Source of the DNA: Acidobacteriota bacterium
Lineage (GTDB): Bacteria > Acidobacteriota > UBA6911 > RPQK01 > JAJDTT01
DNA: 64,000 bases
Direction of reading: 5' to 3'
Assembly (NCBI GenBank): GCA_965209055.1
Contig: OZ242374.1
Location: forward strand, 1,568,001 to 1,632,000
Made by a program: the position numbers and the translations under genes. Positions 1 through 64,000 of this stretch are shown here, one piece after another (position 1 is the stretch's first letter; each line of letters opens with the position of its first letter). A model generated the notes under the pieces. That model was given only the letters and a program-made list of their open reading frames with translations. It was not told the origin of the DNA and searched no databases.

Positions 1-1
1 C

Positions 2-934
2 CAGGAGGACATCCGGAAGAAGGACATCCGCCCCGGCGACCGGGTTCTGATCAAGCGGGCGGGAGATGTCATTCCCCAGGTGGTGGGGCCGGTGGACAAG
101 GATGAGGAGGGACGGGGGGAGCCCTATGCCTATCCCGGCGAATGTCCGGAATGCGGCTCTCCCATCGTCCAGGATCCGGACGAGGCCCTGGCCTACTGCC
201 GTAACGGAAACTGCCCCGCCCAGCGGTTCGAGTCGCTCAAGCACTTCGTCAGCCGGGCGGCGCTGGATATCCGGGGCCTGGGTCCGAAGACCCTCCGCAA
301 GCTGCTGGAACTGGAACTGGTGGCCGGTCCGGCCGATCTCTATTCTCTGACAGCCGAACAACTGAGCGGGCTTGAGGGGTTCAAGGAAAAGTCCATCGAA
401 AACCTGTTGGCCGGAATCGAGGGCAGCCGCCGGCAGCCTTTCCCCCGGGTGCTCTTCGGATTGGGGATTCGTCACGTCGGAGAAACCGCCGCCGCACTCC
501 TGGCCGGGGAGCTTCGGGATGTGGAGCGCTTGATGCAGGCGTCCCCGGAGCGGATCATGGAGATTCCCGGCATCGGACCCGAGATCGCTCGCAGTGTGGC
601 GGACTACTTCCAGGTCGATGAGAATCGCGATCAGGTGGAGAGGCTGGGGGCGGCCCGCCTGCAGTTGAAGATGGCCGGCGGCGACAGGGCCGCGCCGACG
701 GCCTTGGAGGGGAAGACGCTGGTGGTGACCGGGACCTTGCCGTCCCACAGCCGGAGAGAGATCTCCGAATTGATCAGGGCCAACGGTGGTAAAGTCACCA
801 GTTCGGTTTCCAAGAGGACCGGCTACCTGGTGGCCGGATCCAATGCGGGGTCAAAGCTCCGGCGCGCCCGTGAATTGGAGGTGCCGGTCTTGACCGAAGA
901 GGAATTCCTGAAGCTCCTGCAGGGTGAACCATGA
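2..934 (+). CDS. ligA: NAD-dependent DNA ligase, C-terminal part (5' truncated by window edge)
   Basis: Frame open from base 2: KRAGDVIPQV, Zn finger CPECGS...CRNGNCPAQ, HhH repeats (ALDIRGLG, LGIRHVGE), BRCT (VVTGTL...SSVSKRTGYLVAG...GSKL). Confidence 0.97.
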   Translation, partial: QEDIRKKDIRPGDRVLIKRAGDVIPQVVGPVDKDEEGRGEPYAYPGECPECGSPIVQDPDEALAYCRNGNCPAQRFESLKHFVSRAALDIRGLGPKTLRKLLELELVAGPADLYSLTAEQLSGLEGFKEKSIENLLAGIEGSRRQPFPRVLFGLGIRHVGETAAALLAGELRDVERLMQASPERIMEIPGIGPEIARSVADYFQVDENRDQVERLGAARLQLKMAGGDRAAPTALEGKTLVVTGTLPSHSRREISELIRANGGKVTSSVSKRTGYLVAGSNAGSKLRRARELEVPVLTEEEFLKLLQGEP

Positions 935-956
935 CAGTTCGCGGTGAAAGTCCCGC

Positions 957-1256
957 GTGCACCGGTACAACCCCCGGACGGCTGCCGGCGGGAACGTGGG
1001 CCCGGGTTTGCATCGGAAGGGATTTGTCGTGACATCTGACCGCAAGTCCGAACGCCATTCCCTGGACGTCTGTCCGAGTTGCCGCTACACGCTCAGCCGG
1101 CGCAGCACGTGGTGTCCCTACTGCGGGGTTCAACTCACCCACCCACCCTGGAAGAAGGTGGGCGCCTGGATTCTGCTGGTGTTGATCGTCTATGGGCTGG
1201 TCCAATGCCATCTTCGGTTGCTGGACGGCCCCAACGGTTTGAATTCGCTGCCGTGA
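957..1256 (+). CDS. small zinc-ribbon membrane protein (start may be later, ~1029)
   Basis: CPSC...CPYC followed by hydrophobic helix VGAWILLVLIVYGLV; stop overlaps the next gene start (GTGA). Confidence 0.6.
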   Translation: MHRYNPRTAAGGNVGPGLHRKGFVVTSDRKSERHSLDVCPSCRYTLSRRSTWCPYCGVQLTHPPWKKVGAWILLVLIVYGLVQCHLRLLDGPNGLNSLP

Positions 1257-1996
1257 AAGCTCCCGAGATGAAGACTCCCGGCTACCGGCACCATTCGGCG
1301 ACCCACGTGGGCTGGGTGCGTCCCGTGAACGAAGACACGCTGATCGAGTCGCCGGAAAATCATCTGTTCGCAGTGTGCGACGGGATGGGTGGGCATGCCG
1401 CCGGAGAAGTGGCCAGCGCACTGGCGGCTACGGTTTTCCGGCGCGTACTGGCGGAAGGTGTCGGGTCACCGGCATCGGCCTTGCGCGAGGCCATCCGCCA
1501 GGCGGACGAGGCGGTTTACCGGGATCAGGTGGCCCATCCGGAGCGCCAGGGAATGGGCACGACTCTCAGCGCGCTCCTGCTATCCGGACCGGCGCCGGTA
1601 GAGGCCTGGATCGGACACGTGGGCGATAGTCGTGTCTATCGGTTCCGGAATCAGAAATTGGACCAATTGACGATCGATCACTCACCGGTTTTCCGGCTCT
1701 ATCAGAAGGGTCTTCTCTCCAAGGAGCAGGCTCGCCGGCACCCGCACAAGCACATCGTGGAACAGGCGCTGGGGCTGAGCCCTCCGGTCGAGACGGATGT
1801 TCTTGCCGTGGACGTCCGAGGCGGAGACCTCTTTCTGCTCTGCACCGATGGTCTGAGCGATCAGGTCGCAGACGATGAGATCGAAGACGTCTGCCGATCC
1901 GGATCCGTCCGCGCCATGGCCCGTCATCTGGTGCAAGCCGCCAACTTCAAGGGTGGATTGGACAACGTCTCCGTGGTGCTGGTTCAGATCGGCTGA
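1253..1996 (+). CDS. PP2C/Stp1-family Ser/Thr protein phosphatase
   Basis: VRPVNED, VCDGMGGHAAGEVAS, GMGTT, HVGDSR, LCTDGL, GGLDNVS motifs; GTG at 1253 coupled to upstream stop. Confidence 0.93.
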   Translation: MKAPEMKTPGYRHHSATHVGWVRPVNEDTLIESPENHLFAVCDGMGGHAAGEVASALAATVFRRVLAEGVGSPASALREAIRQADEAVYRDQVAHPERQGMGTTLSALLLSGPAPVEAWIGHVGDSRVYRFRNQKLDQLTIDHSPVFRLYQKGLLSKEQARRHPHKHIVEQALGLSPPVETDVLAVDVRGGDLFLLCTDGLSDQVADDEIEDVCRSGSVRAMARHLVQAANFKGGLDNVSVVLVQIG

Positions 1997-1999
1997 TGG

Positions 2000-2920
2000 A
2001 TGAGACGGGGGAGAATCATGAAGCCGAATGACGCGCATTGCCATTTCTTCTCCCGGAACTTCGTCCGGACGCTGGCTGGAGAGAGAGGGATCCGGGGGGA
2101 CGACCCCGTGGCCGATGCCTGCCGAATCCTGGCGTGGGACCCGCCCGGTTCCAACCGGGAGTTGGCTGACCGTTGGGTTGCGGAGCTGGATCGCCACCAG
2201 GTCGGCCGGGCGGCGATCATCGCCAGTGTCCCGGAAGATGAAGAGTCGGTGGCGGAAGCCTTGGATCGGCATCCCGGGCGCTTTGTCGGCTTCTTCATGG
2301 TGGATCCGACGCGGCCCGCGGCCGCGGACCGGACGGCTCGAGCGGTCACGGAGCTGGGGCTCCGCTGCGCCTGCCTGTTTCCCGGAATGCACGGATACGA
2401 ACTCTCGGACCCGCGGGTGATCGGCCTGGTCGAGCGGCTGGCCTCCGTGCCCGGCACCGCGTTGTTCATTCATTGCGGCGTGCTGACGGTCGGGGCCAGG
2501 AAGAAGCTGGGATTGCCGGCCCGGTTCGACCTCCGGTATTCGAATCCCTTGAACGTTCATCCGTTGGCTCTGGCCTATCCAGGTCTGCCGTTCATCCTCC
2601 CTCATTTCGGGGCCGGCATGTTCCGCGAGGCCCTCATGCTGGGAGACCTCTGTCCCAATGTCCACCTGGACACGTCCAGCTCCAATTCCTGGATTCGATA
2701 CTCGGGATTGACGCTGGAGCAGGTCTTCGCCCGCGCCCTCGAGATCCTGGGGCCGGACCGGATTCTGTTTGGAACCGACTCTTCGTTCTTTCCGCGGGGC
2801 TGGCAACGTCCGGTCTGGGAGCAGCAGTCGCGGATCTTGGAGCTTCTCGGCCTGGACCGGGACGATCGGCGCAAGATCCGGTCCGTCAATTTCGATCGGA
2901 TCTTTCCTCCAGGAGCCTGA
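2000..2920 (+). CDS. amidohydrolase family (Amidohydro_2) metal-dependent hydrolase
   Basis: DAHCH, FIHCG, LPHFGAG, LDTSS, ILFGTDS motifs. Confidence 0.88.
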   Translation: MRRGRIMKPNDAHCHFFSRNFVRTLAGERGIRGDDPVADACRILAWDPPGSNRELADRWVAELDRHQVGRAAIIASVPEDEESVAEALDRHPGRFVGFFMVDPTRPAAADRTARAVTELGLRCACLFPGMHGYELSDPRVIGLVERLASVPGTALFIHCGVLTVGARKKLGLPARFDLRYSNPLNVHPLALAYPGLPFILPHFGAGMFREALMLGDLCPNVHLDTSSSNSWIRYSGLTLEQVFARALEILGPDRILFGTDSSFFPRGWQRPVWEQQSRILELLGLDRDDRRKIRSVNFDRIFPPGA

Positions 2921-3467
2921 CCAGGAACGCCTTGGCCCGGTCGTAGACGCCAGGGCTGGAGCTCTCCCTGGGACCCGCCACGTTCAGAATCCGGATCCGG
3001 TGCCGCCGGATCCAGCTCATGACCGGTTCGGTTCGGGGGTCCTGGTCCAGGTCCACCCGCCGGCAGGGCCGCCCCCGGCTTCGGGCCCGCTCCCAGGTGA
3101 GCCCCGTTCCACCGTCAACCTGAGTTCGGAAAAGGATGAGCGTCCCGTTGGAATCCCGAACATTCCAATCGGTTCTCTGGCCGTATCGCCGGAGGGGTGT
3201 CTCCCGGAGCGGATAGCGGTTATCGAGAGGACCGTCCTCGGCTCGGCGCCCCTTCGGGCACCATCCGCCGCAACCGAGCGATAGCTCCAGGGCCACGTCC
3301 AGCGCCGCCCGGTCGACTCCCGTCTGTCCTCCCGAGACGATTCGATTCGGCCGTCCTTCCACGGTGCGCCTCTGCTCCGGGACACGGGGCCACGTACCGT
3401 ACGAACGGATTGACGATGCCTGCCCCCGCCCGGCGATTTCGAATTCGCAATCTTTCGTGGACTCCAT
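2886..3467 (-). CDS. putative molybdenum carrier / SLOG (cpYpsA-like) protein; true start probably ~3380-3360
   Basis: IVSGGQTGVDRAALD, GGWCPKGRRAEDG, RTDWNVRDSNGTL, LNVAGPRES. Confidence 0.85.
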   Translation of the reverse strand: MESTKDCEFEIAGRGQASSIRSYGTWPRVPEQRRTVEGRPNRIVSGGQTGVDRAALDVALELSLGCGGWCPKGRRAEDGPLDNRYPLRETPLRRYGQRTDWNVRDSNGTLILFRTQVDGGTGLTWERARSRGRPCRRVDLDQDPRTEPVMSWIRRHRIRILNVAGPRESSSPGVYDRAKAFLVRLLEERSDRN

Positions 3468-3509
3468 TTCGGGTGTCCGGAGGTGGAATTGTCAATTTTT
3501 GTCAGGGGT

Positions 3510-3770
3510 CCACGAAGAAAAAGTCGGGTTTTAAAACAGCCAAAACGGTATAAACTGATTTTATAAAGACGCTGCCGAAAAAACTTCGAGGGGGCTCTTT
3601 TTCGGGCGATTTCAAGAGTATGTGGACAAGGTGTGGATAAATTGTGGCTGTGGGACCATAAGTGAAGTTGCAATTGCGGATAGGATTTTGCTGCCGAAAT
3701 CCACAAGAAAATGCCCCAATTTCTTGGTGAATTTTCTTGTTGCGCAGACCTGAGAAAGGCGTAGAATTTC
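3510..3770. promoter_or_regulatory. DnaA-box cluster beside an AT-rich tract (oriC candidate)
   Basis: Perfect TGTGGATAA 3632-3640, TGTGGACAA 3621-3629, AAATCCACA 3697-3705; AT-rich 3515-3570 within a ~900 bp gene-free gap. Confidence 0.5.
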
Positions 3771-4368
3771 CCTTGTCCCAAGGGGTAGACGCAAGTTGGC
3801 CCCGAGGCGGCGCCGGTCGCGGGTAGCCGATCCGGCTCCGGGATTTCGGTCCTGGAAAAGGGGAGGCGGCCAGTGGCGGGCGGGCGAGTTCCTCGCCGGT
3901 TTCGGCCGGTTGAGGGACGAGCGCCGAAGAGGTCCGCCGGGTCTGCCGGAGCCTTCGGGCGAGGGCAGCGAAGGCGGGTGTTCCGAGGCTGCTATCGGGG
4001 GTGCGGCTCCAGGGCGGCAGGTCGCTTCGATATTGAGGTCAGCCGGTGTTACCGGGGGATCCTCAAAGAAGGACGGCCCCCTTGGAGAGGAGTGGAGGTC
4101 GCCAGGGGCAAGGGCAGGTTCCTTCGGGGGCTTGGTCGAACGCGGCGGCGGATGCTCCACTTGGGGGCGCGGAAACTGGCCCCACTCGGGTTGGAGTAGC
4201 GCGCCTTTCGAGGCGGTGCAGCTTGCGAATATCACTTGGGACACTTTTTTTTGCCTTCCGAGTGCTCGTTCCCTTCTTTCCCTGACGATTCCCACGCAGT
4301 CTTCGTTGGTTCTCCCGTGAGGGATTCGGGGTATATTACGGATTCTTGAAATTGCGTGAGATGAAGGT

Positions 4369-5751
4369 GTGATCGTACTCAAATTCGGTGGGACCTCAGT
4401 TCAGGACACGGACGCGGTGACGCGAGCCGTCCAGGTGATTCGGCGCCAACTGTCCCGGGGCGAGGTCGTGGTCTTGTCCGCCATGGGAAAGACCACCAAC
4501 GGACTGCTGGAGATGGCTCGAAGCGCCTCGTCCGGGGATATCGACAGGGCCTGGTCAATACGGGACGGCCTGAGGGACTTGCACCTGGGGGTGGCTCGCG
4601 AGCTCCTCTCGGGCCGCCGCTGGAAGAGTGTGGAAGGGTCGCTGTCCGGCCTTTTCCAGGAGATGACCGACATCGTCCAGGGACTCTATCTGCTGGGCGA
4701 GACCAGTCCCCGGAGCATGGACCGTGTCGCCTCTTTCGGCGAACGTTTGAGCACGCTGATTTTCTCCGAAGTGCTGCGGGAGAATGGAATTTCCGCCGAG
4801 CTGGTGGACTCGCGGGATCTGATCCGGACCGACGGCCAATTCACCAGGGCTTCCGTTTTGCAGGAGCTCACCCGGAGTTGCGTCCGGCAACAGCTTTTGC
4901 CCCGGTTGCGGGAGGGCAAGGTGATCGTCGCGCCGGGATTCATCGGCTCCACGGTCGACGGGGTCACGACCACCATCGGGCGGGGAGGGTCCGATTACAC
5001 CGCCTCCCTGATCGGCGCCGCGCTGGATGCGGAAGATATCCAGATCTGGACCGACGTTCCGGGCGTCCTCACCGCCGACCCCCGAATCGTTCCGGATGTC
5101 TACAAGATTCGGGCCATCTCCTTCGCGGAAGCAGCCGAGCTGGCCTATTTCGGGGCCAAGGTGCTCCATCCCAGCACCCTGGTGCCGGCCATCGACCGGG
5201 ACATCCCCGTGCATGTCTGCAACTCCAGGCAGATCGACCAGTCGGGAACCTTCATATCCGCGGCCCCCGTCTCCTCTTCCAGTCCCATCAAGTCCATCGC
5301 CTGCAAACGGGGCATCACCATCGTCAATATCCTGTCCACCCAGATGCTGCTCTCCTATGGCTTCCTGCGCCGGATCTTCGAGGTGTTCGAGGCCCACGAA
5401 ACGGTGGTGGACGTGGTGGCCACATCCGAGGTCAACGTCTCCCTGACCGTCGATTCCTCTCAGGAACTGGAGGCGATCTGCAGCGACCTGGCGGAGTTCG
5501 GCGAGGTCCGGGTCGCGCCCGACACGGCCATCATCTGCACCGTGGGAGAAGAGGTGAAGGAGACCCCCGGGATTGCGGCCCGGATCTTCGGGGCTCTGGA
5601 AGGGATCAACGTGCAGATGATCTCCCAGGGAGCGTCCCGCATCAACATGACATTTCTGGTTGCGGAGGAGACAATGGAGGAGGCCGTCCGGCTGCTCCAC
5701 GACGAGTTCTTCCGGCAGCCGGACCCGGAGTTGTTCGAGCCCGTACGGTAA
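4369..5751 (+). CDS. lysC: aspartate kinase (AKIII-like, two ACT domains)
   Basis: VLKFGGTSV, GERLS, TTIGRGGSDYTA, IWTDVPG, ELAYFGAKVLHP. Confidence 0.96.
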   Translation: MIVLKFGGTSVQDTDAVTRAVQVIRRQLSRGEVVVLSAMGKTTNGLLEMARSASSGDIDRAWSIRDGLRDLHLGVARELLSGRRWKSVEGSLSGLFQEMTDIVQGLYLLGETSPRSMDRVASFGERLSTLIFSEVLRENGISAELVDSRDLIRTDGQFTRASVLQELTRSCVRQQLLPRLREGKVIVAPGFIGSTVDGVTTTIGRGGSDYTASLIGAALDAEDIQIWTDVPGVLTADPRIVPDVYKIRAISFAEAAELAYFGAKVLHPSTLVPAIDRDIPVHVCNSRQIDQSGTFISAAPVSSSSPIKSIACKRGITIVNILSTQMLLSYGFLRRIFEVFEAHETVVDVVATSEVNVSLTVDSSQELEAICSDLAEFGEVRVAPDTAIICTVGEEVKETPGIAARIFGALEGINVQMISQGASRINMTFLVAEETMEEAVRLLHDEFFRQPDPELFEPVR

Positions 5752-5806
5752 AAGCGGTTCGCGGTTTCGGGGCCCTTTGCCGTTAGAGAAGATGTCCGGG
5801 GTGGAC

Positions 5807-6505
5807 ATGAACATCACGTTGATCGGCTACGGAAAGATGGGAAGGGCGGTGGAGGCGGCCGCCCGGGAGGCGGGCGACGAGATCGTCTACTGGATGGACA
5901 TCGACGAGAATCCGTTGGAGGCGGGTTTCTCAGGCGATTGGATCGCCCGAACCGATGTCCTCATGGACTTCTCGACTCCGCACATCGTTCCCATGAACGT
6001 GGCGAATGCGGTCCGTAGCGGAATTCCCATCGTCGTGGGCACGACCGGCTGGTATGACCAGATCGATAAAGTCCGGGACACGGTGGTCCAGGGCGGCGGC
6101 GCCTGTGTCTGGGCGGGCAACTTCAGCCTCGGGGTGCAGATCTTCTTTCAACTGACCCGCCGCGCCGGCGAGATGTTCTCCAGGTTCGAGGAATACGATC
6201 CCTACCTGGTGGAGACCCATCACGTCCAGAAGCTGGACGCGCCGTCCGGCACCGCCATCACCATGGAAAAGATCCTGGGCGAGTGTTACGGCCGTCCGGT
6301 GAACGCCGTCAGCGTCCGGGCGGGATTTTTCCCCGGGATCCACGTCGCCGGGTTCGACTCGGCGGTGGATACCATCAAGCTGGAGCACCAGGCGCGCAGC
6401 CGCGACGGTTTCGCCCGGGGCGCTCTGTTCGCCGGCCGGTGGATCCAGGGCAAGCAGGGCTTCCATGCTTTCGAGGATGCCGTTTTCGGAGAGCAAAATG
6501 ATTGA
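5807..6505 (+). CDS. dapB: 4-hydroxy-tetrahydrodipicolinate reductase
   Basis: IGYGKMG, VVGTTGW, ETHHVQKLDAPSGTA, RDGFARGA; ATG at 5807. Confidence 0.95.
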   Translation: MNITLIGYGKMGRAVEAAAREAGDEIVYWMDIDENPLEAGFSGDWIARTDVLMDFSTPHIVPMNVANAVRSGIPIVVGTTGWYDQIDKVRDTVVQGGGACVWAGNFSLGVQIFFQLTRRAGEMFSRFEEYDPYLVETHHVQKLDAPSGTAITMEKILGECYGRPVNAVSVRAGFFPGIHVAGFDSAVDTIKLEHQARSRDGFARGALFAGRWIQGKQGFHAFEDAVFGEQND

Positions 6506-7394
6506 ACTGAAAGGCTGTGGAACCGCCCTGGTCACCCCCTTCACATCTCATCGTGATGTGGATGTGGACGCGTACCGCAAGTTGGTGGAGTGGCAGATCG
6601 AGTCGGGAATCGACTTTCTGGTGCCCTGCGGGACCACCGGCGAGAGCGTCACCCTGACTGAGGAGGAGTATGCATATGTCATTCAGGTCTGCGTGGAGAC
6701 GGCGTCGGGAGCGGTTCCGGTGGTGGCCGGAGCGGGGACCAACGATACCCGTTATGCTCGCCAACTGGCGTATGGCGCTCAGGAAGACGGCGCGGACGCC
6801 ATCCTCTCGGTGACTCCCTATTACAACAAGCCGACCCCCGAGGGAATTTTCCGCCATTTTTCCGAAATCGTCCGTGACTTGGACGTCCCCTTGGTGTTCT
6901 ACAACGTCCCGGGGCGGACCGGCACCAACATTCCGGTGGATACCCAGCTCCGCCTGGCCGGAGTGGACAACATCGTCGGAGTCAAGGAGGCCAGCGGGAA
7001 CCTGGACCAGATCATGGATCTGCTGAGGCGAAGGCCCGACGGATTCCTGGTCCTCTCGGGTGATGACAGCCTGGCCTTTCCCATGGCCTGCCTGGGCGCG
7101 GAAGGAGTCATCTCCGTGGCCAGCAACGTGATCCCGGCGGAGATGTCCCGAATGATGGCCCTGGTCCGGGAGGGGGAACTGGCCGAGGCGCGCGCCCTGC
7201 ACCACCGCTACCTCAATCTCATGAACCTCAATTTTGTGGAGTCCAATCCGATTCCGGTCAAGTACGCCCTCTCCCGGATGGGCCGCCTGACCGAGTCGTA
7301 TCGATTGCCCCTCTGCCCCATGGCCGCGGGGAACAAGGAGAAGATGGACCGGGAGCTGGACCGTCTCGAGTTGTGCCATGTCGCAAGCCATTGA
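6498..7394 (+). CDS. dapA: 4-hydroxy-tetrahydrodipicolinate synthase
   Basis: ALVTPF, GTTGES, PYYNKP, YNVPGRT, GVKEASG, SGDD, SNPIPVK. Confidence 0.97.
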   Translation: MIELKGCGTALVTPFTSHRDVDVDAYRKLVEWQIESGIDFLVPCGTTGESVTLTEEEYAYVIQVCVETASGAVPVVAGAGTNDTRYARQLAYGAQEDGADAILSVTPYYNKPTPEGIFRHFSEIVRDLDVPLVFYNVPGRTGTNIPVDTQLRLAGVDNIVGVKEASGNLDQIMDLLRRRPDGFLVLSGDDSLAFPMACLGAEGVISVASNVIPAEMSRMMALVREGELAEARALHHRYLNLMNLNFVESNPIPVKYALSRMGRLTESYRLPLCPMAAGNKEKMDRELDRLELCHVASH

Positions 7395-8196
7395 GCGCCT
7401 TTTCGAAGCTGAAGAATTCACTCCCCGGGATCGAGTCACCCTGGACGCCTTTCTGGACGACCTGGATGCGGGACGGGTCCGGGCGGCCGAGAAGGTGGAC
7501 GGAGAATGGAGAGTCAACGGCTGGGTCAAGAAGGGAATACTCGCCGGGTTCCGGATGGGGGTTCTCAGCGACGTCTCCATCAACGAGTCTTTTCGTTATT
7601 TCGACAAAGACACGTTTCCCCTGAAGCAGTTCTCGCTTGACTCGGGTGTGCGCATCGTGCCGGGAGGGTCGTCGATCCGCCGCGGTTGCCATGTAGCGGC
7701 GGGGGTGACCTGCATGCCTCCCATGTACATCAACGCCGGCGCCTACGTGGACGAGGGGACCATGGTCGATTCCCATGCGCTGGTCGGATCTTGCGCCCAG
7801 ATCGGGAAGCGGGTCCATCTGAGCGCCGGATGCCAGATCGGCGGCGTGCTGGAGCCGGTGGGCGCGCTGCCGGTGATCGTGGAGGACGACGCCCTGGTGG
7901 GTGGCAACACCGGCGTCTACGAGGGGACCATCGTCGGGCGGGAGTCGGTCCTGGCCGCGGGAGTCATACTGACGGGCTCGACGCCGGTCTACGATCTGGT
8001 GCATGAGACCGTCTACCGGTCCGCGCCGGGTGCTCCTCTCAAGATTCCATCCGGAGCCGTGGTGGTGCCTGGATCGCGACCCGTCCGCGAAGGCTTCGGG
8101 AGGCAACACGGCCTGTCCCTGTATGCTCCGGTGATCGTCAAGTACCGGGATTTGAAAACCGAGGGGTCGGTCCAACTCGAAGACCTGCTTCGTTAG
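7378..8196 (+). CDS. dapD: tetrahydrodipicolinate N-succinyltransferase
   Basis: WVKKGIL, VDEGTMVD, GSCAQIGKRVHLS, IGGVLEP, LEDLLR. Confidence 0.95.
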   Translation: MSQAIERLFEAEEFTPRDRVTLDAFLDDLDAGRVRAAEKVDGEWRVNGWVKKGILAGFRMGVLSDVSINESFRYFDKDTFPLKQFSLDSGVRIVPGGSSIRRGCHVAAGVTCMPPMYINAGAYVDEGTMVDSHALVGSCAQIGKRVHLSAGCQIGGVLEPVGALPVIVEDDALVGGNTGVYEGTIVGRESVLAAGVILTGSTPVYDLVHETVYRSAPGAPLKIPSGAVVVPGSRPVREGFGRQHGLSLYAPVIVKYRDLKTEGSVQLEDLLR

Positions 8197-8243
8197 CCCG
8201 TGGCGAGAGTCGACGTGGTCCGCCGCCTTCGCGCCGCTTCCTT

Positions 8244-9383
8244 ATGAGTCCCAGATTCGCCCAACGCCTGGACGGCATTGAGATCTCGATGATCCGCCAG
8301 ATCATGTCCCGGGCCGCGGGCTGCGTGAACCTGGGACTGGGGGAGCCGGAGTTCCCGGATCCTCCACGGGTCCGGCAGCAGGCGCGCCGGGTGTTGGAAG
8401 GTGGACGGATCGGCTACTCTCCCAACGCCGGGGTCCCCGAGCTTTGCCGGCGGGTCCACGAGTACCACGGTGGCTGCGACGGTCATACGGTCTGCGTGAC
8501 CAACGGGAGCCAGGAGGCCCTGTTTGACGTGGTGTTCGCCCTGGCGGGGCCGGGGGACGAGGTGCTGGTTCCCAATCCGGGATACGTCACCTACCCCACG
8601 GCGGTCCGTTTGGCCGGAGCCACGCCGGTCCCTTACCCCTTGCGGTCCCGCGACGGATTCCGTTTGGATCTGGAAGAGCTTGAAGCCCTGGTGTCACCTC
8701 GAACCCGGGCATTGATACTCAACACGCCTTCCAATCCCACGGGCCGGAGCCTCACATTGGAACAACTCCAGGGTGCGGCGCGTCTGGCCGAAGAGCACGA
8801 TCTGGTGCTCGTCAGCGACGAGATCTACCGGGAGACCTACCACGGATCGCCGCCGCCGTCGGTTCTGGATGCGACGGATGCCGCCGTCGTCATCTGCGGA
8901 TTCTCCAAGGCAGCCGCCATGACCGGATGGCGCCTGGGCTGGGCATGCGGACCCCAGGCCATCATCGACAAGGTGACCGTGCTCCACCAGAACACCTCCA
9001 TCTGTGCGTCCACGTTGACCCAGAGAGCGGCTCTGGCGTTGTTCACGCTGGAGGGCAGGGACGAGATCGAGCGGATGCGCCAACGAATGGCGCGAAATTG
9101 CCGATTCACCTGCCGTTGGCTCGACCGGCGGATGGGACAGGCTTTCGTTCCGCCCGACGGGGCCTTCTACGTCATGGTCTCGGTTGAGGAAACGGGTCTC
9201 GACAGCCTGTCGGCGAGTCTGGAGCTGCTCCGGGACAGGGTGGCCACGATTCCCGGCGCCGCCTTCGGGTCCGAGGGAGAAGGCTACCTGAGGCTTTCGT
9301 TCGCCTGTCGGCCCGAATCGCTCAAGAAAGGGCTGTGGCGGTTCGAAACGGGAATCAACCGGCTCGTGCAGAACCGGACCTGA
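8244..9383 (+). CDS. PLP-dependent class I/II aminotransferase (candidate N-succinyl-DAP aminotransferase)
   Basis: LGLGEP, NTPSNPTG, SDEIY, FSKAAAMTGWRLG; follows dapD. Confidence 0.88.
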   Translation: MSPRFAQRLDGIEISMIRQIMSRAAGCVNLGLGEPEFPDPPRVRQQARRVLEGGRIGYSPNAGVPELCRRVHEYHGGCDGHTVCVTNGSQEALFDVVFALAGPGDEVLVPNPGYVTYPTAVRLAGATPVPYPLRSRDGFRLDLEELEALVSPRTRALILNTPSNPTGRSLTLEQLQGAARLAEEHDLVLVSDEIYRETYHGSPPPSVLDATDAAVVICGFSKAAAMTGWRLGWACGPQAIIDKVTVLHQNTSICASTLTQRAALALFTLEGRDEIERMRQRMARNCRFTCRWLDRRMGQAFVPPDGAFYVMVSVEETGLDSLSASLELLRDRVATIPGAAFGSEGEGYLRLSFACRPESLKKGLWRFETGINRLVQNRT

Positions 9384-9396
9384 CGCAGGTGGTCGG

Positions 9397-10200
9397 ATGG
9401 CGTTTCCACCCATCATCACCTTCAGCAGCGATTTCGGGAGCAGTGGTCCGTACGTCGGCGCGGTCAAGGGCGCCATCCTGAAGATCTGCCCCAAAGCCCG
9501 AATCGTGGACATCAGCCACGAGATCTCCTCTCACAACATTCTCGAGGCCGCGTTCAATCTGGCTTGCAGCTATTCCTACTTCCCGGCCGGGACCATTCAC
9601 CTGGCAGTGGTGGACCCGGGCGTAGGGTCCGAGCGGCGAGGCATCGTGGTCGCCACCGACCGGTACCGCTTCGTGGGTCCGGACAACGGCCTCTTCACGC
9701 TGATCTACCGGCGGGAGAAGGTGAAACAGGTCGTCTCCATCGAGTCGGAACGGCATTGCCGGGAGACGGTGTCGGCCACCTTCCACGGCCGGGACGTCTT
9801 CGGCCCCGCCGCGGCCTGGCTGGCCTGCGGTACGGAGCCGGAGCAACTGGGACCGGAGATCATGGATTGGCAAGAACTGCCGCTCACCCTGCTGCAACGG
9901 GAGGAGCCCGGCCGAATCGGCGGAGTGGTCCTGCAGGTCGACCGGTTCGGGAACGTCATCACCAGCGTCCACGATCGCGAGCTTCGGGATCTCCTGGGCT
10001 ACGAGCCGGTGTTGGTGGAGTTTTGGGCTGGAGGCCGAAGAATCAGCCGGCGTTGCCGCACCTACGCCGAGGCGCCGGAGGGAGAGCTCGTCTACCTGAA
10101 GGGGAGCAGCGGGTACTACGAGATCGCGATCTCGGAGGGGTCGGCAGCCCGGGTTCTGGGCCTGAAGGTGGGAGGCCGAGTCCAGATCAGGGTTCGCTAG
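9397..10200 (+). CDS. SAM hydroxide adenosyltransferase (DUF62)
   Basis: SDFG, VVDPGVGSERR, GPDNG, TFHGRDVF, DRFGN. Confidence 0.9.
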   Translation: MAFPPIITFSSDFGSSGPYVGAVKGAILKICPKARIVDISHEISSHNILEAAFNLACSYSYFPAGTIHLAVVDPGVGSERRGIVVATDRYRFVGPDNGLFTLIYRREKVKQVVSIESERHCRETVSATFHGRDVFGPAAAWLACGTEPEQLGPEIMDWQELPLTLLQREEPGRIGGVVLQVDRFGNVITSVHDRELRDLLGYEPVLVEFWAGGRRISRRCRTYAEAPEGELVYLKGSSGYYEIAISEGSAARVLGLKVGGRVQIRVR

Positions 10201-10546
10201 ACTGCAATGCTTTGCGAAGGGCGTCCGCAGCCAGGTCCGCGGCGTGCAGCTTGTGGGAAGGCAACCCTCCCAGGTAGTTCAGGATCGATTCGGCCGTGAT
10301 TTCCCGGCACTCCCCGCTCCGGAGATTCCGGCACATTTGGGTGACCGCCGCCGAGGCGGCGATGGCGGCCGGGCATCCATAGGTCTCGAAGCGGCTGTCC
10401 ACCACGACGTCCTGGTTCAGCTTCAGGTAGAGATGGGTGATGTCGCCGCAGGCCGGGTTCTCGGCTCGGGCCGTATGGGTGGCGCCGGCGAGACTTCCCC
10501 GGTTGGGGAGTTCACGAATGAGCTCTCTGGCCTTCTCGCTGTACAC
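10187..10546 (-). CDS. iscU: IscU/NifU-like Fe-S scaffold protein
   Basis: NPACGD, GCPAAIASA; third Cys replaced (KLHAA); downstream of the desulfurase. Confidence 0.8.
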   Translation of the reverse strand: MYSEKARELIRELPNRGSLAGATHTARAENPACGDITHLYLKLNQDVVVDSRFETYGCPAAIAASAAVTQMCRNLRSGECREITAESILNYLGGLPSHKLHAADLAADALRKALQSSEP

Positions 10547-11714
10547 GGTCTCGACTTTCCCGGTAGAGAGGGGAGAGCTCCCTCATCCTCTGCACGGTGC
10601 TGGGGAGCACGTCCAGAGCCGTCGTGATCTCTTTCTCGGTCGTCAACCGGCTGAGGCTGAGCCGAAGCGCGCTCTCCACCCGCCGGTTCTCGAACCCCAT
10701 GGCCTTCAGCACGTGGGAAGGCTCCAACGACCCCGAGGAGCAGGCCGCGCCGGTAGAGACGGCAATTCCTTGGAGGTCCAGTGAAATGAGTAGGGCCTCT
10801 CCCTCGACGCCTCGAAAACTCAGGTTGGTCGTGTGGGGCATCCTTCGCAGCGTCGATCCATTGATCCTGGCCTGGGGTATGCGTTCCAGGAGTCCCGTCT
10901 CCAGCCGGTCCCGCAGAGATCGGACCCGGTGGTCGAAATCCGCCAGGCCTTCCCTGGCCAAGGAGGCCGCCTTGCCCAAACCGACGATGCCCGGCACGTT
11001 CTCGGTGCCTCCCCGCCGTCCCCGTTCATGGGAACCGCCCAGGAGCAGAGACTTCATCTCCACCCCGTGGCGGATGTAGAGGGCCCCGGCTCCCTTGGGC
11101 CCGTGGATCTTGTGGGCCGAAAGTGAAAGCAGGTCCACGCCAAGGTCGTTCACGTCCACGGGAATCTTGCCCGCCGACTGGACCGCGTCGGAATGAAAGA
11201 GGATTCCCTTTTCCCTGGCCAACCGCCCCACCGCGCGCAGGTCCTGAATCGCTCCGGTCTCGTTGTTGGCATGCATGATGGAGATGAGGATCGTGTCCTC
11301 ACGAACCGCGGCGTGCAGGTCCTCGAGCCGGATCAACCCCTGGCGGTCCACCGGCAGATAGGTCACCCGGAATCCTTCCTCCTCCAACTGCTCCATGGTC
11401 CTCAGGACCGCGGGATGCTCGATGGTGGTGGTGACGAGATGGCGCCCCTTTGCGGAGTGGCCGGCGGCGATTCCCCGGAGGGCGGTGTTGTCCGACTCGG
11501 TCCCACCGCTGGTGAAGACGATCTCCTTGGGCAGGCAGCCGATGAGGTCGGCCACCGCCTGCCGAGCCGTCTCCACGGCTTCGCGCGCCTGCTGGCCGAA
11601 TTCGTGAATCGACGAGGCGTTGCCGAAGTCCTGGAGAAAGTGGGGTGACATGGCCTCCAGGACCAGCGGATCCACTTGAGTCGTGGCGTTGTTGTCCAGG
11701 TAGACCCGCCTCAC
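10512..11714 (-). CDS. iscS: cysteine desulfurase (IscS/NifS group I)
   Basis: YLDNNATT, FTSGGTES, EHPAV, SAHKIHGPKG, STGAACSSG. Confidence 0.93.
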   Translation of the reverse strand: MRRVYLDNNATTQVDPLVLEAMSPHFLQDFGNASSIHEFGQQAREAVETARQAVADLIGCLPKEIVFTSGGTESDNTALRGIAAGHSAKGRHLVTTTIEHPAVLRTMEQLEEEGFRVTYLPVDRQGLIRLEDLHAAVREDTILISIMHANNETGAIQDLRAVGRLAREKGILFHSDAVQSAGKIPVDVNDLGVDLLSLSAHKIHGPKGAGALYIRHGVEMKSLLLGGSHERGRRGGTENVPGIVGLGKAASLAREGLADFDHRVRSLRDRLETGLLERIPQARINGSTLRRMPHTTNLSFRGVEGEALLISLDLQGIAVSTGAACSSGSLEPSHVLKAMGFENRRVESALRLSLSRLTTEKEITTALDVLPSTVQRMRELSPLYRESRDRVQREGQRAHS

Positions 11715-11876
11715 TGCCGTCGCTTCTCCCGTTCCGCCCTATTTGTTCCCTAGACTCGGAGGCGTTTGCGCCGCGGCCAGCCATCGACCTTGACAGCCCC
11801 CGGATCCGATCTTACTAGAACAGTGGCTGGCCAAGAAGGAACAAACGACAGCGTTGATATGAATAGGAGGTCAACA

Positions 11877-12323
11877 ATGCATCTCACCAGAGTAACGCCA
11901 TTCGCAGGGTTCGACGGATTGCACCGGTTGATGGACAATTTCCTTCGGGACACCCGTTTCCTGGCTCCCGCCGGAAGTGACGAAGTCCACCCCGTGCGCC
12001 GGCCCATCTCGGACGTGTACGAGACCGGAGAAAGCCTGGTCTTCACCATGGAGCTGCCCGGATTCGACAAGAGCGAGATCGAGGTCAACGTCAACAGCGA
12101 CTATCTGGAAGTCAAGGGCGAGCGCAAGGCCCAGGAGAAGAAGGATCGCACCTACCGCCAGGTCCAAAGGTGGCACGGCCGGTTCCAGCGTTCCTTCCGG
12201 CTTCCCCGCCGCGGACTGGATCGGGAGAAGGTCTCGGCCGAGCTGAAGAACGGAGTTCTCAGCATCTCCATCGCCAAGCTCAAGCCGGCGAAGCCCAAGC
12301 AGATCGCGGTCCGGGTCAGCTGA
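11877..12323 (+). CDS. Hsp20/alpha-crystallin small heat-shock protein
   Basis: ELPGFDK, GRFQRSFRLP, AELKNGVL; AGGAGG RBS before ATG 11877; TTGACA at 11790. Confidence 0.93.
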   Translation: MHLTRVTPFAGFDGLHRLMDNFLRDTRFLAPAGSDEVHPVRRPISDVYETGESLVFTMELPGFDKSEIEVNVNSDYLEVKGERKAQEKKDRTYRQVQRWHGRFQRSFRLPRRGLDREKVSAELKNGVLSISIAKLKPAKPKQIAVRVS

Positions 12324-12447
12324 AGTCCCGGGCTCGAGGGCCCCGGAACCTCCCCCCTCCGGGGCCCTGCCCACTTCGTCGAAAAACCTGGGAGTTCTCC
12401 CACCGTTCGGCCTCATTTTTCGCGATAACCGCTCGGTCCGGTCCATC

Positions 12448-12475
12448 TTGCAGGGGGACCGGCTTCTGGTAGAAT
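12448..12475 (+). promoter_or_regulatory. sigma70-type promoter of tRNA-Phe
   Basis: TTGCAG-16nt-TAGAAT with extended -10 TG. Confidence 0.55.
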
Positions 12476-12491
12476 ACAACCCTTTTCGAGA

Positions 12492-12564
12492 GCCGGGGTA
12501 GCTCAGTCGGTAGAGCAGGGGACTGAAAATCCCCGTGTCGGCGGTTCGATTCCGTCCCCCGGCA
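12492..12564 (+). tRNA. tRNA-Phe(GAA), CCA not encoded
   Basis: Acceptor GCCGGGG/CCCCGGC, D arm GCTCAGTCGGTAGAGC, anticodon loop CTGAAAA, GGTTCGATTCC T-loop. Confidence 0.97.
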
Positions 12565-12732
12565 CCCCTCCCCCGTCCAAAGATGTCCAAAGAAGTCCAA
12601 ATAAGTCTTTATTTACAGTAATTTACTCCCTATTCGAGTCCAGACCCATCTCGCAATACCCCTTGACATCCGAGGGAAACTGGGGGCAATATTGGGGGCA
12701 GATTAGTAGTTTCCAGAAGGAGTTGCCCCCAA

Positions 12733-13950
12733 ATGCCCCTCACCGCCACGGCCATTCGTCATGCGAAACCTTCCAAGAAGACCAGGAAAATGTTCGACGG
12801 CGGCGGCCTGTATCTGGAAATAGCTCCCAGCGGCGGCAAGTGGTGGCGATTGAAATATCGCTTCGGAGGCAAAGAGAAGCGGATCTCTTTGGGTGTCTAT
12901 CCCGACGTGTCTTTGAAGCAGGTCCGGCGTCGGCGCGCTCAGGCTCGCCAGTTGTTGGCCCGAGAGATAGATCCAAGCGAATATCGAAAAGCACAGAAGG
13001 CTGCCAGAGAGGAACGCTCAGCCAACAGTTTCGAAGCCGTAGCCCGGGAATGGATCATTAAGCACTCCCCCAATTGGACCACCAGCTATGCCAGCCGTAT
13101 CCTCAGCCGACTGGAACGGGATATCTTTCCTTGGATCGGCGGCAAGCCGATTGCTACCGTCACCGCACCTGAATTGTTGACGGCCGTGCGTCGGATCGAG
13201 CAACGTGGCGCTTTGGAAACCGCCCATCGCGCTCTTCAAAACTGCGGACAAGTGTTTCGCTATTCAGTGGCCACCGGACGGGCCAAGCGTGATCCGTCCG
13301 GTGACTTGCGGGGTGCGTTGCCACCGGTCAAGAGAACCCACTTCGCGGCCCTCACCGAGGCCAAGCAAGTCGGCCCTTTGCTTCGAGTGCTGGAGGGCTA
13401 CCGAGGGACGCTGATCGTGCGTTGTGCTCTGCGGCTGGCCCCCTTGGTTTTCGTACGGCCTGGGGAGTTGCGCCAAGCCGAATGGTCGGATGTCGACCTG
13501 GAGGCCGCCGAGTGGCGTTACATCGTCACCAAGACGGACACTCAGCATATCGTTCCGCTTTCCCGCCAAGCGGTGGAGATCCTGAGCGAACTGCACCCTC
13601 TGACCGGACAGGGGCGTTATGTGTTCCCCAGTGCCCGCACTCCTGGAGGAGATCGACCCATGAGCAACAATGCGATTTTGGCTGCCCTGCGGCGTATGGG
13701 TGTTGGCAAGGAGGAGATGACCGCCCACGGCTTCCGGGCGATGGCAAGAACCATCCTAGATGAAGTGTTGGGATTTCGTCCCGACTTCATCGAGCACCAG
13801 TTGGCCCACGCGGTGCGTGACCCCAACGGGCGAGCGTATAACCGGACGGCCCATCTGCCAGAACGGAAAAAGATGATGCAGGCGTGGGCGGATTATCTGG
13901 ACCAACTGAAGGCAGATGTCGGGCCGATTTCATTCAAAGCGACCAGATAG
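12733..13950 (+). CDS. P4-like tyrosine integrase (arm-binding N-terminal domain)
   Basis: DGGGLYL..KWWRLKYRFGGKEK, VRPGELR, HGFRAMA, QLAH, AYNR. Confidence 0.96.
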   Translation: MPLTATAIRHAKPSKKTRKMFDGGGLYLEIAPSGGKWWRLKYRFGGKEKRISLGVYPDVSLKQVRRRRAQARQLLAREIDPSEYRKAQKAAREERSANSFEAVAREWIIKHSPNWTTSYASRILSRLERDIFPWIGGKPIATVTAPELLTAVRRIEQRGALETAHRALQNCGQVFRYSVATGRAKRDPSGDLRGALPPVKRTHFAALTEAKQVGPLLRVLEGYRGTLIVRCALRLAPLVFVRPGELRQAEWSDVDLEAAEWRYIVTKTDTQHIVPLSRQAVEILSELHPLTGQGRYVFPSARTPGGDRPMSNNAILAALRRMGVGKEEMTAHGFRAMARTILDEVLGFRPDFIEHQLAHAVRDPNGRAYNRTAHLPERKKMMQAWADYLDQLKADVGPISFKATR

Positions 13951-14320
13951 AAATTGAGGAACCCCCGAGCGGTGGTCTCTTTTTCCGGCCCATTTCTCGT
14001 CGAAAAAACCGGTACCGGTTTCCCTTCGGTTTTTCGGTTCCAGAAGGAAACCGGTTTCAAGAGACTTTCGATAGCTTTGACTTCGCCGTGGACTTTCCGC
14101 GTGGACCGGGCTCCACAATCCGGTCTGTTCGCCCTTCTGGCGACGTTTCAATCGCCCGTTTCTGCTCGGTTCGTCCAACACACTGGCGTTGGTGTTGTCT
14201 CGCTGCTCAGTAACACTCTGGGCCATAAAAGAGACCACTGACACCCCCCTGAGAAAACAACTCGCGCAGCCCGGTAATTTACATTTCGATGGGCACGATC
14301 TTGTTGCGGAGTAATATTCG

Positions 14321-15244
14321 ATGATCAGGCATCTCCAGGGCCGGGAGAGAACACTGGAGGTGCTCGGCTGGACGGGCCGCAGGGCCGAATGGATCGCCCT
14401 GGTGTGCCTGCACTCGGGCGTGTTCACACGGGCGCAGTATTGTGCTTTCCTGAAGGTTGGTGCCGTGAGCGCCCTGCGTTTCGTGAGGGCGTTGATCGGG
14501 CAGGGGGTGGCGAGTGAGGACCCCATGCCAGACATCGGCGTTCGAGTTTGCCGGATCTTCAGCCGGCGCGTGTACCGGGCGCTGGGCACTGAGGACTTCC
14601 GTCGCCGGCGGATCACCTCGCCGGAGGTGCTGTGGCGGAGGCTGCTCTCGCTGGACTACGTGCTGGAGCATCCGGAGGTGTTCTGGCTGTCCTCCGAGTC
14701 GGAGAGGGTGCGTTGCTTCGAGCATCTCGGCATCCCGCGCCGAAGGCTTCCCAAGCGAGTGTTCCGGGGGGCGGTGGGGAACACCCGGCGCTACTTCGCG
14801 CTCAAGCTGCCGATCGCCGTCGAGGCGGACAGTGCGGTCTTCGTCCATGTCGATCCGGGGCACTGGACCGACACGGGCCTGCGCTCGTGGGGAGCGGCGC
14901 ACGGACGACTCTGGGCGGCTTTGCGCAAGCACGGCCGATCAGTTCAGGTGGTGGCCGTCGCTCGGGACGATCGGGCCTTGCAGCGGGCCGAAACGGTGCT
15001 GCGCCGCTGGACCAACACCGCCGGTCCCGGGGCTCGAACGGCGGACCCATCGGCGGCCCGGGAATACGCCAAGATCAAACAGGCCGTGCTCACGGCGAAT
15101 AGGACCGTGCTCGATTCCTACGGCGGTGTGACGCCCGCGCTGAAGCGGGCAATCAAGTTGGAACCGTTGGCAAAAGGTGGCGCTGTCCGGGTTGCCATCG
15201 ACCGCTACGTCACCTGGGGATCGACGAGGTTCATGGGGAGGTGA
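14321..15244 (+). CDS. hypothetical protein, Replic_Relax-like (winged helix plus nuclease-like) putative Rep/relaxase
   Basis: LGWTGRRAEWIALVCLHSGVFTRAQY wHTH-like N-terminus, RRLLSLDYVL, YFALKLPI, FVHVDPG; sits beside a palindromic origin-like element; paralogous fragment at ~32.9-33.2 kb. Confidence 0.55.
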   Translation: MIRHLQGRERTLEVLGWTGRRAEWIALVCLHSGVFTRAQYCAFLKVGAVSALRFVRALIGQGVASEDPMPDIGVRVCRIFSRRVYRALGTEDFRRRRITSPEVLWRRLLSLDYVLEHPEVFWLSSESERVRCFEHLGIPRRRLPKRVFRGAVGNTRRYFALKLPIAVEADSAVFVHVDPGHWTDTGLRSWGAAHGRLWAALRKHGRSVQVVAVARDDRALQRAETVLRRWTNTAGPGARTADPSAAREYAKIKQAVLTANRTVLDSYGGVTPALKRAIKLEPLAKGGAVRVAIDRYVTWGSTRFMGR

Positions 15245-15523
15245 ATGGGCTTCCCGGTGTCGATCCAGAGGTGTGAATGAGACAACGGACGCGAGTTACA
15301 TCGCGGAAGCCTTTTGACTTACACACTCGATTTCCCCGATCTCTTTATCGCTCATGCAGTTACGGCCATATTCCCGGCTCCGCCGCGCCCGCACGGGGAA
15401 ATCGGAGGTTGACGGGAGCGACCCCCCCTTTTTCCTGCCCGGTGCGGGCGCGGGGGTGTTGCGCAACTTACACTTGCGCAACACCCCCTGGGGGGGGTCG
15501 CTCCCGTCCAATTGATCCTGCGG
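15245..15523 (-). repeat. palindromic element copy S1 (interrupted at its core by element B)
   Basis: IR GACGGGAGCGACCCCCCC 15411-15428 / 15491-15508; inner perfect 15 bp hairpin 15452-15488 with loop CTTACAC. Confidence 0.9.
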
Positions 15524-16183
15524 ACTGTTTCTATAATTTCCGTAAACCATTAACTATAAATGAGTTATGAGATTTTCGGGACTGCTCTTCCCCCCATTCT
15601 TTCCACCGGGTTGAATTGGATGTCTTTAGCCCTTCGTGGTCGTGAACGGACGGTAACCGTTCGGTCAAGCCGTGAAGATCGACTTCCTGAGCCGGGCCTG
15701 CGGCCTCGCGCTCAATGGGGGCAAGCACCTGAGGAAGTGCCACGCTTCCACCTCCAACGGGATGGAGGCACAGAGCGGAGAATGTGACCCATGGTGTCGG
15801 AATGATGCGGTCGGGTCGCTTGCTGCGTAAGGACTTCGCGGCCGACCATCACCTGCCGTTATCCTATTCCAGGGAGGTCTTACTGCCGCGAAGAGTGGTT
15901 CAAACCCGGCAGCAACCCAACGGGAATTGATTACTGCGGCGAGGATGCCGACCCACCGCTCTTCTACGGCTTGACCGAACGATTACCATGGACGAGGGCA
16001 GCGGGGTGAAAACACGGATACGTCCCCTGCCGCTTTTTGTGGCGGGCGTTGGCTCTTGCTTGGGTTCTCGCACTGGTCTTTTTCTACTTGCCTTGTTCGG
16101 CGGATAGCCCAGTTCCCGGCGTGAAGAGCCGATCACCGACGAGGAATCACTTTCGATCCGCCGAAGTTCTCCTTTCGGAAAAG
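15524..16183. repeat. conserved non-coding terminal region of element B with 22 bp IR (15652-15673 / 15966-15987)
   Basis: Colinear with the reverse complement of ~40000-40686, with indels that break reading frames. Confidence 0.85.
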
Positions 16184-16189
16184 GGAGGC

Positions 16190-16250
16190 GAGGACGATCT
16201 CCCGGCGCACAACTTTCGCACGTTGCTGCAGGATCTGGGCACGCTGGCTC
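16190..16250 (+). pseudogene. very short IS1634-family transposase C-terminal remnant
   Basis: EDDLPAHNFRTLLQDLGTLA resembles the IS1634 C-terminal PVHSFRTLLADLATL motif. Confidence 0.45.
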
Positions 16251-16671
16251 AGGTCATTGTGACCCGTTCTTGGATCGCCGCCACTGCGGCCTGGGCCGCC
16301 ACGGCCACACCTTCTTGCCAGCCGGGCAAGGCGCTCAATTGATCGCCCGCGAAATAGATCCTCCCATCGGGCTCTCTGAGTTGTCTCGGTGGGTTGGAGC
16401 TCTCCGGCCAGCCGCCCCGCTGAAACGGAACCCTGGACCAAGCGCGGCTAACGCCGGATTCCATCTCGTCGCCATAGCCAGGGTGAATGAGATCGCCCTC
16501 GGTGATGGCGGCCTGCAAGCGTTCGGACGGCGTCAATTCCGAGTACCGCACCCCGGGCTCGGGGTCCCAGATATATGCCCCGAGGACGATCCCCTTTTCA
16601 CGATGATAGCCGTAGGCCGGATACCAAATCTGAGTAATGTCCTGGTCCGTCCACGAAATGCCACCGTAGAG
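16249..16671 (-). pseudogene. 3' fragment of flavin monoamine/L-amino-acid oxidase
   Basis: LYGGISWTDQDITQIWYP...GRIYFAGDQLSALPGWQEG; 5' part missing and replaced by an att-like end. Confidence 0.75.
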
Positions 16672-17259
16672 AAGGGGGGAACCACAAATATACTATAAAT
16701 AACTGATTCTAAATAGAGAATGTTCTTCTTTTGTGTTGGGTTGCCCCCGATGTTGCCCCCACAGCGACAGTTTGATCACCGTTGGCGAAAAAAGCGGGCG
16801 AGAGGTAGAACCAGAGGAAACACGCAAACAATTTGCAACTAGAGAACACCTCTTCCAAGTCATCCGACGACTACGGATCACCTCCGCTATCCATTCGAGT
16901 TTGCCTCTGCTCCCACGCTTCGCTGATCTTTTCCAGCCTTCGCCGCCGGGAATCATCGCACTCCTGCGCGATGAAAGTGAGTTGAAATGGAATCAGGAAA
17001 ACTCGCCATGGAAACTCTGGACCACACCCGAGACTTCTTCAGATTACTGGACCAGGATTGGGATCACAAGATCAGGTTTATCCGTGTGGTCCTTGGTTTC
17101 TCCTCCTAACAACTGCAGGGTCGCAGGTCTTAACGGAGACCAGGATACTTCTGGAAAGAAATGCAGTGCCATCCAACATTGTCGTAGTGACCTTCCCCCG
17201 GAATAAGGTCGACCTCACTCGCGTGAACCACTGCGTCGTTCCATTCATGCCGCTAACAT

Positions 17260-20200
17260 TCAACGCAGAATCGCGTCCTCCAGCAGCCCGAAATCTGTAA
17301 CTAGATCCAGTTTCTCACGAGCTTTCCCGCCGAACTGCATCGAAGCAAGATTTTCCGTCACCAGCCCCGAACGCAATTTCAGATCGCCTCCGTCGATGCC
17401 CGTGTGGTCGGCGAGACGTTCCCGGCTAGATTCCAGAAAAAACATGCGATCAAGGTGCTTTTGCAATGGTGTGCGTTTCGACTCGACCGTCCCAACGGAG
17501 TATTCCGCCAGCCGCTCACCGACCTCGCCCAGGCTACGGTCGAATCTTAGACTCTTGCACTCGATGGCAAACACAAGACCGGTTTCCCGTTTCCAGGCAA
17601 GCACATCGACATCGCCGAGGGATTCGCTCCCTCCGAACCGCGTGAGACTCAGTTCCTGTTCTGTCTCCCACTTCAGTCCTCCAAGACGCTTCGCTACCCG
17701 TTGCGCGAACTTGTGCCCATTTCTGTTTGCCGCCATACCAACGCAGGCGATCATCTCTGTGCTGTCAAAGAGGGTTTCGGGAAGCCCCCCGAACGCTGCT
17801 TGGCCCAAATAGCCTAGTGTTCCGGCCAGTATCGAGGGAAAAACAGCCACGACCGGGTCGTCCTCCTTCGATAATTGGACAAGTGGGCGGCGCAAGATCG
17901 ACAGACGCCTGGAGTACCGCCACGGGTACCAGTCTCTCGCCACTGCGTTTTCGGGTTCGCTTTCGTCCCATCGAGCCCTGGGAGCAAGCGCAAAATGCTC
18001 GAACGCCAATTCCGGGGTTGCTACACCTACGTCTCGCAGATATTGTATGATAGTGCTTCTCTGCAAGCGCAAATCGGCTCTGCCCAGCTTGATCGCCTCC
18101 AAGGTCAAGCGGTGCACGAACGTCCCATACTGTTCAGCCGTAAGACCGAACTCGGCGGCAAACGCGTCTGAGAAACTCGGGTGGGGCAGTGAATCATCAC
18201 TGATGGTTTGTTCATCCGGCTCCGCATTGAGAAATGTTCGCCGCCAGTGTTCGGACATCAACTGAGCTGTCGCCTGTGTTGCGCTTTGGTCGAAATCAAA
18301 AGAACCGTTTGCGTTCACGGCCGGCGGCCTTCTCGCCAAACCGTAGTGCAACGCATCGCTCTGGCTCGCGCATTCCACAAGAGTCGACACCTCGGCGATG
18401 AGAAAATCGAGGTCTGCTTTCGTGCAGGACGAGCCGCCGCCAAAAGGCGCCGTGCACAGTGCCATCTCCGCGATAACTCGGCACGCGAGGCCAGCACGAT
18501 CCCTGAGGAAAACGCGCTGTTTTGCTGCGACCATCGCCTGATTGGCACCAAAAAGCGAGAGCTGCGCCTCCATCGAACGCATCCACTCCCTGTGCTCCTT
18601 GCGGACGGCTACGTAGTTAAGTAGTGACGTTTGGATCACGCTTTCCCGGGATAGGCTTTTGAGCCGTGATCGTACTCGCTCCCAGACCACATCCACCGAT
18701 GCATTGAGAACCTTGCCGGCTTTCGATAGCGAAACGATGCCCGGCTTGCCCGTATATCCGGCTCGCCTCGCCAAGTCTAGGCGGCTCCAAGCCAGATCTT
18801 CCGGCATCGGCAAGCGCGGATCCGGAAGCGCGACCATGTCATAAATCACGTCCTCTGGCGTCTCACTGGGAGCCATCTTTAGGAATCGGGCGCTCTCGGA
18901 TCCAATCACGCTACGAACCCATTCCTTAATCCCCGTGTCCGAAGCATCCTCGTTGGTGCACAAGACGTGTACGCTTCGCGCTAGCGAACAGATCATCAGC
19001 CTGTCCCCAACGTTTCCTGGGCTTAGAAAGCTTCGCAGGTAATCTGGCGTGCAGTCGATCACGATTTCTCCGTTCTCAACGACGACCGCGGGCTCGAGCA
19101 ACGCTGGAGCCAGATCGAGATCGTGGCGACTGAATTCATCGATGTTCGGAAACCGAATCTGGAACTCGACGGGACCATCCGGCAACGCGGGGTATCGCTC
19201 CTCCAGCGCGGGCGCCAAACGGCCCAACCACCCGAGAACCATGTCCAAAACAGCAAATGCGATGCCGCGATTCCACACATCCTGCTGCACCTCGTCGCAT
19301 CGGACCCACCACGGCCGCGCGGCGGTTTCAACACAGGCCAACACTGTTCCCTCGGCTCTGTGTCCGGGACTGAGGAACACCGCACCACCTGCAGCTTCTT
19401 CCAGATGGCCATCCGTTTCCTGACGATGAACGCTAACGAAATAGTCTCCATCCGGACCCAGCGAAGCGTGGCGGTCCATCCCAGTCCGAATCTCATGGCG
19501 CAACGGCAGCATGAAATCGCTATGCAAGTAAATTGGGGCCACGTTCATGTTGGCTGGCACAAGCATGTTGGCTGGCACAAGCTCAAAATCGGTGTAGTAC
19601 GCGAAAGCCACTAGATTCGTGAATCCGCGCAGGTTTGGGAAGACGGTGCCCCGTTCCTCCAATTCGTCGACCTGTTGCAGCAGCTTCCAAGCCCGCATAG
19701 CCGTGAAATCACTTTTGGCTCCCAGCATCATGAAGTCGGGTGCCGAGACGCAAAGCTGATGCCAGCTGGATGGAAGATCTCCCCAGACCGGCGCAAAGTT
19801 GCGCCCGATGCCGCCGTCTACGAGCACAGTCAAGCCTCTCCGATAGTCGCGTTCCCATTCTAGCGCCGCTGCCCTGTCTTGAATTCGTTCCCTTATCGCA
19901 GCCTCAAGCACATGAATGCTTCTCAGTCCATTCTCGGCAACTGCAAGGAAATCATCGGGAACAAATGTCACATGTACGTACCCGCCATCGTCAAACGTTC
20001 CGACGAACTCCCGAAGCCCATCGGCCGGGTCGGGCTCCAGCATCTCCACGAATCCAATTCCCCAATCCGCTCTGCCCAACATGAAAGCTTCACTAAACCG
20101 CGCCAAGTGCCATGTCGCTTGAAACAGACGAAGATCCCCTGCAGCCGCAGCCCGCTCAAGCACAAAACGCCTGATCGCAGCGCCTATCGCTGTGGGAAGC

Positions 20201-21030
20201 ACGACCCACGTCCGGCCCCTCCACCGTACTAGCGGCCGACGTTCCAACTCCGAATGACCGAATGACTGCTCAGTGAGCAACTCCGCATGCTCCCCTTGAA
20301 ATACGAACGGATGGAGGATCCCCGGCTCGACTCCTATTGCGCCCAGCTCCTTGTCGCTGAAACCCACGTTGGCCTTGGATTCCGCTAGTATCGACCCGCC
20401 GACAGCAACCTTTTCCTTGGGCCTGCTCTCCGTTCTGGAATATCGTGCGATCCCAGCCCTTTCGGCGACTGCCTCACTCACGCGCAACAACGCCTCGACC
20501 TGCTTCAACGACTGTGCAGCCCAAGTACGATCCGCTATTCTCATCAGCGTGTCGAGGCATGCGCGAACGTACTCCGCGTTGTTTGCCCAGTGCCCAGCGA
20601 ACAACCGTGCGTTTCCGAACCAAGCGTCCACGTTCGATAGGAAAACGTCTTCGACCGGCATCTCCAGTTCAGTGATGACGTCGTTGTAAACCGCTATATT
20701 GAGCCACTCTCGAAGGTGTCGCTGATCTGGCGCCTTCTCGCCTTGGCAAGCCAATGCGGCCAAGTGAATCAATGCCTCGATTCGGCCACTCGCCGTGTGA
20801 TTCTCAGGCCTGGTCAACAATCCGGCTAATGGTGCGGCCACGAGCGGGAAGCTGAATTTCTCCAGACGCTTGACCACCGTGGCGAGGCGCATCGCGGTAC
20901 CTCCGATTTCACTCAACTCACTGGCTGCCGTGCTCGCCAATAACGCCGTCGCAACCTCGTCATGCGCATCAAACGATCGTTTGGTCAATACAGTGCTTCC
21001 TCCGCACGTGGTTGCATCTGGTGATCTCAA
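17260..21030 (-). CDS. large hypothetical protein with C-terminal PD-(D/E)XK nuclease domain (putative defence)
   Basis: 1256 aa ORF; GHKFAQRV...LGDVDVLAW...FAIECKSL catalytic-type motif. Confidence 0.75.
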   Translation of the reverse strand: MRSPDATTCGGSTVLTKRSFDAHDEVATALLASTAASELSEIGGTAMRLATVVKRLEKFSFPLVAAPLAGLLTRPENHTASGRIEALIHLAALACQGEKAPDQRHLREWLNIAVYNDVITELEMPVEDVFLSNVDAWFGNARLFAGHWANNAEYVRACLDTLMRIADRTWAAQSLKQVEALLRVSEAVAERAGIARYSRTESRPKEKVAVGGSILAESKANVGFSDKELGAIGVEPGILHPFVFQGEHAELLTEQSFGHSELERRPLVRWRGRTWVVLPTAIGAAIRRFVLERAAAAGDLRLFQATWHLARFSEAFMLGRADWGIGFVEMLEPDPADGLREFVGTFDDGGYVHVTFVPDDFLAVAENGLRSIHVLEAAIRERIQDRAAALEWERDYRRGLTVLVDGGIGRNFAPVWGDLPSSWHQLCVSAPDFMMLGAKSDFTAMRAWKLLQQVDELEERGTVFPNLRGFTNLVAFAYYTDFELVPANMLVPANMNVAPIYLHSDFMLPLRHEIRTGMDRHASLGPDGDYFVSVHRQETDGHLEEAAGGAVFLSPGHRAEGTVLACVETAARPWWVRCDEVQQDVWNRGIAFAVLDMVLGWLGRLAPALEERYPALPDGPVEFQIRFPNIDEFSRHDLDLAPALLEPAVVVENGEIVIDCTPDYLRSFLSPGNVGDRLMICSLARSVHVLCTNEDASDTGIKEWVRSVIGSESARFLKMAPSETPEDVIYDMVALPDPRLPMPEDLAWSRLDLARRAGYTGKPGIVSLSKAGKVLNASVDVVWERVRSRLKSLSRESVIQTSLLNYVAVRKEHREWMRSMEAQLSLFGANQAMVAAKQRVFLRDRAGLACRVIAEMALCTAPFGGGSSCTKADLDFLIAEVSTLVECASQSDALHYGLARRPPAVNANGSFDFDQSATQATAQLMSEHWRRTFLNAEPDEQTISDDSLPHPSFSDAFAAEFGLTAEQYGTFVHRLTLEAIKLGRADLRLQRSTIIQYLRDVGVATPELAFEHFALAPRARWDESEPENAVARDWYPWRYSRRLSILRRPLVQLSKEDDPVVAVFPSILAGTLGYLGQAAFGGLPETLFDSTEMIACVGMAANRNGHKFAQRVAKRLGGLKWETEQELSLTRFGGSESLGDVDVLAWKRETGLVFAIECKSLRFDRSLGEVGERLAEYSVGTVESKRTPLQKHLDRMFFLESSRERLADHTGIDGGDLKLRSGLVTENLASMQFGGKAREKLDLVTDFGLLEDAILR

Positions 21031-21211
21031 CCCATCTCAAATTCATCTGCCTTCCGATTCCGAATACTCCACACTTGCGATGCGACTTCTGCCGCGCCAT
21101 CACTCCCAGCTTCGCGTAGCAGCTTCCGCAATCCCAACCAACCTTCTCGGGAGTAAATTCGGCTGTACGGACAAACCCGTCCGGTAAACGTTTAGGGCGG
21201 CTGCATAAAGC

Positions 21212-22969
21212 CTAGTTCCAGCGCAGTCGGGCGACAAAGTTCTCATACTGCTCGACATAAGCCGCGAGGCGATCCCGGGCCCCACCGGCAAGTCCTGCGT
21301 CGACCAGATCGCTGCATAGGTCTCCTTCGGAAATTCGCGCGAGCAATCGTGCGCGGAACTGGTGACGCCATCCGTTGCGACCTACGGGGGCCCATCCACC
21401 GCGTTCTCGCTCATCCGCCGCAGGTTCGTAGTTGATCAACGAGAAAAGGATCTCCCAAGTGTCGTGCACTTCCTCGAAGCTGGGTAGGACAGCGGCGAAG
21501 CTGTTCCGCCAGTCGTCTAGAACGCTATACAGGTGATCGGAGACGGGCGCGTAGTGATCTTCGAGCCCAGGAAGGCGCTTCCAAAGATCGTTGCGGTTCC
21601 CCTCCAGGAACCATTCGGAGACCAAGTAGACAAATCGTTTCGGGTTTCCGTACCCGTCATCCACAGTTTGCGAGAGCAGACTGTGAAGGTCATGCCATCG
21701 CTTGGCGATAGCCAGGCCGATCCCGTAGGCCCATAGCAGGAGAACCGCTGGGTAGTAGCGCAGATAGGCAACTGCGGGTTCCGTTTCTCCGCATCGGGAC
21801 CACATGGTCACCAGCGCATCGACGACGGAGCCGTGTCCGGTACTGTCTCCCCATCGACCGAGTACTCCAAGTATGCGGGCGAGGGGTTCAGCCGACGACT
21901 CCTGGAAGGCGACCAATTGCTCAATTCCTTCGTTGGTTGCTTTGACATCTGGCATGACGGTGACCAGGCTGTGAGAGAGCCTATCCACCTGAGACTCAAT
22001 TAGATCGTGCAAATCGATCCGGCGGTCATGATCGGCCACGAATCGCTTGACAGTGCCTACGAGCAGGTGAATGTTGTCCGGGTTCTGTCTGTGCGTTCGG
22101 GCCAGTGTTTCTATCCGGTCGCATAGCTTTCCAAAGAATTCGTCGGCGTCCGCAATTGAGATGACGTGGCCTCGCCGGTGGGCGATGATTCGTTGCCCGA
22201 TGTCCCCGATCGGACCACGTGCCGTCCAATACGTCGAATACCGCCGGGAGGGGTTGCTCATGATCGCGTCGGCAAGAGCAACGTCCCACTCGCCTGACCA
22301 TCCGCACACGATTAAGCCGTGGTCGTCGAAAATGCGGTCTAGGAGCCTTGTGAACTCGGTTGCATACTGAGAGAGTTCACGATCAGTGTTTAGGATTCGC
22401 GCATCCTTGTAGTCACCGTGCAGTTTGACCAAGTAACACTTAGCATGGCCAGGCGGTTCGGCTCCTTGGATTGCGTACACCGAGTCGACGACTGTCGGTT
22501 CCGTCCCGCGCTCGCGAAGCGCCTGTTCTAGCAGGCGGTCAAAGTTGGTGGTAATGACCACGCGGACCATCCCCGCACGGACGATTTCGGCAATTGCATG
22601 ATGCGCCCTCGTCGGAATCTTCCGTCCACGTTGCAGTTCCTCTTCGGTCGGTTCGATGTATTCGTTAAGAATGGCTCGGCGCTCGAACTCGGAAGGGCCG
22701 AGTTGGGCAATCAACTCTGAGTAGTTCGGTTGTTTTCCTAACTTTGCCTTATACCAAGCCGCCCAGTCCTGCTGATCTGTCTCTCCTTGGGCAAGAGCTA
22801 CGCGACGGACCAGATCGAGTGTAATTTCCCATCCCGTCGGGATGCCGGCGGATCGGGAGAGTCCCGAACCCAGCAATAGAGCGTAGATGCCCGGGTTACC
22901 GTAGATGCCAAAAGCGAGCTGTGTCAGCTTGTCATCGCTATTGTCGGTGTGGATTGGCTCGAGAGTCAT
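21212..22969 (-). CDS. SIR2-like (SIR2_2) domain protein with unknown C-terminal domain
   Basis: LLLGSGLSRSAGIPTGW, ITTNFDRLLE, KLHGDY, VCGWSGEWD. Confidence 0.88.
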   Translation of the reverse strand: MTLEPIHTDNSDDKLTQLAFGIYGNPGIYALLLGSGLSRSAGIPTGWEITLDLVRRVALAQGETDQQDWAAWYKAKLGKQPNYSELIAQLGPSEFERRAILNEYIEPTEEELQRGRKIPTRAHHAIAEIVRAGMVRVVITTNFDRLLEQALRERGTEPTVVDSVYAIQGAEPPGHAKCYLVKLHGDYKDARILNTDRELSQYATEFTRLLDRIFDDHGLIVCGWSGEWDVALADAIMSNPSRRYSTYWTARGPIGDIGQRIIAHRRGHVISIADADEFFGKLCDRIETLARTHRQNPDNIHLLVGTVKRFVADHDRRIDLHDLIESQVDRLSHSLVTVMPDVKATNEGIEQLVAFQESSAEPLARILGVLGRWGDSTGHGSVVDALVTMWSRCGETEPAVAYLRYYPAVLLLWAYGIGLAIAKRWHDLHSLLSQTVDDGYGNPKRFVYLVSEWFLEGNRNDLWKRLPGLEDHYAPVSDHLYSVLDDWRNSFAAVLPSFEEVHDTWEILFSLINYEPAADERERGGWAPVGRNGWRHQFRARLLARISEGDLCSDLVDAGLAGGARDRLAAYVEQYENFVARLRWN

Positions 22970-23217
22970 TGCGTTCTTGGGACCAGTGCATTTTCGCGAA
23001 GGTGAACTTTCGGCAGCCCGCATCTTAGCCTTCCGGTTCTCGGTCGACCAGACTTAAACGACTGCTGATCCGGGTGCGCCAGGAAGCGAAGCCTCAAGGC
23101 GTAGGTTCTCTTCCAGTTCGAAATTGCTCGGCTATTATCTCGGGCCTACTATCTCGATCTCCCGCCAGTCTCTTTTCGATACAAAATTGCGGCCTGACTT
23201 CATCTATCCCTCTGCCC

Positions 23218-24312
23218 TCAATTGTTGGACTTTCTGCGATTGCAAGACTTGCACAGCATTTGGCAGTTCTCCTTTTTTGTCTTGCCCCCCTTCGACCATG
23301 GGGTGATGTGATCGCCCTCCATTTGGGAAATCTCAAATGCCTTCTCGCATGTAGGGCAAATGCCCTTTTGCCTCTCGAACGCGCCCTGCTTCATGGAATC
23401 GGAAAAGACACGGATGTTAAGGTGCTTTTCCTCGCCGGTGAGGAGATACGGGTATATTCCCGCCTTCTTTGTCACGTCGTCGTCCATCATCAGGCGGGCA
23501 ACGTCCGCCTCAATTGCTTCGGGATCCAGGCTCTCGTCTCTAAGGAGTTCATATAGCCCTCCCCAATCCACGCCCTTCATTTGCTTGCGGTAGTTCGGGA
23601 AAACCGCCTCCACCCGGTTAATTACCGCCTGGAAGTGACTCCACAAGGCGGTTGCGGTCTTGTCGTGCTGATGCGCGGCCATGTACTCCTCAACCGTCTG
23701 GCCCTCGTCCTTAATCCATTGGATCGCGGTTTCGAGGTACTCTTGGCGGTCCGCCCTCCCTTTCACATACCGGCTGCCGATTGCATAGGCCGGGCAGGCA
23801 GCCCCCTTCCGGCTGAAATACCGCTTTGCGTCGGACACCCACGGGCCAGCATAGACCGCGTTCCGCAACTCCTGGGCGGTCAGCTTCTCGCCCGCGATGT
23901 TGATAATCCGAAACCACGCGAGCTTCTCGCTCGCCGTCCCCTCGCAGATATAGACCTGCAATGGGTAGTTGAGAATCTGTTCCTGCTCGTCGTCTTGCAG
24001 GTTGTGGAAATACCGCCCATCAAGGGAGTAGTCCCCTTCCACGTACTGCGCGGCTGAGATTGTGCGCTGCTGACCGTCAATGACCTCATACGTTCCGTCT
24101 TGGCGCACGGCCCAATACATCACATTGAGCGGAAAGCCCTTGTTGATTGTCTCGATCACCGCATCGCGTTGCTTGTCCTTATAGACGAACTCGCGCTGAA
24201 AAGGCGGGCGGATGTCGAGCTTGCCGCCATAGCCGCGCACCCCGCCTTCGCCGTTGTCATGGTAGTCCTCCACAAGGTCGCGGACTGTGATTTTCTTCAG
24301 ATCAATTTTCAT
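23218..24312 (-). CDS. DUF262 (ParB/GmrS-like) plus HNH endonuclease
   Basis: RPPFQREFVY, VIDGQQRT, C-terminal CPTC...GDHITPWSKGG...NCQMLCKSCN. Confidence 0.9.
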   Translation of the reverse strand: MKIDLKKITVRDLVEDYHDNGEGGVRGYGGKLDIRPPFQREFVYKDKQRDAVIETINKGFPLNVMYWAVRQDGTYEVIDGQQRTISAAQYVEGDYSLDGRYFHNLQDDEQEQILNYPLQVYICEGTASEKLAWFRIINIAGEKLTAQELRNAVYAGPWVSDAKRYFSRKGAACPAYAIGSRYVKGRADRQEYLETAIQWIKDEGQTVEEYMAAHQHDKTATALWSHFQAVINRVEAVFPNYRKQMKGVDWGGLYELLRDESLDPEAIEADVARLMMDDDVTKKAGIYPYLLTGEEKHLNIRVFSDSMKQGAFERQKGICPTCEKAFEISQMEGDHITPWSKGGKTKKENCQMLCKSCNRRKSNN

Positions 24313-25367
24313 TGCGGCGGCACTCTTTTAATCAGAAGGCGAACATAAGTGGGCCTGAACTCGGTCCCAACTCTTATTACACCCCTTCTATTCAGATTGC
24401 CTGCGTTGGGCATGTCTGCCGACGAGTATTCTTTCGTTTTCAGACCGGAGTTGTTGTCCCTGTCTGTTATCCCCAAGACTTCGAACTGCTCCGGGTTGTG
24501 CTTGTCCAGAAACGTGACCGGCACCCCCATCGCGCCGTCCCAATCCATCGGGATGTTGGCGATCCTGTCCACGTTGATCGCATCGTAGTTGTCGTAGGCC
24601 GGGTATTCCTCCGGCGAGTACCGCTTGTAGAGGATCAGTTCGTCGTGGCGCTTCTTATGGTCGAGATTGGTGAACCAGGCCGCGTTACCCAACCGTCCTT
24701 TAATCACCCCCTCGACGACTCTATAGGCACTCCCCTCCTTTGCGGTCGCTACCAATTCCTGCGCGTAACCCTCCGGCACATCGAACAGCATATCCTGGCC
24801 TTTCGGGGTTACGCCAAGCCACGTCCTGTTGTCCTTGATTAGAGGGAAAACCTCCTTGTAGGTGACGGCGTTCTGACTCCCGACGATCAGGAACTTCTTG
24901 CCGTACTCGACCAGTTGGGCGACGTATTCGCGGAACAGCGAGAACGGCGGGTTGGTCACCACGATGTCCGCCTGCTTCAGAAGTTCGATGCATTCCGCGC
25001 TACGGAAATCGCCGTCCCCTTCAAACGCATGGACCCCAATATCCTCTACGTCGGGCACCCTGCCGCCCTTACTGTTTCCCTTGTATTCGAGCCATACCGC
25101 CCGCTCCGTATCGTGACGGCTGAACAGGTCGCGGTCCTGGTTCTTGTAGCATGCGGTGATGAGCTTCTTCAGGCCCAGGCGCTCGAAGTTGTACGAGAAA
25201 TAATGGAAGAAGTTGGAGAATCGGGGATCGTCGCAATTGCAGTAGACAACCTTGCCGGCGAAGTGTCCGGTATAGTGGCGGAGTTCGTTCTCGATGTCGG
25301 AAAGCTGCGTGTAGAACTCATCGTTCTTCTGCCGCTTGGCCTTTCGCAAGTTTTCATTCAGAGACAT
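24309..25367 (-). CDS. adenine-specific DNA methyltransferase, EcoRI family
   Basis: KNDEFYT, VYCNCDDP, GDGDFRS, VVTNPPFSLFREY, YDNYDAI, MGVPVTFLDK. Confidence 0.92.
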   Translation of the reverse strand: MSLNENLRKAKRQKNDEFYTQLSDIENELRHYTGHFAGKVVYCNCDDPRFSNFFHYFSYNFERLGLKKLITACYKNQDRDLFSRHDTERAVWLEYKGNSKGGRVPDVEDIGVHAFEGDGDFRSAECIELLKQADIVVTNPPFSLFREYVAQLVEYGKKFLIVGSQNAVTYKEVFPLIKDNRTWLGVTPKGQDMLFDVPEGYAQELVATAKEGSAYRVVEGVIKGRLGNAAWFTNLDHKKRHDELILYKRYSPEEYPAYDNYDAINVDRIANIPMDWDGAMGVPVTFLDKHNPEQFEVLGITDRDNNSGLKTKEYSSADMPNAGNLNRRGVIRVGTEFRPTYVRLLIKRVPPQ

Positions 25368-25569
25368 GGGTTTGCTCCCTAATCAAGCCTGTTATCGGCG
25401 AGTAATCCCCGAAATTGAATCGCTCATGCTCGCCCCCCAACCTCGGCACCTTGCTACATTGTTTCCGGTTCGTAAACCGCGTCCGTCAGTCATCCGCGAA
25501 TTTGGCGGTGCGGGCACGGACTTCGTTCCAAGGCAGGCGCATTAGCCTGAGCGGCGGCACGAGTCTCGA

Positions 25570-25893
25570 TCATGCGTGCAGTGCCCTCGTGCTCCGTGCC
25601 GCAGCCGTCCGGTCGCGCCGCGCCTGCGCAAGCTCGTAGCTCGCCTGCATCCGCATCCAGTGTTCGGCGGTACCCCAGCCGATGCCCTCCAACGCCAACG
25701 CCATGTTCGCGGACACCCCCGCCTTGCCGTTCAGCAACCGCGACAGCGTTCCGCGCTGGCAGCCGAGACGCGCGGCCGTCTCGGTCACGTTCCAACCCAT
25801 ATCGTCCATGCTCTCCCGGATCAGTTCGCCCAGGTGCGGCGGATTCAGCATCGGGCCGACACGCTCGCTTGTAACGTCGTTCATGGTCAACAC
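25570..25893 (-). CDS. higA: HigA-family antitoxin
   Basis: PPHLGELIRE, HTH, AEHWMRMQASYEL. Confidence 0.9.
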   Translation of the reverse strand: MLTMNDVTSERVGPMLNPPHLGELIRESMDDMGWNVTETAARLGCQRGTLSRLLNGKAGVSANMALALEGIGWGTAEHWMRMQASYELAQARRDRTAAARSTRALHA

Positions 25894-25902
25894 TCCCTTC
25901 AG

Positions 25903-26175
25903 TCAGTGATAGTCGATCAGGTCAACGTCCACGGCTTCGCCGTCCTCGAAGCGGAACACCACGCGCCAGTTGCCGGAGACGCGAACGCTCCACTGGCCCG
26001 CACGGTCGCCCTTCAAGGGATGCAGTCGGAAGCCCGGCGCATCGGCGTTTCGCGGATGCGTCGCCTCTTGCAGACGGAACAGGATGCGCCGGAGCCGTGG
26101 CACGAAACCGACAGGTACCCGCACGGGATTGTCCCGCTCATGCAGCGCCCGCAGTCCCTTGTGTCTAATCTTCAT
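25903..26175 (-). CDS. higB: HigB/RelE-family toxin
   Basis: IRHKGLRAL, PGFRLHPLKGDRAGQWSVRVSGNWRVVFRF..DYH; operator-like IR GTAACG-N5-CGTTAC at 26195-26211. Confidence 0.92.
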   Translation of the reverse strand: MKIRHKGLRALHERDNPVRVPVGFVPRLRRILFRLQEATHPRNADAPGFRLHPLKGDRAGQWSVRVSGNWRVVFRFEDGEAVDVDLIDYH

Positions 26176-26313
26176 CGACTAAGACGCAACTATTGTAACG
26201 CGAAACGTTACGCGCTGCGAAGCTTCGGTCACTGGCCAGCGGCTGCGCGACTCTACGAAAGGATCTGACACCGGGGAACGAAGGTTACAGTGACTTCGTC
26301 TTGAAACAGATTA

Positions 26314-26570
26314 CCTTCCCGCAAGGGGATCAATGGGACGGGAGCGACCCCCCGAGGCGATGGCACGGAGAGTGCACATCAGCCTACCCCGCTTTGCCGA
26401 TCCGGGAGGCAAAAAAGGGGGGTCGCTCCCGTCCATCTCCGCTCTCCCCGAGCGGCAGCCCCAAGCCGCGAGGCAATCCGTAACCCGAACAGGGACAGTG
26501 AGTTAGGAGAACACGTTCGTGCACATCGAAAGGCCCCTTTCGTGCACATGCCCCCTCTTGTCCTATGTGC
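26314..26570 (+). repeat. palindromic element copy S2 (divergent, intact core)
   Basis: CCTTCCCGCAAGGGGATCAAT followed by IR GGACGGGAGCGACCCCCC...GGGGGGTCGCTCCCGTCC (~26336-26434). Confidence 0.8.
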
Positions 26571-26702
26571 GCTCCCCGAGCGGCACGATATGCCTTCTTT
26601 CAGCGGTCGAACCCAGCCTCATTTCTTAGCTGTTCCCGGACGGTTCTTGTGTTGGGAAGGACGTTCCGTCACTGACGGAGGACTCGTCCGGAGGCAGGGA
26701 GG

Positions 26703-26969
26703 TCAGCCGGAGCGGATTTCTTTCCCGGGTTTGAAGCGAACGGTCTTGCCGGGAGGAATGGGGACCACGGCCCCCGTCCTGGGGTTGCGGCCGATGCCAC
26801 TCTTCCGCAGCTTGACCAGAAAGACTCCGAAGCCCCGCAACTCAATGCGTTCCCCATGCTTCAGGGCGCGCTTCAACACCTCCAGCACGGTCTCGACGGC
26901 CTCTTCGGACCTCACCTTGGTCAATCCCACCTTTTCGGAGACGCGTGACACAATGTCTTGTTTGATCAC
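26703..26969 (-). CDS. HU/IHF family DNA-binding protein
   Basis: RIELRGFGVF, GRNPRTG, VRFKPGK. Confidence 0.95.
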   Translation of the reverse strand: MIKQDIVSRVSEKVGLTKVRSEEAVETVLEVLKRALKHGERIELRGFGVFLVKLRKSGIGRNPRTGAVVPIPPGKTVRFKPGKEIRSG

Positions 26970-27267
26970 AGCTTGGAAGTGCCCCCTGAGGTGCCAGGCG
27001 TTGTCTTATAGTGGGCCTAGGTTCGGGGTGTCAAGGTTCGGTTCAGGCTCCTCAAGTGAGAAGTCAATATGGAGTCGGAAGTGGGCTTTTCCGGGAGGAC
27101 CGGTCGGAGAGGAGGAAGGGGAACCGGATCACCTGCCGCCTCTTCCTCGATCACTACCATGAGTGATTTTCGGTAGTGTCCTAACTCGGAAATCGCTTAC
27201 CAATTGAGAGCGTGGACCGGTGGTGCCTGCGCGGTGGTTGAATCGGGGGGGTGATCTCGCGCAGCAC

Positions 27268-27555
27268 TCATACCTTATCGGTATTGCGTCGCTGGCGTCG
27301 TATGATCTGCTCGTAGTCTTCCTTGGACAACTTACATTGAGCTAGAGCGCGAAACTCTTTACTGGACAAGCCAATTTGTCGCCCGGCCCTATCAATGGGC
27401 ACCGATTTTTTGTTCGATCCTCGGAGAAGCCCATATTGGCCGGAAGGCTGTCCATCAACCCTCGGCCTCACAAAATCATGACTACGCTTGGGCACTATTG
27501 GGGCATCCAGCTTTTCAGCAACAATCCTTCCGTGCTCTGTCGTGAGCCTCCTCAC
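27268..27555 (-). CDS. HicA-like toxin
   Basis: KRSHDF, RQIGLSSKEF..LAQCKLSKEDYE; GTG start overlaps the upstream stop. Confidence 0.6.
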   Translation of the reverse strand: MRRLTTEHGRIVAEKLDAPIVPKRSHDFVRPRVDGQPSGQYGLLRGSNKKSVPIDRAGRQIGLSSKEFRALAQCKLSKEDYEQIIRRQRRNTDKV

Positions 27556-28097
27556 GCGCTCCGCCTCACATACTGTCGGAGCACCTCCAACTGGTCTTCT
27601 AGGTGACCGGTGAGTTGGTCTTCCTCTGCCTCGTTGCACTCCAGCATGTTCAGAATTTCTGTCCGCAATCCTTCAAGAGCCTTCTCATGGCCCTCGGCTA
27701 CCCAACAGATGTTGGCTTCATCGAATGACGCCATGACATCGTTCGCTGCGTAGTAGGTATATGCGACAGGTATAGGCTCCCGAACCTCGTACGGTTCATC
27801 GGGAAACTCGGTCAACGGTCCCAGTCGGACCGCAGCCGTAGCATCAAAACTCCACCGGGTTTCGGACACGCGAGTTTGCAGTGGAAGGGAGCCGCTTACA
27901 AACGGGGAATTGATGTGAACTGACCGGGTGATTTCCACATTGGTGACTCTTTTCCATGGGTCGAATTCAACGGATTGTTCGGCGGGTGACCAGGAAACGA
28001 TTGCCTCATGAGGAGGAAGCGTCCCGACGCGATGAGGAGGTATCGTCCTGATACTCCTCTCGATCCATTTCTCTGATGGCCTTTCTTCTGGCGTCAT
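27552..28097 (-). CDS. HicB-like antitoxin with N-terminal extension (start uncertain)
   Basis: C-terminal PIPVAY..MASFDEANI....EKALEGLRTEIL..QLEVLRQYV pattern. Confidence 0.5.
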   Translation of the reverse strand: MTPEERPSEKWIERSIRTIPPHRVGTLPPHEAIVSWSPAEQSVEFDPWKRVTNVEITRSVHINSPFVSGSLPLQTRVSETRWSFDATAAVRLGPLTEFPDEPYEVREPIPVAYTYYAANDVMASFDEANICWVAEGHEKALEGLRTEILNMLECNEAEEDQLTGHLEDQLEVLRQYVRRSA

Positions 28098-28431
28098 CGA
28101 GTAGCTTGTCGTAGTTGTCTGCATGCTCCGTGAACCAATCTGCAAAGGATCGTAGTCGCTCGGTTGGGATGAGAACCGTAGTGCAAATTCTTCGTGTGGC
28201 GAAATAGTCCTCGCCATAGCGTGACTGCTCCTCATTGGTTCCGTCCTCCTTCTGGACCATTGCGGTCTCTTGTTGGTCTGGCATAACACCCAGCTCATTG
28301 TAAAAACTCGCGCGCAGACATCCTCCGGGTGTGAGACCCCCAACAATTCCGGCAGCCCATTGCACCCGATGTTCAGGGTCGTAATCCCAGACAATCTTCA
28401 AACTGTTGCCTTCAGCCTTCGCTTCCGCCAT
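28006..28431 (-). CDS. DUF3467-like protein
   Basis: GIVGGLTPGGCLRASFYNE..P, RRICTTVLIPTERLRSFADWF. Confidence 0.55.
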   Translation of the reverse strand: MAEAKAEGNSLKIVWDYDPEHRVQWAAGIVGGLTPGGCLRASFYNELGVMPDQQETAMVQKEDGTNEEQSRYGEDYFATRRICTTVLIPTERLRSFADWFTEHADNYDKLLDDARRKAIREMDREEYQDDTSSSRRDASSS

Positions 28432-28825
28432 ATCCAGATCCTTTCGAAAACCTTTCCCTTTCCTCTGGTAACTTTCTTTGGTCCAGTAGAATTATAGGGA
28501 AAATTGGCCATTGCAAGCGGCAGAACGCGATCACTATAGCGTACTGTGGAATGAGGCGTAAGTGTTTCGGTGCGGAACCCACCTGCGAGTCAGCAGTTCC
28601 TCAGACACATCACATCGGCAACAGTTGGTCCACCGACCACACCGAGCCCGCCAGTCCCGCCTCCATCGCCGGGGTGCATGAGAGCGTTCGATGGATGCGA
28701 CCGAAGTTATACCAGAAGAAGTGCAGGGACAACGCCGCCCGCTTCCTGAGGGCCTCCAGCCGTTGCTCGTGGATGTCAGGGACGCTCATGCGTCCCATCT
28801 TGCCCGTCAGGGGTGTCATTTGTGG

Positions 28826-29110
28826 CCTTCCCGCCAGGGATATTTTGGAAGGGAGCGACCCCCCCAGGGGGTGCTGCGCAAATGTGAATGGCGCAACACC
28901 CCCGCGCCCGCACCGGGCAGGAAAAAGGGGGGGTCGCTCCCGTCCACCTCCGCTTTTCCCGTGCGGGCGCGGCGAAGCTGGGAATGCGGCCGCAACTGAT
29001 TGAGCGAAAAAGAGATCGGGGAAATCGGATTTGTGAATCGCCGGGACCGCTTTTTGTGAATCCACCCCCAATGTCCCATTCACACTCCCGGACCGGCACG
29101 AGACCCCCTT
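28826..29110 (+). repeat. palindromic element copy S3 (intact empty target)
   Basis: CCTTCCCGCCAGGGATATTTTGGAAGGGAGCGACCCCCCC...GGGGGGGTCGCTCCC, inner hairpin retained. Confidence 0.9.
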
Positions 29111-29320
29111 TGCGCCCAGCCGAAACGAGTCGTTGTGAACCCTTGCGACTGCCAAGTGCGGAACTATGTCCGCGACACCGTTCCGCAGCGTTTGCAATTC
29201 TGCCCGCCTAGCCCGACCCGAGCGTCTCGCCATCCGGCACAGGTTCGCTCGAAGCTCTTGGGCGCCTGGATCGGTTCGGGTGTCCAGCATCCTGAATCGC
29301 CAAGGCCCAGAGAATATTGG

Positions 29321-29740
29321 TCACTCGTCCTTGACCTCGGCTTGGAGGATCACCGCGGCCTCGCTTCCGCCGAACCTGGACTTGAATACGGTCATCCCGG
29401 CGAACTCGTACTCCGGCGGCGCTTCGTTCATTTCCTGTTGCATCGTGCCGGTCCGGCTGGTCGCGAGCAATATGTAGCGGTAGCGCCGGCCCTCGGGGTC
29501 CAGCGTCATGATGACGACGACTTCGCTGCCGCCAAAAGCAGTCTCGCCTCCTTGCGTGCCGACGAAGCGGTAGCCTCGCGCACCGGCTTCGTTGAGTTCC
29601 TTTTGCATGGTGCCGGTCCGGCTGGTGGCCAGCAGCAGGAACCTGTCCGGCTGCTCGGCCTCCTTTTCTGCGGCGAGAAGATTCGTGGCGAAAAGCACCA
29701 GGGCGAACGTGATGCAGGTGCGGATCATGGTCATGGTCAT
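29321..29740 (-). CDS. secreted protein with two DUF4177-like repeats
   Basis: Signal peptide; repeated LLATSRTGTMQ(K/Q)E(L/M)NEA; AGGAGG RBS. Confidence 0.75.
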   Translation of the reverse strand: MTMTMIRTCITFALVLFATNLLAAEKEAEQPDRFLLLATSRTGTMQKELNEAGARGYRFVGTQGGETAFGGSEVVVIMTLDPEGRRYRYILLATSRTGTMQQEMNEAPPEYEFAGMTVFKSRFGGSEAAVILQAEVKDE

Positions 29741-29784
29741 TCCTCCTGTTGGCGCCGGCCAAGCATTGGACGGGTTCGGTGGTG

Positions 29785-30292
29785 TCAGCATAAACGGCTT
29801 ACCACAAATAATGGGAATTCTATCAGCGTGCAGGTGGGGCGTAGCGTAGCTTGGAGCACTCTATGGCCGCCAGCGAACCGGTCTTCAGTTCGACCGGAAA
29901 CACGACGGCAAGGGCGCTTTCGATGGTATCCCCGGTGGAATCCAGCTTCCTCCCGAGCATCATCCAACTTCCTTTCCTTGCAAAACGGCCCGATCCACGC
30001 ACCGATTCCCTGTATGGCGTCCACGATGCCACCGGTCCCGGCCTGTCCGTCCTCGTGCTGCAACATCAGCGAGTTTTCCGTGGCCGAAAGGAACCGGCTC
30101 TTGATCGGGTCAGAAGCTCCTTGGTCGTACAGCCGCACGTAGGTCTCCCTGTCCGGCTTCACATCCCGCGCTCCGGACCCGTCGGGCATGTGCCGCGTCA
30201 CACCGCCGGCAGGCTGGCCAGAAGCAACAAGGCCAGCAGCAGCACCAAGGTGATCCTGTATTGCCGCTCATCGTTATTGGAGAGTGTTCTCA
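29785..30292 (-). pseudogene. frameshifted exported/lipoprotein gene remnant
   Basis: RBS plus MRTLSNNDERQYRITLVLLLALLLLASLPAV* and continuation VTRHMPD... in another frame. Confidence 0.4.
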
Positions 30293-31024
30293 TGAAACCT
30301 CCTCCTGGGGAATCGTCTGGACGGATTCGGATATCGGTGTTGCGCCGGTTGGCGGAAACCAGTGGAGCAGGTCGGGGCGTGACACGAACAAACAGTGTGG
30401 GACGCCCCGCAGACCGTCCTCACACCCACGGTCTAGAACCGGCCGTCGTGGATAGCCATCGCCATCATGTCGGTGCGGGACACCCAGCCTCATCGGTGTC
30501 CTGAAGTCTCCGGGACCTCTCCCTCTAACCAGTACAACGTCTGGAATCGGGATCGGTCACAGACTATTTTTGATGGCTCTGTTTTCGGAGGCGATTAGAG
30601 GGGGGCACGATGGCTCAAGGGAGCTTCACTGATCCTGTCCCTTGGTCCTGGAGATTCTGGGCAGCGCCGGATAAAGGCGGGCATCGATGCGCTGCTAGAC
30701 GAGCTTGGCTCGATTCAACCGAGTTGCGACGTTCGAACGGGAGGCACGCAGCCTCTCCACCGTCGGCTTCCTGAGGGCCTTTAGCCGTTGCTCGTGGATG
30801 TCAGGGACGCTCATGCGTCCCATCTGGCCCGTCTCGGATATCATTTATGCCTTCCCGCAAGGAATGTCGTAATAAATCAGCTACATCGTCCAGATAAGTC
30901 CAGTATGGTTCATAAGTGTTTGTATTAGATTGGTTTACCACTAGACCAGGCATCCGACCTTGTCCCATGCCGACCCGCTCCGTCCCCTTGCATCCACCAT
31001 TCTGTGGTATGTATAGTGGTAGGT

Positions 31025-32245
31025 ATGACACTTATAAAACGACCCCCGAAACGCAAGCCGCGCGGCCAGCATCCCCTCAATGCCCTGACCCCGGCCTTTG
31101 TCCGCAACGTGAACCAGGCCGGACGCTATTGCGATGGCCACGGGCTCTATCTCGACGTCCGCCCCACGGGCAGCCGGGGCTGGATCCAGCGTCTCACCAT
31201 TCGTGGCCGCCGAACCGAGCTCGGGCTCGGCGGATTCCCCCTCGTCTCGCTCAAGGAAGCGCGCGAGAAGGCGTTCGCCAACCGGAAGCTAGCCCGCGAC
31301 GGGGGCGACTCCCGGGCCGAGAAACGGCGGGCCGAGTCGATGCCCAGCTTCGCGGACGCCGCCCAGGCGGTCTGGAAGCAACTGCGGCCGGGCTGGCGCT
31401 CCCCCCGGCATGCACGGCTCTGGCTGAGAAGCCTGGAGCGCCACGTCCTGCCTCATATCGGAAAGATACCGATTGCGCAGGTGACGAGCGCGGACGTGAT
31501 CGGGATTCTGGCTCCGATCTGGCACGAGAAGGCCGCCACCGCCCGGAAGCTCCGCCAGCGCATTCGCGCGGTCCTGGAGTGGGCCGTGGCGATGGATCTT
31601 CGGCCCGACAACCCGTGCGACCGGATCGGCCCGGTGCTTGGTGCGCAGGGGAAAGCCGTGCGTCACATGCGGGCGTTGCCTCACGGGGAGGTTGCGTCTG
31701 CACTCCGGACGGTGCGGGCATCGAACAAGCGGCCGGTGGTGAAGCTGGCGTTCGAGTTCCTGGTGCTGACGGCGACGCGCTCCGGCGAGGTCCGGGAGGC
31801 GGTCTGGACGGAGATCGACCGGAACCAGGGCGTGTGGACCATCCCCGCCGGACGCATGAAGGGGTATCGGGAACACCGGGTCCCGCTAACCCGCCCTGCG
31901 TTGGAGATCCTCAGGGAGGCGAAGGTGCTCGGTCGGGGCAACCGGCTCGTTTTTCCCAGAGTGAGCGGGAAGCCACTGGGGAGGACCGCCATGTCGGAAC
32001 TTCTCCGGGGGTTGAGGATTGCGGCGGTGCCGCACGGGTTCCGGTCGAGTTTCCGGGACTGGGTGGCGGAGGAGACGGAACATCCCCGCGAGGTGGCGGA
32101 GGCGGCGCTGGCGCACAAGGTGCGCAACCCGGTCGAGGCGGCCTACCGGCGCACGGACCTGTTCGAGCGGCGGCGTGTGCTCATGGAGGACTGGGCGGGC
32201 TATCTGGCGGGCGAGAGTCGGCAACCGGTCGCGCCGTCGAGGTGA
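31025..32245 (+). CDS. tyrosine integrase of element A (P4-like)
   Basis: DGHGLYL, TATRSGEVR, HGFRSSFRDW, ALAH, AAYRR. Confidence 0.95.
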   Translation: MTLIKRPPKRKPRGQHPLNALTPAFVRNVNQAGRYCDGHGLYLDVRPTGSRGWIQRLTIRGRRTELGLGGFPLVSLKEAREKAFANRKLARDGGDSRAEKRRAESMPSFADAAQAVWKQLRPGWRSPRHARLWLRSLERHVLPHIGKIPIAQVTSADVIGILAPIWHEKAATARKLRQRIRAVLEWAVAMDLRPDNPCDRIGPVLGAQGKAVRHMRALPHGEVASALRTVRASNKRPVVKLAFEFLVLTATRSGEVREAVWTEIDRNQGVWTIPAGRMKGYREHRVPLTRPALEILREAKVLGRGNRLVFPRVSGKPLGRTAMSELLRGLRIAAVPHGFRSSFRDWVAEETEHPREVAEAALAHKVRNPVEAAYRRTDLFERRRVLMEDWAGYLAGESRQPVAPSR

Positions 32246-32365
32246 CCATCGACAAGCGCCTGGGCCGCTTGCTTGGCCTCCCATTGAAAGTTTCCGTTGT
32301 CCTCCCCCATGCGGCGCATTTTCTCACGACAGGCTGGAATTCTCCCTTCCCCATCTTCGCAGAGG

Positions 32366-32650
32366 CCTTCCCGCAGGGATCAATGAAGAAGTGAGCGACC
32401 CCCCCCCGCGCATGCCGCGCCGGTGTGCAACGGAGTGGAACACGGGCAGCGCCTGCGTGACGTGCGAGGCACGAAAACAGGGGGGTCGCTCACTTCTCCT
32501 CCCCGGACTCTCCGTCCGGGCGCGCCTCCTCCGGAAGGACGGGGACAAACCGAAGGGAATCAACAAGATGGCGGAAAGGGGGCTTGTGAAACTCGCCGCT
32601 CCGAGAGTGGAACACACCCCCCCATGTCTGTTTCACATCCCGGGACTTCG
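32366..32650 (+). repeat. palindromic element copy S4 (compensatory variant, intact core)
   Basis: CCTTCCCGCAGGGATCAAT; IR AGAAGTGAGCGACCCCCC 32387-32404 / GGGGGGTCGCTCACTTCT 32480-32497. Confidence 0.85.
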
Positions 32651-32879
32651 CCGGACTGGCCCCCCGGAGGTGGAACACGGCCCGGGAGCGGACCGCCGCA
32701 TTGCCGTCAATGGGACTTTCCGTGCTCTTTGCAGCCCGTGGATCCACGACGTCCACGGGGTCCACTCGGGACCGGGCGCGCGCGGCCCCTCAGGCGCTCC
32801 ACAACCCTCCTCCCGGTTTCCGCTGGAATCTGGACCGGGAGCCAGGTCCGGCCCCGGTCGATGCGGATGCGGTTTTGGG

Positions 32880-33180
32880 GGATGGGGGCGATGGCCCGCT
32901 CCCGCCGGAGGTCGTCGCGGGCCACCGCGACCACTTGCACCGGGGGGTCTTGTGCGCGCAGCGCGGCCCAGAGCCGGGCGTGCTCCGCCCCCCACGAGCG
33001 TAGCTCCGAGTCGGCGTCCCGGCCGGGATCGACGTAGGCGAAGGTCGCCCGGTCCTCCTCCAAGGCCAGGGGGAGCTTGCGGGGGAAGTATCGGCTCCGC
33101 CCCTGGGCATGGACGGTATTGTGGCGGCACGGGAACAGCCGCCGGGAAAGGCCCAGCGCCTCCAGCGACTGCGACTGCTG
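32880..33180 (-). pseudogene. internal fragment of a paralog of the Replic_Relax-like protein
   Basis: RYFPRKLPLAL..ATFAYVDPG..LRSWGAEHARLWAALR..VQVVAVARDD aligns with the 14321-15244 product. Confidence 0.8.
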
Positions 33181-33202
33181 CGTCACCTGCGGATCGACAG
33201 TG

Positions 33203-33501
33203 TTCATGGGGAGGTGAAAGGGCTTCCCGGTGTCGATCCGGGAGTGTAAGTGAGACAACGGGGGCGACTTACAACAGGGGAGCGATTTCACTTACACACG
33301 CGATTTCCCCGATCTCTTTGTCGCTCATGCAGTTACGGCCACATTCCCGGCTTCGCCGCGCCCGCACGGGGAAAGCGGAGGTGGACGGGAGCGACCCCCC
33401 CTTTTTCCTGCCCGGTGCGGGCGCGGGGGTGTCGCGCAATTCACATTTGCGCCACACCCCCTGGGGGGGTCGCTCCCATCCAATTGATCCCTACGGGAAG
33501 G
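33203..33501 (-). repeat. palindromic element copy S5 (intact core)
   Basis: Close direct copy of ~15231-15523, including the last codons of the rep-like gene; core ATCCCTACGGGAAGG at 33487-33501. Confidence 0.9.
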
Positions 33502-33622
33502 TCAGAAATGACACCCCTGGCGTGGCTGAATAGAGCCTGATGAGCGACCGGAACGGTAGCTTGAAACGGTCCCCCAAGTCACTAGGGGCCACGATGCTCT
33601 TCAGCCGATTCGGGGTCGGATG

Positions 33623-35065
33623 TCATTCCACCACTTCTCTCCACCATACATCACCTACCCTGACCGCACACTTCAGATCCACTGCGTTTGGAGGAGCTGG
33701 AATACGTGCGTCGCCTACATAATTGAGTACGACTGTTCCGCTTGGTCTCCCTCCGAACCATCTCAAGGTGTCGACCCACCGTCTCCCAGAATTCTCGATG
33801 GAATGATTGGACTCGTCGCGGGAATGACACCCAACAAGGTATTCAGAGAGCCGGTAGGTTTCTTCAAACGACCCCGTGATACGACACTGGGAGGGATTCG
33901 GCCATTCTCCGGGGAAAACTTGGCAATCAACGGAGAGCCAAGAGGCTTCCTGGGACATCCTCTTGAATGTCCTGTGATACTCAAACGGATCTGCGTTTGG
34001 CTCGGGTGGATGTGAGTCTGTCTTCTCTGGAATAAGCCTGCGGTCAAGATAGACCTCCCACTTCAAATCCTTAGTCCCTGCATAAATTCTGATCTCCCTG
34101 CGAACCTCCTGAACAATCCCCGGAGAGACTTTGCCTTCGAACGCCGTTATCCGAACGTCGCGTTCGAAACCCACTGCGGCGCGGATGATGCGGCAATCGA
34201 GATCGAATAGTCCACGATTGTGGATCTGGATGTGATAATAGGATTCATCACTTTCTATGACAGATCCGAAATACTCGATTCGAACCTCGGACGCCCCATA
34301 CGTGTACACGAGCTTTCCTTCAAAGCTGTCCACGGGTTCAGGCTCTGGATCTATTCCAAGAATCCAACTCCTAAGGACGGTTGTGTTGGAGTAACTTCCA
34401 GTACCAGAATGATTCGTGGCGCCTGCGACCCCCACCTGAGCCCATCCCTGCATGGTCCACAAGAGAAGCGGCCCGCCGCTATCTCCACACTCGATGTACC
34501 CACCCTGCTCACCATCAGTTCCAGCTAGCAAGACACGACCCACGTGCCCAATTCTCACAGGGGCCTTCTGTAGGAACACTGGACTGGCCGAGCGCGGCGC
34601 TTCCTCATCACAAGACCCAACAGACCGAGTTCTCCCCCACCCTACCGATGCTCCAATGTCTCCCTGGGACACCTCATCGTGAAGAGGGACAGGGGAGATT
34701 TCAGACACGCGCTCTGACAAGAAGATGATGGCGATATCAAGATCATCGTGAAGGTCGAAATGAGCAGATCTCTGAAAACGGGAAACTCTTCTGTCGAAGT
34801 AGATCCAAGCACTGTCAGAGTCCTCCACGCAGTGCTTCGCTGTGAGAACTCTGTCGGGAGCAACGAGGCTGCCTGTGCAGGAGAAAGTGCCTTCTCCGAC
34901 TCTGCTGCTGATCTCCACTACAAAGGGAAATTCCCCAGGAACAACGTCGCTTCCTCCAACGATGTGATCGTAATCGGTCTCTACAGAGCCCCCCTCACCT
35001 GAGAGTGGGGAGACTAGCGCCGTCAACGACAGAAGTGCTATCGGGATCGCACGGCACATACTCAT
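33623..35065 (-). CDS. secreted trypsin-like (S1) serine protease with C-terminal extension
   Basis: Signal peptide, IVGG, LTAKHC, DIAII, GDSGGP. Confidence 0.88.
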   Translation of the reverse strand: MSMCRAIPIALLSLTALVSPLSGEGGSVETDYDHIVGGSDVVPGEFPFVVEISSRVGEGTFSCTGSLVAPDRVLTAKHCVEDSDSAWIYFDRRVSRFQRSAHFDLHDDLDIAIIFLSERVSEISPVPLHDEVSQGDIGASVGWGRTRSVGSCDEEAPRSASPVFLQKAPVRIGHVGRVLLAGTDGEQGGYIECGDSGGPLLLWTMQGWAQVGVAGATNHSGTGSYSNTTVLRSWILGIDPEPEPVDSFEGKLVYTYGASEVRIEYFGSVIESDESYYHIQIHNRGLFDLDCRIIRAAVGFERDVRITAFEGKVSPGIVQEVRREIRIYAGTKDLKWEVYLDRRLIPEKTDSHPPEPNADPFEYHRTFKRMSQEASWLSVDCQVFPGEWPNPSQCRITGSFEETYRLSEYLVGCHSRDESNHSIENSGRRWVDTLRWFGGRPSGTVVLNYVGDARIPAPPNAVDLKCAVRVGDVWWREVVE

Positions 35066-35200
35066 CTCACCTCTCTTGACGCAACGATCCTGGAGTTTTC
35101 GGAGGCGAAGAACCTTTCTTGGTGTAGTTTCCTGTGTCTACTGATGGGATAGTGGAGATCACCTGATTTCTATTGGTCGCCAAGAGGCTATTTCCCGCGG

Positions 35201-35485
35201 CTAGACACGCTCGGCAATCCGGCGGCCAGACTCGATTTCTTCTCGCCGCAGTTTCCAGGTCTTTTGTAGGTTCAGCCACACCTGCGGGGTTGTCCTGAAG
35301 TAGCGCGCCAAACGCAATGCCGTATTGGCTGTCACACGCTGCTGCCCATTCAGGATCGCCGTAATTCGATTCACGGGCACATCCAGCGCCTTCGACAGCG
35401 CATTAGCCAACATGTCAAGAGCATCCAGTTCGTCCCGTAAGATCTCTCCCGGGTGCACCGACCGCATCCCATTTGTGAAGTTCAT
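35201..35485 (-). CDS. higA: orphan HigA-family antitoxin
   Basis: VHPGEILRDEL, VPVNRITAIL, TALRLARYF..WLNLQ. Confidence 0.85.
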   Translation of the reverse strand: MNFTNGMRSVHPGEILRDELDALDMLANALSKALDVPVNRITAILNGQQRVTANTALRLARYFRTTPQVWLNLQKTWKLRREEIESGRRIAERV

Positions 35486-35760
35486 TGCCTCGACTCCCTC
35501 AGTTTCCGATCTTCCCTCAACTGGCAACGAGGAGCAACCGTGGTGCCCCGGAGCCCTCCGTCTCAGTTTCATGGTATACGGGGTGTGAGTGCCGCACCGA
35601 TCATGCTCGTTTGGCGACTCCGGGATTTATCTCGCTTGCCGCTTATGGTCCCCCCATAGACCGTCCCGCGAGGATGCGGCAACGTCCCTCACCGGACGCT
35701 GTGTTACATTGACGGGTCCATGAGCAGGCACAAACAAGAAGTCCGACCGGTGCAGGAAGG

Positions 35761-37608
35761 ATGTCGCCAAAAATATCCGGCCACTGGAAACCGAGAATCC
35801 TGGCCGTGATGCTCGCCGCTCTGGTGCTGGGACTTGGCCCTTCAGCGGCGGCGCAATCGCGAGATGATTTCTCCTATTGGGACGGCAACAGGGACCTGAC
35901 CTGCTCCGAAGCATTGAACCGCGATGAGGGGCTGCGGTTGCCGGCGTACAAGGACAACCGTGATGGCACCGGGATCATCTACGAGTGTCTTAAGCGGCAG
36001 CGGTCGAGCGACACGGACAACGACGACATCGCCTGTGACTCATCGTCGAACCCTAAAGGATACATTCCAAAAACACGAACCGAGGATCCGCAGCCCACGG
36101 GGTGCCCGCCGGATGCAGAGACTTGGCGCGGGCTGAAGGTCTGCGCGGAGCGGTCACGCGACGGCTACGATCGCGATGACTACGGATCGAGATACAAGAG
36201 TCTGGAAGACGACATCATCGCGGCGATGCCAGCGACGATGAAGAAAAATGGGCAGGTTTACACCCCGTATTCCTGCATCCTGTTCGACATTACGCCAGCG
36301 GGGACGGCGGCCACGGACATCGAGCACATCGTCGCTCTGGCGGAGGCGCACGACAGCGGGATCGCCGACTACAGGCGGCGGGACATCGCGAGCGACCTCG
36401 ATAACCTGACGATCGCAGACCCGACGGTGAACCGGTCGGCAAAGAGAGACCGGGATGCCGCCGAGTGGATGCCGGATCGACACGGCGCATGGTTCGCAGC
36501 TCGCGTGATTGCCGTGAAGCAAGAATATGAGTTGAGCGTCGACCCGGCGGAGCGCGACGCGCTCGAAAGGCTCCTCGGCGGCGATGAAGCCGAACTGAAC
36601 TGCGTTGGCGCGGTTTCCGTTCCGGGGGCGCCATCATTATCCGCCCGAGATGGCAATGGGACCGTGATACTCAGGTGGAATCCGCCAGCCAATGACGGCG
36701 GTGCGGCGGTCCTCAGCTACGATGTCCGCTATCGCGAGTCGGGCGCCAGCTGGGGCTCCTGGATGGAAGTCGAGGGTGGTACCACTGCACGCAGTACCAC
36801 CATCAAGGGACTGACCAATGGGACATCCTATGAATTCCAAGTGAGGGCAGTGTACGCCGACGGCGGCGGCCCGCCGGCCACGACGGAATCTACGCCCATG
36901 CCAAGTCTGCACTTCGCCCACTTTGCCAACGGTGAACAACGCGGAGTCACCATTACTTCTGAGATCGTCCTGATGAACGTGGAGAATTCCAAGATCTACC
37001 CGGTGGTCCTCTTCTACAACCAGATGGGTGAGCAGATTGACGCCGGAAGGGTCGTGGACCTGATGGAAGGCCTGATGATCACGGCGGATGGAGGCGTGGC
37101 ACCGGCCATGGGTCTCAAGGGCTTGGGCGAGATCACCATCCCGACCAACGGTCGAGGGGCCTTGGTGATCGGGTCGGCTAATGTGTTCTCAGACGGCCGC
37201 ATCGGCGGATTGCTGAGATTCATCGTCCCATCGCTCGGAGTGGCCGGAGTGGGAGCCAGCGAGCCCGTCAACGATGCCATATTTCCGGCTCGTTGGATGA
37301 AGGACGGCATCAATACCGGAGTTGCGATCCGTAACCTCAGCCCAGAGCGCACGACGGTCACTTGCGACCTGATGCGGGGCGGCCAAGTGGTGGAGCCGAA
37401 GGATGTCCCGCTCGACGGAGACGGGCATAGCTCTCAGTTTATTACCGAGGTGTTTGCTGACACCTTCACGAATACGGAAATGACCGAGTTCGTGGGGTCG
37501 GTGCGCTGCCGGGCGCCCGAGGGGTCCATGTTCACCGGCGTGGCCCTGGAGATGGATTTCAACCACCGGATCTTCACCACGCTTCCGATAGTGCCGGTCA
37601 ACCAATGA
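35761..37608 (+). CDS. secreted DUF1524/HNH-type nuclease with Ca-binding-like N-terminus, fibronectin III and C-terminal domain
   Basis: Signal peptide; DTDNDDIAC; DIEHIVALAEAHDSG..NLTIA..VNRSAK; FN3 (LRWNPP..YDVRYR..GLTNGTSYEFQVRA). Confidence 0.8.
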   Translation: MSPKISGHWKPRILAVMLAALVLGLGPSAAAQSRDDFSYWDGNRDLTCSEALNRDEGLRLPAYKDNRDGTGIIYECLKRQRSSDTDNDDIACDSSSNPKGYIPKTRTEDPQPTGCPPDAETWRGLKVCAERSRDGYDRDDYGSRYKSLEDDIIAAMPATMKKNGQVYTPYSCILFDITPAGTAATDIEHIVALAEAHDSGIADYRRRDIASDLDNLTIADPTVNRSAKRDRDAAEWMPDRHGAWFAARVIAVKQEYELSVDPAERDALERLLGGDEAELNCVGAVSVPGAPSLSARDGNGTVILRWNPPANDGGAAVLSYDVRYRESGASWGSWMEVEGGTTARSTTIKGLTNGTSYEFQVRAVYADGGGPPATTESTPMPSLHFAHFANGEQRGVTITSEIVLMNVENSKIYPVVLFYNQMGEQIDAGRVVDLMEGLMITADGGVAPAMGLKGLGEITIPTNGRGALVIGSANVFSDGRIGGLLRFIVPSLGVAGVGASEPVNDAIFPARWMKDGINTGVAIRNLSPERTTVTCDLMRGGQVVEPKDVPLDGDGHSSQFITEVFADTFTNTEMTEFVGSVRCRAPEGSMFTGVALEMDFNHRIFTTLPIVPVNQ

Positions 37609-37657
37609 CGAATAGAGAGCATCAATCCCACGGCCTCTCGCAGGATCCAATGTCATA

Positions 37658-38131
37658 TCAAACGGGTCGTGGCCAAGTTTTCCAATTTGAGGGGTTTTCG
37701 CCGCGCCGCTCGATCTCCTCTATGAGAGCCTGAATCGAGTGGGACGATCCCCAGCCATCGGCCGGGGCCAACCCATCCCGGACAATGTGAGGTCGTCCTG
37801 GGAGATAGGTCTTCGATTCGCGGAGGCTAATCCCCAACCGGCGGTTCGGGATCCACATGTGGTCTTTGACTGCGAATCCCCACGGCCACAGATCTGCTCC
37901 TGGGATCGACGATGAAAGCTCATGCGGTCCGTCTTTGGCAGCCCTCTGAAGACCCATGAAGACCATGTTCCCCGGACCGGGGAAATAGATCAGGATGAGA
38001 TCATTCTTCTTGACCTGATCCCGATATTTCCACCCTGTACTTTCGGTAAAGTGCTGATGTTCAAGGTCGCGGCAATTCCAATACTGTTTCGGATTTTGGC
38101 CGTCACCTTTCATTGCTTGCCAGATAGCCAT
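37658..38131 (-). CDS. hypothetical protein, possibly EVE/PUA-like
   Basis: QVKKNDLILIYFPG...WPW pattern. Confidence 0.5.
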   Translation of the reverse strand: MAIWQAMKGDGQNPKQYWNCRDLEHQHFTESTGWKYRDQVKKNDLILIYFPGPGNMVFMGLQRAAKDGPHELSSSIPGADLWPWGFAVKDHMWIPNRRLGISLRESKTYLPGRPHIVRDGLAPADGWGSSHSIQALIEEIERRGENPSNWKTWPRPV

Positions 38132-38395
38132 TCAAAGTTTCCCCTTTTTCCCTGATGGGATTGAATCAGGTCACACGACCGGAAACGGGAATCTAATTCC
38201 CGGGAATCATCCAGTCAATATGTTGAGCAAGACCGCGAGGCTGGCGACCATGATAGCAAGACGCCACATCTTCGCCTCACTCGCGACGATCCTGGTTTCC
38301 AGACGGACAACCGCAGCATCAAGATTGGATTTGGTCGCCAGTTGCTCCCCGACTGGGATGGATTCTGCCTCTCTCCGAGCCGTGTCATTGGATGC

Positions 38396-38899
38396 TCAAT
38401 ATCCGAATCGAGACTTCTGGTGTGGGCATGTCGTGCTCCTCTTGTACCGTGTCGGCAAGTCGCGATACCAGTCGCGGTAAGACACACGAGGTGGTTTGCA
38501 ATCACAAGAGGGAAAAGTCTCTGCTTCGTATTTTGCACGTTCCCAGTCGTGTTTTAGCAGCAATGCTATTCGACAAGCAAATGCCTCAGCGTGCTCCAAT
38601 TCCTTACCATCTGGCGGAAGTGTTACGCACTTGAGGATCTCCATATCCTCTATCCCGTGTTCGTCCTCGTAGTACGGATTGAGTCGCGCACGCAACTCAC
38701 TTCTGAGCCGATTAAGTCTCTTCTTGTCTCTACCAATCATGGCATCGTGAATGCACAATGCTGTCCATCTCACCTTCTCTCGCCACTTCGTCCGTTCTTG
38801 AGTGACATTCTCAACGCGCAGACGCTTTGACGCGATGTGCCAAGTGATGAAGGCAGTAATTGCTACGGGCAGTGTAGCTAGAGCCAAATCGTAAATCAT
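38396..38899 (-). CDS. hypothetical membrane-anchored protein
   Basis: N-terminal TM, TQERTKWREKVR, LLKHDWERAKYEA. Confidence 0.65.
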   Translation of the reverse strand: MIYDLALATLPVAITAFITWHIASKRLRVENVTQERTKWREKVRWTALCIHDAMIGRDKKRLNRLRSELRARLNPYYEDEHGIEDMEILKCVTLPPDGKELEHAEAFACRIALLLKHDWERAKYEAETFPSCDCKPPRVSYRDWYRDLPTRYKRSTTCPHQKSRFGY

Positions 38900-39022
38900 T
38901 TTCTTGGTTTGGGTTTCCTGACGATTTGAGGGACGTGTGATGGGGGAAAGATCGAAGTAGACGCGCCTCCTCCAAGTTTCAAAGACGAACCCGACGTGGA
39001 CTTCTAGAGAGAACCGTACGTG

Positions 39023-39586
39023 TCACAGACGGAGGAGGGACGACTGGACAATTTCTCGAGTCAATACTTGCCGCTGATCACAGGTCTGTCGCAATTCTCG
39101 ACTAGCGCTAGAGTCCCGACGATCTCTCCCATGCCACAGCGTTGTGAGAATTCCTTCTCTCTTCACGGCCTCGATTGCAGGTACGAAGTCGCTGTCCCCG
39201 GACAACAGCACTACCTTTGCGAGTCGATTCTTCGCGGCTAGCAATGCCATGTCCACGCCTAGCATGAGGTCAACACCCTTCTGTTGGAATATCCGTTTGC
39301 CGTCCGAGTCCGTACCGCGGAGCACGAGCTTCCCCAATCGCACGTCGAAGTTGGGAATGTTCCGGAGTGCGTCCTCAAAGCGCCGCCAGGAGCTATAGCG
39401 AGCCCTCTCGTCTTCGGTGGGTGGGTTGCTCTGATACGGTCGACAATTATAGTAGTAGGTGCGGAGTAGTACATCGTCCCCAACCATGGCATCAACAAGA
39501 AGTCGAAAATCAACCCTTGCTCGTGAGTGTTCGTGCTGGAGCACCTTTTCGAGATAAGCCCCGTCAATGAATACTGCTGTGAACAC
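39023..39586 (-). CDS. NYN (LabA/DUF88, PIN-like) ribonuclease
   Basis: VFIDGAYL, QKGVDLMLGVDM, LSGDSDFVP; probable GTG start at 39586. Confidence 0.9.
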   Translation of the reverse strand: MFTAVFIDGAYLEKVLQHEHSRARVDFRLLVDAMVGDDVLLRTYYYNCRPYQSNPPTEDERARYSSWRRFEDALRNIPNFDVRLGKLVLRGTDSDGKRIFQQKGVDLMLGVDMALLAAKNRLAKVVLLSGDSDFVPAIEAVKREGILTTLWHGRDRRDSSASRELRQTCDQRQVLTREIVQSSLLRL

Positions 39587-39614
39587 TGTGGATGCCTGTT
39601 GGGAAGCACACCAG

Positions 39615-39654
39615 AAAAGGGAAAGGGCCGGAACAAACCGGCCCTTTCCTTTTT
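39615..39654 (-). terminator. intrinsic terminator-like hairpin in the NYN leader
   Basis: GGAAAGGGCCGG-aacaaa-CCGGCCCTTTCC flanked by A/T runs. Confidence 0.65.
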
Positions 39655-39751
39655 TCATTTTTTCCCACCGTGCCTTAGGAATACTACGGGATCCGAAAAA
39701 GGTTGCAGTCCCGGCTCCATCAGGAACGATGGGGTCCATTCCGTCAGAGCC

Positions 39752-39781
39752 ATCCTAACCAATGGATCTCGATACTGTCAA
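39752..39781 (-). promoter_or_regulatory. sigma70 promoter upstream of NYN leader
   Basis: TTGACA-18nt-TAGGAT on the minus strand. Confidence 0.6.
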
Positions 39782-39875
39782 CAATAATTTAGGTCAAAAA
39801 TGTCTTGATTGGATAAGGATACTTGAGAGCTTAGGCGTGCCGTCATGGATTCTTGATAAATCCCTAAACAATAGT

Positions 39876-39995
39876 CACAGTTCCCGGGCCATCCACTTGA
39901 CTTCGCCGATCACCTCAGCCTCACCCCATGGCTCGGACGCCCAAGCCGGATGATCGCTGACAAACTGCTAGTCGCCGGCATCATCTTTCCCGGCT
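39876..39995 (-). pseudogene. C-terminal remnant of S24/CI-like repressor
   Basis: AGKDDAGD*QFVSDHPAWASEPWGEAEVIGEVKWMAREL. Confidence 0.55.
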
Positions 39996-39999
39996 CACT

Positions 40000-40686
40000 T
40001 TTCCGAAGGGAGAACTTCGGCGGAGCGATAGTGATTCCTACTCGGTGATCGGCGCTTCACGCCGGGAGCAAGGCTATCCGCCAACGAGGCAACTACTAAG
40101 CGACCGGTGCGATGCTCGAACAAGCGAGGTGGTACATGGGCATTCACCGGCGGTGTTTCCCCGACCCTGACGCTAGGCGGCTTGGTCTAGAGCCCAGGGT
40201 CGAAACTCGTCCATGGAGTCCACGGGTAACCGTTCGGTCAAGCCGTGGAAGAGCGGTCGTTCCGCATCCTCGCCGCAGTGCCCAATTCCCGTTGGGTTGC
40301 CGTCGGGCTTGAACCACTCTTCGCGGCAGTAAGACCTCCCTGGGAAAGGATAACGGCAGATGATCGTCGGCCGCAAAGTCCTTACGCAGGGCGATCCGAC
40401 TGCATCGTTCCGACACCGTGGGTCAGGTTATCCGCTTTGTGCCTTCATCCCGTCGGAGGTGGAAGAGTGGCACTTCGTCAGGTGTTTGATCCCCATTGAG
40501 TGCGAGGCCGCAGGCCCGGCTCCGGAAGTCGATCCCCACGGCTTGACCGAACGGTTACGTCCGTTCTCGGCCACGAAGGGCCAAAGACATCCAATTCAAC
40601 CCGGTGGAAAGAATGGGGGGAGGAGCGGTGATGGAAATTTCATAACTCATTTATATAGAATGGTTTACGGACTTTAGAAAAACAGT
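40000..40686. repeat. conserved non-coding terminal region of element A with perfect 23 bp IR (40226-40248 / 40536-40558)
   Basis: Inverted homolog of 15524-16183. Confidence 0.85.
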
Positions 40687-40925
40687 CCGCAAGGGATATT
40701 TTGGACGGGAGCGACCCCCGCGCCCGCACCGGGCAGCAAAAAGGGGGGGTCGCTCCCTTCCACCTCCGCTTACCCCGTGCGGGCGCGGCGAAGCCGGGAA
40801 TGTGTCCGTAACTGCATGAGCGAAAAAGAGATCGGGGAAATCGGAGGTGTAAGTCAAAAGGCTTCCGCGATGGAACTCGCGTCCTTTGTCTCCCTTACAC
40901 TCCCCGATCGACACGGCGGAGCCCT
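40687..40925 (+). repeat. palindromic element copy S6 (interrupted by element A; inner hairpin deleted)
   Basis: CCGCAAGGGATATTTTGGACGGGAGCGACCCCC..GGGGGGGTCGCTCCC..GAGATCGGGGAAATCG..CTTACACTCCC. Confidence 0.9.
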
Positions 40926-40966
40926 CTTTGCCCTCGATCCCCGACGATCTGGTCGGCCTCCAAGTG

Positions 40967-41245
40967 TCAGAGCCGCCTAACGTACCCGGTCTTCACTCTC
41001 CAGGTCCGATCCTGAACCGATCCGTCGACCCACCGCCAGGCGACGACCTGGAGGCTCGCGCCCCAATGCTCGAACACGGAGGATCGGCCGGAATGCTCCA
41101 AGGTCAACGTTCCGGTCCGCTGGTCCCAGTTCACCGACTCCACCCGGTAGATCGCAAACTCTCCTCCGGGGAAGACCACCTGCACCCCTCCCTTCGGTCC
41201 CCTCACGCCCGCTCTCCGGTCGCACTCCTCAAAGCAGATCCTCAA
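40967..41245 (-). CDS. small hypothetical protein
   Basis: ORF downstream of integrase B; no motif recognised. Confidence 0.3.
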   Translation of the reverse strand: MRICFEECDRRAGVRGPKGGVQVVFPGGEFAIYRVESVNWDQRTGTLTLEHSGRSSVFEHWGASLQVVAWRWVDGSVQDRTWRVKTGYVRRL

Positions 41246-41293
41246 CAGTACTACGACCCGTTCATCGGGCGTGGGAGCCTGGATGGATCCGAT

Positions 41294-42502
41294 TCACGTG
41301 CTCACAGCCTTCAACTGATCCAGGTAGTCCGCCCAGTCGTCCATGAGTCGCCTTCGCCGCTCGAAGAGGTCCGTTCGCCGGTAGGCCGCCTCGATCGGGT
41401 TGCGCACCTTGTGCGCCAGCGCCGCCTCCGCCACCTCGCGCGGATGATCCGTCTCCTCGGCCGCCCAGTCCCGGAAACTCGACCGGAACCCGTGCGGCAC
41501 CGCCGCGATCTTCAACCCCCGGAGCAGTTCCGACATGGCCGTGTTCCCGATGGGCTTTCCGCCCGCCCTCGGAAAAACGAGCGGGCTGCTGCCACCGAGC
41601 GCCTGCGCCGCCTCCAGGATCTCCAACGTTCGTCGGGCCAACGGGACCCGGTGCTCCCGGTTCCCCTTCGTCCGTGGGGCCGGGATGGTCCATACTCCTT
41701 CCTCCCGGTCGATCTCCTTCCACGCGGCCCCACGGACCTCGCCGGAGCGTGTCGCCGTCAAAACCAGGAACTCGAACATCAGTTTCAACAACGGCCGCGC
41801 GTTCGACGCCCGCACCGTCTGGAGTGCGGACGCCACTTCGCCGTGAGGCACTGCCCGCATGTGGCGCACGGCGTTCCCTTGCGAGCCGAGCACCGGACCG
41901 ATCCGGTCGCACGGGTTGTCGGGCCGAAGATCCATCGCTACGGCCCACTCCAGGACCGCGCGGATGCGCTGGCGCAGCTTCCGGGCGGTGGGCGCCTTCT
42001 CGTGCCAGATCGGAGCCAGGATCCCGATCACGTCCGCGCTCGTCACCTCCGCAATCGGCATCTTCCCGATATGAGGCAAGACGTGGCGCTCCAGGCTTCC
42101 CAGCCAGAGCCGCGCATGCAGGGGGGAGCGCCAGCCCGGTCGCAGTTGTTTCCAGACTGTCCGGGCGGCGTCCGCGAAGGTGGGCATCGACCCGGCCCGC
42201 CGCTTCTCGGCTCGGGGGTCGCCCCCGTCACGGGCCAGCTTCCGGTTGGCGAACGCCTTCTCACGGGCTTCCTTGAGCGAGACGAGGGGGAATCCGCCGA
42301 GCCCGAGCTCGGTTCGGCGGCCCCGGATGGTGAGGCGTTGGATCCAGCCCCGGCTGCCCGTGGGCCGGACGTCGAGATAGAGGCCTTGGCCGTCGCAATA
42401 GCGTCCGGCCTGGTTCACGTTGCGGACAAAGGCCGGGGTCAGGGCGTTGAGGGGATGCCGGCCGCGTGGCTTGCGTTTCGGAGGTCGTTTTGTAAGTCTC
42501 AT
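41294..42502 (-). CDS. tyrosine integrase of element B (close paralog of 31025-32245)
   Basis: Same catalytic motifs and near-identical N-terminal half; upstream ~150 bp also shared. Confidence 0.95.
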   Translation of the reverse strand: MRLTKRPPKRKPRGRHPLNALTPAFVRNVNQAGRYCDGQGLYLDVRPTGSRGWIQRLTIRGRRTELGLGGFPLVSLKEAREKAFANRKLARDGGDPRAEKRRAGSMPTFADAARTVWKQLRPGWRSPLHARLWLGSLERHVLPHIGKMPIAEVTSADVIGILAPIWHEKAPTARKLRQRIRAVLEWAVAMDLRPDNPCDRIGPVLGSQGNAVRHMRAVPHGEVASALQTVRASNARPLLKLMFEFLVLTATRSGEVRGAAWKEIDREEGVWTIPAPRTKGNREHRVPLARRTLEILEAAQALGGSSPLVFPRAGGKPIGNTAMSELLRGLKIAAVPHGFRSSFRDWAAEETDHPREVAEAALAHKVRNPIEAAYRRTDLFERRRRLMDDWADYLDQLKAVST

Positions 42503-42899
42503 ACCTACCACTATACATACCACCATATGGTGGATGCAAGGGGATGAAGCGGGCCGGTATGGGACAAGGCCGGATGTCCGGTCTAGTTGTAAACCAATCA
42601 AAAACAAACACTTATGAACAATACTGGACTTACCTGGACGATGTAGCTGATTAAATCAAGGAAGCCCTGCGGGAAGGCTCCAAGAGTACCTGTCTGTGCG
42701 TGGGCCCATGAAAACAGGTCAGGGATGTATGCCGACGTGCACGCGAAAGACTCCATATAGTGTCGGGACGTGAACCTCGTTCTGGCTGGCTTGGAAGAAG
42801 TGACCCGGCAGGACGCAGATTCCCACCTCTGCAATGCAAGGCGCATTTCCGGCAGCTTCTCCCCCCCCCCGGTTTTCCTCGGCCGTCGCTTCGGCAAGA

Positions 42900-43233
42900 C
42901 GATGAATTTCCATGTCGAGGCGGGCCGCTCGGCGTTTTTTCTGGACGGGGCCGTCAAGGCCACACGTGAACTGGGTGTCTCGTTCGATTTTCTGGTGGGC
43001 CTGACGGATGATCCCACGCCATCGGCGGAACTCACGGCGGTGGGAATCACCCCTAAAATCTGCCGACTTTCCGGTACCCGGCTCGTACCGGTTCGCCCGC
43101 TTCCGACGAAAGTCGGCGGGGTGTTTTGGATCTGGACGAGGAGGTGAAGGCATAGCCCTACTTCAGACGCGAACGATTTTCTCGGTAGGGTCTTGTCGTG
43201 AACCGATGCCGCAGCATCAGCGTGATGGGTGAA
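42900..43233 (+). pseudogene. degraded HTH-S24 (CI-like) repressor
   Basis: RELGVSFDFLVGLTDDPTPSAEL, then DLDEEVKA*PYFRRE..*GL..RCRSISVMGE with stops and a frameshift. Confidence 0.6.
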
Positions 43234-43323
43234 GTTCTCAGCTTGACCAAATTCCAGCGAGTTGGGATGCTGGCTGCGTTGAGAGGAATCACCAACGCTT
43301 CGGATTCCACCGGACAGACTTCC

Positions 43324-45453
43324 ATGGTCATCCCTTCGCCCACGCGGACCCAAAAGGCGCCTTTCCGCCCGAGGGCGCGTGTGCTGCAACTGCTGGGCGA
43401 TGAGCTGATTGGGAGCCCCCGGCTTGCGGTCTTTGAGCTGGTGAAGAACGCCTACGACGCTGACGCCAACGAGGTGGTGGTTCAGCTCGATCTTGCCTCG
43501 AAGGGCGAGGCGTCCATTACGGTGACCGACGACGGGGAGGGCATGTCGCTGGACGTGTTGCAGTCGGTGTGGCTCGTCCCGGGCGATGATCACCGGCGCA
43601 GACAGCGGGAGCAGGGCAGACGCTCCGCGAAGCACCATCGGCTCCCGCTGGGGGAGAAGGGGCTTGGTCGGTTCGCCGTCCACAAGCTGGGCAACCGCAT
43701 CCGAGTGACTACGCGCGCTGCTGGCACCGACGAGTGCGTCGTGGATATCGACTGGAATGAATTGATCGAGCAGCTCTTCCTCGATGAGGCACCAGTGACA
43801 ATGCACGAGCGCCCGGCAACATTGTTTACTGACGGGATGACCGGGACACGGATCGAGATCTGGGAGTTGCGGCCCCCCGCGTGGAAGCGACGAGACGTGC
43901 GGCGTCTCTGCAATCAGATTACGTCGATCTGTTCGCCTTTTGACGATCCGGGAGGATTTCGGGCGACCCTCGAAGTCCCGGGCAACGAGGCTTGGATCCA
44001 GGACCTTCCCGACTTTGCGGAAATCCTGAACCGTGCGATCTGGAAGTTCTGTTTCCGGGTCAATTGCGAAGGGCGGTTTGATTGCGACTACGAGTTTCGC
44101 ACGGTACCGGGCCTCAACCTCGACCGGCGCCATGTGTCAAGGCGCGGTGACCGATTGCAGATCCCACGACCCTCGGGAAGGGGCCGCATGAGGAAAGACG
44201 TAGTCGCAACCCCCGAGACGATGCGAGAGATTGGCCCGGTTAGCGGCGAGTTCCACATCTTCGACCGGGACCGTGCGATCCTTAGAAAACTCGGCAATTC
44301 GCAGCTCTTGACCAGGTATCTCGACGAGAATGGCGGGATTCGAGTCTATCGCGACGGTATCCGGGTGTACAACTATGGGGAACGGGGTGACGACTGGCTG
44401 GGCCTCGATCTCCGTCGCGTGAACCGCCCTACCCGAAAAATCAGCAGAAACATCGTATTGGGTGCGGTCCACCTGTCGCTTGAGTCGTCCGTTGGCCTGC
44501 GAGAGAAGACCAATCGGGAAGGCTTTGTCGAGAATGAAGCTTGCGACCGTCTCAGGCAGGTCGTAATGGGCGCCCTTGGGGCGTTGGAGTTCGAAAGGCA
44601 GGAGGATAAGGAGCGAATCAGATCACTTACGAGCGAGCCTGATACTACGATAACACGCATCGACAAACCGATTCGGAAGCTCAGAAGTGCCTTGGACGAC
44701 CGGGGTGTCCGAGACACGTTCGAACCCTACGTTGCGAAGATTGAGAGGGACTATGTTGACATGCAGGAGACGCTGCTGGCTGCTGGCATGTCGGGTCTCA
44801 ACCTCGCCGTCGTGTTTCACGAGGTGGAGCGGGGCGTCCGGATGTTGCATCAGGTGATCGTCCAGGGCGAGGATCCCGAAGGGGCAGCCCGACAAGCTCA
44901 GGAACTGATGCGAGTCCTGGACGGCTTTTCCACGCTCCTGCGACGAGACAGCAAACGTCTGCATCGCGCCAGCAAACTCATAGGGGCCGCGCAACGGTTC
45001 AACCGCTCGCGTTTTCGCTTCCATGATGTCCGCCTCGATTGCCCAGTTCTGACCGGCGAGGATGACTTCGAGTCCCGCTTCACCTTCAGTTTGGTGCTCG
45101 GTGCCCTCAATAACCTGATCGACAACGCTCTCTATTGGATCCGGGTCAGGTGGCCTACTTCCACGCACGATCACGAGGTGGCAATGCGCCGCTTGTTTGT
45201 GGGCACGTCACAAGACTTTGACCAGGGACCGGCCGTGGTCGTCGCAGATAGCGGGCCGGGTTTCCAGGATGCGTCAGAGCACCTAGTACGACCGTTCTTC
45301 ACGCGGAAGCCGAAGGGCATGGGCCTTGGCCTATACTACGCAAACTTGGCCATGGAGTTGAACGGCGGCCAGCTCGTGTTTCCTCACCGGGACGAAGTCG
45401 CGGTGCCCGACCATTGCGACGGTGCCATCGTTGCGATGATCTTCAAGGAATAG
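43324..45453 (+). CDS. GHKL (MutL/MORC-like) ATPase fused to histidine-kinase core; start uncertain (ORF open from 43198)
   Basis: ELVKNAYDADA, DDGEGM, GEKGLGRFA; H-box VFHEVE; NLIDNA, DSGPG, PFFTRKPKGMGLGL. Confidence 0.88.
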   Translation: MVIPSPTRTQKAPFRPRARVLQLLGDELIGSPRLAVFELVKNAYDADANEVVVQLDLASKGEASITVTDDGEGMSLDVLQSVWLVPGDDHRRRQREQGRRSAKHHRLPLGEKGLGRFAVHKLGNRIRVTTRAAGTDECVVDIDWNELIEQLFLDEAPVTMHERPATLFTDGMTGTRIEIWELRPPAWKRRDVRRLCNQITSICSPFDDPGGFRATLEVPGNEAWIQDLPDFAEILNRAIWKFCFRVNCEGRFDCDYEFRTVPGLNLDRRHVSRRGDRLQIPRPSGRGRMRKDVVATPETMREIGPVSGEFHIFDRDRAILRKLGNSQLLTRYLDENGGIRVYRDGIRVYNYGERGDDWLGLDLRRVNRPTRKISRNIVLGAVHLSLESSVGLREKTNREGFVENEACDRLRQVVMGALGALEFERQEDKERIRSLTSEPDTTITRIDKPIRKLRSALDDRGVRDTFEPYVAKIERDYVDMQETLLAAGMSGLNLAVVFHEVERGVRMLHQVIVQGEDPEGAARQAQELMRVLDGFSTLLRRDSKRLHRASKLIGAAQRFNRSRFRFHDVRLDCPVLTGEDDFESRFTFSLVLGALNNLIDNALYWIRVRWPTSTHDHEVAMRRLFVGTSQDFDQGPAVVVADSGPGFQDASEHLVRPFFTRKPKGMGLGLYYANLAMELNGGQLVFPHRDEVAVPDHCDGAIVAMIFKE

Positions 45454-45457
45454 CACG

Positions 45458-46765
45458 ATGCTGGGATCTCCCCGAATCGTAGCAATTGACGACGATGACG
45501 CCCATCTGCGCGGGCTTGCCATGGGCCTAAGCTGGAATGGGATAGCGTGTCTTCAGATTCACTTCACAGGAGATGCAACCGGGATCGAACCATGTCCAGA
45601 TGTACGGATCGTTTTCGCCGATCTCCACCTGGGGGCGGGAACCCCTTCGGATCACAAGGCCGACTTTGCCGTGATCACCGCGCTCCTCGAGGATGCTATC
45701 AAGCCGTCGGGGCCGTATTTCATCGTGCTTTGGACACAGTACCAGGACCAAGCCCCGGCGCTTCGGGAATACCTTGAGGACAGGCTTGGCCCCGCAGTCA
45801 CGAAACCGCTTGACGTCTGTTCGCTGCCGAAAAGTGAGCACATTGATTTTGATGGCGATGGCAGAATCAAGGACCAGGGTTGGTTGATGGAGGCAATCGG
45901 TAACATCATCCAAGCTTCGCCTCAAGTCGGGGCCGTGATCGAGTGGGAAACCCAAGTACTTGGAGCGGCAGGACGCACGGTGTCCTCGATCATGGATCTG
46001 ACTTCAGTCGGTGACGGTGGGCAGCGGGCGGAGGAAGTGGGCAAGATTCTGGGTCGACTCGCGGTGGAAGCGGTGGGCAAGGATCATGTGGAGAGAGATC
46101 GCTTCCGCGCAGTCAATGATGCGCTTGTGCCGATTCTTGCCGACCGTATTGCGAGGACGCGTACTAGCCAAATAGACGACAATCTCTGGCAAGCGGCATT
46201 GACGATCCCGGAAAGACGGATTATGGCGTCGCTCGAACGTGCGGCAAAGCTAAATCGGTTGGTTCACATTGCGGATCCAGAGGGTGTTAGCGCCACAGAG
46301 CGAGGTGTTGTCGTTTCACTTCCGGCCTCGCAATGTGGTGATTTCCGGGATCTCTTCGGCATTGGGGAGGAGAAAGCGGCGACCACGCGGTTCCGCTGTA
46401 AGAGTGGGACTTTCGATCCGAATAGAGATAGTTTTCGCTGGGTATTGGTTCAATGCCAAGCTGCGTGCGATTACGCGCAGTCCAACCCAGGCTCCGTTCC
46501 TTATTATCTCGGCCTCGACTTTCCGGAAGAGTTCCGAGCGAGCACGAATCCTCCTGATTCAACATGGCCCGGACCCGTGTTCGAGTTCGACGGCGAGATC
46601 CGTCGCTTGCGGGTCAATGCAGGTTTCCCCTTGACGCTGGCCTCCAGCGTGCTTCAGAACATCACCCCTCTGTATCGACTTCGGGAACAGATTTTGAATG
46701 ACTTGGCTTACCATCTTCACAGCCACGGCGCCCGCCCGGGGATGATGTCGTTTGGAAAGAGATGA
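45458..46765 (+). CDS. receiver-domain protein with unknown C-terminal effector
   Basis: IVAIDDD, VFADLHL, IVLWT; C-terminal QAACDYAQ motif. Confidence 0.75.
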   Translation: MLGSPRIVAIDDDDAHLRGLAMGLSWNGIACLQIHFTGDATGIEPCPDVRIVFADLHLGAGTPSDHKADFAVITALLEDAIKPSGPYFIVLWTQYQDQAPALREYLEDRLGPAVTKPLDVCSLPKSEHIDFDGDGRIKDQGWLMEAIGNIIQASPQVGAVIEWETQVLGAAGRTVSSIMDLTSVGDGGQRAEEVGKILGRLAVEAVGKDHVERDRFRAVNDALVPILADRIARTRTSQIDDNLWQAALTIPERRIMASLERAAKLNRLVHIADPEGVSATERGVVVSLPASQCGDFRDLFGIGEEKAATTRFRCKSGTFDPNRDSFRWVLVQCQAACDYAQSNPGSVPYYLGLDFPEEFRASTNPPDSTWPGPVFEFDGEIRRLRVNAGFPLTLASSVLQNITPLYRLREQILNDLAYHLHSHGARPGMMSFGKR

Positions 46766-46822
46766 GCGCCGGAGTGCTTCGAGGCCATTCCGCACCGATT
46801 CGAGAGAACCGAGAACCTCCGC

Positions 46823-47776
46823 TCAGTCTACGTAGATAAGCGACCGTACCACGGACTCCATCACGGGCGGACAGACTCCATTACCCAATAGCTTAATCCG
46901 GTCCCGGCGAGTCCCGACTGGCAGTTGGAAGTCGGTTTCGTGCCCCATCGCCCGGCGAAGTTCGGGAACCTGCAACATCCGCATTCTCCACATGTCCCCG
47001 TCATGCTCGACGAGAGCGAACCGATCCACTGTTGTGATCGTCCGCAATGGGCGGTCCAATGGCTGCCATCCACCACTTCCGTCGTTGCCGTAGTAGACCA
47101 GCAGGAAGCTCGTTCCCTTCTTCAGCACGGCAAACGCACGCTTTGCCTTGGTGATTGTTGCCTTCGCTCTCCGTCGGCTGAAAAGCGGTGACATGCTCCA
47201 GGTGCCGGGGTCGTCGAGGATGGACTTAGCGGTTACCGGGTCCTGGTTCTGCTTTGGAACGTCGAATTCGGGTTTTTGCTCACGATCTCCCATCAGGAAC
47301 AGCCGTCGGCGGGATTGAGGCACACCAAAGTCGGATGCGTTGAGCACGTGTTCCGTAAGCTTGTAGCCTAGCTGTCCGAGGGAGTTCTTGAGTTCATCAT
47401 AGCGAGTCCACGGCCGCATGTGGACCACGTTTTCCAACACCAACCAGCGGGGCTGAAATGCTCGGGCGTACTCTACGGTCAGCAGGGCTGTTTCCCGGCT
47501 GGGTTCATCGAGAGGGGCCGCACCGCGCGCGCAGGTGTGGTTCCTACACTCTGGCGATGCGAGTAGGAGATCGACCGGGCCAATCCGGCGTTTCAGGTCC
47601 GGTAACGCGACATCCTCGAGTCGGCCCGTGACAACCTCTGCATCCGGGAAGTTGGCTTTGTAGGTGCCAGTGGCGACACGCCAAGCGTCGATCCCCGCGA
47701 CGATTTCAGCTCCTGCGGCCTTGGCGCCCGCGCTGCTGCCGCCCGCTCCGCAGAAGATATCGAGAGTACGGACCAT
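46823..47776 (-). CDS. dcm: DNA (cytosine-5) methyltransferase
   Basis: DIFCGAGG, ASPEC, LENV, QSRRRLF, GNGVCP. Confidence 0.93.
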   Translation of the reverse strand: MVRTLDIFCGAGGSSAGAKAAGAEIVAGIDAWRVATGTYKANFPDAEVVTGRLEDVALPDLKRRIGPVDLLLASPECRNHTCARGAAPLDEPSRETALLTVEYARAFQPRWLVLENVVHMRPWTRYDELKNSLGQLGYKLTEHVLNASDFGVPQSRRRLFLMGDREQKPEFDVPKQNQDPVTAKSILDDPGTWSMSPLFSRRRAKATITKAKRAFAVLKKGTSFLLVYYGNDGSGGWQPLDRPLRTITTVDRFALVEHDGDMWRMRMLQVPELRRAMGHETDFQLPVGTRRDRIKLLGNGVCPPVMESVVRSLIYVD

Positions 47777-47781
47777 GTTTG

Positions 47782-48276
47782 TTACGGCGGACTCGGGGTA
47801 GCCGAGCTTAGCCTCTTCCGACGGCCGGCGAATTCACTAGTGTCGTTCCCGACCGACACGACGCCATCCCTCCTCAGATGGGCTATGAGCCGCGCTCGGA
47901 CAACCGCTTGATCTTTCGTCTCGCACTCCCAGATCACAACGACTTGCCAACCCAGATCGTGCAATGCAGCCTCGTTTCTTGCGTCCCGCGCCACGTTTTC
48001 CTCAAACTTCTTGGTCCAGAACTGAATCCGGGACTTTGGGCGATATGCGTACCGGCAGCCGTCATGCCGATGCCAGAAACAGCCGTGAACGAATACGACG
48101 GTACGATACCGTGGAAATACCAAGTCTGGCGAACCCGGAAGATCCCTGCGATGCAGGCGAAAACGGAACCCGAGCCCGTGGGCGATGCGACGGACGGCCA
48201 GTTCCGGCATGGTGTTCCGTCCCTTGATGCGCGACATGATCTCGCTGCGCTTCTCGGCATTCACGATGTCAGTCAT
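47782..48276 (-). CDS. vsr: very short patch repair endonuclease
   Basis: RSEIMSRIK..TMPE, LPGSPDLVF, FVHGCFWH, IWECE. Confidence 0.95.
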   Translation of the reverse strand: MTDIVNAEKRSEIMSRIKGRNTMPELAVRRIAHGLGFRFRLHRRDLPGSPDLVFPRYRTVVFVHGCFWHRHDGCRYAYRPKSRIQFWTKKFEENVARDARNEAALHDLGWQVVVIWECETKDQAVVRARLIAHLRRDGVVSVGNDTSEFAGRRKRLSSATPSPP

Positions 48277-48939
48277 TACTTGCTCGTATCAATGCTGTGA
48301 GATCCGCACTGCAAAGGAGGCGTACTGCTGGAGTCAAGATTGTCGTGTGGAATCCTTCCGCCACCATTCGAGGGGATACTGGTGGAAGATGTCTGTCAAG
48401 CCGCTGCCTCTCGCACGTCGATGTTGCCGGTGACGACACCAGCGATCAGGCGTATCCGGTATTCGCGGAGGCGATCGATCTGGCGCTTGGTCGCCACCTG
48501 TGCGTTTTCCGTGTCATGACTCCGCTCAACAAGGCACCCGGATATCGCGGCCTGTTCTTCTGTTAAAGGCACGGGTGCCCAGACGTTCGATTACCGTAGC
48601 TAATCGTGACCGAAGACCCCGGCTGGTTCAAGCGGCCTCCCAGCGGACCGTGCGTGCGCCCGTGAACCAATTAGAAGGGTGACCTGAGTTCCGCCTAATC
48701 AACGGTGACGCCAAAGCCGATACCTTCCAAGCTGACCAAACCGCTAGGTTCGGGACCGAGCCGAAAGCCGGTGGTCGTGGTGCTCCGGTAAGCCATCACG
48801 GACCCTAGCGCGGGCTCTTTGCTTTCGGCTCAGACGCTGTTTGCGAGACCGTCGTGAACCCGCGCGGCGTGATATCTTCCTTGAATCGCCAGAGAGCGGC
48901 CTCAAGTCGGAGCCGCGTCCGAATCGCTAGGAAGGCAGG

Positions 48940-51900
48940 ATGGCCCAACCGAACAAGAAGTTAGCCGCCGCAGTGGAGGCGTATTTCGGTGAACTTCGGC
49001 GCGTGCGCGCATCGGGTGGCGCGACGGGGGAGCGCTCGTACTATCTGGCGCTGGCGGGCTTGCTGCGCACGATCGGAGCCACACTCAAGCCCAAGGTGTT
49101 CTGCGTTCTGGAACCGGCGGATCAGGGTGCTGGCCATCCCGACTGTGCCCTGTACGCGGCGAGGCAGGTTCAGAGGGGCCGCCCGAGGCCGGGGCAGGTT
49201 CCAGAGCGTGGCGTCGTCGAGGTCAAGGGCGTTGGTGACAATGCCTGGTTGACGGCGGAATCCGATCAGGTGAGCCGCTACTGGGGCCGTTACCGGCTGG
49301 TGCTGGTTACGAATCTACGGAACTTCGTCCTGGTGGGCGCCGACGGGAGGGGAGGCCCCGCCAAGCTCGAAACCTACCGCTTGGCCGAGGATGCGGACGA
49401 CTTCTGGCGCAGGGTGGAGACTCCTCGCGCCTTCGCCCGCGAGGCCGGCGCGGGCCTCGGCGAGTATCTTGCGCGGGCGCTGTCGCACCGGGCCGCCTTG
49501 GCCGAGCCGAAGGACTTGGCGTGGTTGCTGGCTTCCTATGCCCGCGACGGCTTGGCCCGCGTCGAGGCGGCGGGGAACGTTCCATCGCTTATGGCCCTCC
49601 GGTCGGCTATGGAGGAAGCGCTCGGGATTCGCTTCGAGGACGAGCGCGGGGAACGTCTCTTCCGTTCGACCCTGATCCAGACGCTGTTTTACGGCATCTT
49701 CTCCGCGTGGGTACTGTGGTCCCGCCACGAGCAGAAGAAGAACGGCCCGCTGTTCGAGGGCCACTATGGTCCCCAGCTGTTCCGGTGGCGCGAGGCGGTT
49801 TGGCACCTGCGCGCCCCCGTGCTGCGGGCCTTATTCCAACAGTTGGCCGATCCGGGCCGGTTGAAGTCGCTTGGCCTAGTCGAGGTGTTGGACTGGACAG
49901 CGGCGGCGCTCGACCGCGTGGACCGCGCGGTGTTCTTCTCGCGGTTCAACGAAGGCGAGGCGGTGCCGTACTTCTACGAACCGTTCCTCGAAGCCTTCGA
50001 TCCCGTTCTCCGAAAGCAGTTGGGCGTGTGGTACACGCCGAAGGAAGTGGTCCGGTACATGGTGGCGCGGGTGGACAGGGCGCTGAAGGAAGATCTCCAG
50101 GTTTCAGCGGGGCTCGCAGCGGAGAACGTCTATGTGCTGGATCCGTGCTGCGGCACGGGGGCCTATCTGGCGGAAGTGCTCCGCCGCATCTCCCGAAATC
50201 TCGGGGAGCAGGGCCTCGGGGCACTGGCGGGTGCGAAGGTCAGGAAGGCGGCAACCGAGCGGGTGTTCGGGTTCGAGATCATGCCCGCGCCGTTCGTCGT
50301 GTCGCACTTGCAGGTCGGCCTCACCATGCAGAATCTCGGCGCGCCGCTGGCGCAGGACGGATCAGAGCGCGCCGCAGTGTTTCTCACCAACGCGCTTACC
50401 GGGTGGGCAGCAACAGCACCACCCGCGCAATTGGAAGCGTTCCCCGAACTAAGCGACGAGCGCGACCTCGCGGAGTCGGTGAAGCAGGACATCCCGATCC
50501 TCGTAATCATCGGCAACCCGCCCTACAATGGCTTTGCGGGCATGGCGGTGGAGGAGGAACGCGAACTCTCAGAAGCCTACCGCAAGACGAAGAACGTACG
50601 GAAACCCGAGGGACAGGGCCTGAACGATCTGTACGTCCGGTTCTTCCGCATGGCGGAGCGACGCATCGCCGAGAAGACCGGCCAGGGCGTGGTCTGCTTC
50701 ATCTCCAACTACTCGTGGCTCGACGGGCTGTCGTTCACTGGGATGCGGGAGCGCTACCTCGAAGCGTTTGACGCGATCCGGATCGACTGCCTGAACGGCG
50801 ACAAGTACAAGACAGGCAAAGTCGCGCCGGACGGATCACCCGACCCGAGCATCTTTTCGACCCAAGGCGATCCAGTCGGTATCCAAGTAGGCACCGCCAT
50901 CGCGACGCTGGTGCGCAAGGTGGACCACGAACCCAGTGAATCGGTGGGGTTCCGACACTTGTGGGGACAGTCCAAACCGGCTGAGTTGATCGCCACAGCT
51001 GAAGCGGAACCGGACACGCTGTACTCCGAAATCGCACCTTCGCTGCCGTTGGGCCTACCGTTCGGGGAGGCGGCGGTGAGCCCCGACTGGTTCGACTGGC
51101 CCGCGCTCCCCGACCTGTTCTCGGTTTCGTTTCCCGGCGTCAAAACGAGCCGCGACGGGTTTCTGGTGGACACTGACCTTGACCGCCTCCGGGCGCGTGT
51201 TGGCGAATACTTCGACCCGGCCCTGAGCCACGAGGAAATCGCACGGCGCTATCCGACGGTCGTGAAGTCACCGGCGCTTCGTGCGGTGCGTGACACGCTT
51301 CTGAGACGTGGCGGGCCGGACGAATCCGGGTTCATCCGATTTGCGTACCGGCCTTTCGATAACCGCTGGCTCTACTGGGAGAAAGGTGGCCTCTTGGATC
51401 GTCCACGTACCGACTACAGGCCCCATGTGTTCGAGGGGAATAGGTGGCTGTCCTCGGCCCAACATCTGCGGAAGGGAGCCGGTGAGCCGCAGACGTGTTG
51501 CACAAGTGACATGGGGTCTCTGCATTTAATCGAGCGCGGGGCGCTGATGTTTCCGGCATGGCTTCGCGAGGAAGGCTTGAGCGTGGTTACCGGCACGGAA
51601 CGCCGGGCCAATCTCTCTGGAACGGCGCAACGCTATCTCGACTGCATCGGCCACCGTGTCGAAGACCTGTTCCACCACACGTTGGCCACCCTGCATGATC
51701 CCGTGTATCGAGAGGCCAACGCGGGCGCACTACGCATGGAATGGCCGCGCATCCCACTGCCGGATTGGCCGAATGGCGAGGCCAAGGGAGCGGCCCAGGC
51801 ACTGGCCCGGTCGGTAGCTCACGGGCGCCGGCTTGCCGCGCTGCTCGATTCGCAACAGCCTGTATCAAGCGAATCGGGAACGCATCTTTGCCCTGTAATC

Positions 51901-52317
51901 GCCGTGCCGAGCACGGTCGTCGGACGCTACATGGCCGACGAGGACTTTGGTGTGACCGCACGCTGGGGTCACTTCGGAGCGGGCGACGCCGTGATGCCCG
52001 GTAGGGGCCGCGTCGCCGAACGGGCCTATCGACCGGAGGAGCGCGCCGCGTTGGCGGAACACGTTGTTGCTCTTGGTGAGACAACATTCGATGTATACTT
52101 GAACCGGGAGGCCTTCTGGAGCAACGTCCCCTCCGCGGTCTGGAACTACCGGCTTGGCGGATACCAAGTGCTCAAGGAATGGTTATCTTACCGGGAGCAC
52201 GAGGTTCTGGGCAGGAAACTGTGCGCCGAGGAAGTTCAGCACTTCACCGCCGCCGCACGGCGAATCGGCGCGCTACTGGTGGCGTCATCCGACGGACCCG
52301 CGAGGAGGCCGCAATGA
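48940..52317 (+). CDS. single-chain Type IIG restriction-modification enzyme (nuclease, N6-MTase, TRD)
   Basis: GHPD..VVEVK; GVWYTP, LDPCCGTG, IGNPPY; YRPFD, GGYQVLKEWL. Confidence 0.88.
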   Translation: MAQPNKKLAAAVEAYFGELRRVRASGGATGERSYYLALAGLLRTIGATLKPKVFCVLEPADQGAGHPDCALYAARQVQRGRPRPGQVPERGVVEVKGVGDNAWLTAESDQVSRYWGRYRLVLVTNLRNFVLVGADGRGGPAKLETYRLAEDADDFWRRVETPRAFAREAGAGLGEYLARALSHRAALAEPKDLAWLLASYARDGLARVEAAGNVPSLMALRSAMEEALGIRFEDERGERLFRSTLIQTLFYGIFSAWVLWSRHEQKKNGPLFEGHYGPQLFRWREAVWHLRAPVLRALFQQLADPGRLKSLGLVEVLDWTAAALDRVDRAVFFSRFNEGEAVPYFYEPFLEAFDPVLRKQLGVWYTPKEVVRYMVARVDRALKEDLQVSAGLAAENVYVLDPCCGTGAYLAEVLRRISRNLGEQGLGALAGAKVRKAATERVFGFEIMPAPFVVSHLQVGLTMQNLGAPLAQDGSERAAVFLTNALTGWAATAPPAQLEAFPELSDERDLAESVKQDIPILVIIGNPPYNGFAGMAVEEERELSEAYRKTKNVRKPEGQGLNDLYVRFFRMAERRIAEKTGQGVVCFISNYSWLDGLSFTGMRERYLEAFDAIRIDCLNGDKYKTGKVAPDGSPDPSIFSTQGDPVGIQVGTAIATLVRKVDHEPSESVGFRHLWGQSKPAELIATAEAEPDTLYSEIAPSLPLGLPFGEAAVSPDWFDWPALPDLFSVSFPGVKTSRDGFLVDTDLDRLRARVGEYFDPALSHEEIARRYPTVVKSPALRAVRDTLLRRGGPDESGFIRFAYRPFDNRWLYWEKGGLLDRPRTDYRPHVFEGNRWLSSAQHLRKGAGEPQTCCTSDMGSLHLIERGALMFPAWLREEGLSVVTGTERRANLSGTAQRYLDCIGHRVEDLFHHTLATLHDPVYREANAGALRMEWPRIPLPDWPNGEAKGAAQALARSVAHGRRLAALLDSQQPVSSESGTHLCPVIAVPSTVVGRYMADEDFGVTARWGHFGAGDAVMPGRGRVAERAYRPEERAALAEHVVALGETTFDVYLNREAFWSNVPSAVWNYRLGGYQVLKEWLSYREHEVLGRKLCAEEVQHFTAAARRIGALLVASSDGPARRPQ

Positions 52318-52412
52318 CCGAGAAGCTCATCAACAGGAACCCTGATGTTCTGGGTGGGACTCCAGTGTTCTCCGGGACCAGGGTTCCGGTGCGGATCCTG
52401 ATGGAACCTTGA
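52314..52412 (+). pseudogene. truncated DUF433 antitoxin
   Basis: MTEKLINRNPDVLGGTPVFSGTRVPV then a premature stop. Confidence 0.7.
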
Positions 52413-52971
52413 AGCCGGCGACCGACCGTGTGGGAGGGAGCGGGCCGCTGAGTGGTGCTCACGGCAGGACCGATTCGTCCACGGCCCGGACGGCCCGTCA
52501 GGTGGGATGGCGCCCAATAATCGAGCGCGGCAGCGGCGCGCCGGTTCTCGATAAATGACATCCCTCCTCCAACGGTGAGCACCAGTCTTCTGCCTGACGG
52601 CCCGAGGTCAGCAGTGACAGTTGAAATATGGGGGCAACTGTGGGGGCAACAAAATGAATAATTAGATCGTTAGCTTTTTATAATCAGGTGTTTACGACTC
52701 GTTTTCGATTCCGTCCCCCGCACCCCTTTACAAAATCGCCTTCTCCCCCTTTCTACTACCGTCCGCAGACGCAGGATTCGGTTCCCGACGCCTCCGCCAA
52801 TTCGCAAAGTCATAGAGCGCATCTCGATGTGAAGGCGGCGTGACCACCTGCTGCTCACGGAAGAGGCGTCGAGCCAGCCCAGCAGAAAAAAATTTTGATC
52901 CCGTCCAAGCGCCCCTTGCAGCATAATCTTGAATGAACCAGGTTAATTGGACCAAGTCTCAGGAGGATTGC

Positions 52972-53238
52972 ATGCGGACTGTCAGTATGCACGAAGCTAA
53001 GATGCACCTTTCCCGTCTCGTACAGGCTGCCGCCAATGGCGAGCCGTTCATCATCGCCCGGGCCGGCAAGCCGCTGGTCAAAGTCGTCGCAGTAGAGGCG
53101 CCGGATCCTGGAACAGTGCGCCGAATCGGGTTTCTGGCCGGCAGAATCTCGGTGCCGCCCGACTTCGACCTTATGGGCGCTGACGAGACCGGGACATTGT
53201 TCGAAGGTGAGCATGACGGCGATCGTGAAAGCAAGTGA
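52972..53238 (+). CDS. Phd/YefM antitoxin (no cognate toxin downstream)
   Basis: VSMHEAKMHLSRLV..GEPFIIARAGKPLV; AGGAGG RBS. Confidence 0.88.
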   Translation: MRTVSMHEAKMHLSRLVQAAANGEPFIIARAGKPLVKVVAVEAPDPGTVRRIGFLAGRISVPPDFDLMGADETGTLFEGEHDGDRESK

Positions 53239-53257
53239 CAGTCCCCTTCGCACGCAC

Positions 53258-53902
53258 ATGAAGCCTACCAGCGAAGAACTCCGCCAACTCGGTCGGCGCG
53301 ACCCCGTGCTGGGGGCGGCCATGCGACGGTTGCCACCCTTTCCGGGCTTCCCGATGGGGGTGCTCGCCCGTGGTTCGCACTTTCAGGCGATCGCCAGGTC
53401 GATCGCCTTTCAGCAACTCGCCGCTGCGGCCGCGAACACAATCTACTCGCGGGTGTGCGCTCTGACCCCGGGACCACGTTTCCCCACCGTCGAAGAGTGT
53501 CTCGAGCTGTCCGACGAAGCGTTTCGCAGCGCGGGATTCTCGGCCCCGAAAACCCGGGCCGTCAAGGACTTGGCAGCCCGGTGTACGGATGGCTCCGTCC
53601 GTCTGCGCAGCGTGTCCCGGATGACGGACGACGAAATCGTGGAGATGCTGTCGTCCGTGTGGGGAATCGGCGAGTGGACCGCGCAAATGTTCCTGATGTT
53701 CCGTCTTGGCCGCCTCGACGTGATGCCCGTGGGGGACCTGGGTGTCCGCGAGGGTGCGCGTCTGCTTGACGGGCTGGACGAGCGCCCCGTTCCGGCCGTC
53801 GTTCTGGAACGCGCCGAGGTCTGGCGGCCGCTGCGTTCCGTGGCGACCTGGGTCCTCTATCGCCTGTGCGATGAAGCCAGGGATGCCGGCATGACCGCAT
53901 GA
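53258..53902 (+). CDS. AlkA-like DNA-3-methyladenine glycosylase (HhH-GPD)
   Basis: IAFQQL, GIGEWTAQMFLMF.LGRLDVMPVGDLG, WRPLRS. Confidence 0.9.
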   Translation: MKPTSEELRQLGRRDPVLGAAMRRLPPFPGFPMGVLARGSHFQAIARSIAFQQLAAAAANTIYSRVCALTPGPRFPTVEECLELSDEAFRSAGFSAPKTRAVKDLAARCTDGSVRLRSVSRMTDDEIVEMLSSVWGIGEWTAQMFLMFRLGRLDVMPVGDLGVREGARLLDGLDERPVPAVVLERAEVWRPLRSVATWVLYRLCDEARDAGMTA

Positions 53903-54100
53903 CGCTTGACCCGGATCCCACCGATCAGTTCTGGCAGGCCCTCGTTCGAGCACTGGCCGCGTCGGGGCAAGGAAGTGACTGTCCCATAATTGTTCTCGTC
54001 CGGGCTGGGGCAGACAAGGAACCGATCGTTTCATGATCAGATTGACAAAGAAACGGTTGATTCCTTAGATTGCAGCGCAGGAAAGGGGCGGTTCGCAACC

Positions 54101-55282
54101 GTGGCTCGCCAGACTGGTCAATACCGCATCACCAGCACCCTCGGAGAAGAGGTGCCCGCATTCGTACCCTACCCGCTTCCTCCGGACGATCCACCTTTGG
54201 CCCTGGCCGGCGCGGCGGCCGAGCTCGAGGCCGCCGCCATGGCCGCGTTGGCCCGCCTTGCCGTAGCGGGATCGATGGTGCTGAGCATCGACTGGTTCCT
54301 CTACGGATTCGTCCGCAAGGAGGCGGTCGTCACCTCGCAGATCGAAGGGACGCAGGCAACGCTCCGCGACGTGATCACCTTCGAAGCCACGCACCGTAGC
54401 GACCGTCCGGACGACGTACGCGAGGTCTGCAACTATGTGGACGCGCTCGCCCACGCCCGCGCGCGAATCGCGGACCCCAAGGGGCTTCCGCTCAGCATCC
54501 GCCTCCTGTGCGAGGCGCACCACATCCTGATGGCGGGTGTACGAGGCGAGAACATGCAGCCCGGTGAAATCCGCCGCTCGCAGAACTGGATCGGTGGCAG
54601 CCGGCCGGGCAACGCCCGCTTCGTGCCCCCTCCACCAGAGGAGGTGCCGGGCGCGCTCGGCGCGCTGGAACGGTGGCTGCACCAGGACAGCGATCTCCCG
54701 CCGCTGGTCCGGGCGGGTCTTGCGCACGTACAGTTCGAGACGATTCATCCGTTCCTCGACGGCAACGGACGCATCGGCCGGTTGTTGATTGCGCTCCTGA
54801 TGGAGCACTGGGGGCTGCTCGATCTGCCTCTTCTCTACCTCAGCCTGGCATTCAAGCGGAACCAGCCGGAGTATTACACCCGGCTCGCGGCCGTGCGCAG
54901 CGATGGCGACTGGGAGGGTTGGATCCGGTTCTTCCTCGACTGCGTGCGCGAGGCCGCCGATGACGGCGTTCGGGTCGCCCGGGAGCTGCATGCGCTTGTC
55001 GGGCGCGACCGTGACCGCGTTCTGGTCCATGAGCGTGCGACTGTGACCGCCATCCGGCTGATCGAGCGCCTGCCGTCCCGTCCGGTCGTGACCGTCGCCG
55101 CGGCGTCAGATCTCCTCGGCCTCACGGCGCCGCCGACCCGCAAGGCCGTGGCGTTGCTGGAGGGCCTTGGCGTGCTGCGCGAGATCACGGGAAGGCGGCG
55201 TGGACGCGCCTACTCCTACCACGAATATCTTCACATCCTGACGGACGACGAGCCCCGTCGAAGAACCGGTCCCGGTGCATGA
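54101..55282 (+). CDS. Fic family protein (N-terminal inhibitory motif)
   Basis: TSQIEG, HPFLDGNGRIGR. Confidence 0.92.
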   Translation: MARQTGQYRITSTLGEEVPAFVPYPLPPDDPPLALAGAAAELEAAAMAALARLAVAGSMVLSIDWFLYGFVRKEAVVTSQIEGTQATLRDVITFEATHRSDRPDDVREVCNYVDALAHARARIADPKGLPLSIRLLCEAHHILMAGVRGENMQPGEIRRSQNWIGGSRPGNARFVPPPPEEVPGALGALERWLHQDSDLPPLVRAGLAHVQFETIHPFLDGNGRIGRLLIALLMEHWGLLDLPLLYLSLAFKRNQPEYYTRLAAVRSDGDWEGWIRFFLDCVREAADDGVRVARELHALVGRDRDRVLVHERATVTAIRLIERLPSRPVVTVAAASDLLGLTAPPTRKAVALLEGLGVLREITGRRRGRAYSYHEYLHILTDDEPRRRTGPGA

Positions 55283-55621
55283 CGTCATTCCGCGACGATC
55301 ATTCGGGCGGAAGAAAGAGAGTGACTGTCCCCTATTGGTTCTGCTCCGGCCAGGATCTGGGTAGGCTGGCGCGCCCCTGAGAGAAGGAGGGATTGAGGCC
55401 GGGTAAGGTCTCTTACAGTCCCTATAGTTCAGATTCCTTGATTTGAGCGATCTTCATCAGGTGCTTCTGCAGACCACGTTTCAGAGCGCCGCTGTGCACA
55501 GGGACCGAGATACGGGCAGGAATCCCTGCCTTCACATAGATGTGGTGGTTGCCTCTGACTCGCTTCAAACGTCAACCTCGCGACTCGAGCAGCCGGCAGA
55601 ATTGCTTCCCGCTGACGGTTC

Positions 55622-55825
55622 TCACACGGCAATCTCGATGATTTTGTCCTTCTCGGAGACAGGAATATCCCGGGCCTCGACAGATAAGCACCCCTCGACG
55701 GCTTCGTAGAGGTTGCCTAACAGATCTTCAAATGAGTCTCCCTGGGTCGCACACCCTGGGATGGACGGCACCTCCGCCCAGTATCCGCCCTCCTCCGCTT
55801 CATGGGTCACGACTTTCAGTTTCAT
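55622..55825 (-). CDS. HicB-family antitoxin (orphan)
   Basis: HEAEEGGYWAEVPSIPGCATQGDS. Confidence 0.88.
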   Translation of the reverse strand: MKLKVVTHEAEEGGYWAEVPSIPGCATQGDSFEDLLGNLYEAVEGCLSVEARDIPVSEKDKIIEIAV

Positions 55826-56070
55826 GATTCCTCCCGCTCTGGAAGATTCGGCACAATGCGAACCCATCCCCTCCTGAGGGACCAATGATTGGAGCCACTC
55901 CAGGAAAAGCCAACCTACACCAGGGAGACCCATATGTTCGCGGAGTCACTCGCCGGAGCCGAAGTTGACCGTCCCTCTGCTCGGCCCGATCCTGGGCAAG
56001 AAAGTGACTGTCCCCACCTCGCGTATCCGAGGATCTCACGGCACCTTTCTAGGAGGTCCGTATTGAGATT

Positions 56071-56370
56071 TCAGACATGAGCATGTTGGGGCTTTAGCGT
56101 TGGCAAGGTCTTGATCTCCCTGCGGGCTTTCTTCTCGGCAAGGCGCAGTTCATAGAGTTTTTGAAGATTGAGCCAAAACTCCGCACTGGTGCCAAAGAAG
56201 TGGCCGAGGCGCAAGGCGGTATCGGCGGTAATTGCCCTCCGTTCGTTCAGAATCTCAGTAATGCGGTTCGTAGGAACATTCAGGTTACGCGCGAGCGCAG
56301 CGGCACTCATATTGAGCTCTTTCAGTTCTTCGGCGACATGTTTGCCGGGATGGATTGCAGGCAAGCTCAT
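56071..56370 (-). CDS. higA: HigA antitoxin
   Basis: IHPGKH, VPTNRITEI, TALRLGHFFGTSAEFWLNLQ. Confidence 0.92.
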   Translation of the reverse strand: MSLPAIHPGKHVAEELKELNMSAAALARNLNVPTNRITEILNERRAITADTALRLGHFFGTSAEFWLNLQKLYELRLAEKKARREIKTLPTLKPQHAHV

Positions 56371-56666
56371 AGCGGTTCTCCTAAGTGGTAGTCAACAATC
56401 TCTACATTCTCAGGTCCAGAGGATTCCTTCGGCCATTCGAAGCAAATCCGCCACTTGTCATTGATACGGATGCTGTACTGGCCCTTGCGGTCACCTTTGA
56501 GTGCTTCGAAACGATTGCCGGGCAAGGCGGCAAGGTCCTGAAGAGCGGTTGCCGCTTCAAGTCGATCGATCTTCAAGAGTGAAGCCCGTTCGATACCGGA
56601 GAAAGCCTTTATCCGTTTCCCGGTGGCGAAGTCCCTAGTCCGCTTGTCGCGGTAGCTAACGATCAT
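56367..56666 (-). CDS. higB: HigB toxin
   Basis: PGNRFEALKGDRKGQYSIRINDKWRICF..VDYH. Confidence 0.93.
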   Translation of the reverse strand: MIVSYRDKRTRDFATGKRIKAFSGIERASLLKIDRLEAATALQDLAALPGNRFEALKGDRKGQYSIRINDKWRICFEWPKESSGPENVEIVDYHLGEPL

Positions 56667-57017
56667 TCCGAATTTACCCGAAAATATGCGTTACGTCAAG
56701 AGTAAAGGTCATCGTAGCGAGTTTCCATCGCAACTGGCTAGAGGGTTCGAGGGAATCCTAAACGTCGATGGAAGTAGTGCCTTCGGCAGAGCACGGTGAA
56801 ATACGGATTCCGACCGCTGCAAGGAACTGCCCAAGCCTGTACGCGGAATCGCATCTGCGAGGCTGTACCTCTCATCGTAGGGTGAATTGGATCCTGGGAG
56901 CAGGTTGATCGTCTTTGAAGCAATGGTACTGTCGACATCTACGCCGAAACACACACCTTACGGGGCTTCCGGCGTGCTCGAAATCTTCAGACCGGCGATC
57001 TGGTCGGTCTGCTCCTC

Positions 57018-58532
57018 TCACTTGAACCGGAAGGAATAGATATCCGCGTCCTTCATGACGAAGCGAAGCCGGATCGGCCTTTCCGCCAGCCGGTCGAATC
57101 TCATGGGGTCGGTGGGCAGGAATCCCGGCCGGCTCCACCGGATCCTTCTCTGAATGTGATCGCCGAAGATGACCGGGGATTCCTCCAGCGTGAAACCCGG
57201 AATCGGTTGCCCGTCCTGGTCTTGAACCTCGATTCGGATGCTGCCCACGGCCGAGGTCGAGAAGTTGAGGACCAGATCCCTGCCTTCGAACCGGAACGGC
57301 TTGGTGACGAATTCCCCGCCGGAGTAGGGCGCCTTGATGGAAGTGAAGCCGTCGGTGCGCAGGATGAATCGCTCCAGGTAGGCGGACGGATAGGTGTAGT
57401 TTCGGGACACGTAGATCGACATCTCGTCATTGATGATGGGCACCACGCCGACGGCTGTGCTGTTGGTCCGGTGGATCCAGTTCCGCTCCTCCCTTCCCGG
57501 CCGGATGAACGCCTCCGGCCAGACGTTCCAGTCGATCCCGTCACGGCTGGACATGAAGACGGTCTCCGAAATACCGGGCCGGGGAGCGTCATCGTGGATC
57601 TGCCTCAACGGTTGGAACCGCTTGGGAAACCCCAGAGAGATATGGGGAGCCCGGAAATAGGGTGTCGCGGCATTCGTGTAGAGGTGGTCCACCGGACGGG
57701 CGTTGCCGTTGAAGGTGCAGGGGACCGGCTCCGTCCAATCGACGAGGTCCTTGGACGTGGTCCGGGCGAAGGTGCGGACGTCCTGCAGCATGTAGCGGAA
57801 GTAGAAGACGTACTGTTGCTCCGATTCGGACCAGAACAGCACGTTGACGGAATCGAAGGCATTGGGAAGCGAGGTGACGAAGAGGGGGTCCTCCCGCCAC
57901 TTCTTCCACTGCAATCCGTCGGGCGAGACCCAGAGCACCAGGCCCACGGAGCGTTCCCTGGTTTGGCCGAAACGGGGATTGATGCCGACTCCGCCCCCCG
58001 CCTTGAAACGCATCGCCGGATCGACGCCGGGCCGGGTGTCCAGCAGGGGCGCACCCTGAGGCCTATCGGTGACGATGTTGTTTTCGGTGGATCCGTCAAA
58101 CTCGTAGAGGCCGAGATTCGGCCGCGTCCAGTGGATTCCGTCCCGGCTTTCGGCATAGCAGAGAAAGTTGGGATGTGCAGGCGTGAGCTTCTCGTCCTGC
58201 CGCAGTCCGGCCTTCCTCGCATAGGTCGGGTCGGTGCGGCCCATGTAGTACATGCGGAAGAGGTCGCCGTCCTTGAAGACGGTCAACTGCCAACTGGTGT
58301 TCCCCTCCCAGGGACGATCGAATTCCAGGACTTTGCCGCCGGACCAGGGTGAGTGAAGGCGGATTTCCACTCCCTCCATCTCGGCGATCAGATGGTCGTC
58401 GGTGAACAACTCCAGCCGGGAACCGATGTCAACGGTTTCCATGGAATTGGCCTCCCCCGCGGCAATAAAGGAACCGGTCGCAGCCGCAGATAGGGCCAGC
58501 AACGCCAAGACTCGAAGCCAGGTTACGCGCAT
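57018..58532 (-). CDS. secreted five-bladed beta-propeller glycoside hydrolase-like protein
   Basis: Signal peptide, YAESRDGIHW.RPNLGL, SRDG repeats, RTDGF, DADIYSFRF. Confidence 0.75.
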   Translation of the reverse strand: MRVTWLRVLALLALSAAATGSFIAAGEANSMETVDIGSRLELFTDDHLIAEMEGVEIRLHSPWSGGKVLEFDRPWEGNTSWQLTVFKDGDLFRMYYMGRTDPTYARKAGLRQDEKLTPAHPNFLCYAESRDGIHWTRPNLGLYEFDGSTENNIVTDRPQGAPLLDTRPGVDPAMRFKAGGGVGINPRFGQTRERSVGLVLWVSPDGLQWKKWREDPLFVTSLPNAFDSVNVLFWSESEQQYVFYFRYMLQDVRTFARTTSKDLVDWTEPVPCTFNGNARPVDHLYTNAATPYFRAPHISLGFPKRFQPLRQIHDDAPRPGISETVFMSSRDGIDWNVWPEAFIRPGREERNWIHRTNSTAVGVVPIINDEMSIYVSRNYTYPSAYLERFILRTDGFTSIKAPYSGGEFVTKPFRFEGRDLVLNFSTSAVGSIRIEVQDQDGQPIPGFTLEESPVIFGDHIQRRIRWSRPGFLPTDPMRFDRLAERPIRLRFVMKDADIYSFRFK

Positions 58533-58684
58533 GATTCACTCCTCGGTCGCAATTGGGTCCGCTGTCCCGCGGGTTGCCGCGTGGACGCCGACAATTCCGA
58601 TTCTGTCCATGTTGAAATCGCAATCATGTGAGGATACGTTTCGGAAGCGTTCGCGCCAAGGGCTGTTAACAGGAGGGGTCGCCA

Positions 58685-59752
58685 ATGAGCCGAAATAAGG
58701 AATTCGATTTCGAAAACTTGCCTCAGGCCAGCAAGGACATCTACGAACTGCGATTGAAGACGCCGGATCTGACCGGCCTGGCCGGCGCCGTTCGGACGAC
58801 CTGCGGCGATACGATTTCCGCGGACGCGATCACCGACGCCATTGCGGCGCGGTTGGATGCCGATTCGCTGTCGATCCCCGTCCTGGCGGTGAAGGGCGCC
58901 TCGGGACAGGGAAAGACTCTGGTGGCGACGGCCGGAGTGCACGGGGACGAATATGAGGGCATGGAGGCCATCTTCCGGATCTACGAAGCCCTGGATCCCT
59001 CCAACCTGTCCGGGGCCTTCGTCGCCGTGCCGGTGGTGACGCTTCCGGCGTTCTGGCAGGCGACGCGGGCAAACCCCGTGGACGGCCTCAACATGGCCCG
59101 CATCTTCCCCGGGTCTCCGTCGGGGTCCATGAGCGAGCGTCTGGCGTCCCTGATGCTGGAGAAGGTCTTCCGGCATGCTGACCTCTACATCGACCTGCAC
59201 AGCTCGGGCCGGAACTACGCCATGATGACTCTCGTCGGCTACGCCTCCGTGGGCCGGCAGGCCGAGACCGCCCGGGCGGCAGCGGAGTGCTTCGGAGCCC
59301 CTTTGGTCTGGGAGCATCCCAAGGTCTCTCCCGGCCGCACCCTGACCGAGACCCTGAAGCTGGAAATTCCGTCCCTTTACACCGAAGCCCGGGGAGGAGG
59401 CCGCGCCCACCCCGACGACGTGGATTGCTACACCCGGGGGCTGGCCAATCTGCTGGCGTTTCTCGAGATGGCGAAACTCCCCGCCGCCGGGCTGGGGACG
59501 GATTACGAGCCGCTGCGGCTTTGCGGCGACGGCGACGTGGATGTCTCCATGAAGTCCGGAAGCAGCGGACTCTTCTTCTCCGGCGGCCGTGTGGGCATGC
59601 GGGTTCGCGAAGGGGAGTTGCTGGGAATGATCCGGGATCTGGACGGCACGCCGTTGGAGGAAGTCCGGAGCCCTCAGGATGGTGTTTTGGTGATGATCCG
59701 GACCAACCCGCGCATCTTCGCCGGGGAGGTCCTCCTGGTCATCAACGCTTGA
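58685..59752 (+). CDS. succinylglutamate desuccinylase/aspartoacylase (M14) family protein
   Basis: AGVHGDEYEG, NMARIFPG, IDLHS. Confidence 0.88.
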   Translation: MSRNKEFDFENLPQASKDIYELRLKTPDLTGLAGAVRTTCGDTISADAITDAIAARLDADSLSIPVLAVKGASGQGKTLVATAGVHGDEYEGMEAIFRIYEALDPSNLSGAFVAVPVVTLPAFWQATRANPVDGLNMARIFPGSPSGSMSERLASLMLEKVFRHADLYIDLHSSGRNYAMMTLVGYASVGRQAETARAAAECFGAPLVWEHPKVSPGRTLTETLKLEIPSLYTEARGGGRAHPDDVDCYTRGLANLLAFLEMAKLPAAGLGTDYEPLRLCGDGDVDVSMKSGSSGLFFSGGRVGMRVREGELLGMIRDLDGTPLEEVRSPQDGVLVMIRTNPRIFAGEVLLVINA

Positions 59753-59787
59753 TCCGATTGTCGAGGGGACTGGGATGCCCCCTTCTC

Positions 59788-59925
59788 GGAAATAGGCGCG
59801 ATTTCCAATCGCCCTGTCTTCGTCGCCAAGTTTGTCACGCCGGAGTTCGGCGGTTAGGAAATAGGCGCTCCAGTTCGGCGATTGGAAATCGCCGCCCCGG
59901 TTCGGCGATTGGAAATCGCCGCTTC
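59788..59925. repeat. REP-like palindromes GGCGATTGGAAATCGCC
   Basis: Two direct copies (~59877, ~59904) and one inverted copy (~59798) between convergent genes. Confidence 0.7.
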
Positions 59926-59953
59926 TTTCCTTGTTCTGGTTCGAAGGGACGGA

Positions 59954-60727
59954 TCAGTTCAGCTTCTTGATCTTGATGTTCCGGAACCAGACCGGGTCGC
60001 TGTGGTCCTGCAGGACGATGTGACCCGCGTCCATGAGCCCGTAGTGGGGGAGATCCTTGAACTTGCTGGCGGCTACCCGCTTTTTCCAGTCCTCGCTGCG
60101 CAGCTCGTATTCAACGATCTTCTCGCCGTTCATCCAGTGCTCCACGTGGTTGCCGTGGGCGACGATTCCCACCTGGTTCCACTCGCCGGCCTTTCGAACC
60201 ACATCCTTCGAGGGGGGATGAAGAGCGTAGTTGGCGCCGGCGCTGGTCTCCCGCCTGGCGCCGTCGCGGTGGCCGGCATCGTCCAGAACCTGCATCTCCG
60301 GTCCCGTGTACCAGAGGCTTTCGTATTCCTCGCTGGCCCGAAAGAAAATCCCGCTGTTGCCGGCCTCCAGGACCTTCCATTCCAGCCGCAAATCGAAATC
60401 ACCGTACTGTTCGCGGGTGAGGATGTCCCCGGCCCGGACCTTTCCCGCGTAGTGGATGGAGTCGTCGTTGATCTCCCATCCTTCCGGAATCTCCTGGCTC
60501 CGGAAACCTCGCCACTGATCCAGGCTCTCTCCGTCGAAGAGCAACGTCCAACCTTCGGCCCGCTCCTCGTCGGTCAGGGTGTTCAACATCGGGGCCGCCT
60601 CCTCCTCCATCGCCGGCTCCGAGTCGGGTGCGGCGCAGGAGGCGAAGCAAACCAATATTCCCGAGAGCAGGGTTGCTGTTCTTGTCATGATGGTCTCCAT
60701 GAAGGTCCGGGAGGAGACGACTCTCAC
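59954..60727 (-). CDS. DUF1080 (3-keto-disaccharide hydrolase) lipoprotein
   Basis: LLFDGESL..W, GNSGIF, EMQVLDD, GHIVLQDH..FRNIKIK; lipobox FASC. Confidence 0.9.
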   Translation of the reverse strand: MRVVSSRTFMETIMTRTATLLSGILVCFASCAAPDSEPAMEEEAAPMLNTLTDEERAEGWTLLFDGESLDQWRGFRSQEIPEGWEINDDSIHYAGKVRAGDILTREQYGDFDLRLEWKVLEAGNSGIFFRASEEYESLWYTGPEMQVLDDAGHRDGARRETSAGANYALHPPSKDVVRKAGEWNQVGIVAHGNHVEHWMNGEKIVEYELRSEDWKKRVAASKFKDLPHYGLMDAGHIVLQDHSDPVWFRNIKIKKLN

Positions 60728-61575
60728 ACCCGGACGAATTTGGTCAGGCCGCCGTTGACGCCCACCTCGCCGATGTAGATGTCGCCCCGGCTGTCCCCCC
60801 AGATGGCGTGGGGGAAGCCTGGGAACTGTCCGGGACCGTCCCCTTCTTCACCCCAACGGGAAAGCACTTGGCCGTCCCGGTCGAGGACGCTGACGCGATG
60901 CCGGAGTTCGGCAACGAAAATGGTCTCGTCCGGATCGAACCAGACGAAGTCGGGCCCATGTGGATCGGCCCACTCCCTCAAGTAGTTTCCCTCGCCGTCG
61001 AAGATCTGGATCCGGTTGTTGGAGCGGTCGCAGACGTAGACCAGGTATTCTGAATCGACCCAGACGTCGTGGACCAGGTCGAACTGCCCGGGTCCCGTGC
61101 CCGGCTCGCCCCAACTTTTCAGGAGCACGCCTTCGGATGAGAACTTGTGCACTTTGTCGTTGCCGTATCCGTCGCTGACGAACAGGCAGCCGTCCGGTGC
61201 GATGGCCAGATTCGTGGGCAGGTTGAACGGCGCGCCGGGAGGACGGGGGACGCCGGGGGTGCCCAGGGTCCACTGCAGTTCACCGTCGGTGGTGAGTTTG
61301 TGGACGCAGTGGCCTTTCCACTCGGTGCAGTAAAGGTTGTCTTCCGCATCGATCCGAAGACCGTGAGCGTGGTGCAGCAGATCCTCGCCCCATGAGGTGA
61401 GGAAGTTTCCGTCCCGGTCGAAGACGACCATGGGGTGCTCGCTTCGGCTGTAGACGTAGACCCGGTCCCGGCTGTCGACGGCGATGGCGGGAATCCAGCC
61501 GAAGGTCCAGCCCGATGGGAGCTTGGCCCAATCGCGCACGGGTTCGTACTGATAGTCGCCTTGTCCCACCGGCAT
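60724..61575 (-). CDS. NHL-repeat protein (peptidyl-alpha-hydroxyglycine lyase-like)
   Basis: FNLPTNLA, VSDGYGN, WGEPGTGPGQF, DRSNNRIQIF. Confidence 0.88.
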   Translation of the reverse strand: MPVGQGDYQYEPVRDWAKLPSGWTFGWIPAIAVDSRDRVYVYSRSEHPMVVFDRDGNFLTSWGEDLLHHAHGLRIDAEDNLYCTEWKGHCVHKLTTDGELQWTLGTPGVPRPPGAPFNLPTNLAIAPDGCLFVSDGYGNDKVHKFSSEGVLLKSWGEPGTGPGQFDLVHDVWVDSEYLVYVCDRSNNRIQIFDGEGNYLREWADPHGPDFVWFDPDETIFVAELRHRVSVLDRDGQVLSRWGEEGDGPGQFPGFPHAIWGDSRGDIYIGEVGVNGGLTKFVRV

Positions 61576-61689
61576 CTGGCTCTCCTCTCTGATTGGAGTG
61601 GAATTGGAACACCCGCACCTACCCCTGTCAACCGGCGGGCCGTCCCATTCCCGTGCCCCGGCCGAAACGGAGCAGCGTCGGGGCAGACC

Positions 61690-63249
61690 TTACTTGAACT
61701 GGAAGGAAAAGAGCTTGGCGTTCCGAATCCAGAAGCGCAATTGAATGGGGCGGCCCGCCAGTTCGCTGAGGTCGTTTCGACCCTGCCAACTGGCTTGGTG
61801 CGTTCCCGTCATGGTCAGGGGATCGGATTGATCCAAGGAGAAGCCGGACAAGGGCTGGGCCTGATGATCCAGAATCTCCACCTTGATCTGCGCACGCCCC
61901 GCGCCATAGTTGTGAGGGGCGGCTTCCAGGTTCACCGCGAGTGACGCGCCTTCGAAGCTGAAGAGGTGGGTGAGCAGGATCCCCGGCCGAAGCTTTCCGG
62001 CGTCGATGGAAACGAATCCATCCTCTGGAAGCGTGGCCAGCCCGGGCGCCCGAATCGCCGATTCTCCGGCGAAAAAGAGCTGTTGGGGTCCCCTCCAGTT
62101 GGCGCCCGTGTAGTAGATCCAGATTTTGCCGTCACGCATGATCGGTGCCGAGGAGTAGACGCTCACTTCGTCGAAGCTGCCGTGGTCCCCGTTTCGGACC
62201 AGGGGCTCGCGGAATCTCCTCTCGTAGTGCACGCCGTCCCGACTGAAGGCCAGGGTGGGGTAGTGGAGAGTGTTGGTGGTTCGAAAGATCCAGGGCAGGG
62301 CGATGTAGACTCCCTCGTAGGCGACGACGGGGAAGTTGTAGAACTCGGCATCGACATAGTCCCGTTCGTCCGGCAGCAGGATGTTCTGGGGCAGACTCCA
62401 GTTCCTCAGATCGGGACTCTCGGCCCTTCCCACGATGCGTAGTCCCAGGGGACAAGCGCGGTGGAGGCAGTTCTCGATATGGGCCGCATACACCTTTCGG
62501 ATGGGATCCCATCCCATGTAGTGCGTGGGGCCCCAGCGGCCCGGCTCCGGTGTGGTATCCATCACAGGATTGTCCGGGTGGGGCGTCCACTCGAAGCCGT
62601 CGCCGGAGGTGTAGAGGTGGAGTTGCATGCCTGGGGGATCGCTGGAGCGGGTTTGACGGATCGCCTTGTAGCGCCTCGCCGGATCCTTCTCATGGGTGTC
62701 GAAGAAGGTGGGGGCCCGGCTGTCCTCGGGCAGGATGTTGTTGGAACGTGAGCCGTTGAACTCCACCTTGCCCAGACCGGGTTTTTCCCAGTGGATTCCG
62801 TCGCGGGAGGTCGCGTAACAGAGACGATAAATGTACTGGCCAGGGTCCCCTGTGTAGCGATAGGCCGCTTCCACCTTTTCCCGGGCGGCGCCCTTGTCCG
62901 TCCACTGGTAATCGGTCAGCGCTCCGCCCCCGCGCTGGGCCTTGTATTCATCTGTGGTTCTGTACCACATCTTGAACAGGCCCTCCTCCTCGTCGTAGAG
63001 AACCTTGGCGATGGGACTGAGACGGCCCTCCCAGGGGCGATCGGGCCTCACCACAGGATTGTTGGCCGATTTGGTGGCTGGGTTGAGCACCTGCCGGGCA
63101 TCGCTGAGGCTCTGGATCATGTAGTCGTCGATGAAGAGCTGTTTGCGGTTCCCGATCTCCAGCAGGCTCGTAGGTTCGGATGTTCCGTGAAGCTTCAGGA
63201 GGGTAAGCAGGAATACACCGAGACAGGTTAGAGAAACATGGCTTCTCAT
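61690..63249 (-). CDS. secreted beta-propeller glycoside hydrolase-like protein (paralog of 57018-58532)
   Basis: QLFIDD, YATSRDGIHWEKPGLG, FSRDG, EDGFVS, AKLFSFQF. Confidence 0.75.
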   Translation of the reverse strand: MRSHVSLTCLGVFLLTLLKLHGTSEPTSLLEIGNRKQLFIDDYMIQSLSDARQVLNPATKSANNPVVRPDRPWEGRLSPIAKVLYDEEEGLFKMWYRTTDEYKAQRGGGALTDYQWTDKGAAREKVEAAYRYTGDPGQYIYRLCYATSRDGIHWEKPGLGKVEFNGSRSNNILPEDSRAPTFFDTHEKDPARRYKAIRQTRSSDPPGMQLHLYTSGDGFEWTPHPDNPVMDTTPEPGRWGPTHYMGWDPIRKVYAAHIENCLHRACPLGLRIVGRAESPDLRNWSLPQNILLPDERDYVDAEFYNFPVVAYEGVYIALPWIFRTTNTLHYPTLAFSRDGVHYERRFREPLVRNGDHGSFDEVSVYSSAPIMRDGKIWIYYTGANWRGPQQLFFAGESAIRAPGLATLPEDGFVSIDAGKLRPGILLTHLFSFEGASLAVNLEAAPHNYGAGRAQIKVEILDHQAQPLSGFSLDQSDPLTMTGTHQASWQGRNDLSELAGRPIQLRFWIRNAKLFSFQFK

Positions 63250-63453
63250 TTCGTTCCTTCCTTGAAAGTCAGTACCTGCAGGCCAGGAATCCAATTGAGC
63301 AATCGGCTCTCAGGCGGCTGTTTCGTGGAGTTGGTTGAAACGACTATACAATCCGGTTCGATGCCCGGTCCATACGAGCCGGGGGAGAATTCCGTAACCG
63401 CGTGACTATAACTTTGTGCCGAAACGTACTCTCGGACCGAGAGTGGAGATCGT

Positions 63454-64000
63454 CTACGGGTCGGCCATCAGCCGAAGGAGAACGTCCCTGGAAATCAGAG
63501 CCATGTCCTGTCTGCGTTCCAGGAATGGCGAAACGTCCCGAAGAACCTGTTCCCAGTCAATCGTGTTCAGTTTATTCCTGATCAGCCCGCGCCAGTTTGC
63601 CGGTGTGACGTTGGGTGCGTCCCAACCCGACTGCCGGAGGGCGTTGTTCAATTGAACCAGGTTCGGAGCCGGCCAAGTGGGATCGGCAAGGTACCAACCC
63701 AAGTCATACAGGTCACGCCCCTTCGTATACTTGCGCATCAGCACGGCATGCAACTTGCCGGCCAGCAACGATTTCCGGTCGTAGTGAAGAAGATTCAACC
63801 AGACGAAGCGACGCACCAAGCGCGTCGTTGTGCGCGCACCGCGGGGAGGGTTGGTGTCGATCTCGACCTTCACCATGATCACCTCGTTGGGGTGGGGAGA
63901 CAGACCGATTTCGTACAGGAGCCCGCGTATCTTTATCGCGGCGGTCGCTACCGGGGGGCGTGGCCGGGGCAGGATCTCCACGTCGTATCCCTCCAGTGCA
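63454..64000 (-). CDS. AbiEii-like nucleotidyltransferase toxin (5' truncated by window edge)
   Basis: KVEIDTNPP, LLAGKLHAVL, KGRDLYDLGWYL. Confidence 0.85.
   Translation of the reverse strand, partial: ALEGYDVEILPRPRPPVATAAIKIRGLLYEIGLSPHPNEVIMVKVEIDTNPPRGARTTTRLVRRFVWLNLLHYDRKSLLAGKLHAVLMRKYTKGRDLYDLGWYLADPTWPAPNLVQLNNALRQSGWDAPNVTPANWRGLIRNKLNTIDWEQVLRDVSPFLERRQDMALISRDVLLRLMADP

Follow-up and report, generated by a model that had tools for sequence, protein, structure and literature searches.

Known origins of transfer and the locus analysed

In plasmids pAD1 and pAM373, short repeats reportedly set plasmid specificity and the nick is said to fall within a large inverted repeat (IR), according to work by Francia and Clewell from 2002. 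Between its coupling-protein and Replic_Relax genes, the MOBC-typed plasmid pTEF1 carries a nested IR of ~140 bp and a set of short direct repeats, six in number. The accessible part of a published description places the origin of transfer (oriT) of pAD1 between ORF53 and ORF57 (PMC3084688), and MOBC relaxases are presented as restriction-endonuclease-like in the available portion of another article (PMC6736028). For integrated DNA, the available text of a preprint describes iOriT, oriT-only integrative elements of six nosocomial species (bioRxiv 10.64898/2026.01.13.699239).

The locus compared here with these systems belongs to the genome of an Acidobacteriota bacterium and was studied in a window of 64,000 nucleotides, which is the whole stretch of DNA analysed. 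Two traits of an oriT are found in its repeated element: it adjoins the coupling-protein genes of conjugative T4SS, and it is made of inverted repeats together with short repeated motifs, which are putative protein-binding sites. It is somewhat more probable than not that the element serves as oriT in a widespread family of integrative conjugative elements that lacks annotation, with the product of the adjacent gene X as the cognate binding or nicking protein. This reading is based on position, repeat architecture, covariation, co-variation of the iterons with a hairpin apex, and gene contexts; the predicted fold of X, the failure of known relaxase profiles to match in the genome and the dispersal of the copies also speak for it.

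Six copies in an accreted tRNA-Phe island

The original prediction described a six-copy element of ~280 bp. Repeat search and six-way alignment both recover the six copies at the predicted places (Table 1; orientation is defined as core to IR to tail). In the repeat search of the window, S1, S3, S5 and S6 are connected by pairwise matches of 181-298 nt at 88-91%, S2 is joined via shorter 59-nt matches (81-85%) and S4 through the 42-nt core family D5. The predicted layout, with a core, an outer IR, an inner hairpin and a tail, is seen in the six-way alignment. The arms of S4 have indeed changed together, and the interiors of S2 and S4 are unrelated while the IR is preserved. Number and length have to be corrected: the genome has ~61 copies and the same module occurs at hundreds of loci in other phyla, and the full length is about 300-440 bp.

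Table 1. Copies of the element, X genes, integrases and attachment sites in the window
Feature	Position	Strand	Remarks
Copy S1	15245..15523	-	Directly 3' of intact gene X; iteron subtype GTGTAAG; AT-rich flank at core end
Copy S2	26314..26610	+	Outer IR retained; interior of another subtype (GTGCAC iterons and apex)
Copy S3	28826..29133	+	Subtype TGTGAAT: two direct iterons, one inverted, one at hairpin apex
Copy S4	32366..32790	+	Subtype GTGGAACAC; outer IR extended, arms co-changed
Copy S5	33217..33501	-	Apex TGTGAAT-type, tail GTGTAAG-type
Copy S6	40686..40925	+	Inner hairpin deleted; AT-rich flank of S1 present in inverted orientation
Gene X	14321..15244	+	307 aa, unannotated; candidate oriT-binding or nicking protein
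Truncated X paralogue	32707..33207	-	Between S4 and S5; X residues 127-223 align within ORF (tblastn)
tRNA-Phe	12492..12566	+	Left attachment site of 40-kb island
Int1, P4-type tyrosine integrase	12733..13950	+	Adjoins tRNA-Phe, upstream of X-S1
Int2, P4-type integrase	31004..32245	+	3' end 120 bp from S4 core
Int3, P4-type integrase	41294..42607	-	Convergent with S6; inverted copy of Int2, 88% identity
Right attachment site of island	52703..52727	+	Direct repeat of tRNA-Phe 3' end

All six copies lie inside one 40-kb tRNA-Phe island, which is accreted and rich in defence genes. In gene content, its first module, Int1-X-S1, corresponds to an integrative mobilizable element. Farther inside, the X fragment lying to the right of S4 has S4 as its cognate site, and only ~10 codons are left of the X that belonged to S5 (33180-33216). 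S5 looks recombinant, since its apex and tail are of different subtypes; apex and tail subtypes are likewise mixed at genome positions 479877 and 481954. Contigs of four runs over 24000-43900 break at repeats, with depth spikes over repeats and integrases, and contain no clean joint bearing on excision.

Anatomy and covariation of the element

In intact form, the element is a ~330-bp spacer between gene X and the gene of the type IV coupling protein. Its left edge is sharp and its right edge is ragged, running into the 3' end of X or into an X remnant. The idea of a non-coding palindromic repeat keeps its selection on paired arms and loses its autonomy, the element being the cis-acting spacer of an X-element-coupling protein module. 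Core and tail are both present as originally described, but with another nature: read on the other strand, the core is a Shine-Dalgarno sequence, the GGAAGG ribosome-binding site of the coupling-protein gene, and the tail contains three short iterons. The inner hairpin has the iteron motif once more at its apex, and the motif varies together with this hairpin between subtypes, at least six of which are distinguished by their iteron/apex motif.

Covariation was followed in 117 unique elements, collected both in the present genome and at loci of other phyla. In this set, the outer IR has an invariant centre (AGCGAC/GTCGCT), and the five positions that flank it change in pairs. At offset 1, the pair is GC in 111 elements and TA in six, with none unpaired. 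Offset 2 is more variable (GC 101, TA 9, CG 5, AT 1), with a single unpaired case, and offset 4 accommodates CG (73), AT (15) and TA (9), the other 20 elements having no Watson-Crick pair, including one T-G wobble. Double changes affect eight of the 14 pairs of the inner hairpin among 31 unique sequences of one subtype; in other subtypes, this hairpin is swapped for an unrelated one. The interior is predicted to fold strongly, with a median z of -3.8 and values below -2 in 97 of the 117 elements. Paired changes in both the outer IR and the inner hairpin support the selection on paired arms that had been proposed. Such covariation fits ssDNA/RNA folding and dyad protein binding alike; the invariance of part of the hairpin arm points to sequence-specific recognition.

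The correspondence between apex and tail is well above chance. In 79 of the 117 unique elements, an apex 6-mer occurs at least twice in the tail of the same element, as compared with a mean of 28.6 and a maximum of 40 in 300 permutations. A third inverted repeat, P3, pairing an outer-loop segment with a segment 3' of the outer IR, was set aside as modest overall: exact complements of at least 7 nt are found in 45 of the 117 elements (permuted mean 26.5, maximum 36), although P3 is strong in the main subtype of this genome. Small ORFs over the element (clusters c2, c8, c15 and c20) were treated as spurious, being Arg/Pro/Ser-rich and shifting frame between copies.

Strong predicted folding, covariation, high copy number and occurrence in both orientations would also be expected of a structured non-coding RNA gene or of a selfish repeat of the MITE/REP type. 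Both are very improbable here. The original prediction did not recognise a named family in the element, and no Rfam family matches it: the gathering scan of Rfam returns tRNA-Phe only, and the E-value scan of S3 gives three chance-level rows with 13-19 bits against gathering scores of 72-123. For a MITE, terminal inverted repeats and target-site duplications are missing and the right ends are ragged. From phylum to phylum, the element keeps its place with respect to two protein genes, and the invariant part of the hairpin arm again favours recognition of the sequence itself. The plasmids of PLSDB contain no match to X or to the element.

Position within conjugation clusters

The X-element-coupling protein module is found inside VirB-type conjugation clusters of MAGs that include Acidobacteriota and Gemmatimonadota. 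In intact form, the genes follow one another as VirB10 - VirB6 - VirB8 - X - [element] - type IV coupling protein - VirB11 - ArdC. Gene contexts were taken from the best 80 X loci of other genomes, with Pfam assignments. A coupling-protein match is present in 65 of these 80 loci, on the strand of X in 63 and with a median start ~400 nt after the end of X. VirB8 is found in 70, on the strand of X in 69 and with a median start ~700 nt upstream of X. Other neighbours among the 80 loci are VirB11 (55), ArdC (49), VirB10 (47) and VirB4 (45). Both exact heptamers of the outer IR are found at the same offset downstream of X in 62 of the 80, although X is only ~50-57% identical. The conjugation cluster of the genome under study is arranged in the same way, and here too a copy of the element separates X from the coupling-protein gene.

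The element could alternatively be the promoter/operator and 5' leader of the coupling-protein operon, with X as a transcription factor acting on the iterons and with orphan copies, those which have lost X, either as remnants in decay or as portable signals for expression that have been joined to new genes. This explanation is unlikely, even though it has several observations on its side. The sharp edge of the element coincides with the ribosome-binding site of the next gene, which agrees with a promoter or leader role no less than with an oriT. The start of the coupling-protein gene lies just beyond, with its start codon ~10-13 nt past the core ribosome-binding site in Longimicrobiales loci, and in several orphan flanks, read by eye, an ATG follows this site at a distance of 6-9 nt. 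X is predicted to have a MarR-like N-terminal domain. In addition, the IncA/C oriT overlaps mobI promoters, as stated in the available part of its description (PMC5587640); since known oriTs overlap promoters, a promoter role is compatible with a role as oriT. Several features count against this explanation. X is embedded in the T4SS operon, its start overlapping the end of the VirB8-like gene, which is unusual for a dedicated repressor. Orphans retain the whole 300-nt structured part, compensatory changes included, with the regulated gene gone. Moreover, conservation between phyla at the centre of the outer IR goes far beyond what is usual for a promoter region.

Protein X and the search for a relaxase

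X has >3,200 homologues and belongs to no Pfam family; searches of NCBIfam, PHROGs and the ESM Atlas give it no named family either. Its structural model has a pLDDT of 92. In this model, the N-terminal domain matches MarR-type winged helices (Z 7-8.4). The best fold rows of the predicted C-terminal alpha/beta domain are mostly PD-(D/E)xK nucleases, namely SdaI (Z 6.8), CdiA-CT (6.5), NucS (6.0) and LlaBIII (5.5), followed by AgeI, BspD6I, Can2 and McrC, all of them below Z 8, where a common arrangement alone may explain the score. Foldseek finds nothing for X at E <= 0.001 and nothing significant for the C-terminal domain alone, and a profile search of solved structures with X returns no match. 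Conserved residues of X are E126, E128, K162, D178 and H194. The predicted architecture, a winged helix followed by a weakly restriction-endonuclease-like domain, would be that of MOBC relaxases.

By sequence, X cannot be assigned to a relaxase family. PF13814 (Replic_Relax) has no match in X (E <= 0.01), in 35 of its homologues (E <= 1) or in the whole genome (E <= 10). Comparison by hhalign of the X alignment with 23 pTEF1-type Replic_Relax proteins gives a probability of 4% (E 0.01), with 108 co-linear columns that cover the winged helix and the helix after it; with a single pTEF1-type sequence, the probability is 0.3%. For the other relaxase families covered (MOBP/Q, MOBF, MOBH, MOBV and MOBT), PF03432, PF08751, PF07514, PF03389 and PF01076 have no match in the genome. 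A weak match to PF02486 (Rep_trans) was discarded as spurious, being single, sub-threshold and inside the ORF of a C5 DNA methyltransferase. The real relaxase could be encoded by other unannotated ORFs of the cluster, for which NCBIfam gives no match.

An iteron-type replication origin of the excised element, with X as initiator, would resemble origins with a Rep protein and iterons located 3' of rep, and is quite improbable. Three iterons do adjoin the 3' end of a gene for a winged-helix protein, their motif co-varies with the element subtype, and the conjugation cluster of the genome encodes a primase/AAA_25 protein. Against this stand the lack of any Rep family match for X or its homologues and the C-terminal domain of X, which is predicted to be nuclease-like and not a second winged helix. 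Also, the module lies between VirB8 and the coupling protein, away from the primase, and the element has no AT-rich unwinding segment within it.

Copies throughout the genome and small islands

Across the 6.08-Mb genome, blastn identifies 62 loci and a strict search for the IR pattern finds 61 oriented elements, far more than chance would give, with a single T4SS cluster. Three more ArdC-X-element modules occur in the genome. In orphan copies, X is lost, ragged remnants of it are left and the site is kept up to one sharp edge. Twenty-six copies share an island, bounded by direct repeats, with a right-end module (~150 bp) that is conserved. These islands span 2.7-20 kb; each end has a direct-repeat core, and the islands carry an integrase that faces outward, the element and the right-end module; the minimal ones, of 2.7 kb, contain the integrase, the element and the right-end module and nothing more. 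The left end and the right-end module are unrelated and without duplications. Orphan-bearing islands with an integrase have no T4SS. If the element is an oriT, the islands have the layout of iOriT, i.e. att repeats, an integrase and an oriT, with neither relaxase nor T4SS.

Proximity to integrases raises the question of an attachment-site arm, with arm-type binding sites for the nearby P4-type integrases. A P4-type integrase is found within -5/+7 kb of 41 of the 62 loci, with its 3' end ~370 nt from the start of the element in several of them, and the Int integrases carry Arm-DNA-bind_3 domains. This is nevertheless the least probable of the explanations considered. The intact element resides inside the T4SS cluster beside X, not beside an integrase. 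The true ends of the islands are elsewhere, at direct repeats on the integrase side and at the separate ~150-bp right-end module. Finally, the sequence from the element to the convergent integrase is the remnant of the 3' end of X and not a tRNA-like core. A tRNA-like crossover site, resembling an anticodon loop, at the junction between a truncated copy and a convergent integrase was rejected because intact loci have the junction sequence as the end of the X coding region, on its 3' side; a search for the junction motif within the window gave no match.

The resident cluster has an element of the GTGCAC/GTGCGCA subtype, with an IR in common with the orphans, most of which are of the TGTGAAT type. 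No intact cognate X for the TGTGAAT subtype was seen in this genome. Mobilization of these orphans by the resident element is therefore doubtful.

A putative transfer mechanism and its meaning

Returning to the oriT reading, it is tempting to propose how transfer might start. The winged helix of X would bind the three tail iterons and the copy of their motif at the apex of the inner hairpin. X or a partner would then nick a single strand, either inside the conserved outer IR or close to it, and the coupling protein would hand the nicked strand to the T4SS. DNA binding by X, nicking and transfer are what we infer from the observed architecture. Orphan copies would mark oriT-only or X-plus-oriT mobilizable islands that depend on the single conjugation system of the genome, and such islands could be mobilized in trans by an element supplying a matching X and a T4SS.

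If this holds, current annotation would overlook an entire class of islands, conjugative as well as mobilizable, in phyla that have been little studied, and the present genome would count as relaxase-free despite its full T4SS. The mobility of an island could be predicted from sequence through recognition of its site. The spread of ~60 small islands, many with defence genes, in a genome with one transfer machine would be explained. The co-varying iteron/apex motif would provide a natural series of specificity variants for the way in which a transfer initiator reads its origin. Should the oriT reading fail, X and its site would still form a putative protein-DNA recognition module, conserved across phyla and with clear covariation.

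A wider reading joins three claims and is, as a whole, doubtful. X would represent a new relaxase family, with a winged helix and a restriction-endonuclease-like domain and with no sequence relationship to any of the nine MOB families named so far. The specificity code of the oriT would be the same 6-9-nt motif present in three tail iterons and at the hairpin apex. One lineage of conjugative elements together with swarms of oriT-only islands would be the main vehicle of defence genes in Acidobacteriota and Gemmatimonadota, symbiont genomes included. All such elements would be missed by current mobility predictors based on relaxases or oriTs.

Comparison with known systems

Iteron-type replication origins share with the element the short repeated motifs that adjoin the gene of a winged-helix protein and co-vary with the protein lineage. 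They differ from it in that here there is no Rep family match and the context is a T4SS operon; long conserved hairpins and a predicted nuclease-like domain are atypical for such origins. The oriT/MobI systems of IncA/C and SXT type are, in the available part of their description (PMC5587640), likewise short intergenic regions with multiple inverted and direct repeats, and the IncA/C oriT shares sequence with the promoter of a neighbouring gene, which encodes a small, indispensable transfer factor whose biochemistry is unclear. As described there, the IncA/C oriT is AT-rich and located upstream of mobI, whereas the present element is GC-rich and located downstream of X.

The closest likeness at the level of islands is with iOriT. 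In the part of the preprint available (bioRxiv 10.64898/2026.01.13.699239), these are also att-repeat islands with an integrase and an oriT-like site, without relaxase or mating-pair genes; they outnumber their helper and have defence genes near the site. Here, by contrast, the islands reside in Acidobacteriota-like genomes of uncultured origin, neither the oriT family nor its protein has an annotation, and transfer is putative. Compared with the iOriT covered in that text, the copy number is much higher (~61 in one genome) and the iteron subtype of most orphans is not that of the resident helper.

At the level of the site itself, the best parallel is oriT2/TraX of the enterococcal pheromone plasmids pAD1 and pTEF1. 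In both cases, the site lies between the gene of a winged-helix protein of ~260-310 aa and a coupling-protein gene, and is composed of a large nested inverted repeat and a series of short repeats. The likeness may extend to the proteins, since TraX is of the MOBC type, which is restriction-endonuclease-like in the portion of the source available (PMC6736028), and the predicted C-terminal domain of X retrieves mostly PD-(D/E)xK rows. Site and protein have no clear sequence similarity to their pTEF1/pAD1 counterparts. The order is X, site and coupling protein here, and coupling protein, site and relaxase there; six tandem repeats in those plasmids contrast with three iterons (two direct, one inverted) and a hairpin-apex copy in the present element, and the T4SS here is of the VirB type and found in diderm phyla.

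Distribution and architecture of the element

The six copies (S1-S6) that the original prediction placed in the window were recovered there by a repeat search and a six-way alignment. Pairwise matches of 181-298 nt (88-91%) link S1, S3, S5 and S6 in the repeat search, which joins S2 by 59-nt matches (81-85%) and connects S4 via the 42-nt core family D5. The alignment reproduces the predicted layout (core, outer inverted repeat, inner hairpin and tail); as also predicted, S2 and S4 preserve the outer repeat around unrelated interiors. The inner hairpin is missing from S6. With E+ defined as the direction from core to tail, four copies (S2, S3, S4 and S6) run along the + strand and the other two (S1, S5) along the - strand. 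The 6.08-Mb genome, a single contig (C1) whose positions 1568001-1632000 make up the window, contains 62 loci by blastn and 61 oriented elements by a strict outer-repeat pattern. At six places, elements stand in tandem as pairs or triplets, and one of these arrays has a C5 DNA methyltransferase ORF immediately to its left. All eight congeners searched have the family. So do three more genomes among 41 relatives; one of these belongs to another family and gave 12 matches.

On the left (core) side the boundary is sharp: the start falls on the same nucleotide +/- two in 61 copies, against 27 left-flank classes. The right edge is ragged (extents about 200, 280, 310, 340 and 440 nt). The left end carries a short palindrome containing CCTTCC. 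The outer inverted repeat has an invariant centre, AGCGAC...GTCGCT, with its two hexamers 74-92 nt apart (one exception); next from the left come the inner hairpin and a moderately conserved outer-loop segment. About 100 nt further, a 6-9-nt motif occurs three times in the tail (twice in direct orientation, once inverted) and again at the inner hairpin's apex. Its subtypes are TGTGAAT (S3), GTGTAAG (S1 and the S6 tail), GTGCAC (S2) and GTGGAACAC (S4), with GTGCGCA, TGTGAAA and GGAAACAAACCC in other phyla. Of 117 unique elements, 79 have a tail with two or more occurrences of a 6-mer from their own apex, against a mean of 28.6 and a maximum of 40 when tails were permuted among elements (300 trials). 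Exceptions are S5 (apex TGTGAAT, tail GTGTAAG) and two genome copies chimeric for subtype. That these repeats are the iterons of a replication origin is improbable, given the conjugation genes around the element.

Covariation was examined in the same 117 elements (54 from this genome, 63 from others), anchored on the invariant hexamers. Five pairs flanking the outer-repeat centre change jointly: offset 1, GC 111 and TA 6; offset 2, GC 101, TA 9, CG 5, AT 1 and one unpaired; offset 3, GC 111, TA 3, CG 2 and one unpaired; offset 4, CG 73, AT 15, TA 9 and 20 not Watson-Crick, including one T-G wobble; offset 5, AT 75, GC 14, CG 5 and 23 not Watson-Crick, including one G-T wobble. In the main subtype (31 unique sequences), double changes affect 8 of the 14 pairs that form the inner hairpin; other subtypes have an unrelated hairpin in its place. 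For 97 of 117 elements the interior folds better than mononucleotide shuffles (z < -2), and a third repeat, straddling the outer repeat's 3' arm, has only modest support. The proposed selection on paired arms is thus real; the covariation fits single-strand folding and dyad protein binding alike. An RNA or a MITE, which such folding might bring to mind, is a very unlikely identity for the element.

Conjugation genes around the element

The S1 tail abuts the stop codon of X, a gene for a 307-aa protein, and most other copies are followed by X fragments of about 10, about 30 or 35-100 codons. A word-indexed search gave 3,205 homologues of X (E <= 0.001) and an exhaustive one 1,872 cluster representatives. 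With one genome scanned per species, there were 596 pattern matches, 566 of them confirmed. The best 80 loci come from MAGs of Acidobacteriota, Terriglobia, Gemmatimonadota (Longimicrobiales), Dehalococcoidia and Gammaproteobacteria, often several per genome; 62 of the 80 carry both exact outer-repeat heptamers at the same offset downstream of X. The sequences inspected among these loci are complete in architecture, and they carry iterons that differ by lineage and arm variants with compensating changes.

By Pfam, a type IV coupling protein gene lies downstream of the element on the strand of X, VirB8-, VirB6- and VirB10-like genes lie upstream of X, and VirB11 and ArdC follow the coupling protein, with a P4-type integrase nearby. 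Counts in the best 80 loci are 65 for the coupling protein, 70 for VirB8, 55 for VirB11, 49 for ArdC, 45 for VirB4 and 47 for VirB10. The single cluster of the host genome reads primase/AAA_25, pilin, VirB4, VirB9, VirB10, VirB6, VirB8, X, element, coupling protein, VirB11. This order recasts the predicted core: the motif exists, but read by eye it is the reverse complement of a GGAAGG ribosome-binding site, which would belong to the coupling-protein gene or to a short leader ORF. An apparent leader of ~16 codons, also read by eye, lies between this site and the coupling-protein start, its stop overlapping the ATG.

Collectively, we lean towards an element that is an oriT: X would be its cognate protein, binding and probably nicking element DNA, conjugative transfer would originate there, and orphan copies would mark islands mobilizable by a helper. 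A promoter or operator at this place before the coupling-protein gene, beside the oriT role or instead of it, is a minority possibility; the iteron, integrase-arm and RNA or MITE readings are less likely.

Protein X

No family of Pfam, NCBIfam or PHROGs matches X. The AlphaFold2 model of X (35-sequence alignment) has pLDDT 92.4 and pTM 0.83, and in it residues ~1-95 match MarR-type winged helices (Z 7-8.4). The C-terminal 190 residues, modelled alone (pLDDT 82.6), have no significant Foldseek match. In an exhaustive structural search their best rows are mainly PD-(D/E)xK nucleases: SdaI (Z 6.8, 102 aligned, rmsd 3.9), CdiA-CT (6.5), NucS (6.0) and LlaBIII (5.5), then AgeI, BspD6I, Can2, EcoT38I and McrC; as Z values below 8 may mirror just a common arrangement, the predicted nuclease-like fold is a lead and no proof. 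Conserved polar residues include E126, E128, K162, D178, H194, Y85 and Y158.

MOBC relaxases (TraX of pAD1, MobC of CloDF13) are described in PMC6736028 as restriction-endonuclease-like, with a DEE metal motif. PF13814 has no match in X, its homologues or the genome, and profile-profile comparison of X with 23 pTEF1-type proteins gives a probability of 4% (E 0.01). Six known relaxase Pfam families (PF13814, PF03432, PF08751, PF07514, PF03389 and PF01076) have no match in the genome; a seventh (PF02486) gave one sub-threshold, spurious match.

Orphan copies and small islands

The genome has one type IV secretion cluster for about 61 elements. Six X genes are intact, three of them in ArdC-X-element modules (GTGGAACAC subtype) beside integrases. 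Twenty-six elements are paired with a conserved right-end module 0.8-6.3 kb downstream, in islands of 2.7-20 kb. At its opposite end each island has a P4-type integrase module that faces outward (27 locations, the query included), and the two ends share one 11-15-nt direct repeat. The smallest islands hold integrase, spacer, element, X remnant and right end, and nothing else. An integrase lies within -5/+7 kb of 41 of the 62 loci; that the element is an integrase arm region is nevertheless the remotest of the readings weighed.

The integrase of the small islands is followed by the 5' half of a pseudo-tRNA, and their end repeats, which come in at least four variants, resemble anticodon stem-loops. 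A stop codon and GGAG often close the left flank and CCCCTCC opens the right one, so the islands seem to target a GC-rich palindromic hairpin a short way downstream of genes.

Integrative elements with an oriT only, helper-dependent for transfer, show such a pattern according to bioRxiv 10.64898/2026.01.13.699239, and the orphan islands match it, with the caveat of a subtype difference: GTGCAC/GTGCGCA in the element of the resident helper, TGTGAAT-type in most orphans.

The tRNA-Phe island of the window

The repeated 3' end of tRNA-Phe places all six window copies in one 40-kb island, a composite with three integrases and many defence-type genes. Its content runs Int1, X and S1; defence genes (SIR2-like, GmrSD/HNH, EcoRI-type methylase); S2 and S3; Int2, S4 and a truncated X common to S4 and S5, back-to-back; trypsin-like, FN3 and NYN genes; S6 and Int3. 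An AT-rich flank of about 700 bp, with promoter-like TATAAT boxes, accompanies both S1 and S6, the two being inverted relative to each other; inversion of the 24 kb that lie between these arms seems possible. The island looks like several X-element modules accreted and rearranged at one tRNA site. A ~70-codon ORF beginning at the S3 core edge also forms the left flank of several genome copies; judged by eye, the ORF ends much like DDE transposases do in their C-terminal tail.

In metagenome runs X1, X2, X5 and X6, contigs break at the integrases and at each element copy, and the bins over these features have a summed word depth 5-40x that of unique flanks. Contigs of 1.7-4 kb in run X5 (labelled sponge metagenome) have 0-10 differences over unique parts, so that run contains a near-identical strain.

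Features of the window and of the host genome (C1, contig OZ242374.1)
Feature	Sequence	Position	Remarks
tRNA-Phe	window	12492-12566	3' end 12545-12566
Repeat of tRNA-Phe 3' end	window	about 52703-52727	
X gene	window	14321-15244	
Inverted repeat	window	15247-16198 / 39983-40925	~950 bp, 86-94% identity; S1 or S6 with AT-rich flank
Defence-type genes around copies	window	17260-25367, 39023-39739, 43198-45453	1256-aa unknown protein, SIR2-like, GmrSD_N/HNH, EcoRI-family adenine methylase, NYN-domain, HATPase_c_3 protein
~70-codon ORF	window	28610-28819 (-)	
Repeat of ~70-codon ORF	window	30727-30856	78%; upstream of Int2
P4-type integrase genes	window	30849-32207 / 41320-42678	inverted copies, 88% identity
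Metagenome contig breaks	window	24000-43900	
Three-copy tandem array	C1	814792-816712	
C5 DNA methyltransferase ORF	C1	811809-813627	606 aa
Apparent leader ORF	C1	1832000-1832115, 2522100-2522212	
ArdC-like - X - element modules	C1	477579-479905, 1991772-1994062, 2522212-2524519	
Integrase adjoining at least one such module	L126	2980-4251	
Right-end module (example)	C1	2820690-2820839	~150 bp, 30 places, none in window; internal palindromes; stops exactly at the island's direct repeat
Small integrative islands (examples)	C1	4661737-4664876, 2974085-2976764, 4495153-4497915	~27 places

Comparison with known origins of transfer

The plasmid pTEF1, typed as MOBC by MOB-suite, carries six short direct repeats and then a ~140-bp nested inverted repeat between its coupling-protein and Replic_Relax genes. 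In pAD1 and pAM373, plasmid specificity is reportedly set by the short repeats, and the nick is said to fall within the large repeat. The oriT of pAD1 is placed between ORF53 and ORF57 in PMC3084688. Given this layout, the element, without any sequence similarity to the pTEF1/pAD1 oriT, parallels it in both architecture and position.

Follow-up and report, generated by a model that had tools for sequence, protein, structure and literature searches.

The window, by which we mean the whole 64,000-nt stretch of DNA analysed, belongs to the 6.08-Mb metagenome-derived genome of a sponge-associated bacterium, assembled as a single contig with an estimated contamination of 7.4%, and contains three integrated elements placed one within another (Table 1). 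The outermost is an island at a tRNA-Phe gene (12545-52720), a textbook case of a P4-type island at a tRNA, and a 17-nt repeat of the 3' end of that gene likely marks its far boundary. Element B (15517-42672, 27.1 kb) lies inside this island, and element A (30855-40686, 9.8 kb) is found inside B in inverted orientation. A preliminary description had placed A within B; the junctions read as it described and the nesting is confirmed, with the tRNA-Phe island as a third level around both. Absent from that description were this third level, the 72 copies of the hairpin repeat, their usual home in 26 Xer-like elements and the other repeats that serve sister subfamilies as targets.

The integrases of A and B each contain Arm-DNA-bind_3, Phage_int_M and Phage_integrase domains (Pfam), and int0 of the outer island is about 31% identical to intA (tblastn 30.7%). 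The best match among phage integrases reaches at most 40% identity, and that among plasmid integrases at most 47.5%. The intA and intB regions form a 1359-nt inverted repeat with 88% identity that begins exactly at the half-sites at 30849 and 42678, in agreement with the two closely similar integrases first noticed there. The CGTCCAG-N4-GTCCAG motif of the integrase-side arm is kept in 10 copies within the genome and at loci of other genomes. At their far ends A and B match each other in inverted orientation, over 134 nt at 87% identity and in more blocks extending to about 700 bp. In the far-end arm of A, a 290-bp segment (40248-40535) is flanked by 22-bp inverted repeats, and both of its orientations occur among the copies. 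A conserved ORF of the far-end arm is frameshifted in one of the two elements relative to the other, and in the search for an excisionase (recombination directionality factor) the small ORFs of the arms gave no Pfam match. Defence cargo, which the elements had been suggested to stack, is present in B, namely Upx, SIR2 and a type II R-M pair consisting of a GmrSD_N/HNH nuclease (23218-24312) and an EcoRI-type methylase (24309-25367). PADLOC matches to the cargo of A (33623..39739) are weak.

Table 1. Features of the nested elements, in window coordinates
Feature	Coordinates	Strand	Evidence or detail
tRNA-Phe(GAA), attachment gene of outermost island	12492..12566	+	ARAGORN; Rfam tRNA 71.5 bits
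int0, P4-type integrase of tRNA-Phe island	12733..13950	+	Pfam Arm-DNA-bind_3, Phage_int_M, Phage_integrase
R1 copy S1, attR of B	15199..15523	-	tail, hairpin 15414-15505, spacer, core CCGCAGG 15517-15523; without GCCTTC
Far-end (attR-side) arm of B, inverted copy of A's arm	15524..16198	-	inverted repeats; blastn 79% over 723 nt
B cargo: Upx-like defence protein, 1256 aa	17260..21030	-	PADLOC PDLC02221, E 2.8e-133
B cargo: SIR2-domain defence protein (PDC-S65)	21212..23023	-	PADLOC E 2.5e-198; Pfam SIR2_2
B cargo: type II R-M pair	23218..25367	-	Pfam; PADLOC REase_II 6.1e-144, MTase_II 2.9e-118
R1 copy S2, type b, intact target inside B	26313..26455	+	hairpin 26340-26430; DNA fold z -5.5
R1 copy S3, type a, intact target inside B	28824..29060	+	hairpin 28851-28941
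attL of A	30849..30862	+	GCCTTC + core CCGCAAGG
Integrase-side arm of A	30863..31003	+	conserved CGTCCAG-N4-GTCCAG motif (candidate arm-type sites)
intA, P4-type tyrosine integrase	31004..32245	+	Pfam; NCBIfam PRK09692 domain, below cut-off
R1 copy S4, type c, intact target inside A	32364..32493	+	hairpin 32391-32493
R1 copy S5, type a, intact target inside A	33172..33503	-	hairpin 33387-33477
A cargo: trypsin-like protease	33623-35065	-	Pfam
A cargo: HTH protein	35201-35572	-	Pfam
A cargo: fn3/GmrSD_C-like protein	35761-37608	+	Pfam
A cargo: NYN nuclease	39023-39739	-	Pfam
Far-end (attR-side) arm of A	39983..40686	+	
R1 copy S6, attR of A	40687..40924	+	core CCGCAAGG 40687-40694, shortened hairpin 40707-40757, tail
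intB, P4-type tyrosine integrase	41294..42607	-	Pfam; tblastn 87% aa identity to intA
attL of B	42666..42678	-	GCCTTC + core CCGCAGG
17-nt direct repeat of tRNA-Phe 3' end (12545-12561)	52704..52720	+	direct repeat, 100%

Junctions and the repeat that they interrupt

A is bounded by 8-bp direct repeats (CCGCAAGG) at 30855 and 40687, and B by 7-bp repeats (CCGCAGG) at 42672-42666 and 15523-15517. The left junction of A at 30849 reads GCCTTC-CCGCAAGG-AATGTCG and the right junction at 40681 reads AACAGT-CCGCAAGG-GATATTTTGGAC, after which the hairpin follows. On the minus strand, the integrase-side junction of B (42678-42666) reads GCCTTC-CCGCAGG and the other junction (15523-15517) AACAGT-CCGCAGG-ATCAATTGGAC, again followed by a hairpin. 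Site-specific integration with short direct repeats had been proposed, together with two hairpins, S6 and S1, that are devoid of their CCTTC half and adjoin the same terminal sequence (AACAGT); both statements agree with these junctions. When A is excised in silico, the rebuilt site is identical to S3 at 255 of 297 aligned positions and at 282 of 318 to a paralogous site that lies behind a further integrase of the subfamily and holds no insertion. Excision of B likewise rebuilds a site resembling S5, with 344 of 400 positions identical (all comparisons by script), as had been predicted for the two elements.

The hairpin belongs to a repeat, here named R1, that is found in 72 copies across the genome and in which CCTTC, CCGC.AGG, GAT plus a spacer and the foot of a Y-shaped hairpin of ~95 nt follow in this order; the first ~15 nt of R1 form the attachment core. 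The window contains 13 occurrences of the hairpin-arm 13-mer versus 0.36 expected (0 of 100 shuffles reach 13), and six hairpins are present, of which S6 is internally deleted. Three sequence types fold at z -5 to -6, with compensatory pairs. S2, S3, S4 and S5 all fit the pattern of intact targets suggested for them. S6 is B's own R1, downstream of intB, and has S5 as its positional counterpart in A; three copies of R1 follow intB in B, spaced at about 2 kb, and the remnant of a small Zn-ribbon ORF (28610-28822, minus strand) lies to the left of S3.

R1 also lies on the downstream side of P4-type integrase genes, among them intA, intB and int0, and it is carried by 26 of the 26 small Xer-like integrase elements of the genome, with R1 to R2 in register for every one of the 26 integrases. 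Two further islands are located exactly between the Xer-like integrase and the R1 of their host element. Insertions occupy the R1 copies of B, of the outer tRNA-Phe island and of two Xer-like elements, which bears out the claim that the targets reside on other mobile elements as well as on the elements themselves. R1 matches no Rfam family, tRNA included, and ARAGORN detects no tRNA at the attachment sites of A and B, while calling 2 of the 72 R1 hairpins. An IS200/IS605 or REP/RAYT hairpin element was considered and rejected, as neither of the two genome matches to PF01797 (Y1 HUH transposase) is near an R1 copy.

Transfer origins are generally laid out as a large conserved hairpin beside a conserved short sequence. 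R1 resembles this layout and its host elements are mobile, and it might be an origin of transfer or replication into which islands insert for mobilisation with their host, as has been proposed for the streptococcal elements that enter the oriT of conjugative elements. However, Relaxase PF03432, TrwC PF08751 and coupling protein PF02534, the three families searched, have no match in the genome, and the host elements are integrase-only and 3-10 kb in size. We regard an origin as highly improbable, and the label 'origin-like' given earlier to the hairpin is not retained, in view of these unmatched families and of the negative Rfam result.

Recurrence in the source genome and elsewhere

The source genome contains 100 CCTTCCCG-N1-3-AGG motifs, of which 56 are followed by a hairpin arm, five by the integrase-side arms of the subfamily and 39 by neither. 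Sixteen full-length integrase paralogues are encoded (62-100% aa identity), and the five closest (87-100%) all begin beside CCTTCCCG..AGG. Among 13 far ends, six adjoin CCGC.AGG, the spacer and the hairpin without GCCTTC, and these junctions make up six of eight when only far ends bearing the intA/intB subfamily terminus are counted. The element at 3383919 has an equal core, CCGCTAGG, at both ends. For the subfamily-1 integrase at 3143626 the cores at the candidate ends are unequal, and for that at 3920074 the far end was not found. In other genomes, the attL of A/B type is present at 10 of 27 homologous loci read, and the attR at six clear and one partial of 12 far ends. The flanks predicted for homologous integrases, the half-site upstream and the R1 foot distally, are thus found at these loci and far ends. 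In four genomes, ends that carry equal cores can be paired at distances of 4-16 kb. Four other genomes, with the labels Acidobacteriota and Longimicrobiales, show A/B-type junctions again, and complete chromosomes under both labels have integrases with at least 80% identity at such a junction. Intact sites number 56 in the source genome and 1-22 in each of the eight same-genus genomes searched.

The 72 R1 copies, at roughly 72-93% identity, and the 16 integrase paralogues offer ample opportunity for homologous recombination or mistaken assembly. The nesting could be apparent only and arise in this way, with the R1 at the junctions being the islands' own end machinery or scars. In a comparison confined to contigs of public runs, no contig bridges any junction. 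Against an apparent nesting stand the base-precise junctions with 7-8-bp repeats, the far-end R1 copies that run on into host flanks (S1 into the tRNA-Phe island, S6 into intB), the recurrence of these junction types in four other assemblies, and contigs from a run of another study that match the cargos of A and B, differing at 2 positions in 1787 nt and at 10 in 4021 nt. Hence, we consider this explanation very unlikely.

Another question is how the site would be read. The integrase might recognise the folded hairpin, extruded or single-stranded, much as attC is recognised by integron integrases, with the short core serving as crossover point only. Three types with differing interiors share the outer stem and the distance that separates it from the core, the stem is maintained by compensatory changes, and none of the 39 motifs that have neither a hairpin arm nor an integrase-side arm was seen occupied. 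In contrast, four of the seven attR sites elsewhere retain only the spacer and the first hairpin arm and do not fold (z about 0), the crossover falls in ordinary duplex, 12 nt away from the stem on its outer side, the integrase is of the arm-binding P4 type and matches no integron-integrase model, and occupancy differs little (6 of 62 motifs that have a hairpin vs at most 2 of 41 that lack one). Recognition of the folded form is therefore judged unlikely, and double-stranded sequence is probably what is recognised.

Proposed mechanism and comparison with known systems

We consider it probable that A and B are members of one family of P4-type tyrosine-integrase islands that uses the end of R1 as attB by an ordinary mechanism. 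The attP of the excised circle would consist of a 7-8-bp overlap, CCGC(A)AGG, with the far-end arm on one side and the integrase-side arm on the other; both arms hold conserved repeated motifs that resemble arm-type sites. The integrase is predicted to recombine this attP with an attB formed by the first ~15-35 nt of R1, with no tRNA gene involved. Scans for attP-like junctions found none and were of low power, because the matching attL control yielded only two, and among the contigs of public runs none joins 30862 to 40687. The tRNA-Phe island would have come first, followed by B into the R1 of that island (S1) and A into the R1 of B (S6). Since R1 is borne by mobile elements, the islands among them, each island would land on another element and bring a fresh R1, and with elements landing on elements defence genes would pile up.

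With considerable doubt, we also entertain a wider possibility, a landing-pad network across phyla in sponge microbiomes, in which sister subfamilies use different structured repeats for a self-propagating, integron-like capture of whole elements, the hairpins possibly being read folded. Subfamily 1 would use the foot of R1, subfamily 2 a CCGCCGGG core inside a second palindromic repeat (~165 nt, at least ~20 copies), and subfamily 3 would adjoin the stem-loop end of Xer-like elements; two of the 13 far ends in the genome adjoin neither repeat. As the repeats would be spread by the elements themselves, each insertion would multiply future sites.

P4 / CP4-57-type genomic islands have arm-binding tyrosine integrases and reside at tRNA genes. 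A and B share their integrase architecture, the integrase gene by one end, conserved arms, short direct repeats and the cargo in between, but their attB is the end of a 72-copy element-borne repeat and not a tRNA/tmRNA gene; an attB at a tRNA/tmRNA 3' end was found only for the outer island. Because this repeat is carried by mobile elements, dozens of sites are available per genome and islands nest. The integrase is one of ordinary mechanism; the unusual part is the multi-copy, element-borne target. In integrons, tyrosine recombination gathers genes beside sites with hairpins, in the form of promoterless attC-ended cassettes at an intI/attI. The outcome is alike, a build-up of genes at hairpin-bearing sites, and to this extent the earlier comparison with integrons holds. 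It does not extend to an IntI-type integrase or a cassette array: NCBIfam integron-integrase models are unmatched by intA, the inserted units are whole elements with their own integrase and arms rather than promoterless cassettes, and the crossover would take place in duplex DNA outside the hairpin. An integron was rejected as a classification on these grounds. Specialisation on structured or recombination sites of other mobile elements is shared with IS1111-attC insertion sequences, group IIC-attC introns and Tn5053-type res-site hunters, which differ in using a DEDD transposase, a reverse transcriptase or TniABQR and in having no cargo islands, whereas A and B use an arm-binding tyrosine integrase. 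Tycheposons reportedly use tRNA genes as sites, unlike the element-borne repeat of A and B. Insofar as the available part of their description goes, the tycheposons of marine Prochlorococcus are similar in being elements with a tyrosine recombinase that give rise to variable islands in marine bacteria (bioRxiv 10.1101/2020.12.28.424599). Streptococcal integrative mobilizable elements insert site-specifically in the putative oriT of Tn916-/ICESt3-family elements (PMC5357655). To the extent covered by the available part of that paper, a tyrosine integrase site within another mobile element, and thus an element in an element, is common to both systems. However, the hosts of A and B are islands and small non-conjugative integrase elements, in a genome where PF03432, PF08751 and PF02534 are unmatched, and their target is multi-copy and borne by the invader too.

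Sponge symbionts have been reported to be rich in defence genes, and the available parts of these reports leave unexplained how such genes are gathered and shared among unrelated bacteria (PMC5649159, PMC5099237). One concrete route is visible here, in the form of an ordinary integrase whose target, present in many copies, is itself mobile. Provided that the integrases are active, they would offer a testable model for the growth of defence islands by nesting, as well as a set of integrases with short, defined and portable attB sites.

Anatomy of the nested islands

The window encodes three P4-type tyrosine integrases, which belong to an island at tRNA-Phe (int0) and to two islands within it, B (intB) and A (intA), the latter lying inverted within B. 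The intA and intB genes, each with 140 bp upstream, form a 1359-nt inverted repeat of 88% identity, the start of which coincides exactly with the two half-sites of A and B. Read base by base, the integrase end of A is GCCTTC-CCGCAAGG, and its far end (the attR side, away from the integrase) is AACAGT-CCGCAAGG, followed by a 12-nt spacer and hairpin S6. The integrase end of B reads GCCTTC-CCGCAGG (42678-42666, minus strand) and its far end AACAGT-CCGCAGG, followed by a spacer and hairpin S1. For about 700 bp, the far-end arm of A recurs in B as an inverted copy. When A was removed by script, the rebuilt site was identical to hairpin site S3 at 255 of 297 positions and, at 282 of 318, to an unoccupied site that follows a paralogous integrase; removal of B gave a site identical to S5 at 344 of 400. 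The junction letters and these three alignments confirm the nested elements with half-sites and rebuildable sites proposed in the preliminary description.

Positions of features in the window and, where marked, elsewhere in the genome
Feature	Position	Strand	Remark
tRNA-Phe	12492-12566
int0	12733-13950		P4-type tyrosine integrase
intA	31004-32245		P4-type tyrosine integrase
intB	41294-42607		P4-type tyrosine integrase
290-bp segment with its repeats, B	15652-15987
290-bp segment with its repeats, A	40225-40558
18-nt tandem duplication	19546-19581		in Upx-like ORF
Small ORF MTPLTGKMGRMSVPDIHEQRL...	28610-28822	minus	CPxCG zinc ribbon in longer copies
Small ORF MTPLTGKMGRMSVPDIHEQRL...	30695-30844	minus	CPxCG zinc ribbon in longer copies
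156-aa predicted secreted protein	29321-29791	minus	internal duplication 29421-29469 / 29586-29634
Stretch between S4 and S5	32494-33171
HATPase_c_3 protein	43198-45453		part of tRNA-Phe island
Integrases closest to intA (87-100%)	3143626, 3383919, 3920074		elsewhere in genome; besides A and B
Recombinase trio	G000:C1:3379318-3381705		elsewhere in genome
Xer-like element example, L104	G000:C1:4661500-4665100		elsewhere in genome
Second palindromic repeat example, L105	G000:C1:67500-71000		elsewhere in genome

The last 17 nt of tRNA-Phe (12545-12561) are repeated at 52704-52720, and this repeat appears to bound an outer island of ~40 kb, making the nesting three levels deep. S1 is found downstream of int0 and a 307-aa ORF, and together with the tRNA repeat this position therefore places B within the tRNA-Phe island's copy of the hairpin-containing repeat R1, described below. 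A occupies B's own R1 copy, S6, which is situated behind intB as the positional equivalent of S5 behind intA. A HATPase_c_3 protein is part of the tRNA-Phe island. The far-end arms also contain a 290-bp segment between perfect 22-bp inverted repeats, GTAACCGTTCGGTCAAGCCGTG. Its orientation is that of A in five copies in this genome and inverted in two copies here and three in other genomes, with two further inverted copies visible in part only; judged from these arrangements, the segment looks like a DNA inversion switch.

The cargo of B comprises Upx, a SIR2 protein (PDC-S65) and a type II restriction-modification pair, and that of A a trypsin-like protease, an HTH protein, an fn3/GmrSD_C-like protein and an NYN nuclease; for A's cargo as a whole a defence role is only suggested. 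The Upx-like ORF contains a perfect 18-nt tandem duplication, and a 156-aa predicted secreted protein with no Pfam match has an internal 165-nt duplication (88%).

The R1 repeat and its Xer-like host elements

A 13-mer forming hairpin arms occurs 13 times in the window, against 0.36 expected, and accounts for the six hairpins S1-S6. Across the genome (6.08 Mb, one contig) pairing of arm motifs yields 72 hairpins. By their interiors these fall into three types (a, 54; b, 8; c, 10) with a common fold of a long outer stem and two inner stem-loops (z -5.0 to -6.2). Compensatory pairs are found in type a (for instance CG 35, AU 5 and UA 3, or UA 30 and GC 12), and in the type-c and GCGC variants both arms are altered together. 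Used as a BLAST query, S3 gave 67 matches in the genome. Copies of this repeat, R1, begin to resemble one another abruptly at GGCCTTCC on the left and extend into a tail of 200-420 nt; the attachment core thus corresponds to the first 15 nt of R1.

R1 is located downstream of P4-type integrase genes and also in a second class of elements. The genome holds 58 Phage_integrase matches, 26 of which form one Xer-like family; all 26 have R1 on their 5' side and a second repeat, R2, in register 0.8-6.3 kb after R1. Cargo between the two repeats includes NucS-like and MmeI-like proteins. In seven compact copies both boundaries are sharp and shared: the left end opens with GGGGGACTAACAGTCCC, after which the sequence resembles the 5' half of a tRNA as far as the anticodon stem-loop, and the right end is R2, terminating ...GGGACTAACAGTCCCCCCTCC. 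The left start and the R2 terminus therefore represent one 15-nt stem-loop at both element sides. This stem-loop, GGGACTAACAGTCCC, flanks 26 small Xer-like elements (for example L104), and in some copies its loop is inverted (GTT for AAC). End remnants of neighbours beside Xer-like elements suggest tandem accretion. At one further locus, a trio of adjoining Phage_integrase matches lies between an integrase of the intA type and its R1 copies.

Several identities were considered for R1. No RNA family matched at E<=1 in Rfam (the window and three further loci), the single match, on S1, being 'Plastid-psbJ-5' with 30.9 bits, under its gathering score. A tRNA mimic was rejected, as ARAGORN called 2 of the 72 hairpins and one copy in locus L108, and an IS200/IS605-type end was rejected because both Y1 transposase matches in the genome are away from R1. 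For an IS1595-type insertion-sequence end, none of the seven DDE_Tnp_IS1595 matches is on the core side of an R1. A consensus scan of 28600-29400, around S3, gave no promoter.

A small ORF adjoins the R1 core in about 13 genome copies, all beside R1, and starts 6 nt beyond the core. Its zinc-ribbon matches are sub-threshold only, and at S3 the ORF is chimeric, ending in an IS1595-like C-terminal tail. The half-site GGAAGG is the putative ribosome-binding site of this ORF; island insertion parts the ORF from the hairpin. S4 and S5, which are inverted R1 copies, enclose ~680 nt that are 88-93% conserved in seven copies. A 166-aa ORF in this stretch was rejected as a gene, with no Pfam or PADLOC match and no codon periodicity in the 243 variable columns of the seven copies, and the stretch is treated as probably a conserved unit that does not code for protein, with inverted R1 ends at its borders.

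Target choice in this and other genomes

Sixteen full-length intA paralogues (62-100% identity) were found in the genome by tblastn. The five closest (87-100%; subfamily 1) all begin ~150 nt after CCTTCCCG..AGG, as the preliminary description had expected of homologous integrases. Five at 82-84% lie next to another conserved sequence, whose core is CCGCCGGG; a further five, at 62-65%, adjoin a stem-loop resembling the R2 end, and one is unclassified by junction. The target of the 82-84% subfamily is a dispersed ~165-nt palindromic repeat without an Rfam match, both halves of which are adjacent at about a dozen places (for example L105). Core motifs number 100 genome-wide: 56 before a hairpin arm, five before integrase arms and 39 before neither. 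In two cases a subfamily-1 island has a Xer-like element as its host and separates the integrase of that element exactly from its R1; these provide the clearest support for the proposal that the integrase targets another element's site.

Relatives 60-95% identical to the integrase are found in records with the labels Acidobacteriota, Longimicrobiales/Palauibacter, Gemmatimonadetes, Gammaproteobacteria and Aminicenantes, of which short-read bins may be mis-binned and complete chromosomes are the safe cases. The CCTTCCCG..AGG-type junction is present at 10 of the 27 loci read in these genomes; at two the second target takes its place, and the remaining 15 show neither junction or a partial resemblance only. 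The preliminary description had asked whether the distal flank is always the hairpin. This holds for part of the far ends: in this genome 6 of 13 abut CCGC.AGG, spacer and hairpin, whereas five abut the second target (one inverted) and two abut neither; among 12 far ends from four of the other genomes, six abut CCG.AGGGAT, spacer and GGGAGCG, and one does so partially, whereas three abut the second target and two other sequence. In these four genomes, ends whose cores are equal form pairs at a spacing of 4-16 kb. Four of seven attR sites there have no hairpin fold (z -0.2 to +1.0), and the constant part is thus ~35 nt of duplex sequence rather than the hairpin.

The intact target, defined as core, spacer and arm, is present 56 times in this genome, in 8 of 8 same-genus genomes (1-22 copies each), in 3 of 6 genomes of the sister genus (one copy each) and in 2 of 16 from other families of the order; a reversed control pattern gave 0 everywhere. 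No usable empty site for B was found, its right flank having partial matches of 75-76% in three of the eight same-genus genomes.

Activity and relation to known systems

For activity, 23 public runs were found and four were compared with the window as contigs. No junction-bridging contig, empty-site joint or circle joint was present among the contigs (not reads) of these four. Run X1, a sponge metagenome by its label, comes from a study other than that of the best-matching runs. Some of its contigs match the cargo of B (2 differences in 1787 nt) and of A (10 in 4021 nt), so this run contains the same organism or a near twin. One X1 contig matches window 30215-30864, up to the crossover point of A, and continues with 215 letters unlike the window; it may represent a site that is empty or has another occupant. 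The attP junction of a circle or tandem was found 0 times in genome contigs (two patterns) and 0 times in metagenome contigs, a search of low power in which the attL control gave only 2. Pfam recognised no excisionase among the small ORFs of the arms. As anatomy the islands are real and well supported; activity and any role of the hairpin are unproven.

In mechanism, A and B resemble P4-type integrase islands, and differ from that class only in not having a tRNA target. The nearest phage integrases are at most 40% identical and the nearest plasmid integrases at most 47.5%. In target choice, the closest parallel comes from streptococcal elements that occupy the oriT of ICEs (PMC5357655), but the hosts here are non-conjugative. 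Two relaxase families and one coupling-protein family were searched and had no match in the genome; R1 as an origin of transfer is accordingly unsupported, as is the term 'origin-like' for the hairpin. No prior description of R1 or the islands was found in the literature searched, and supplementary element tables of sponge-metagenome papers and PMC5357655 could hold cases. The integrase mechanism is of the known P4 type, and what appears to be new is the target, which is multi-copy, element-borne and self-propagating; the interest of the system lies in such a target and in its spread across phyla.
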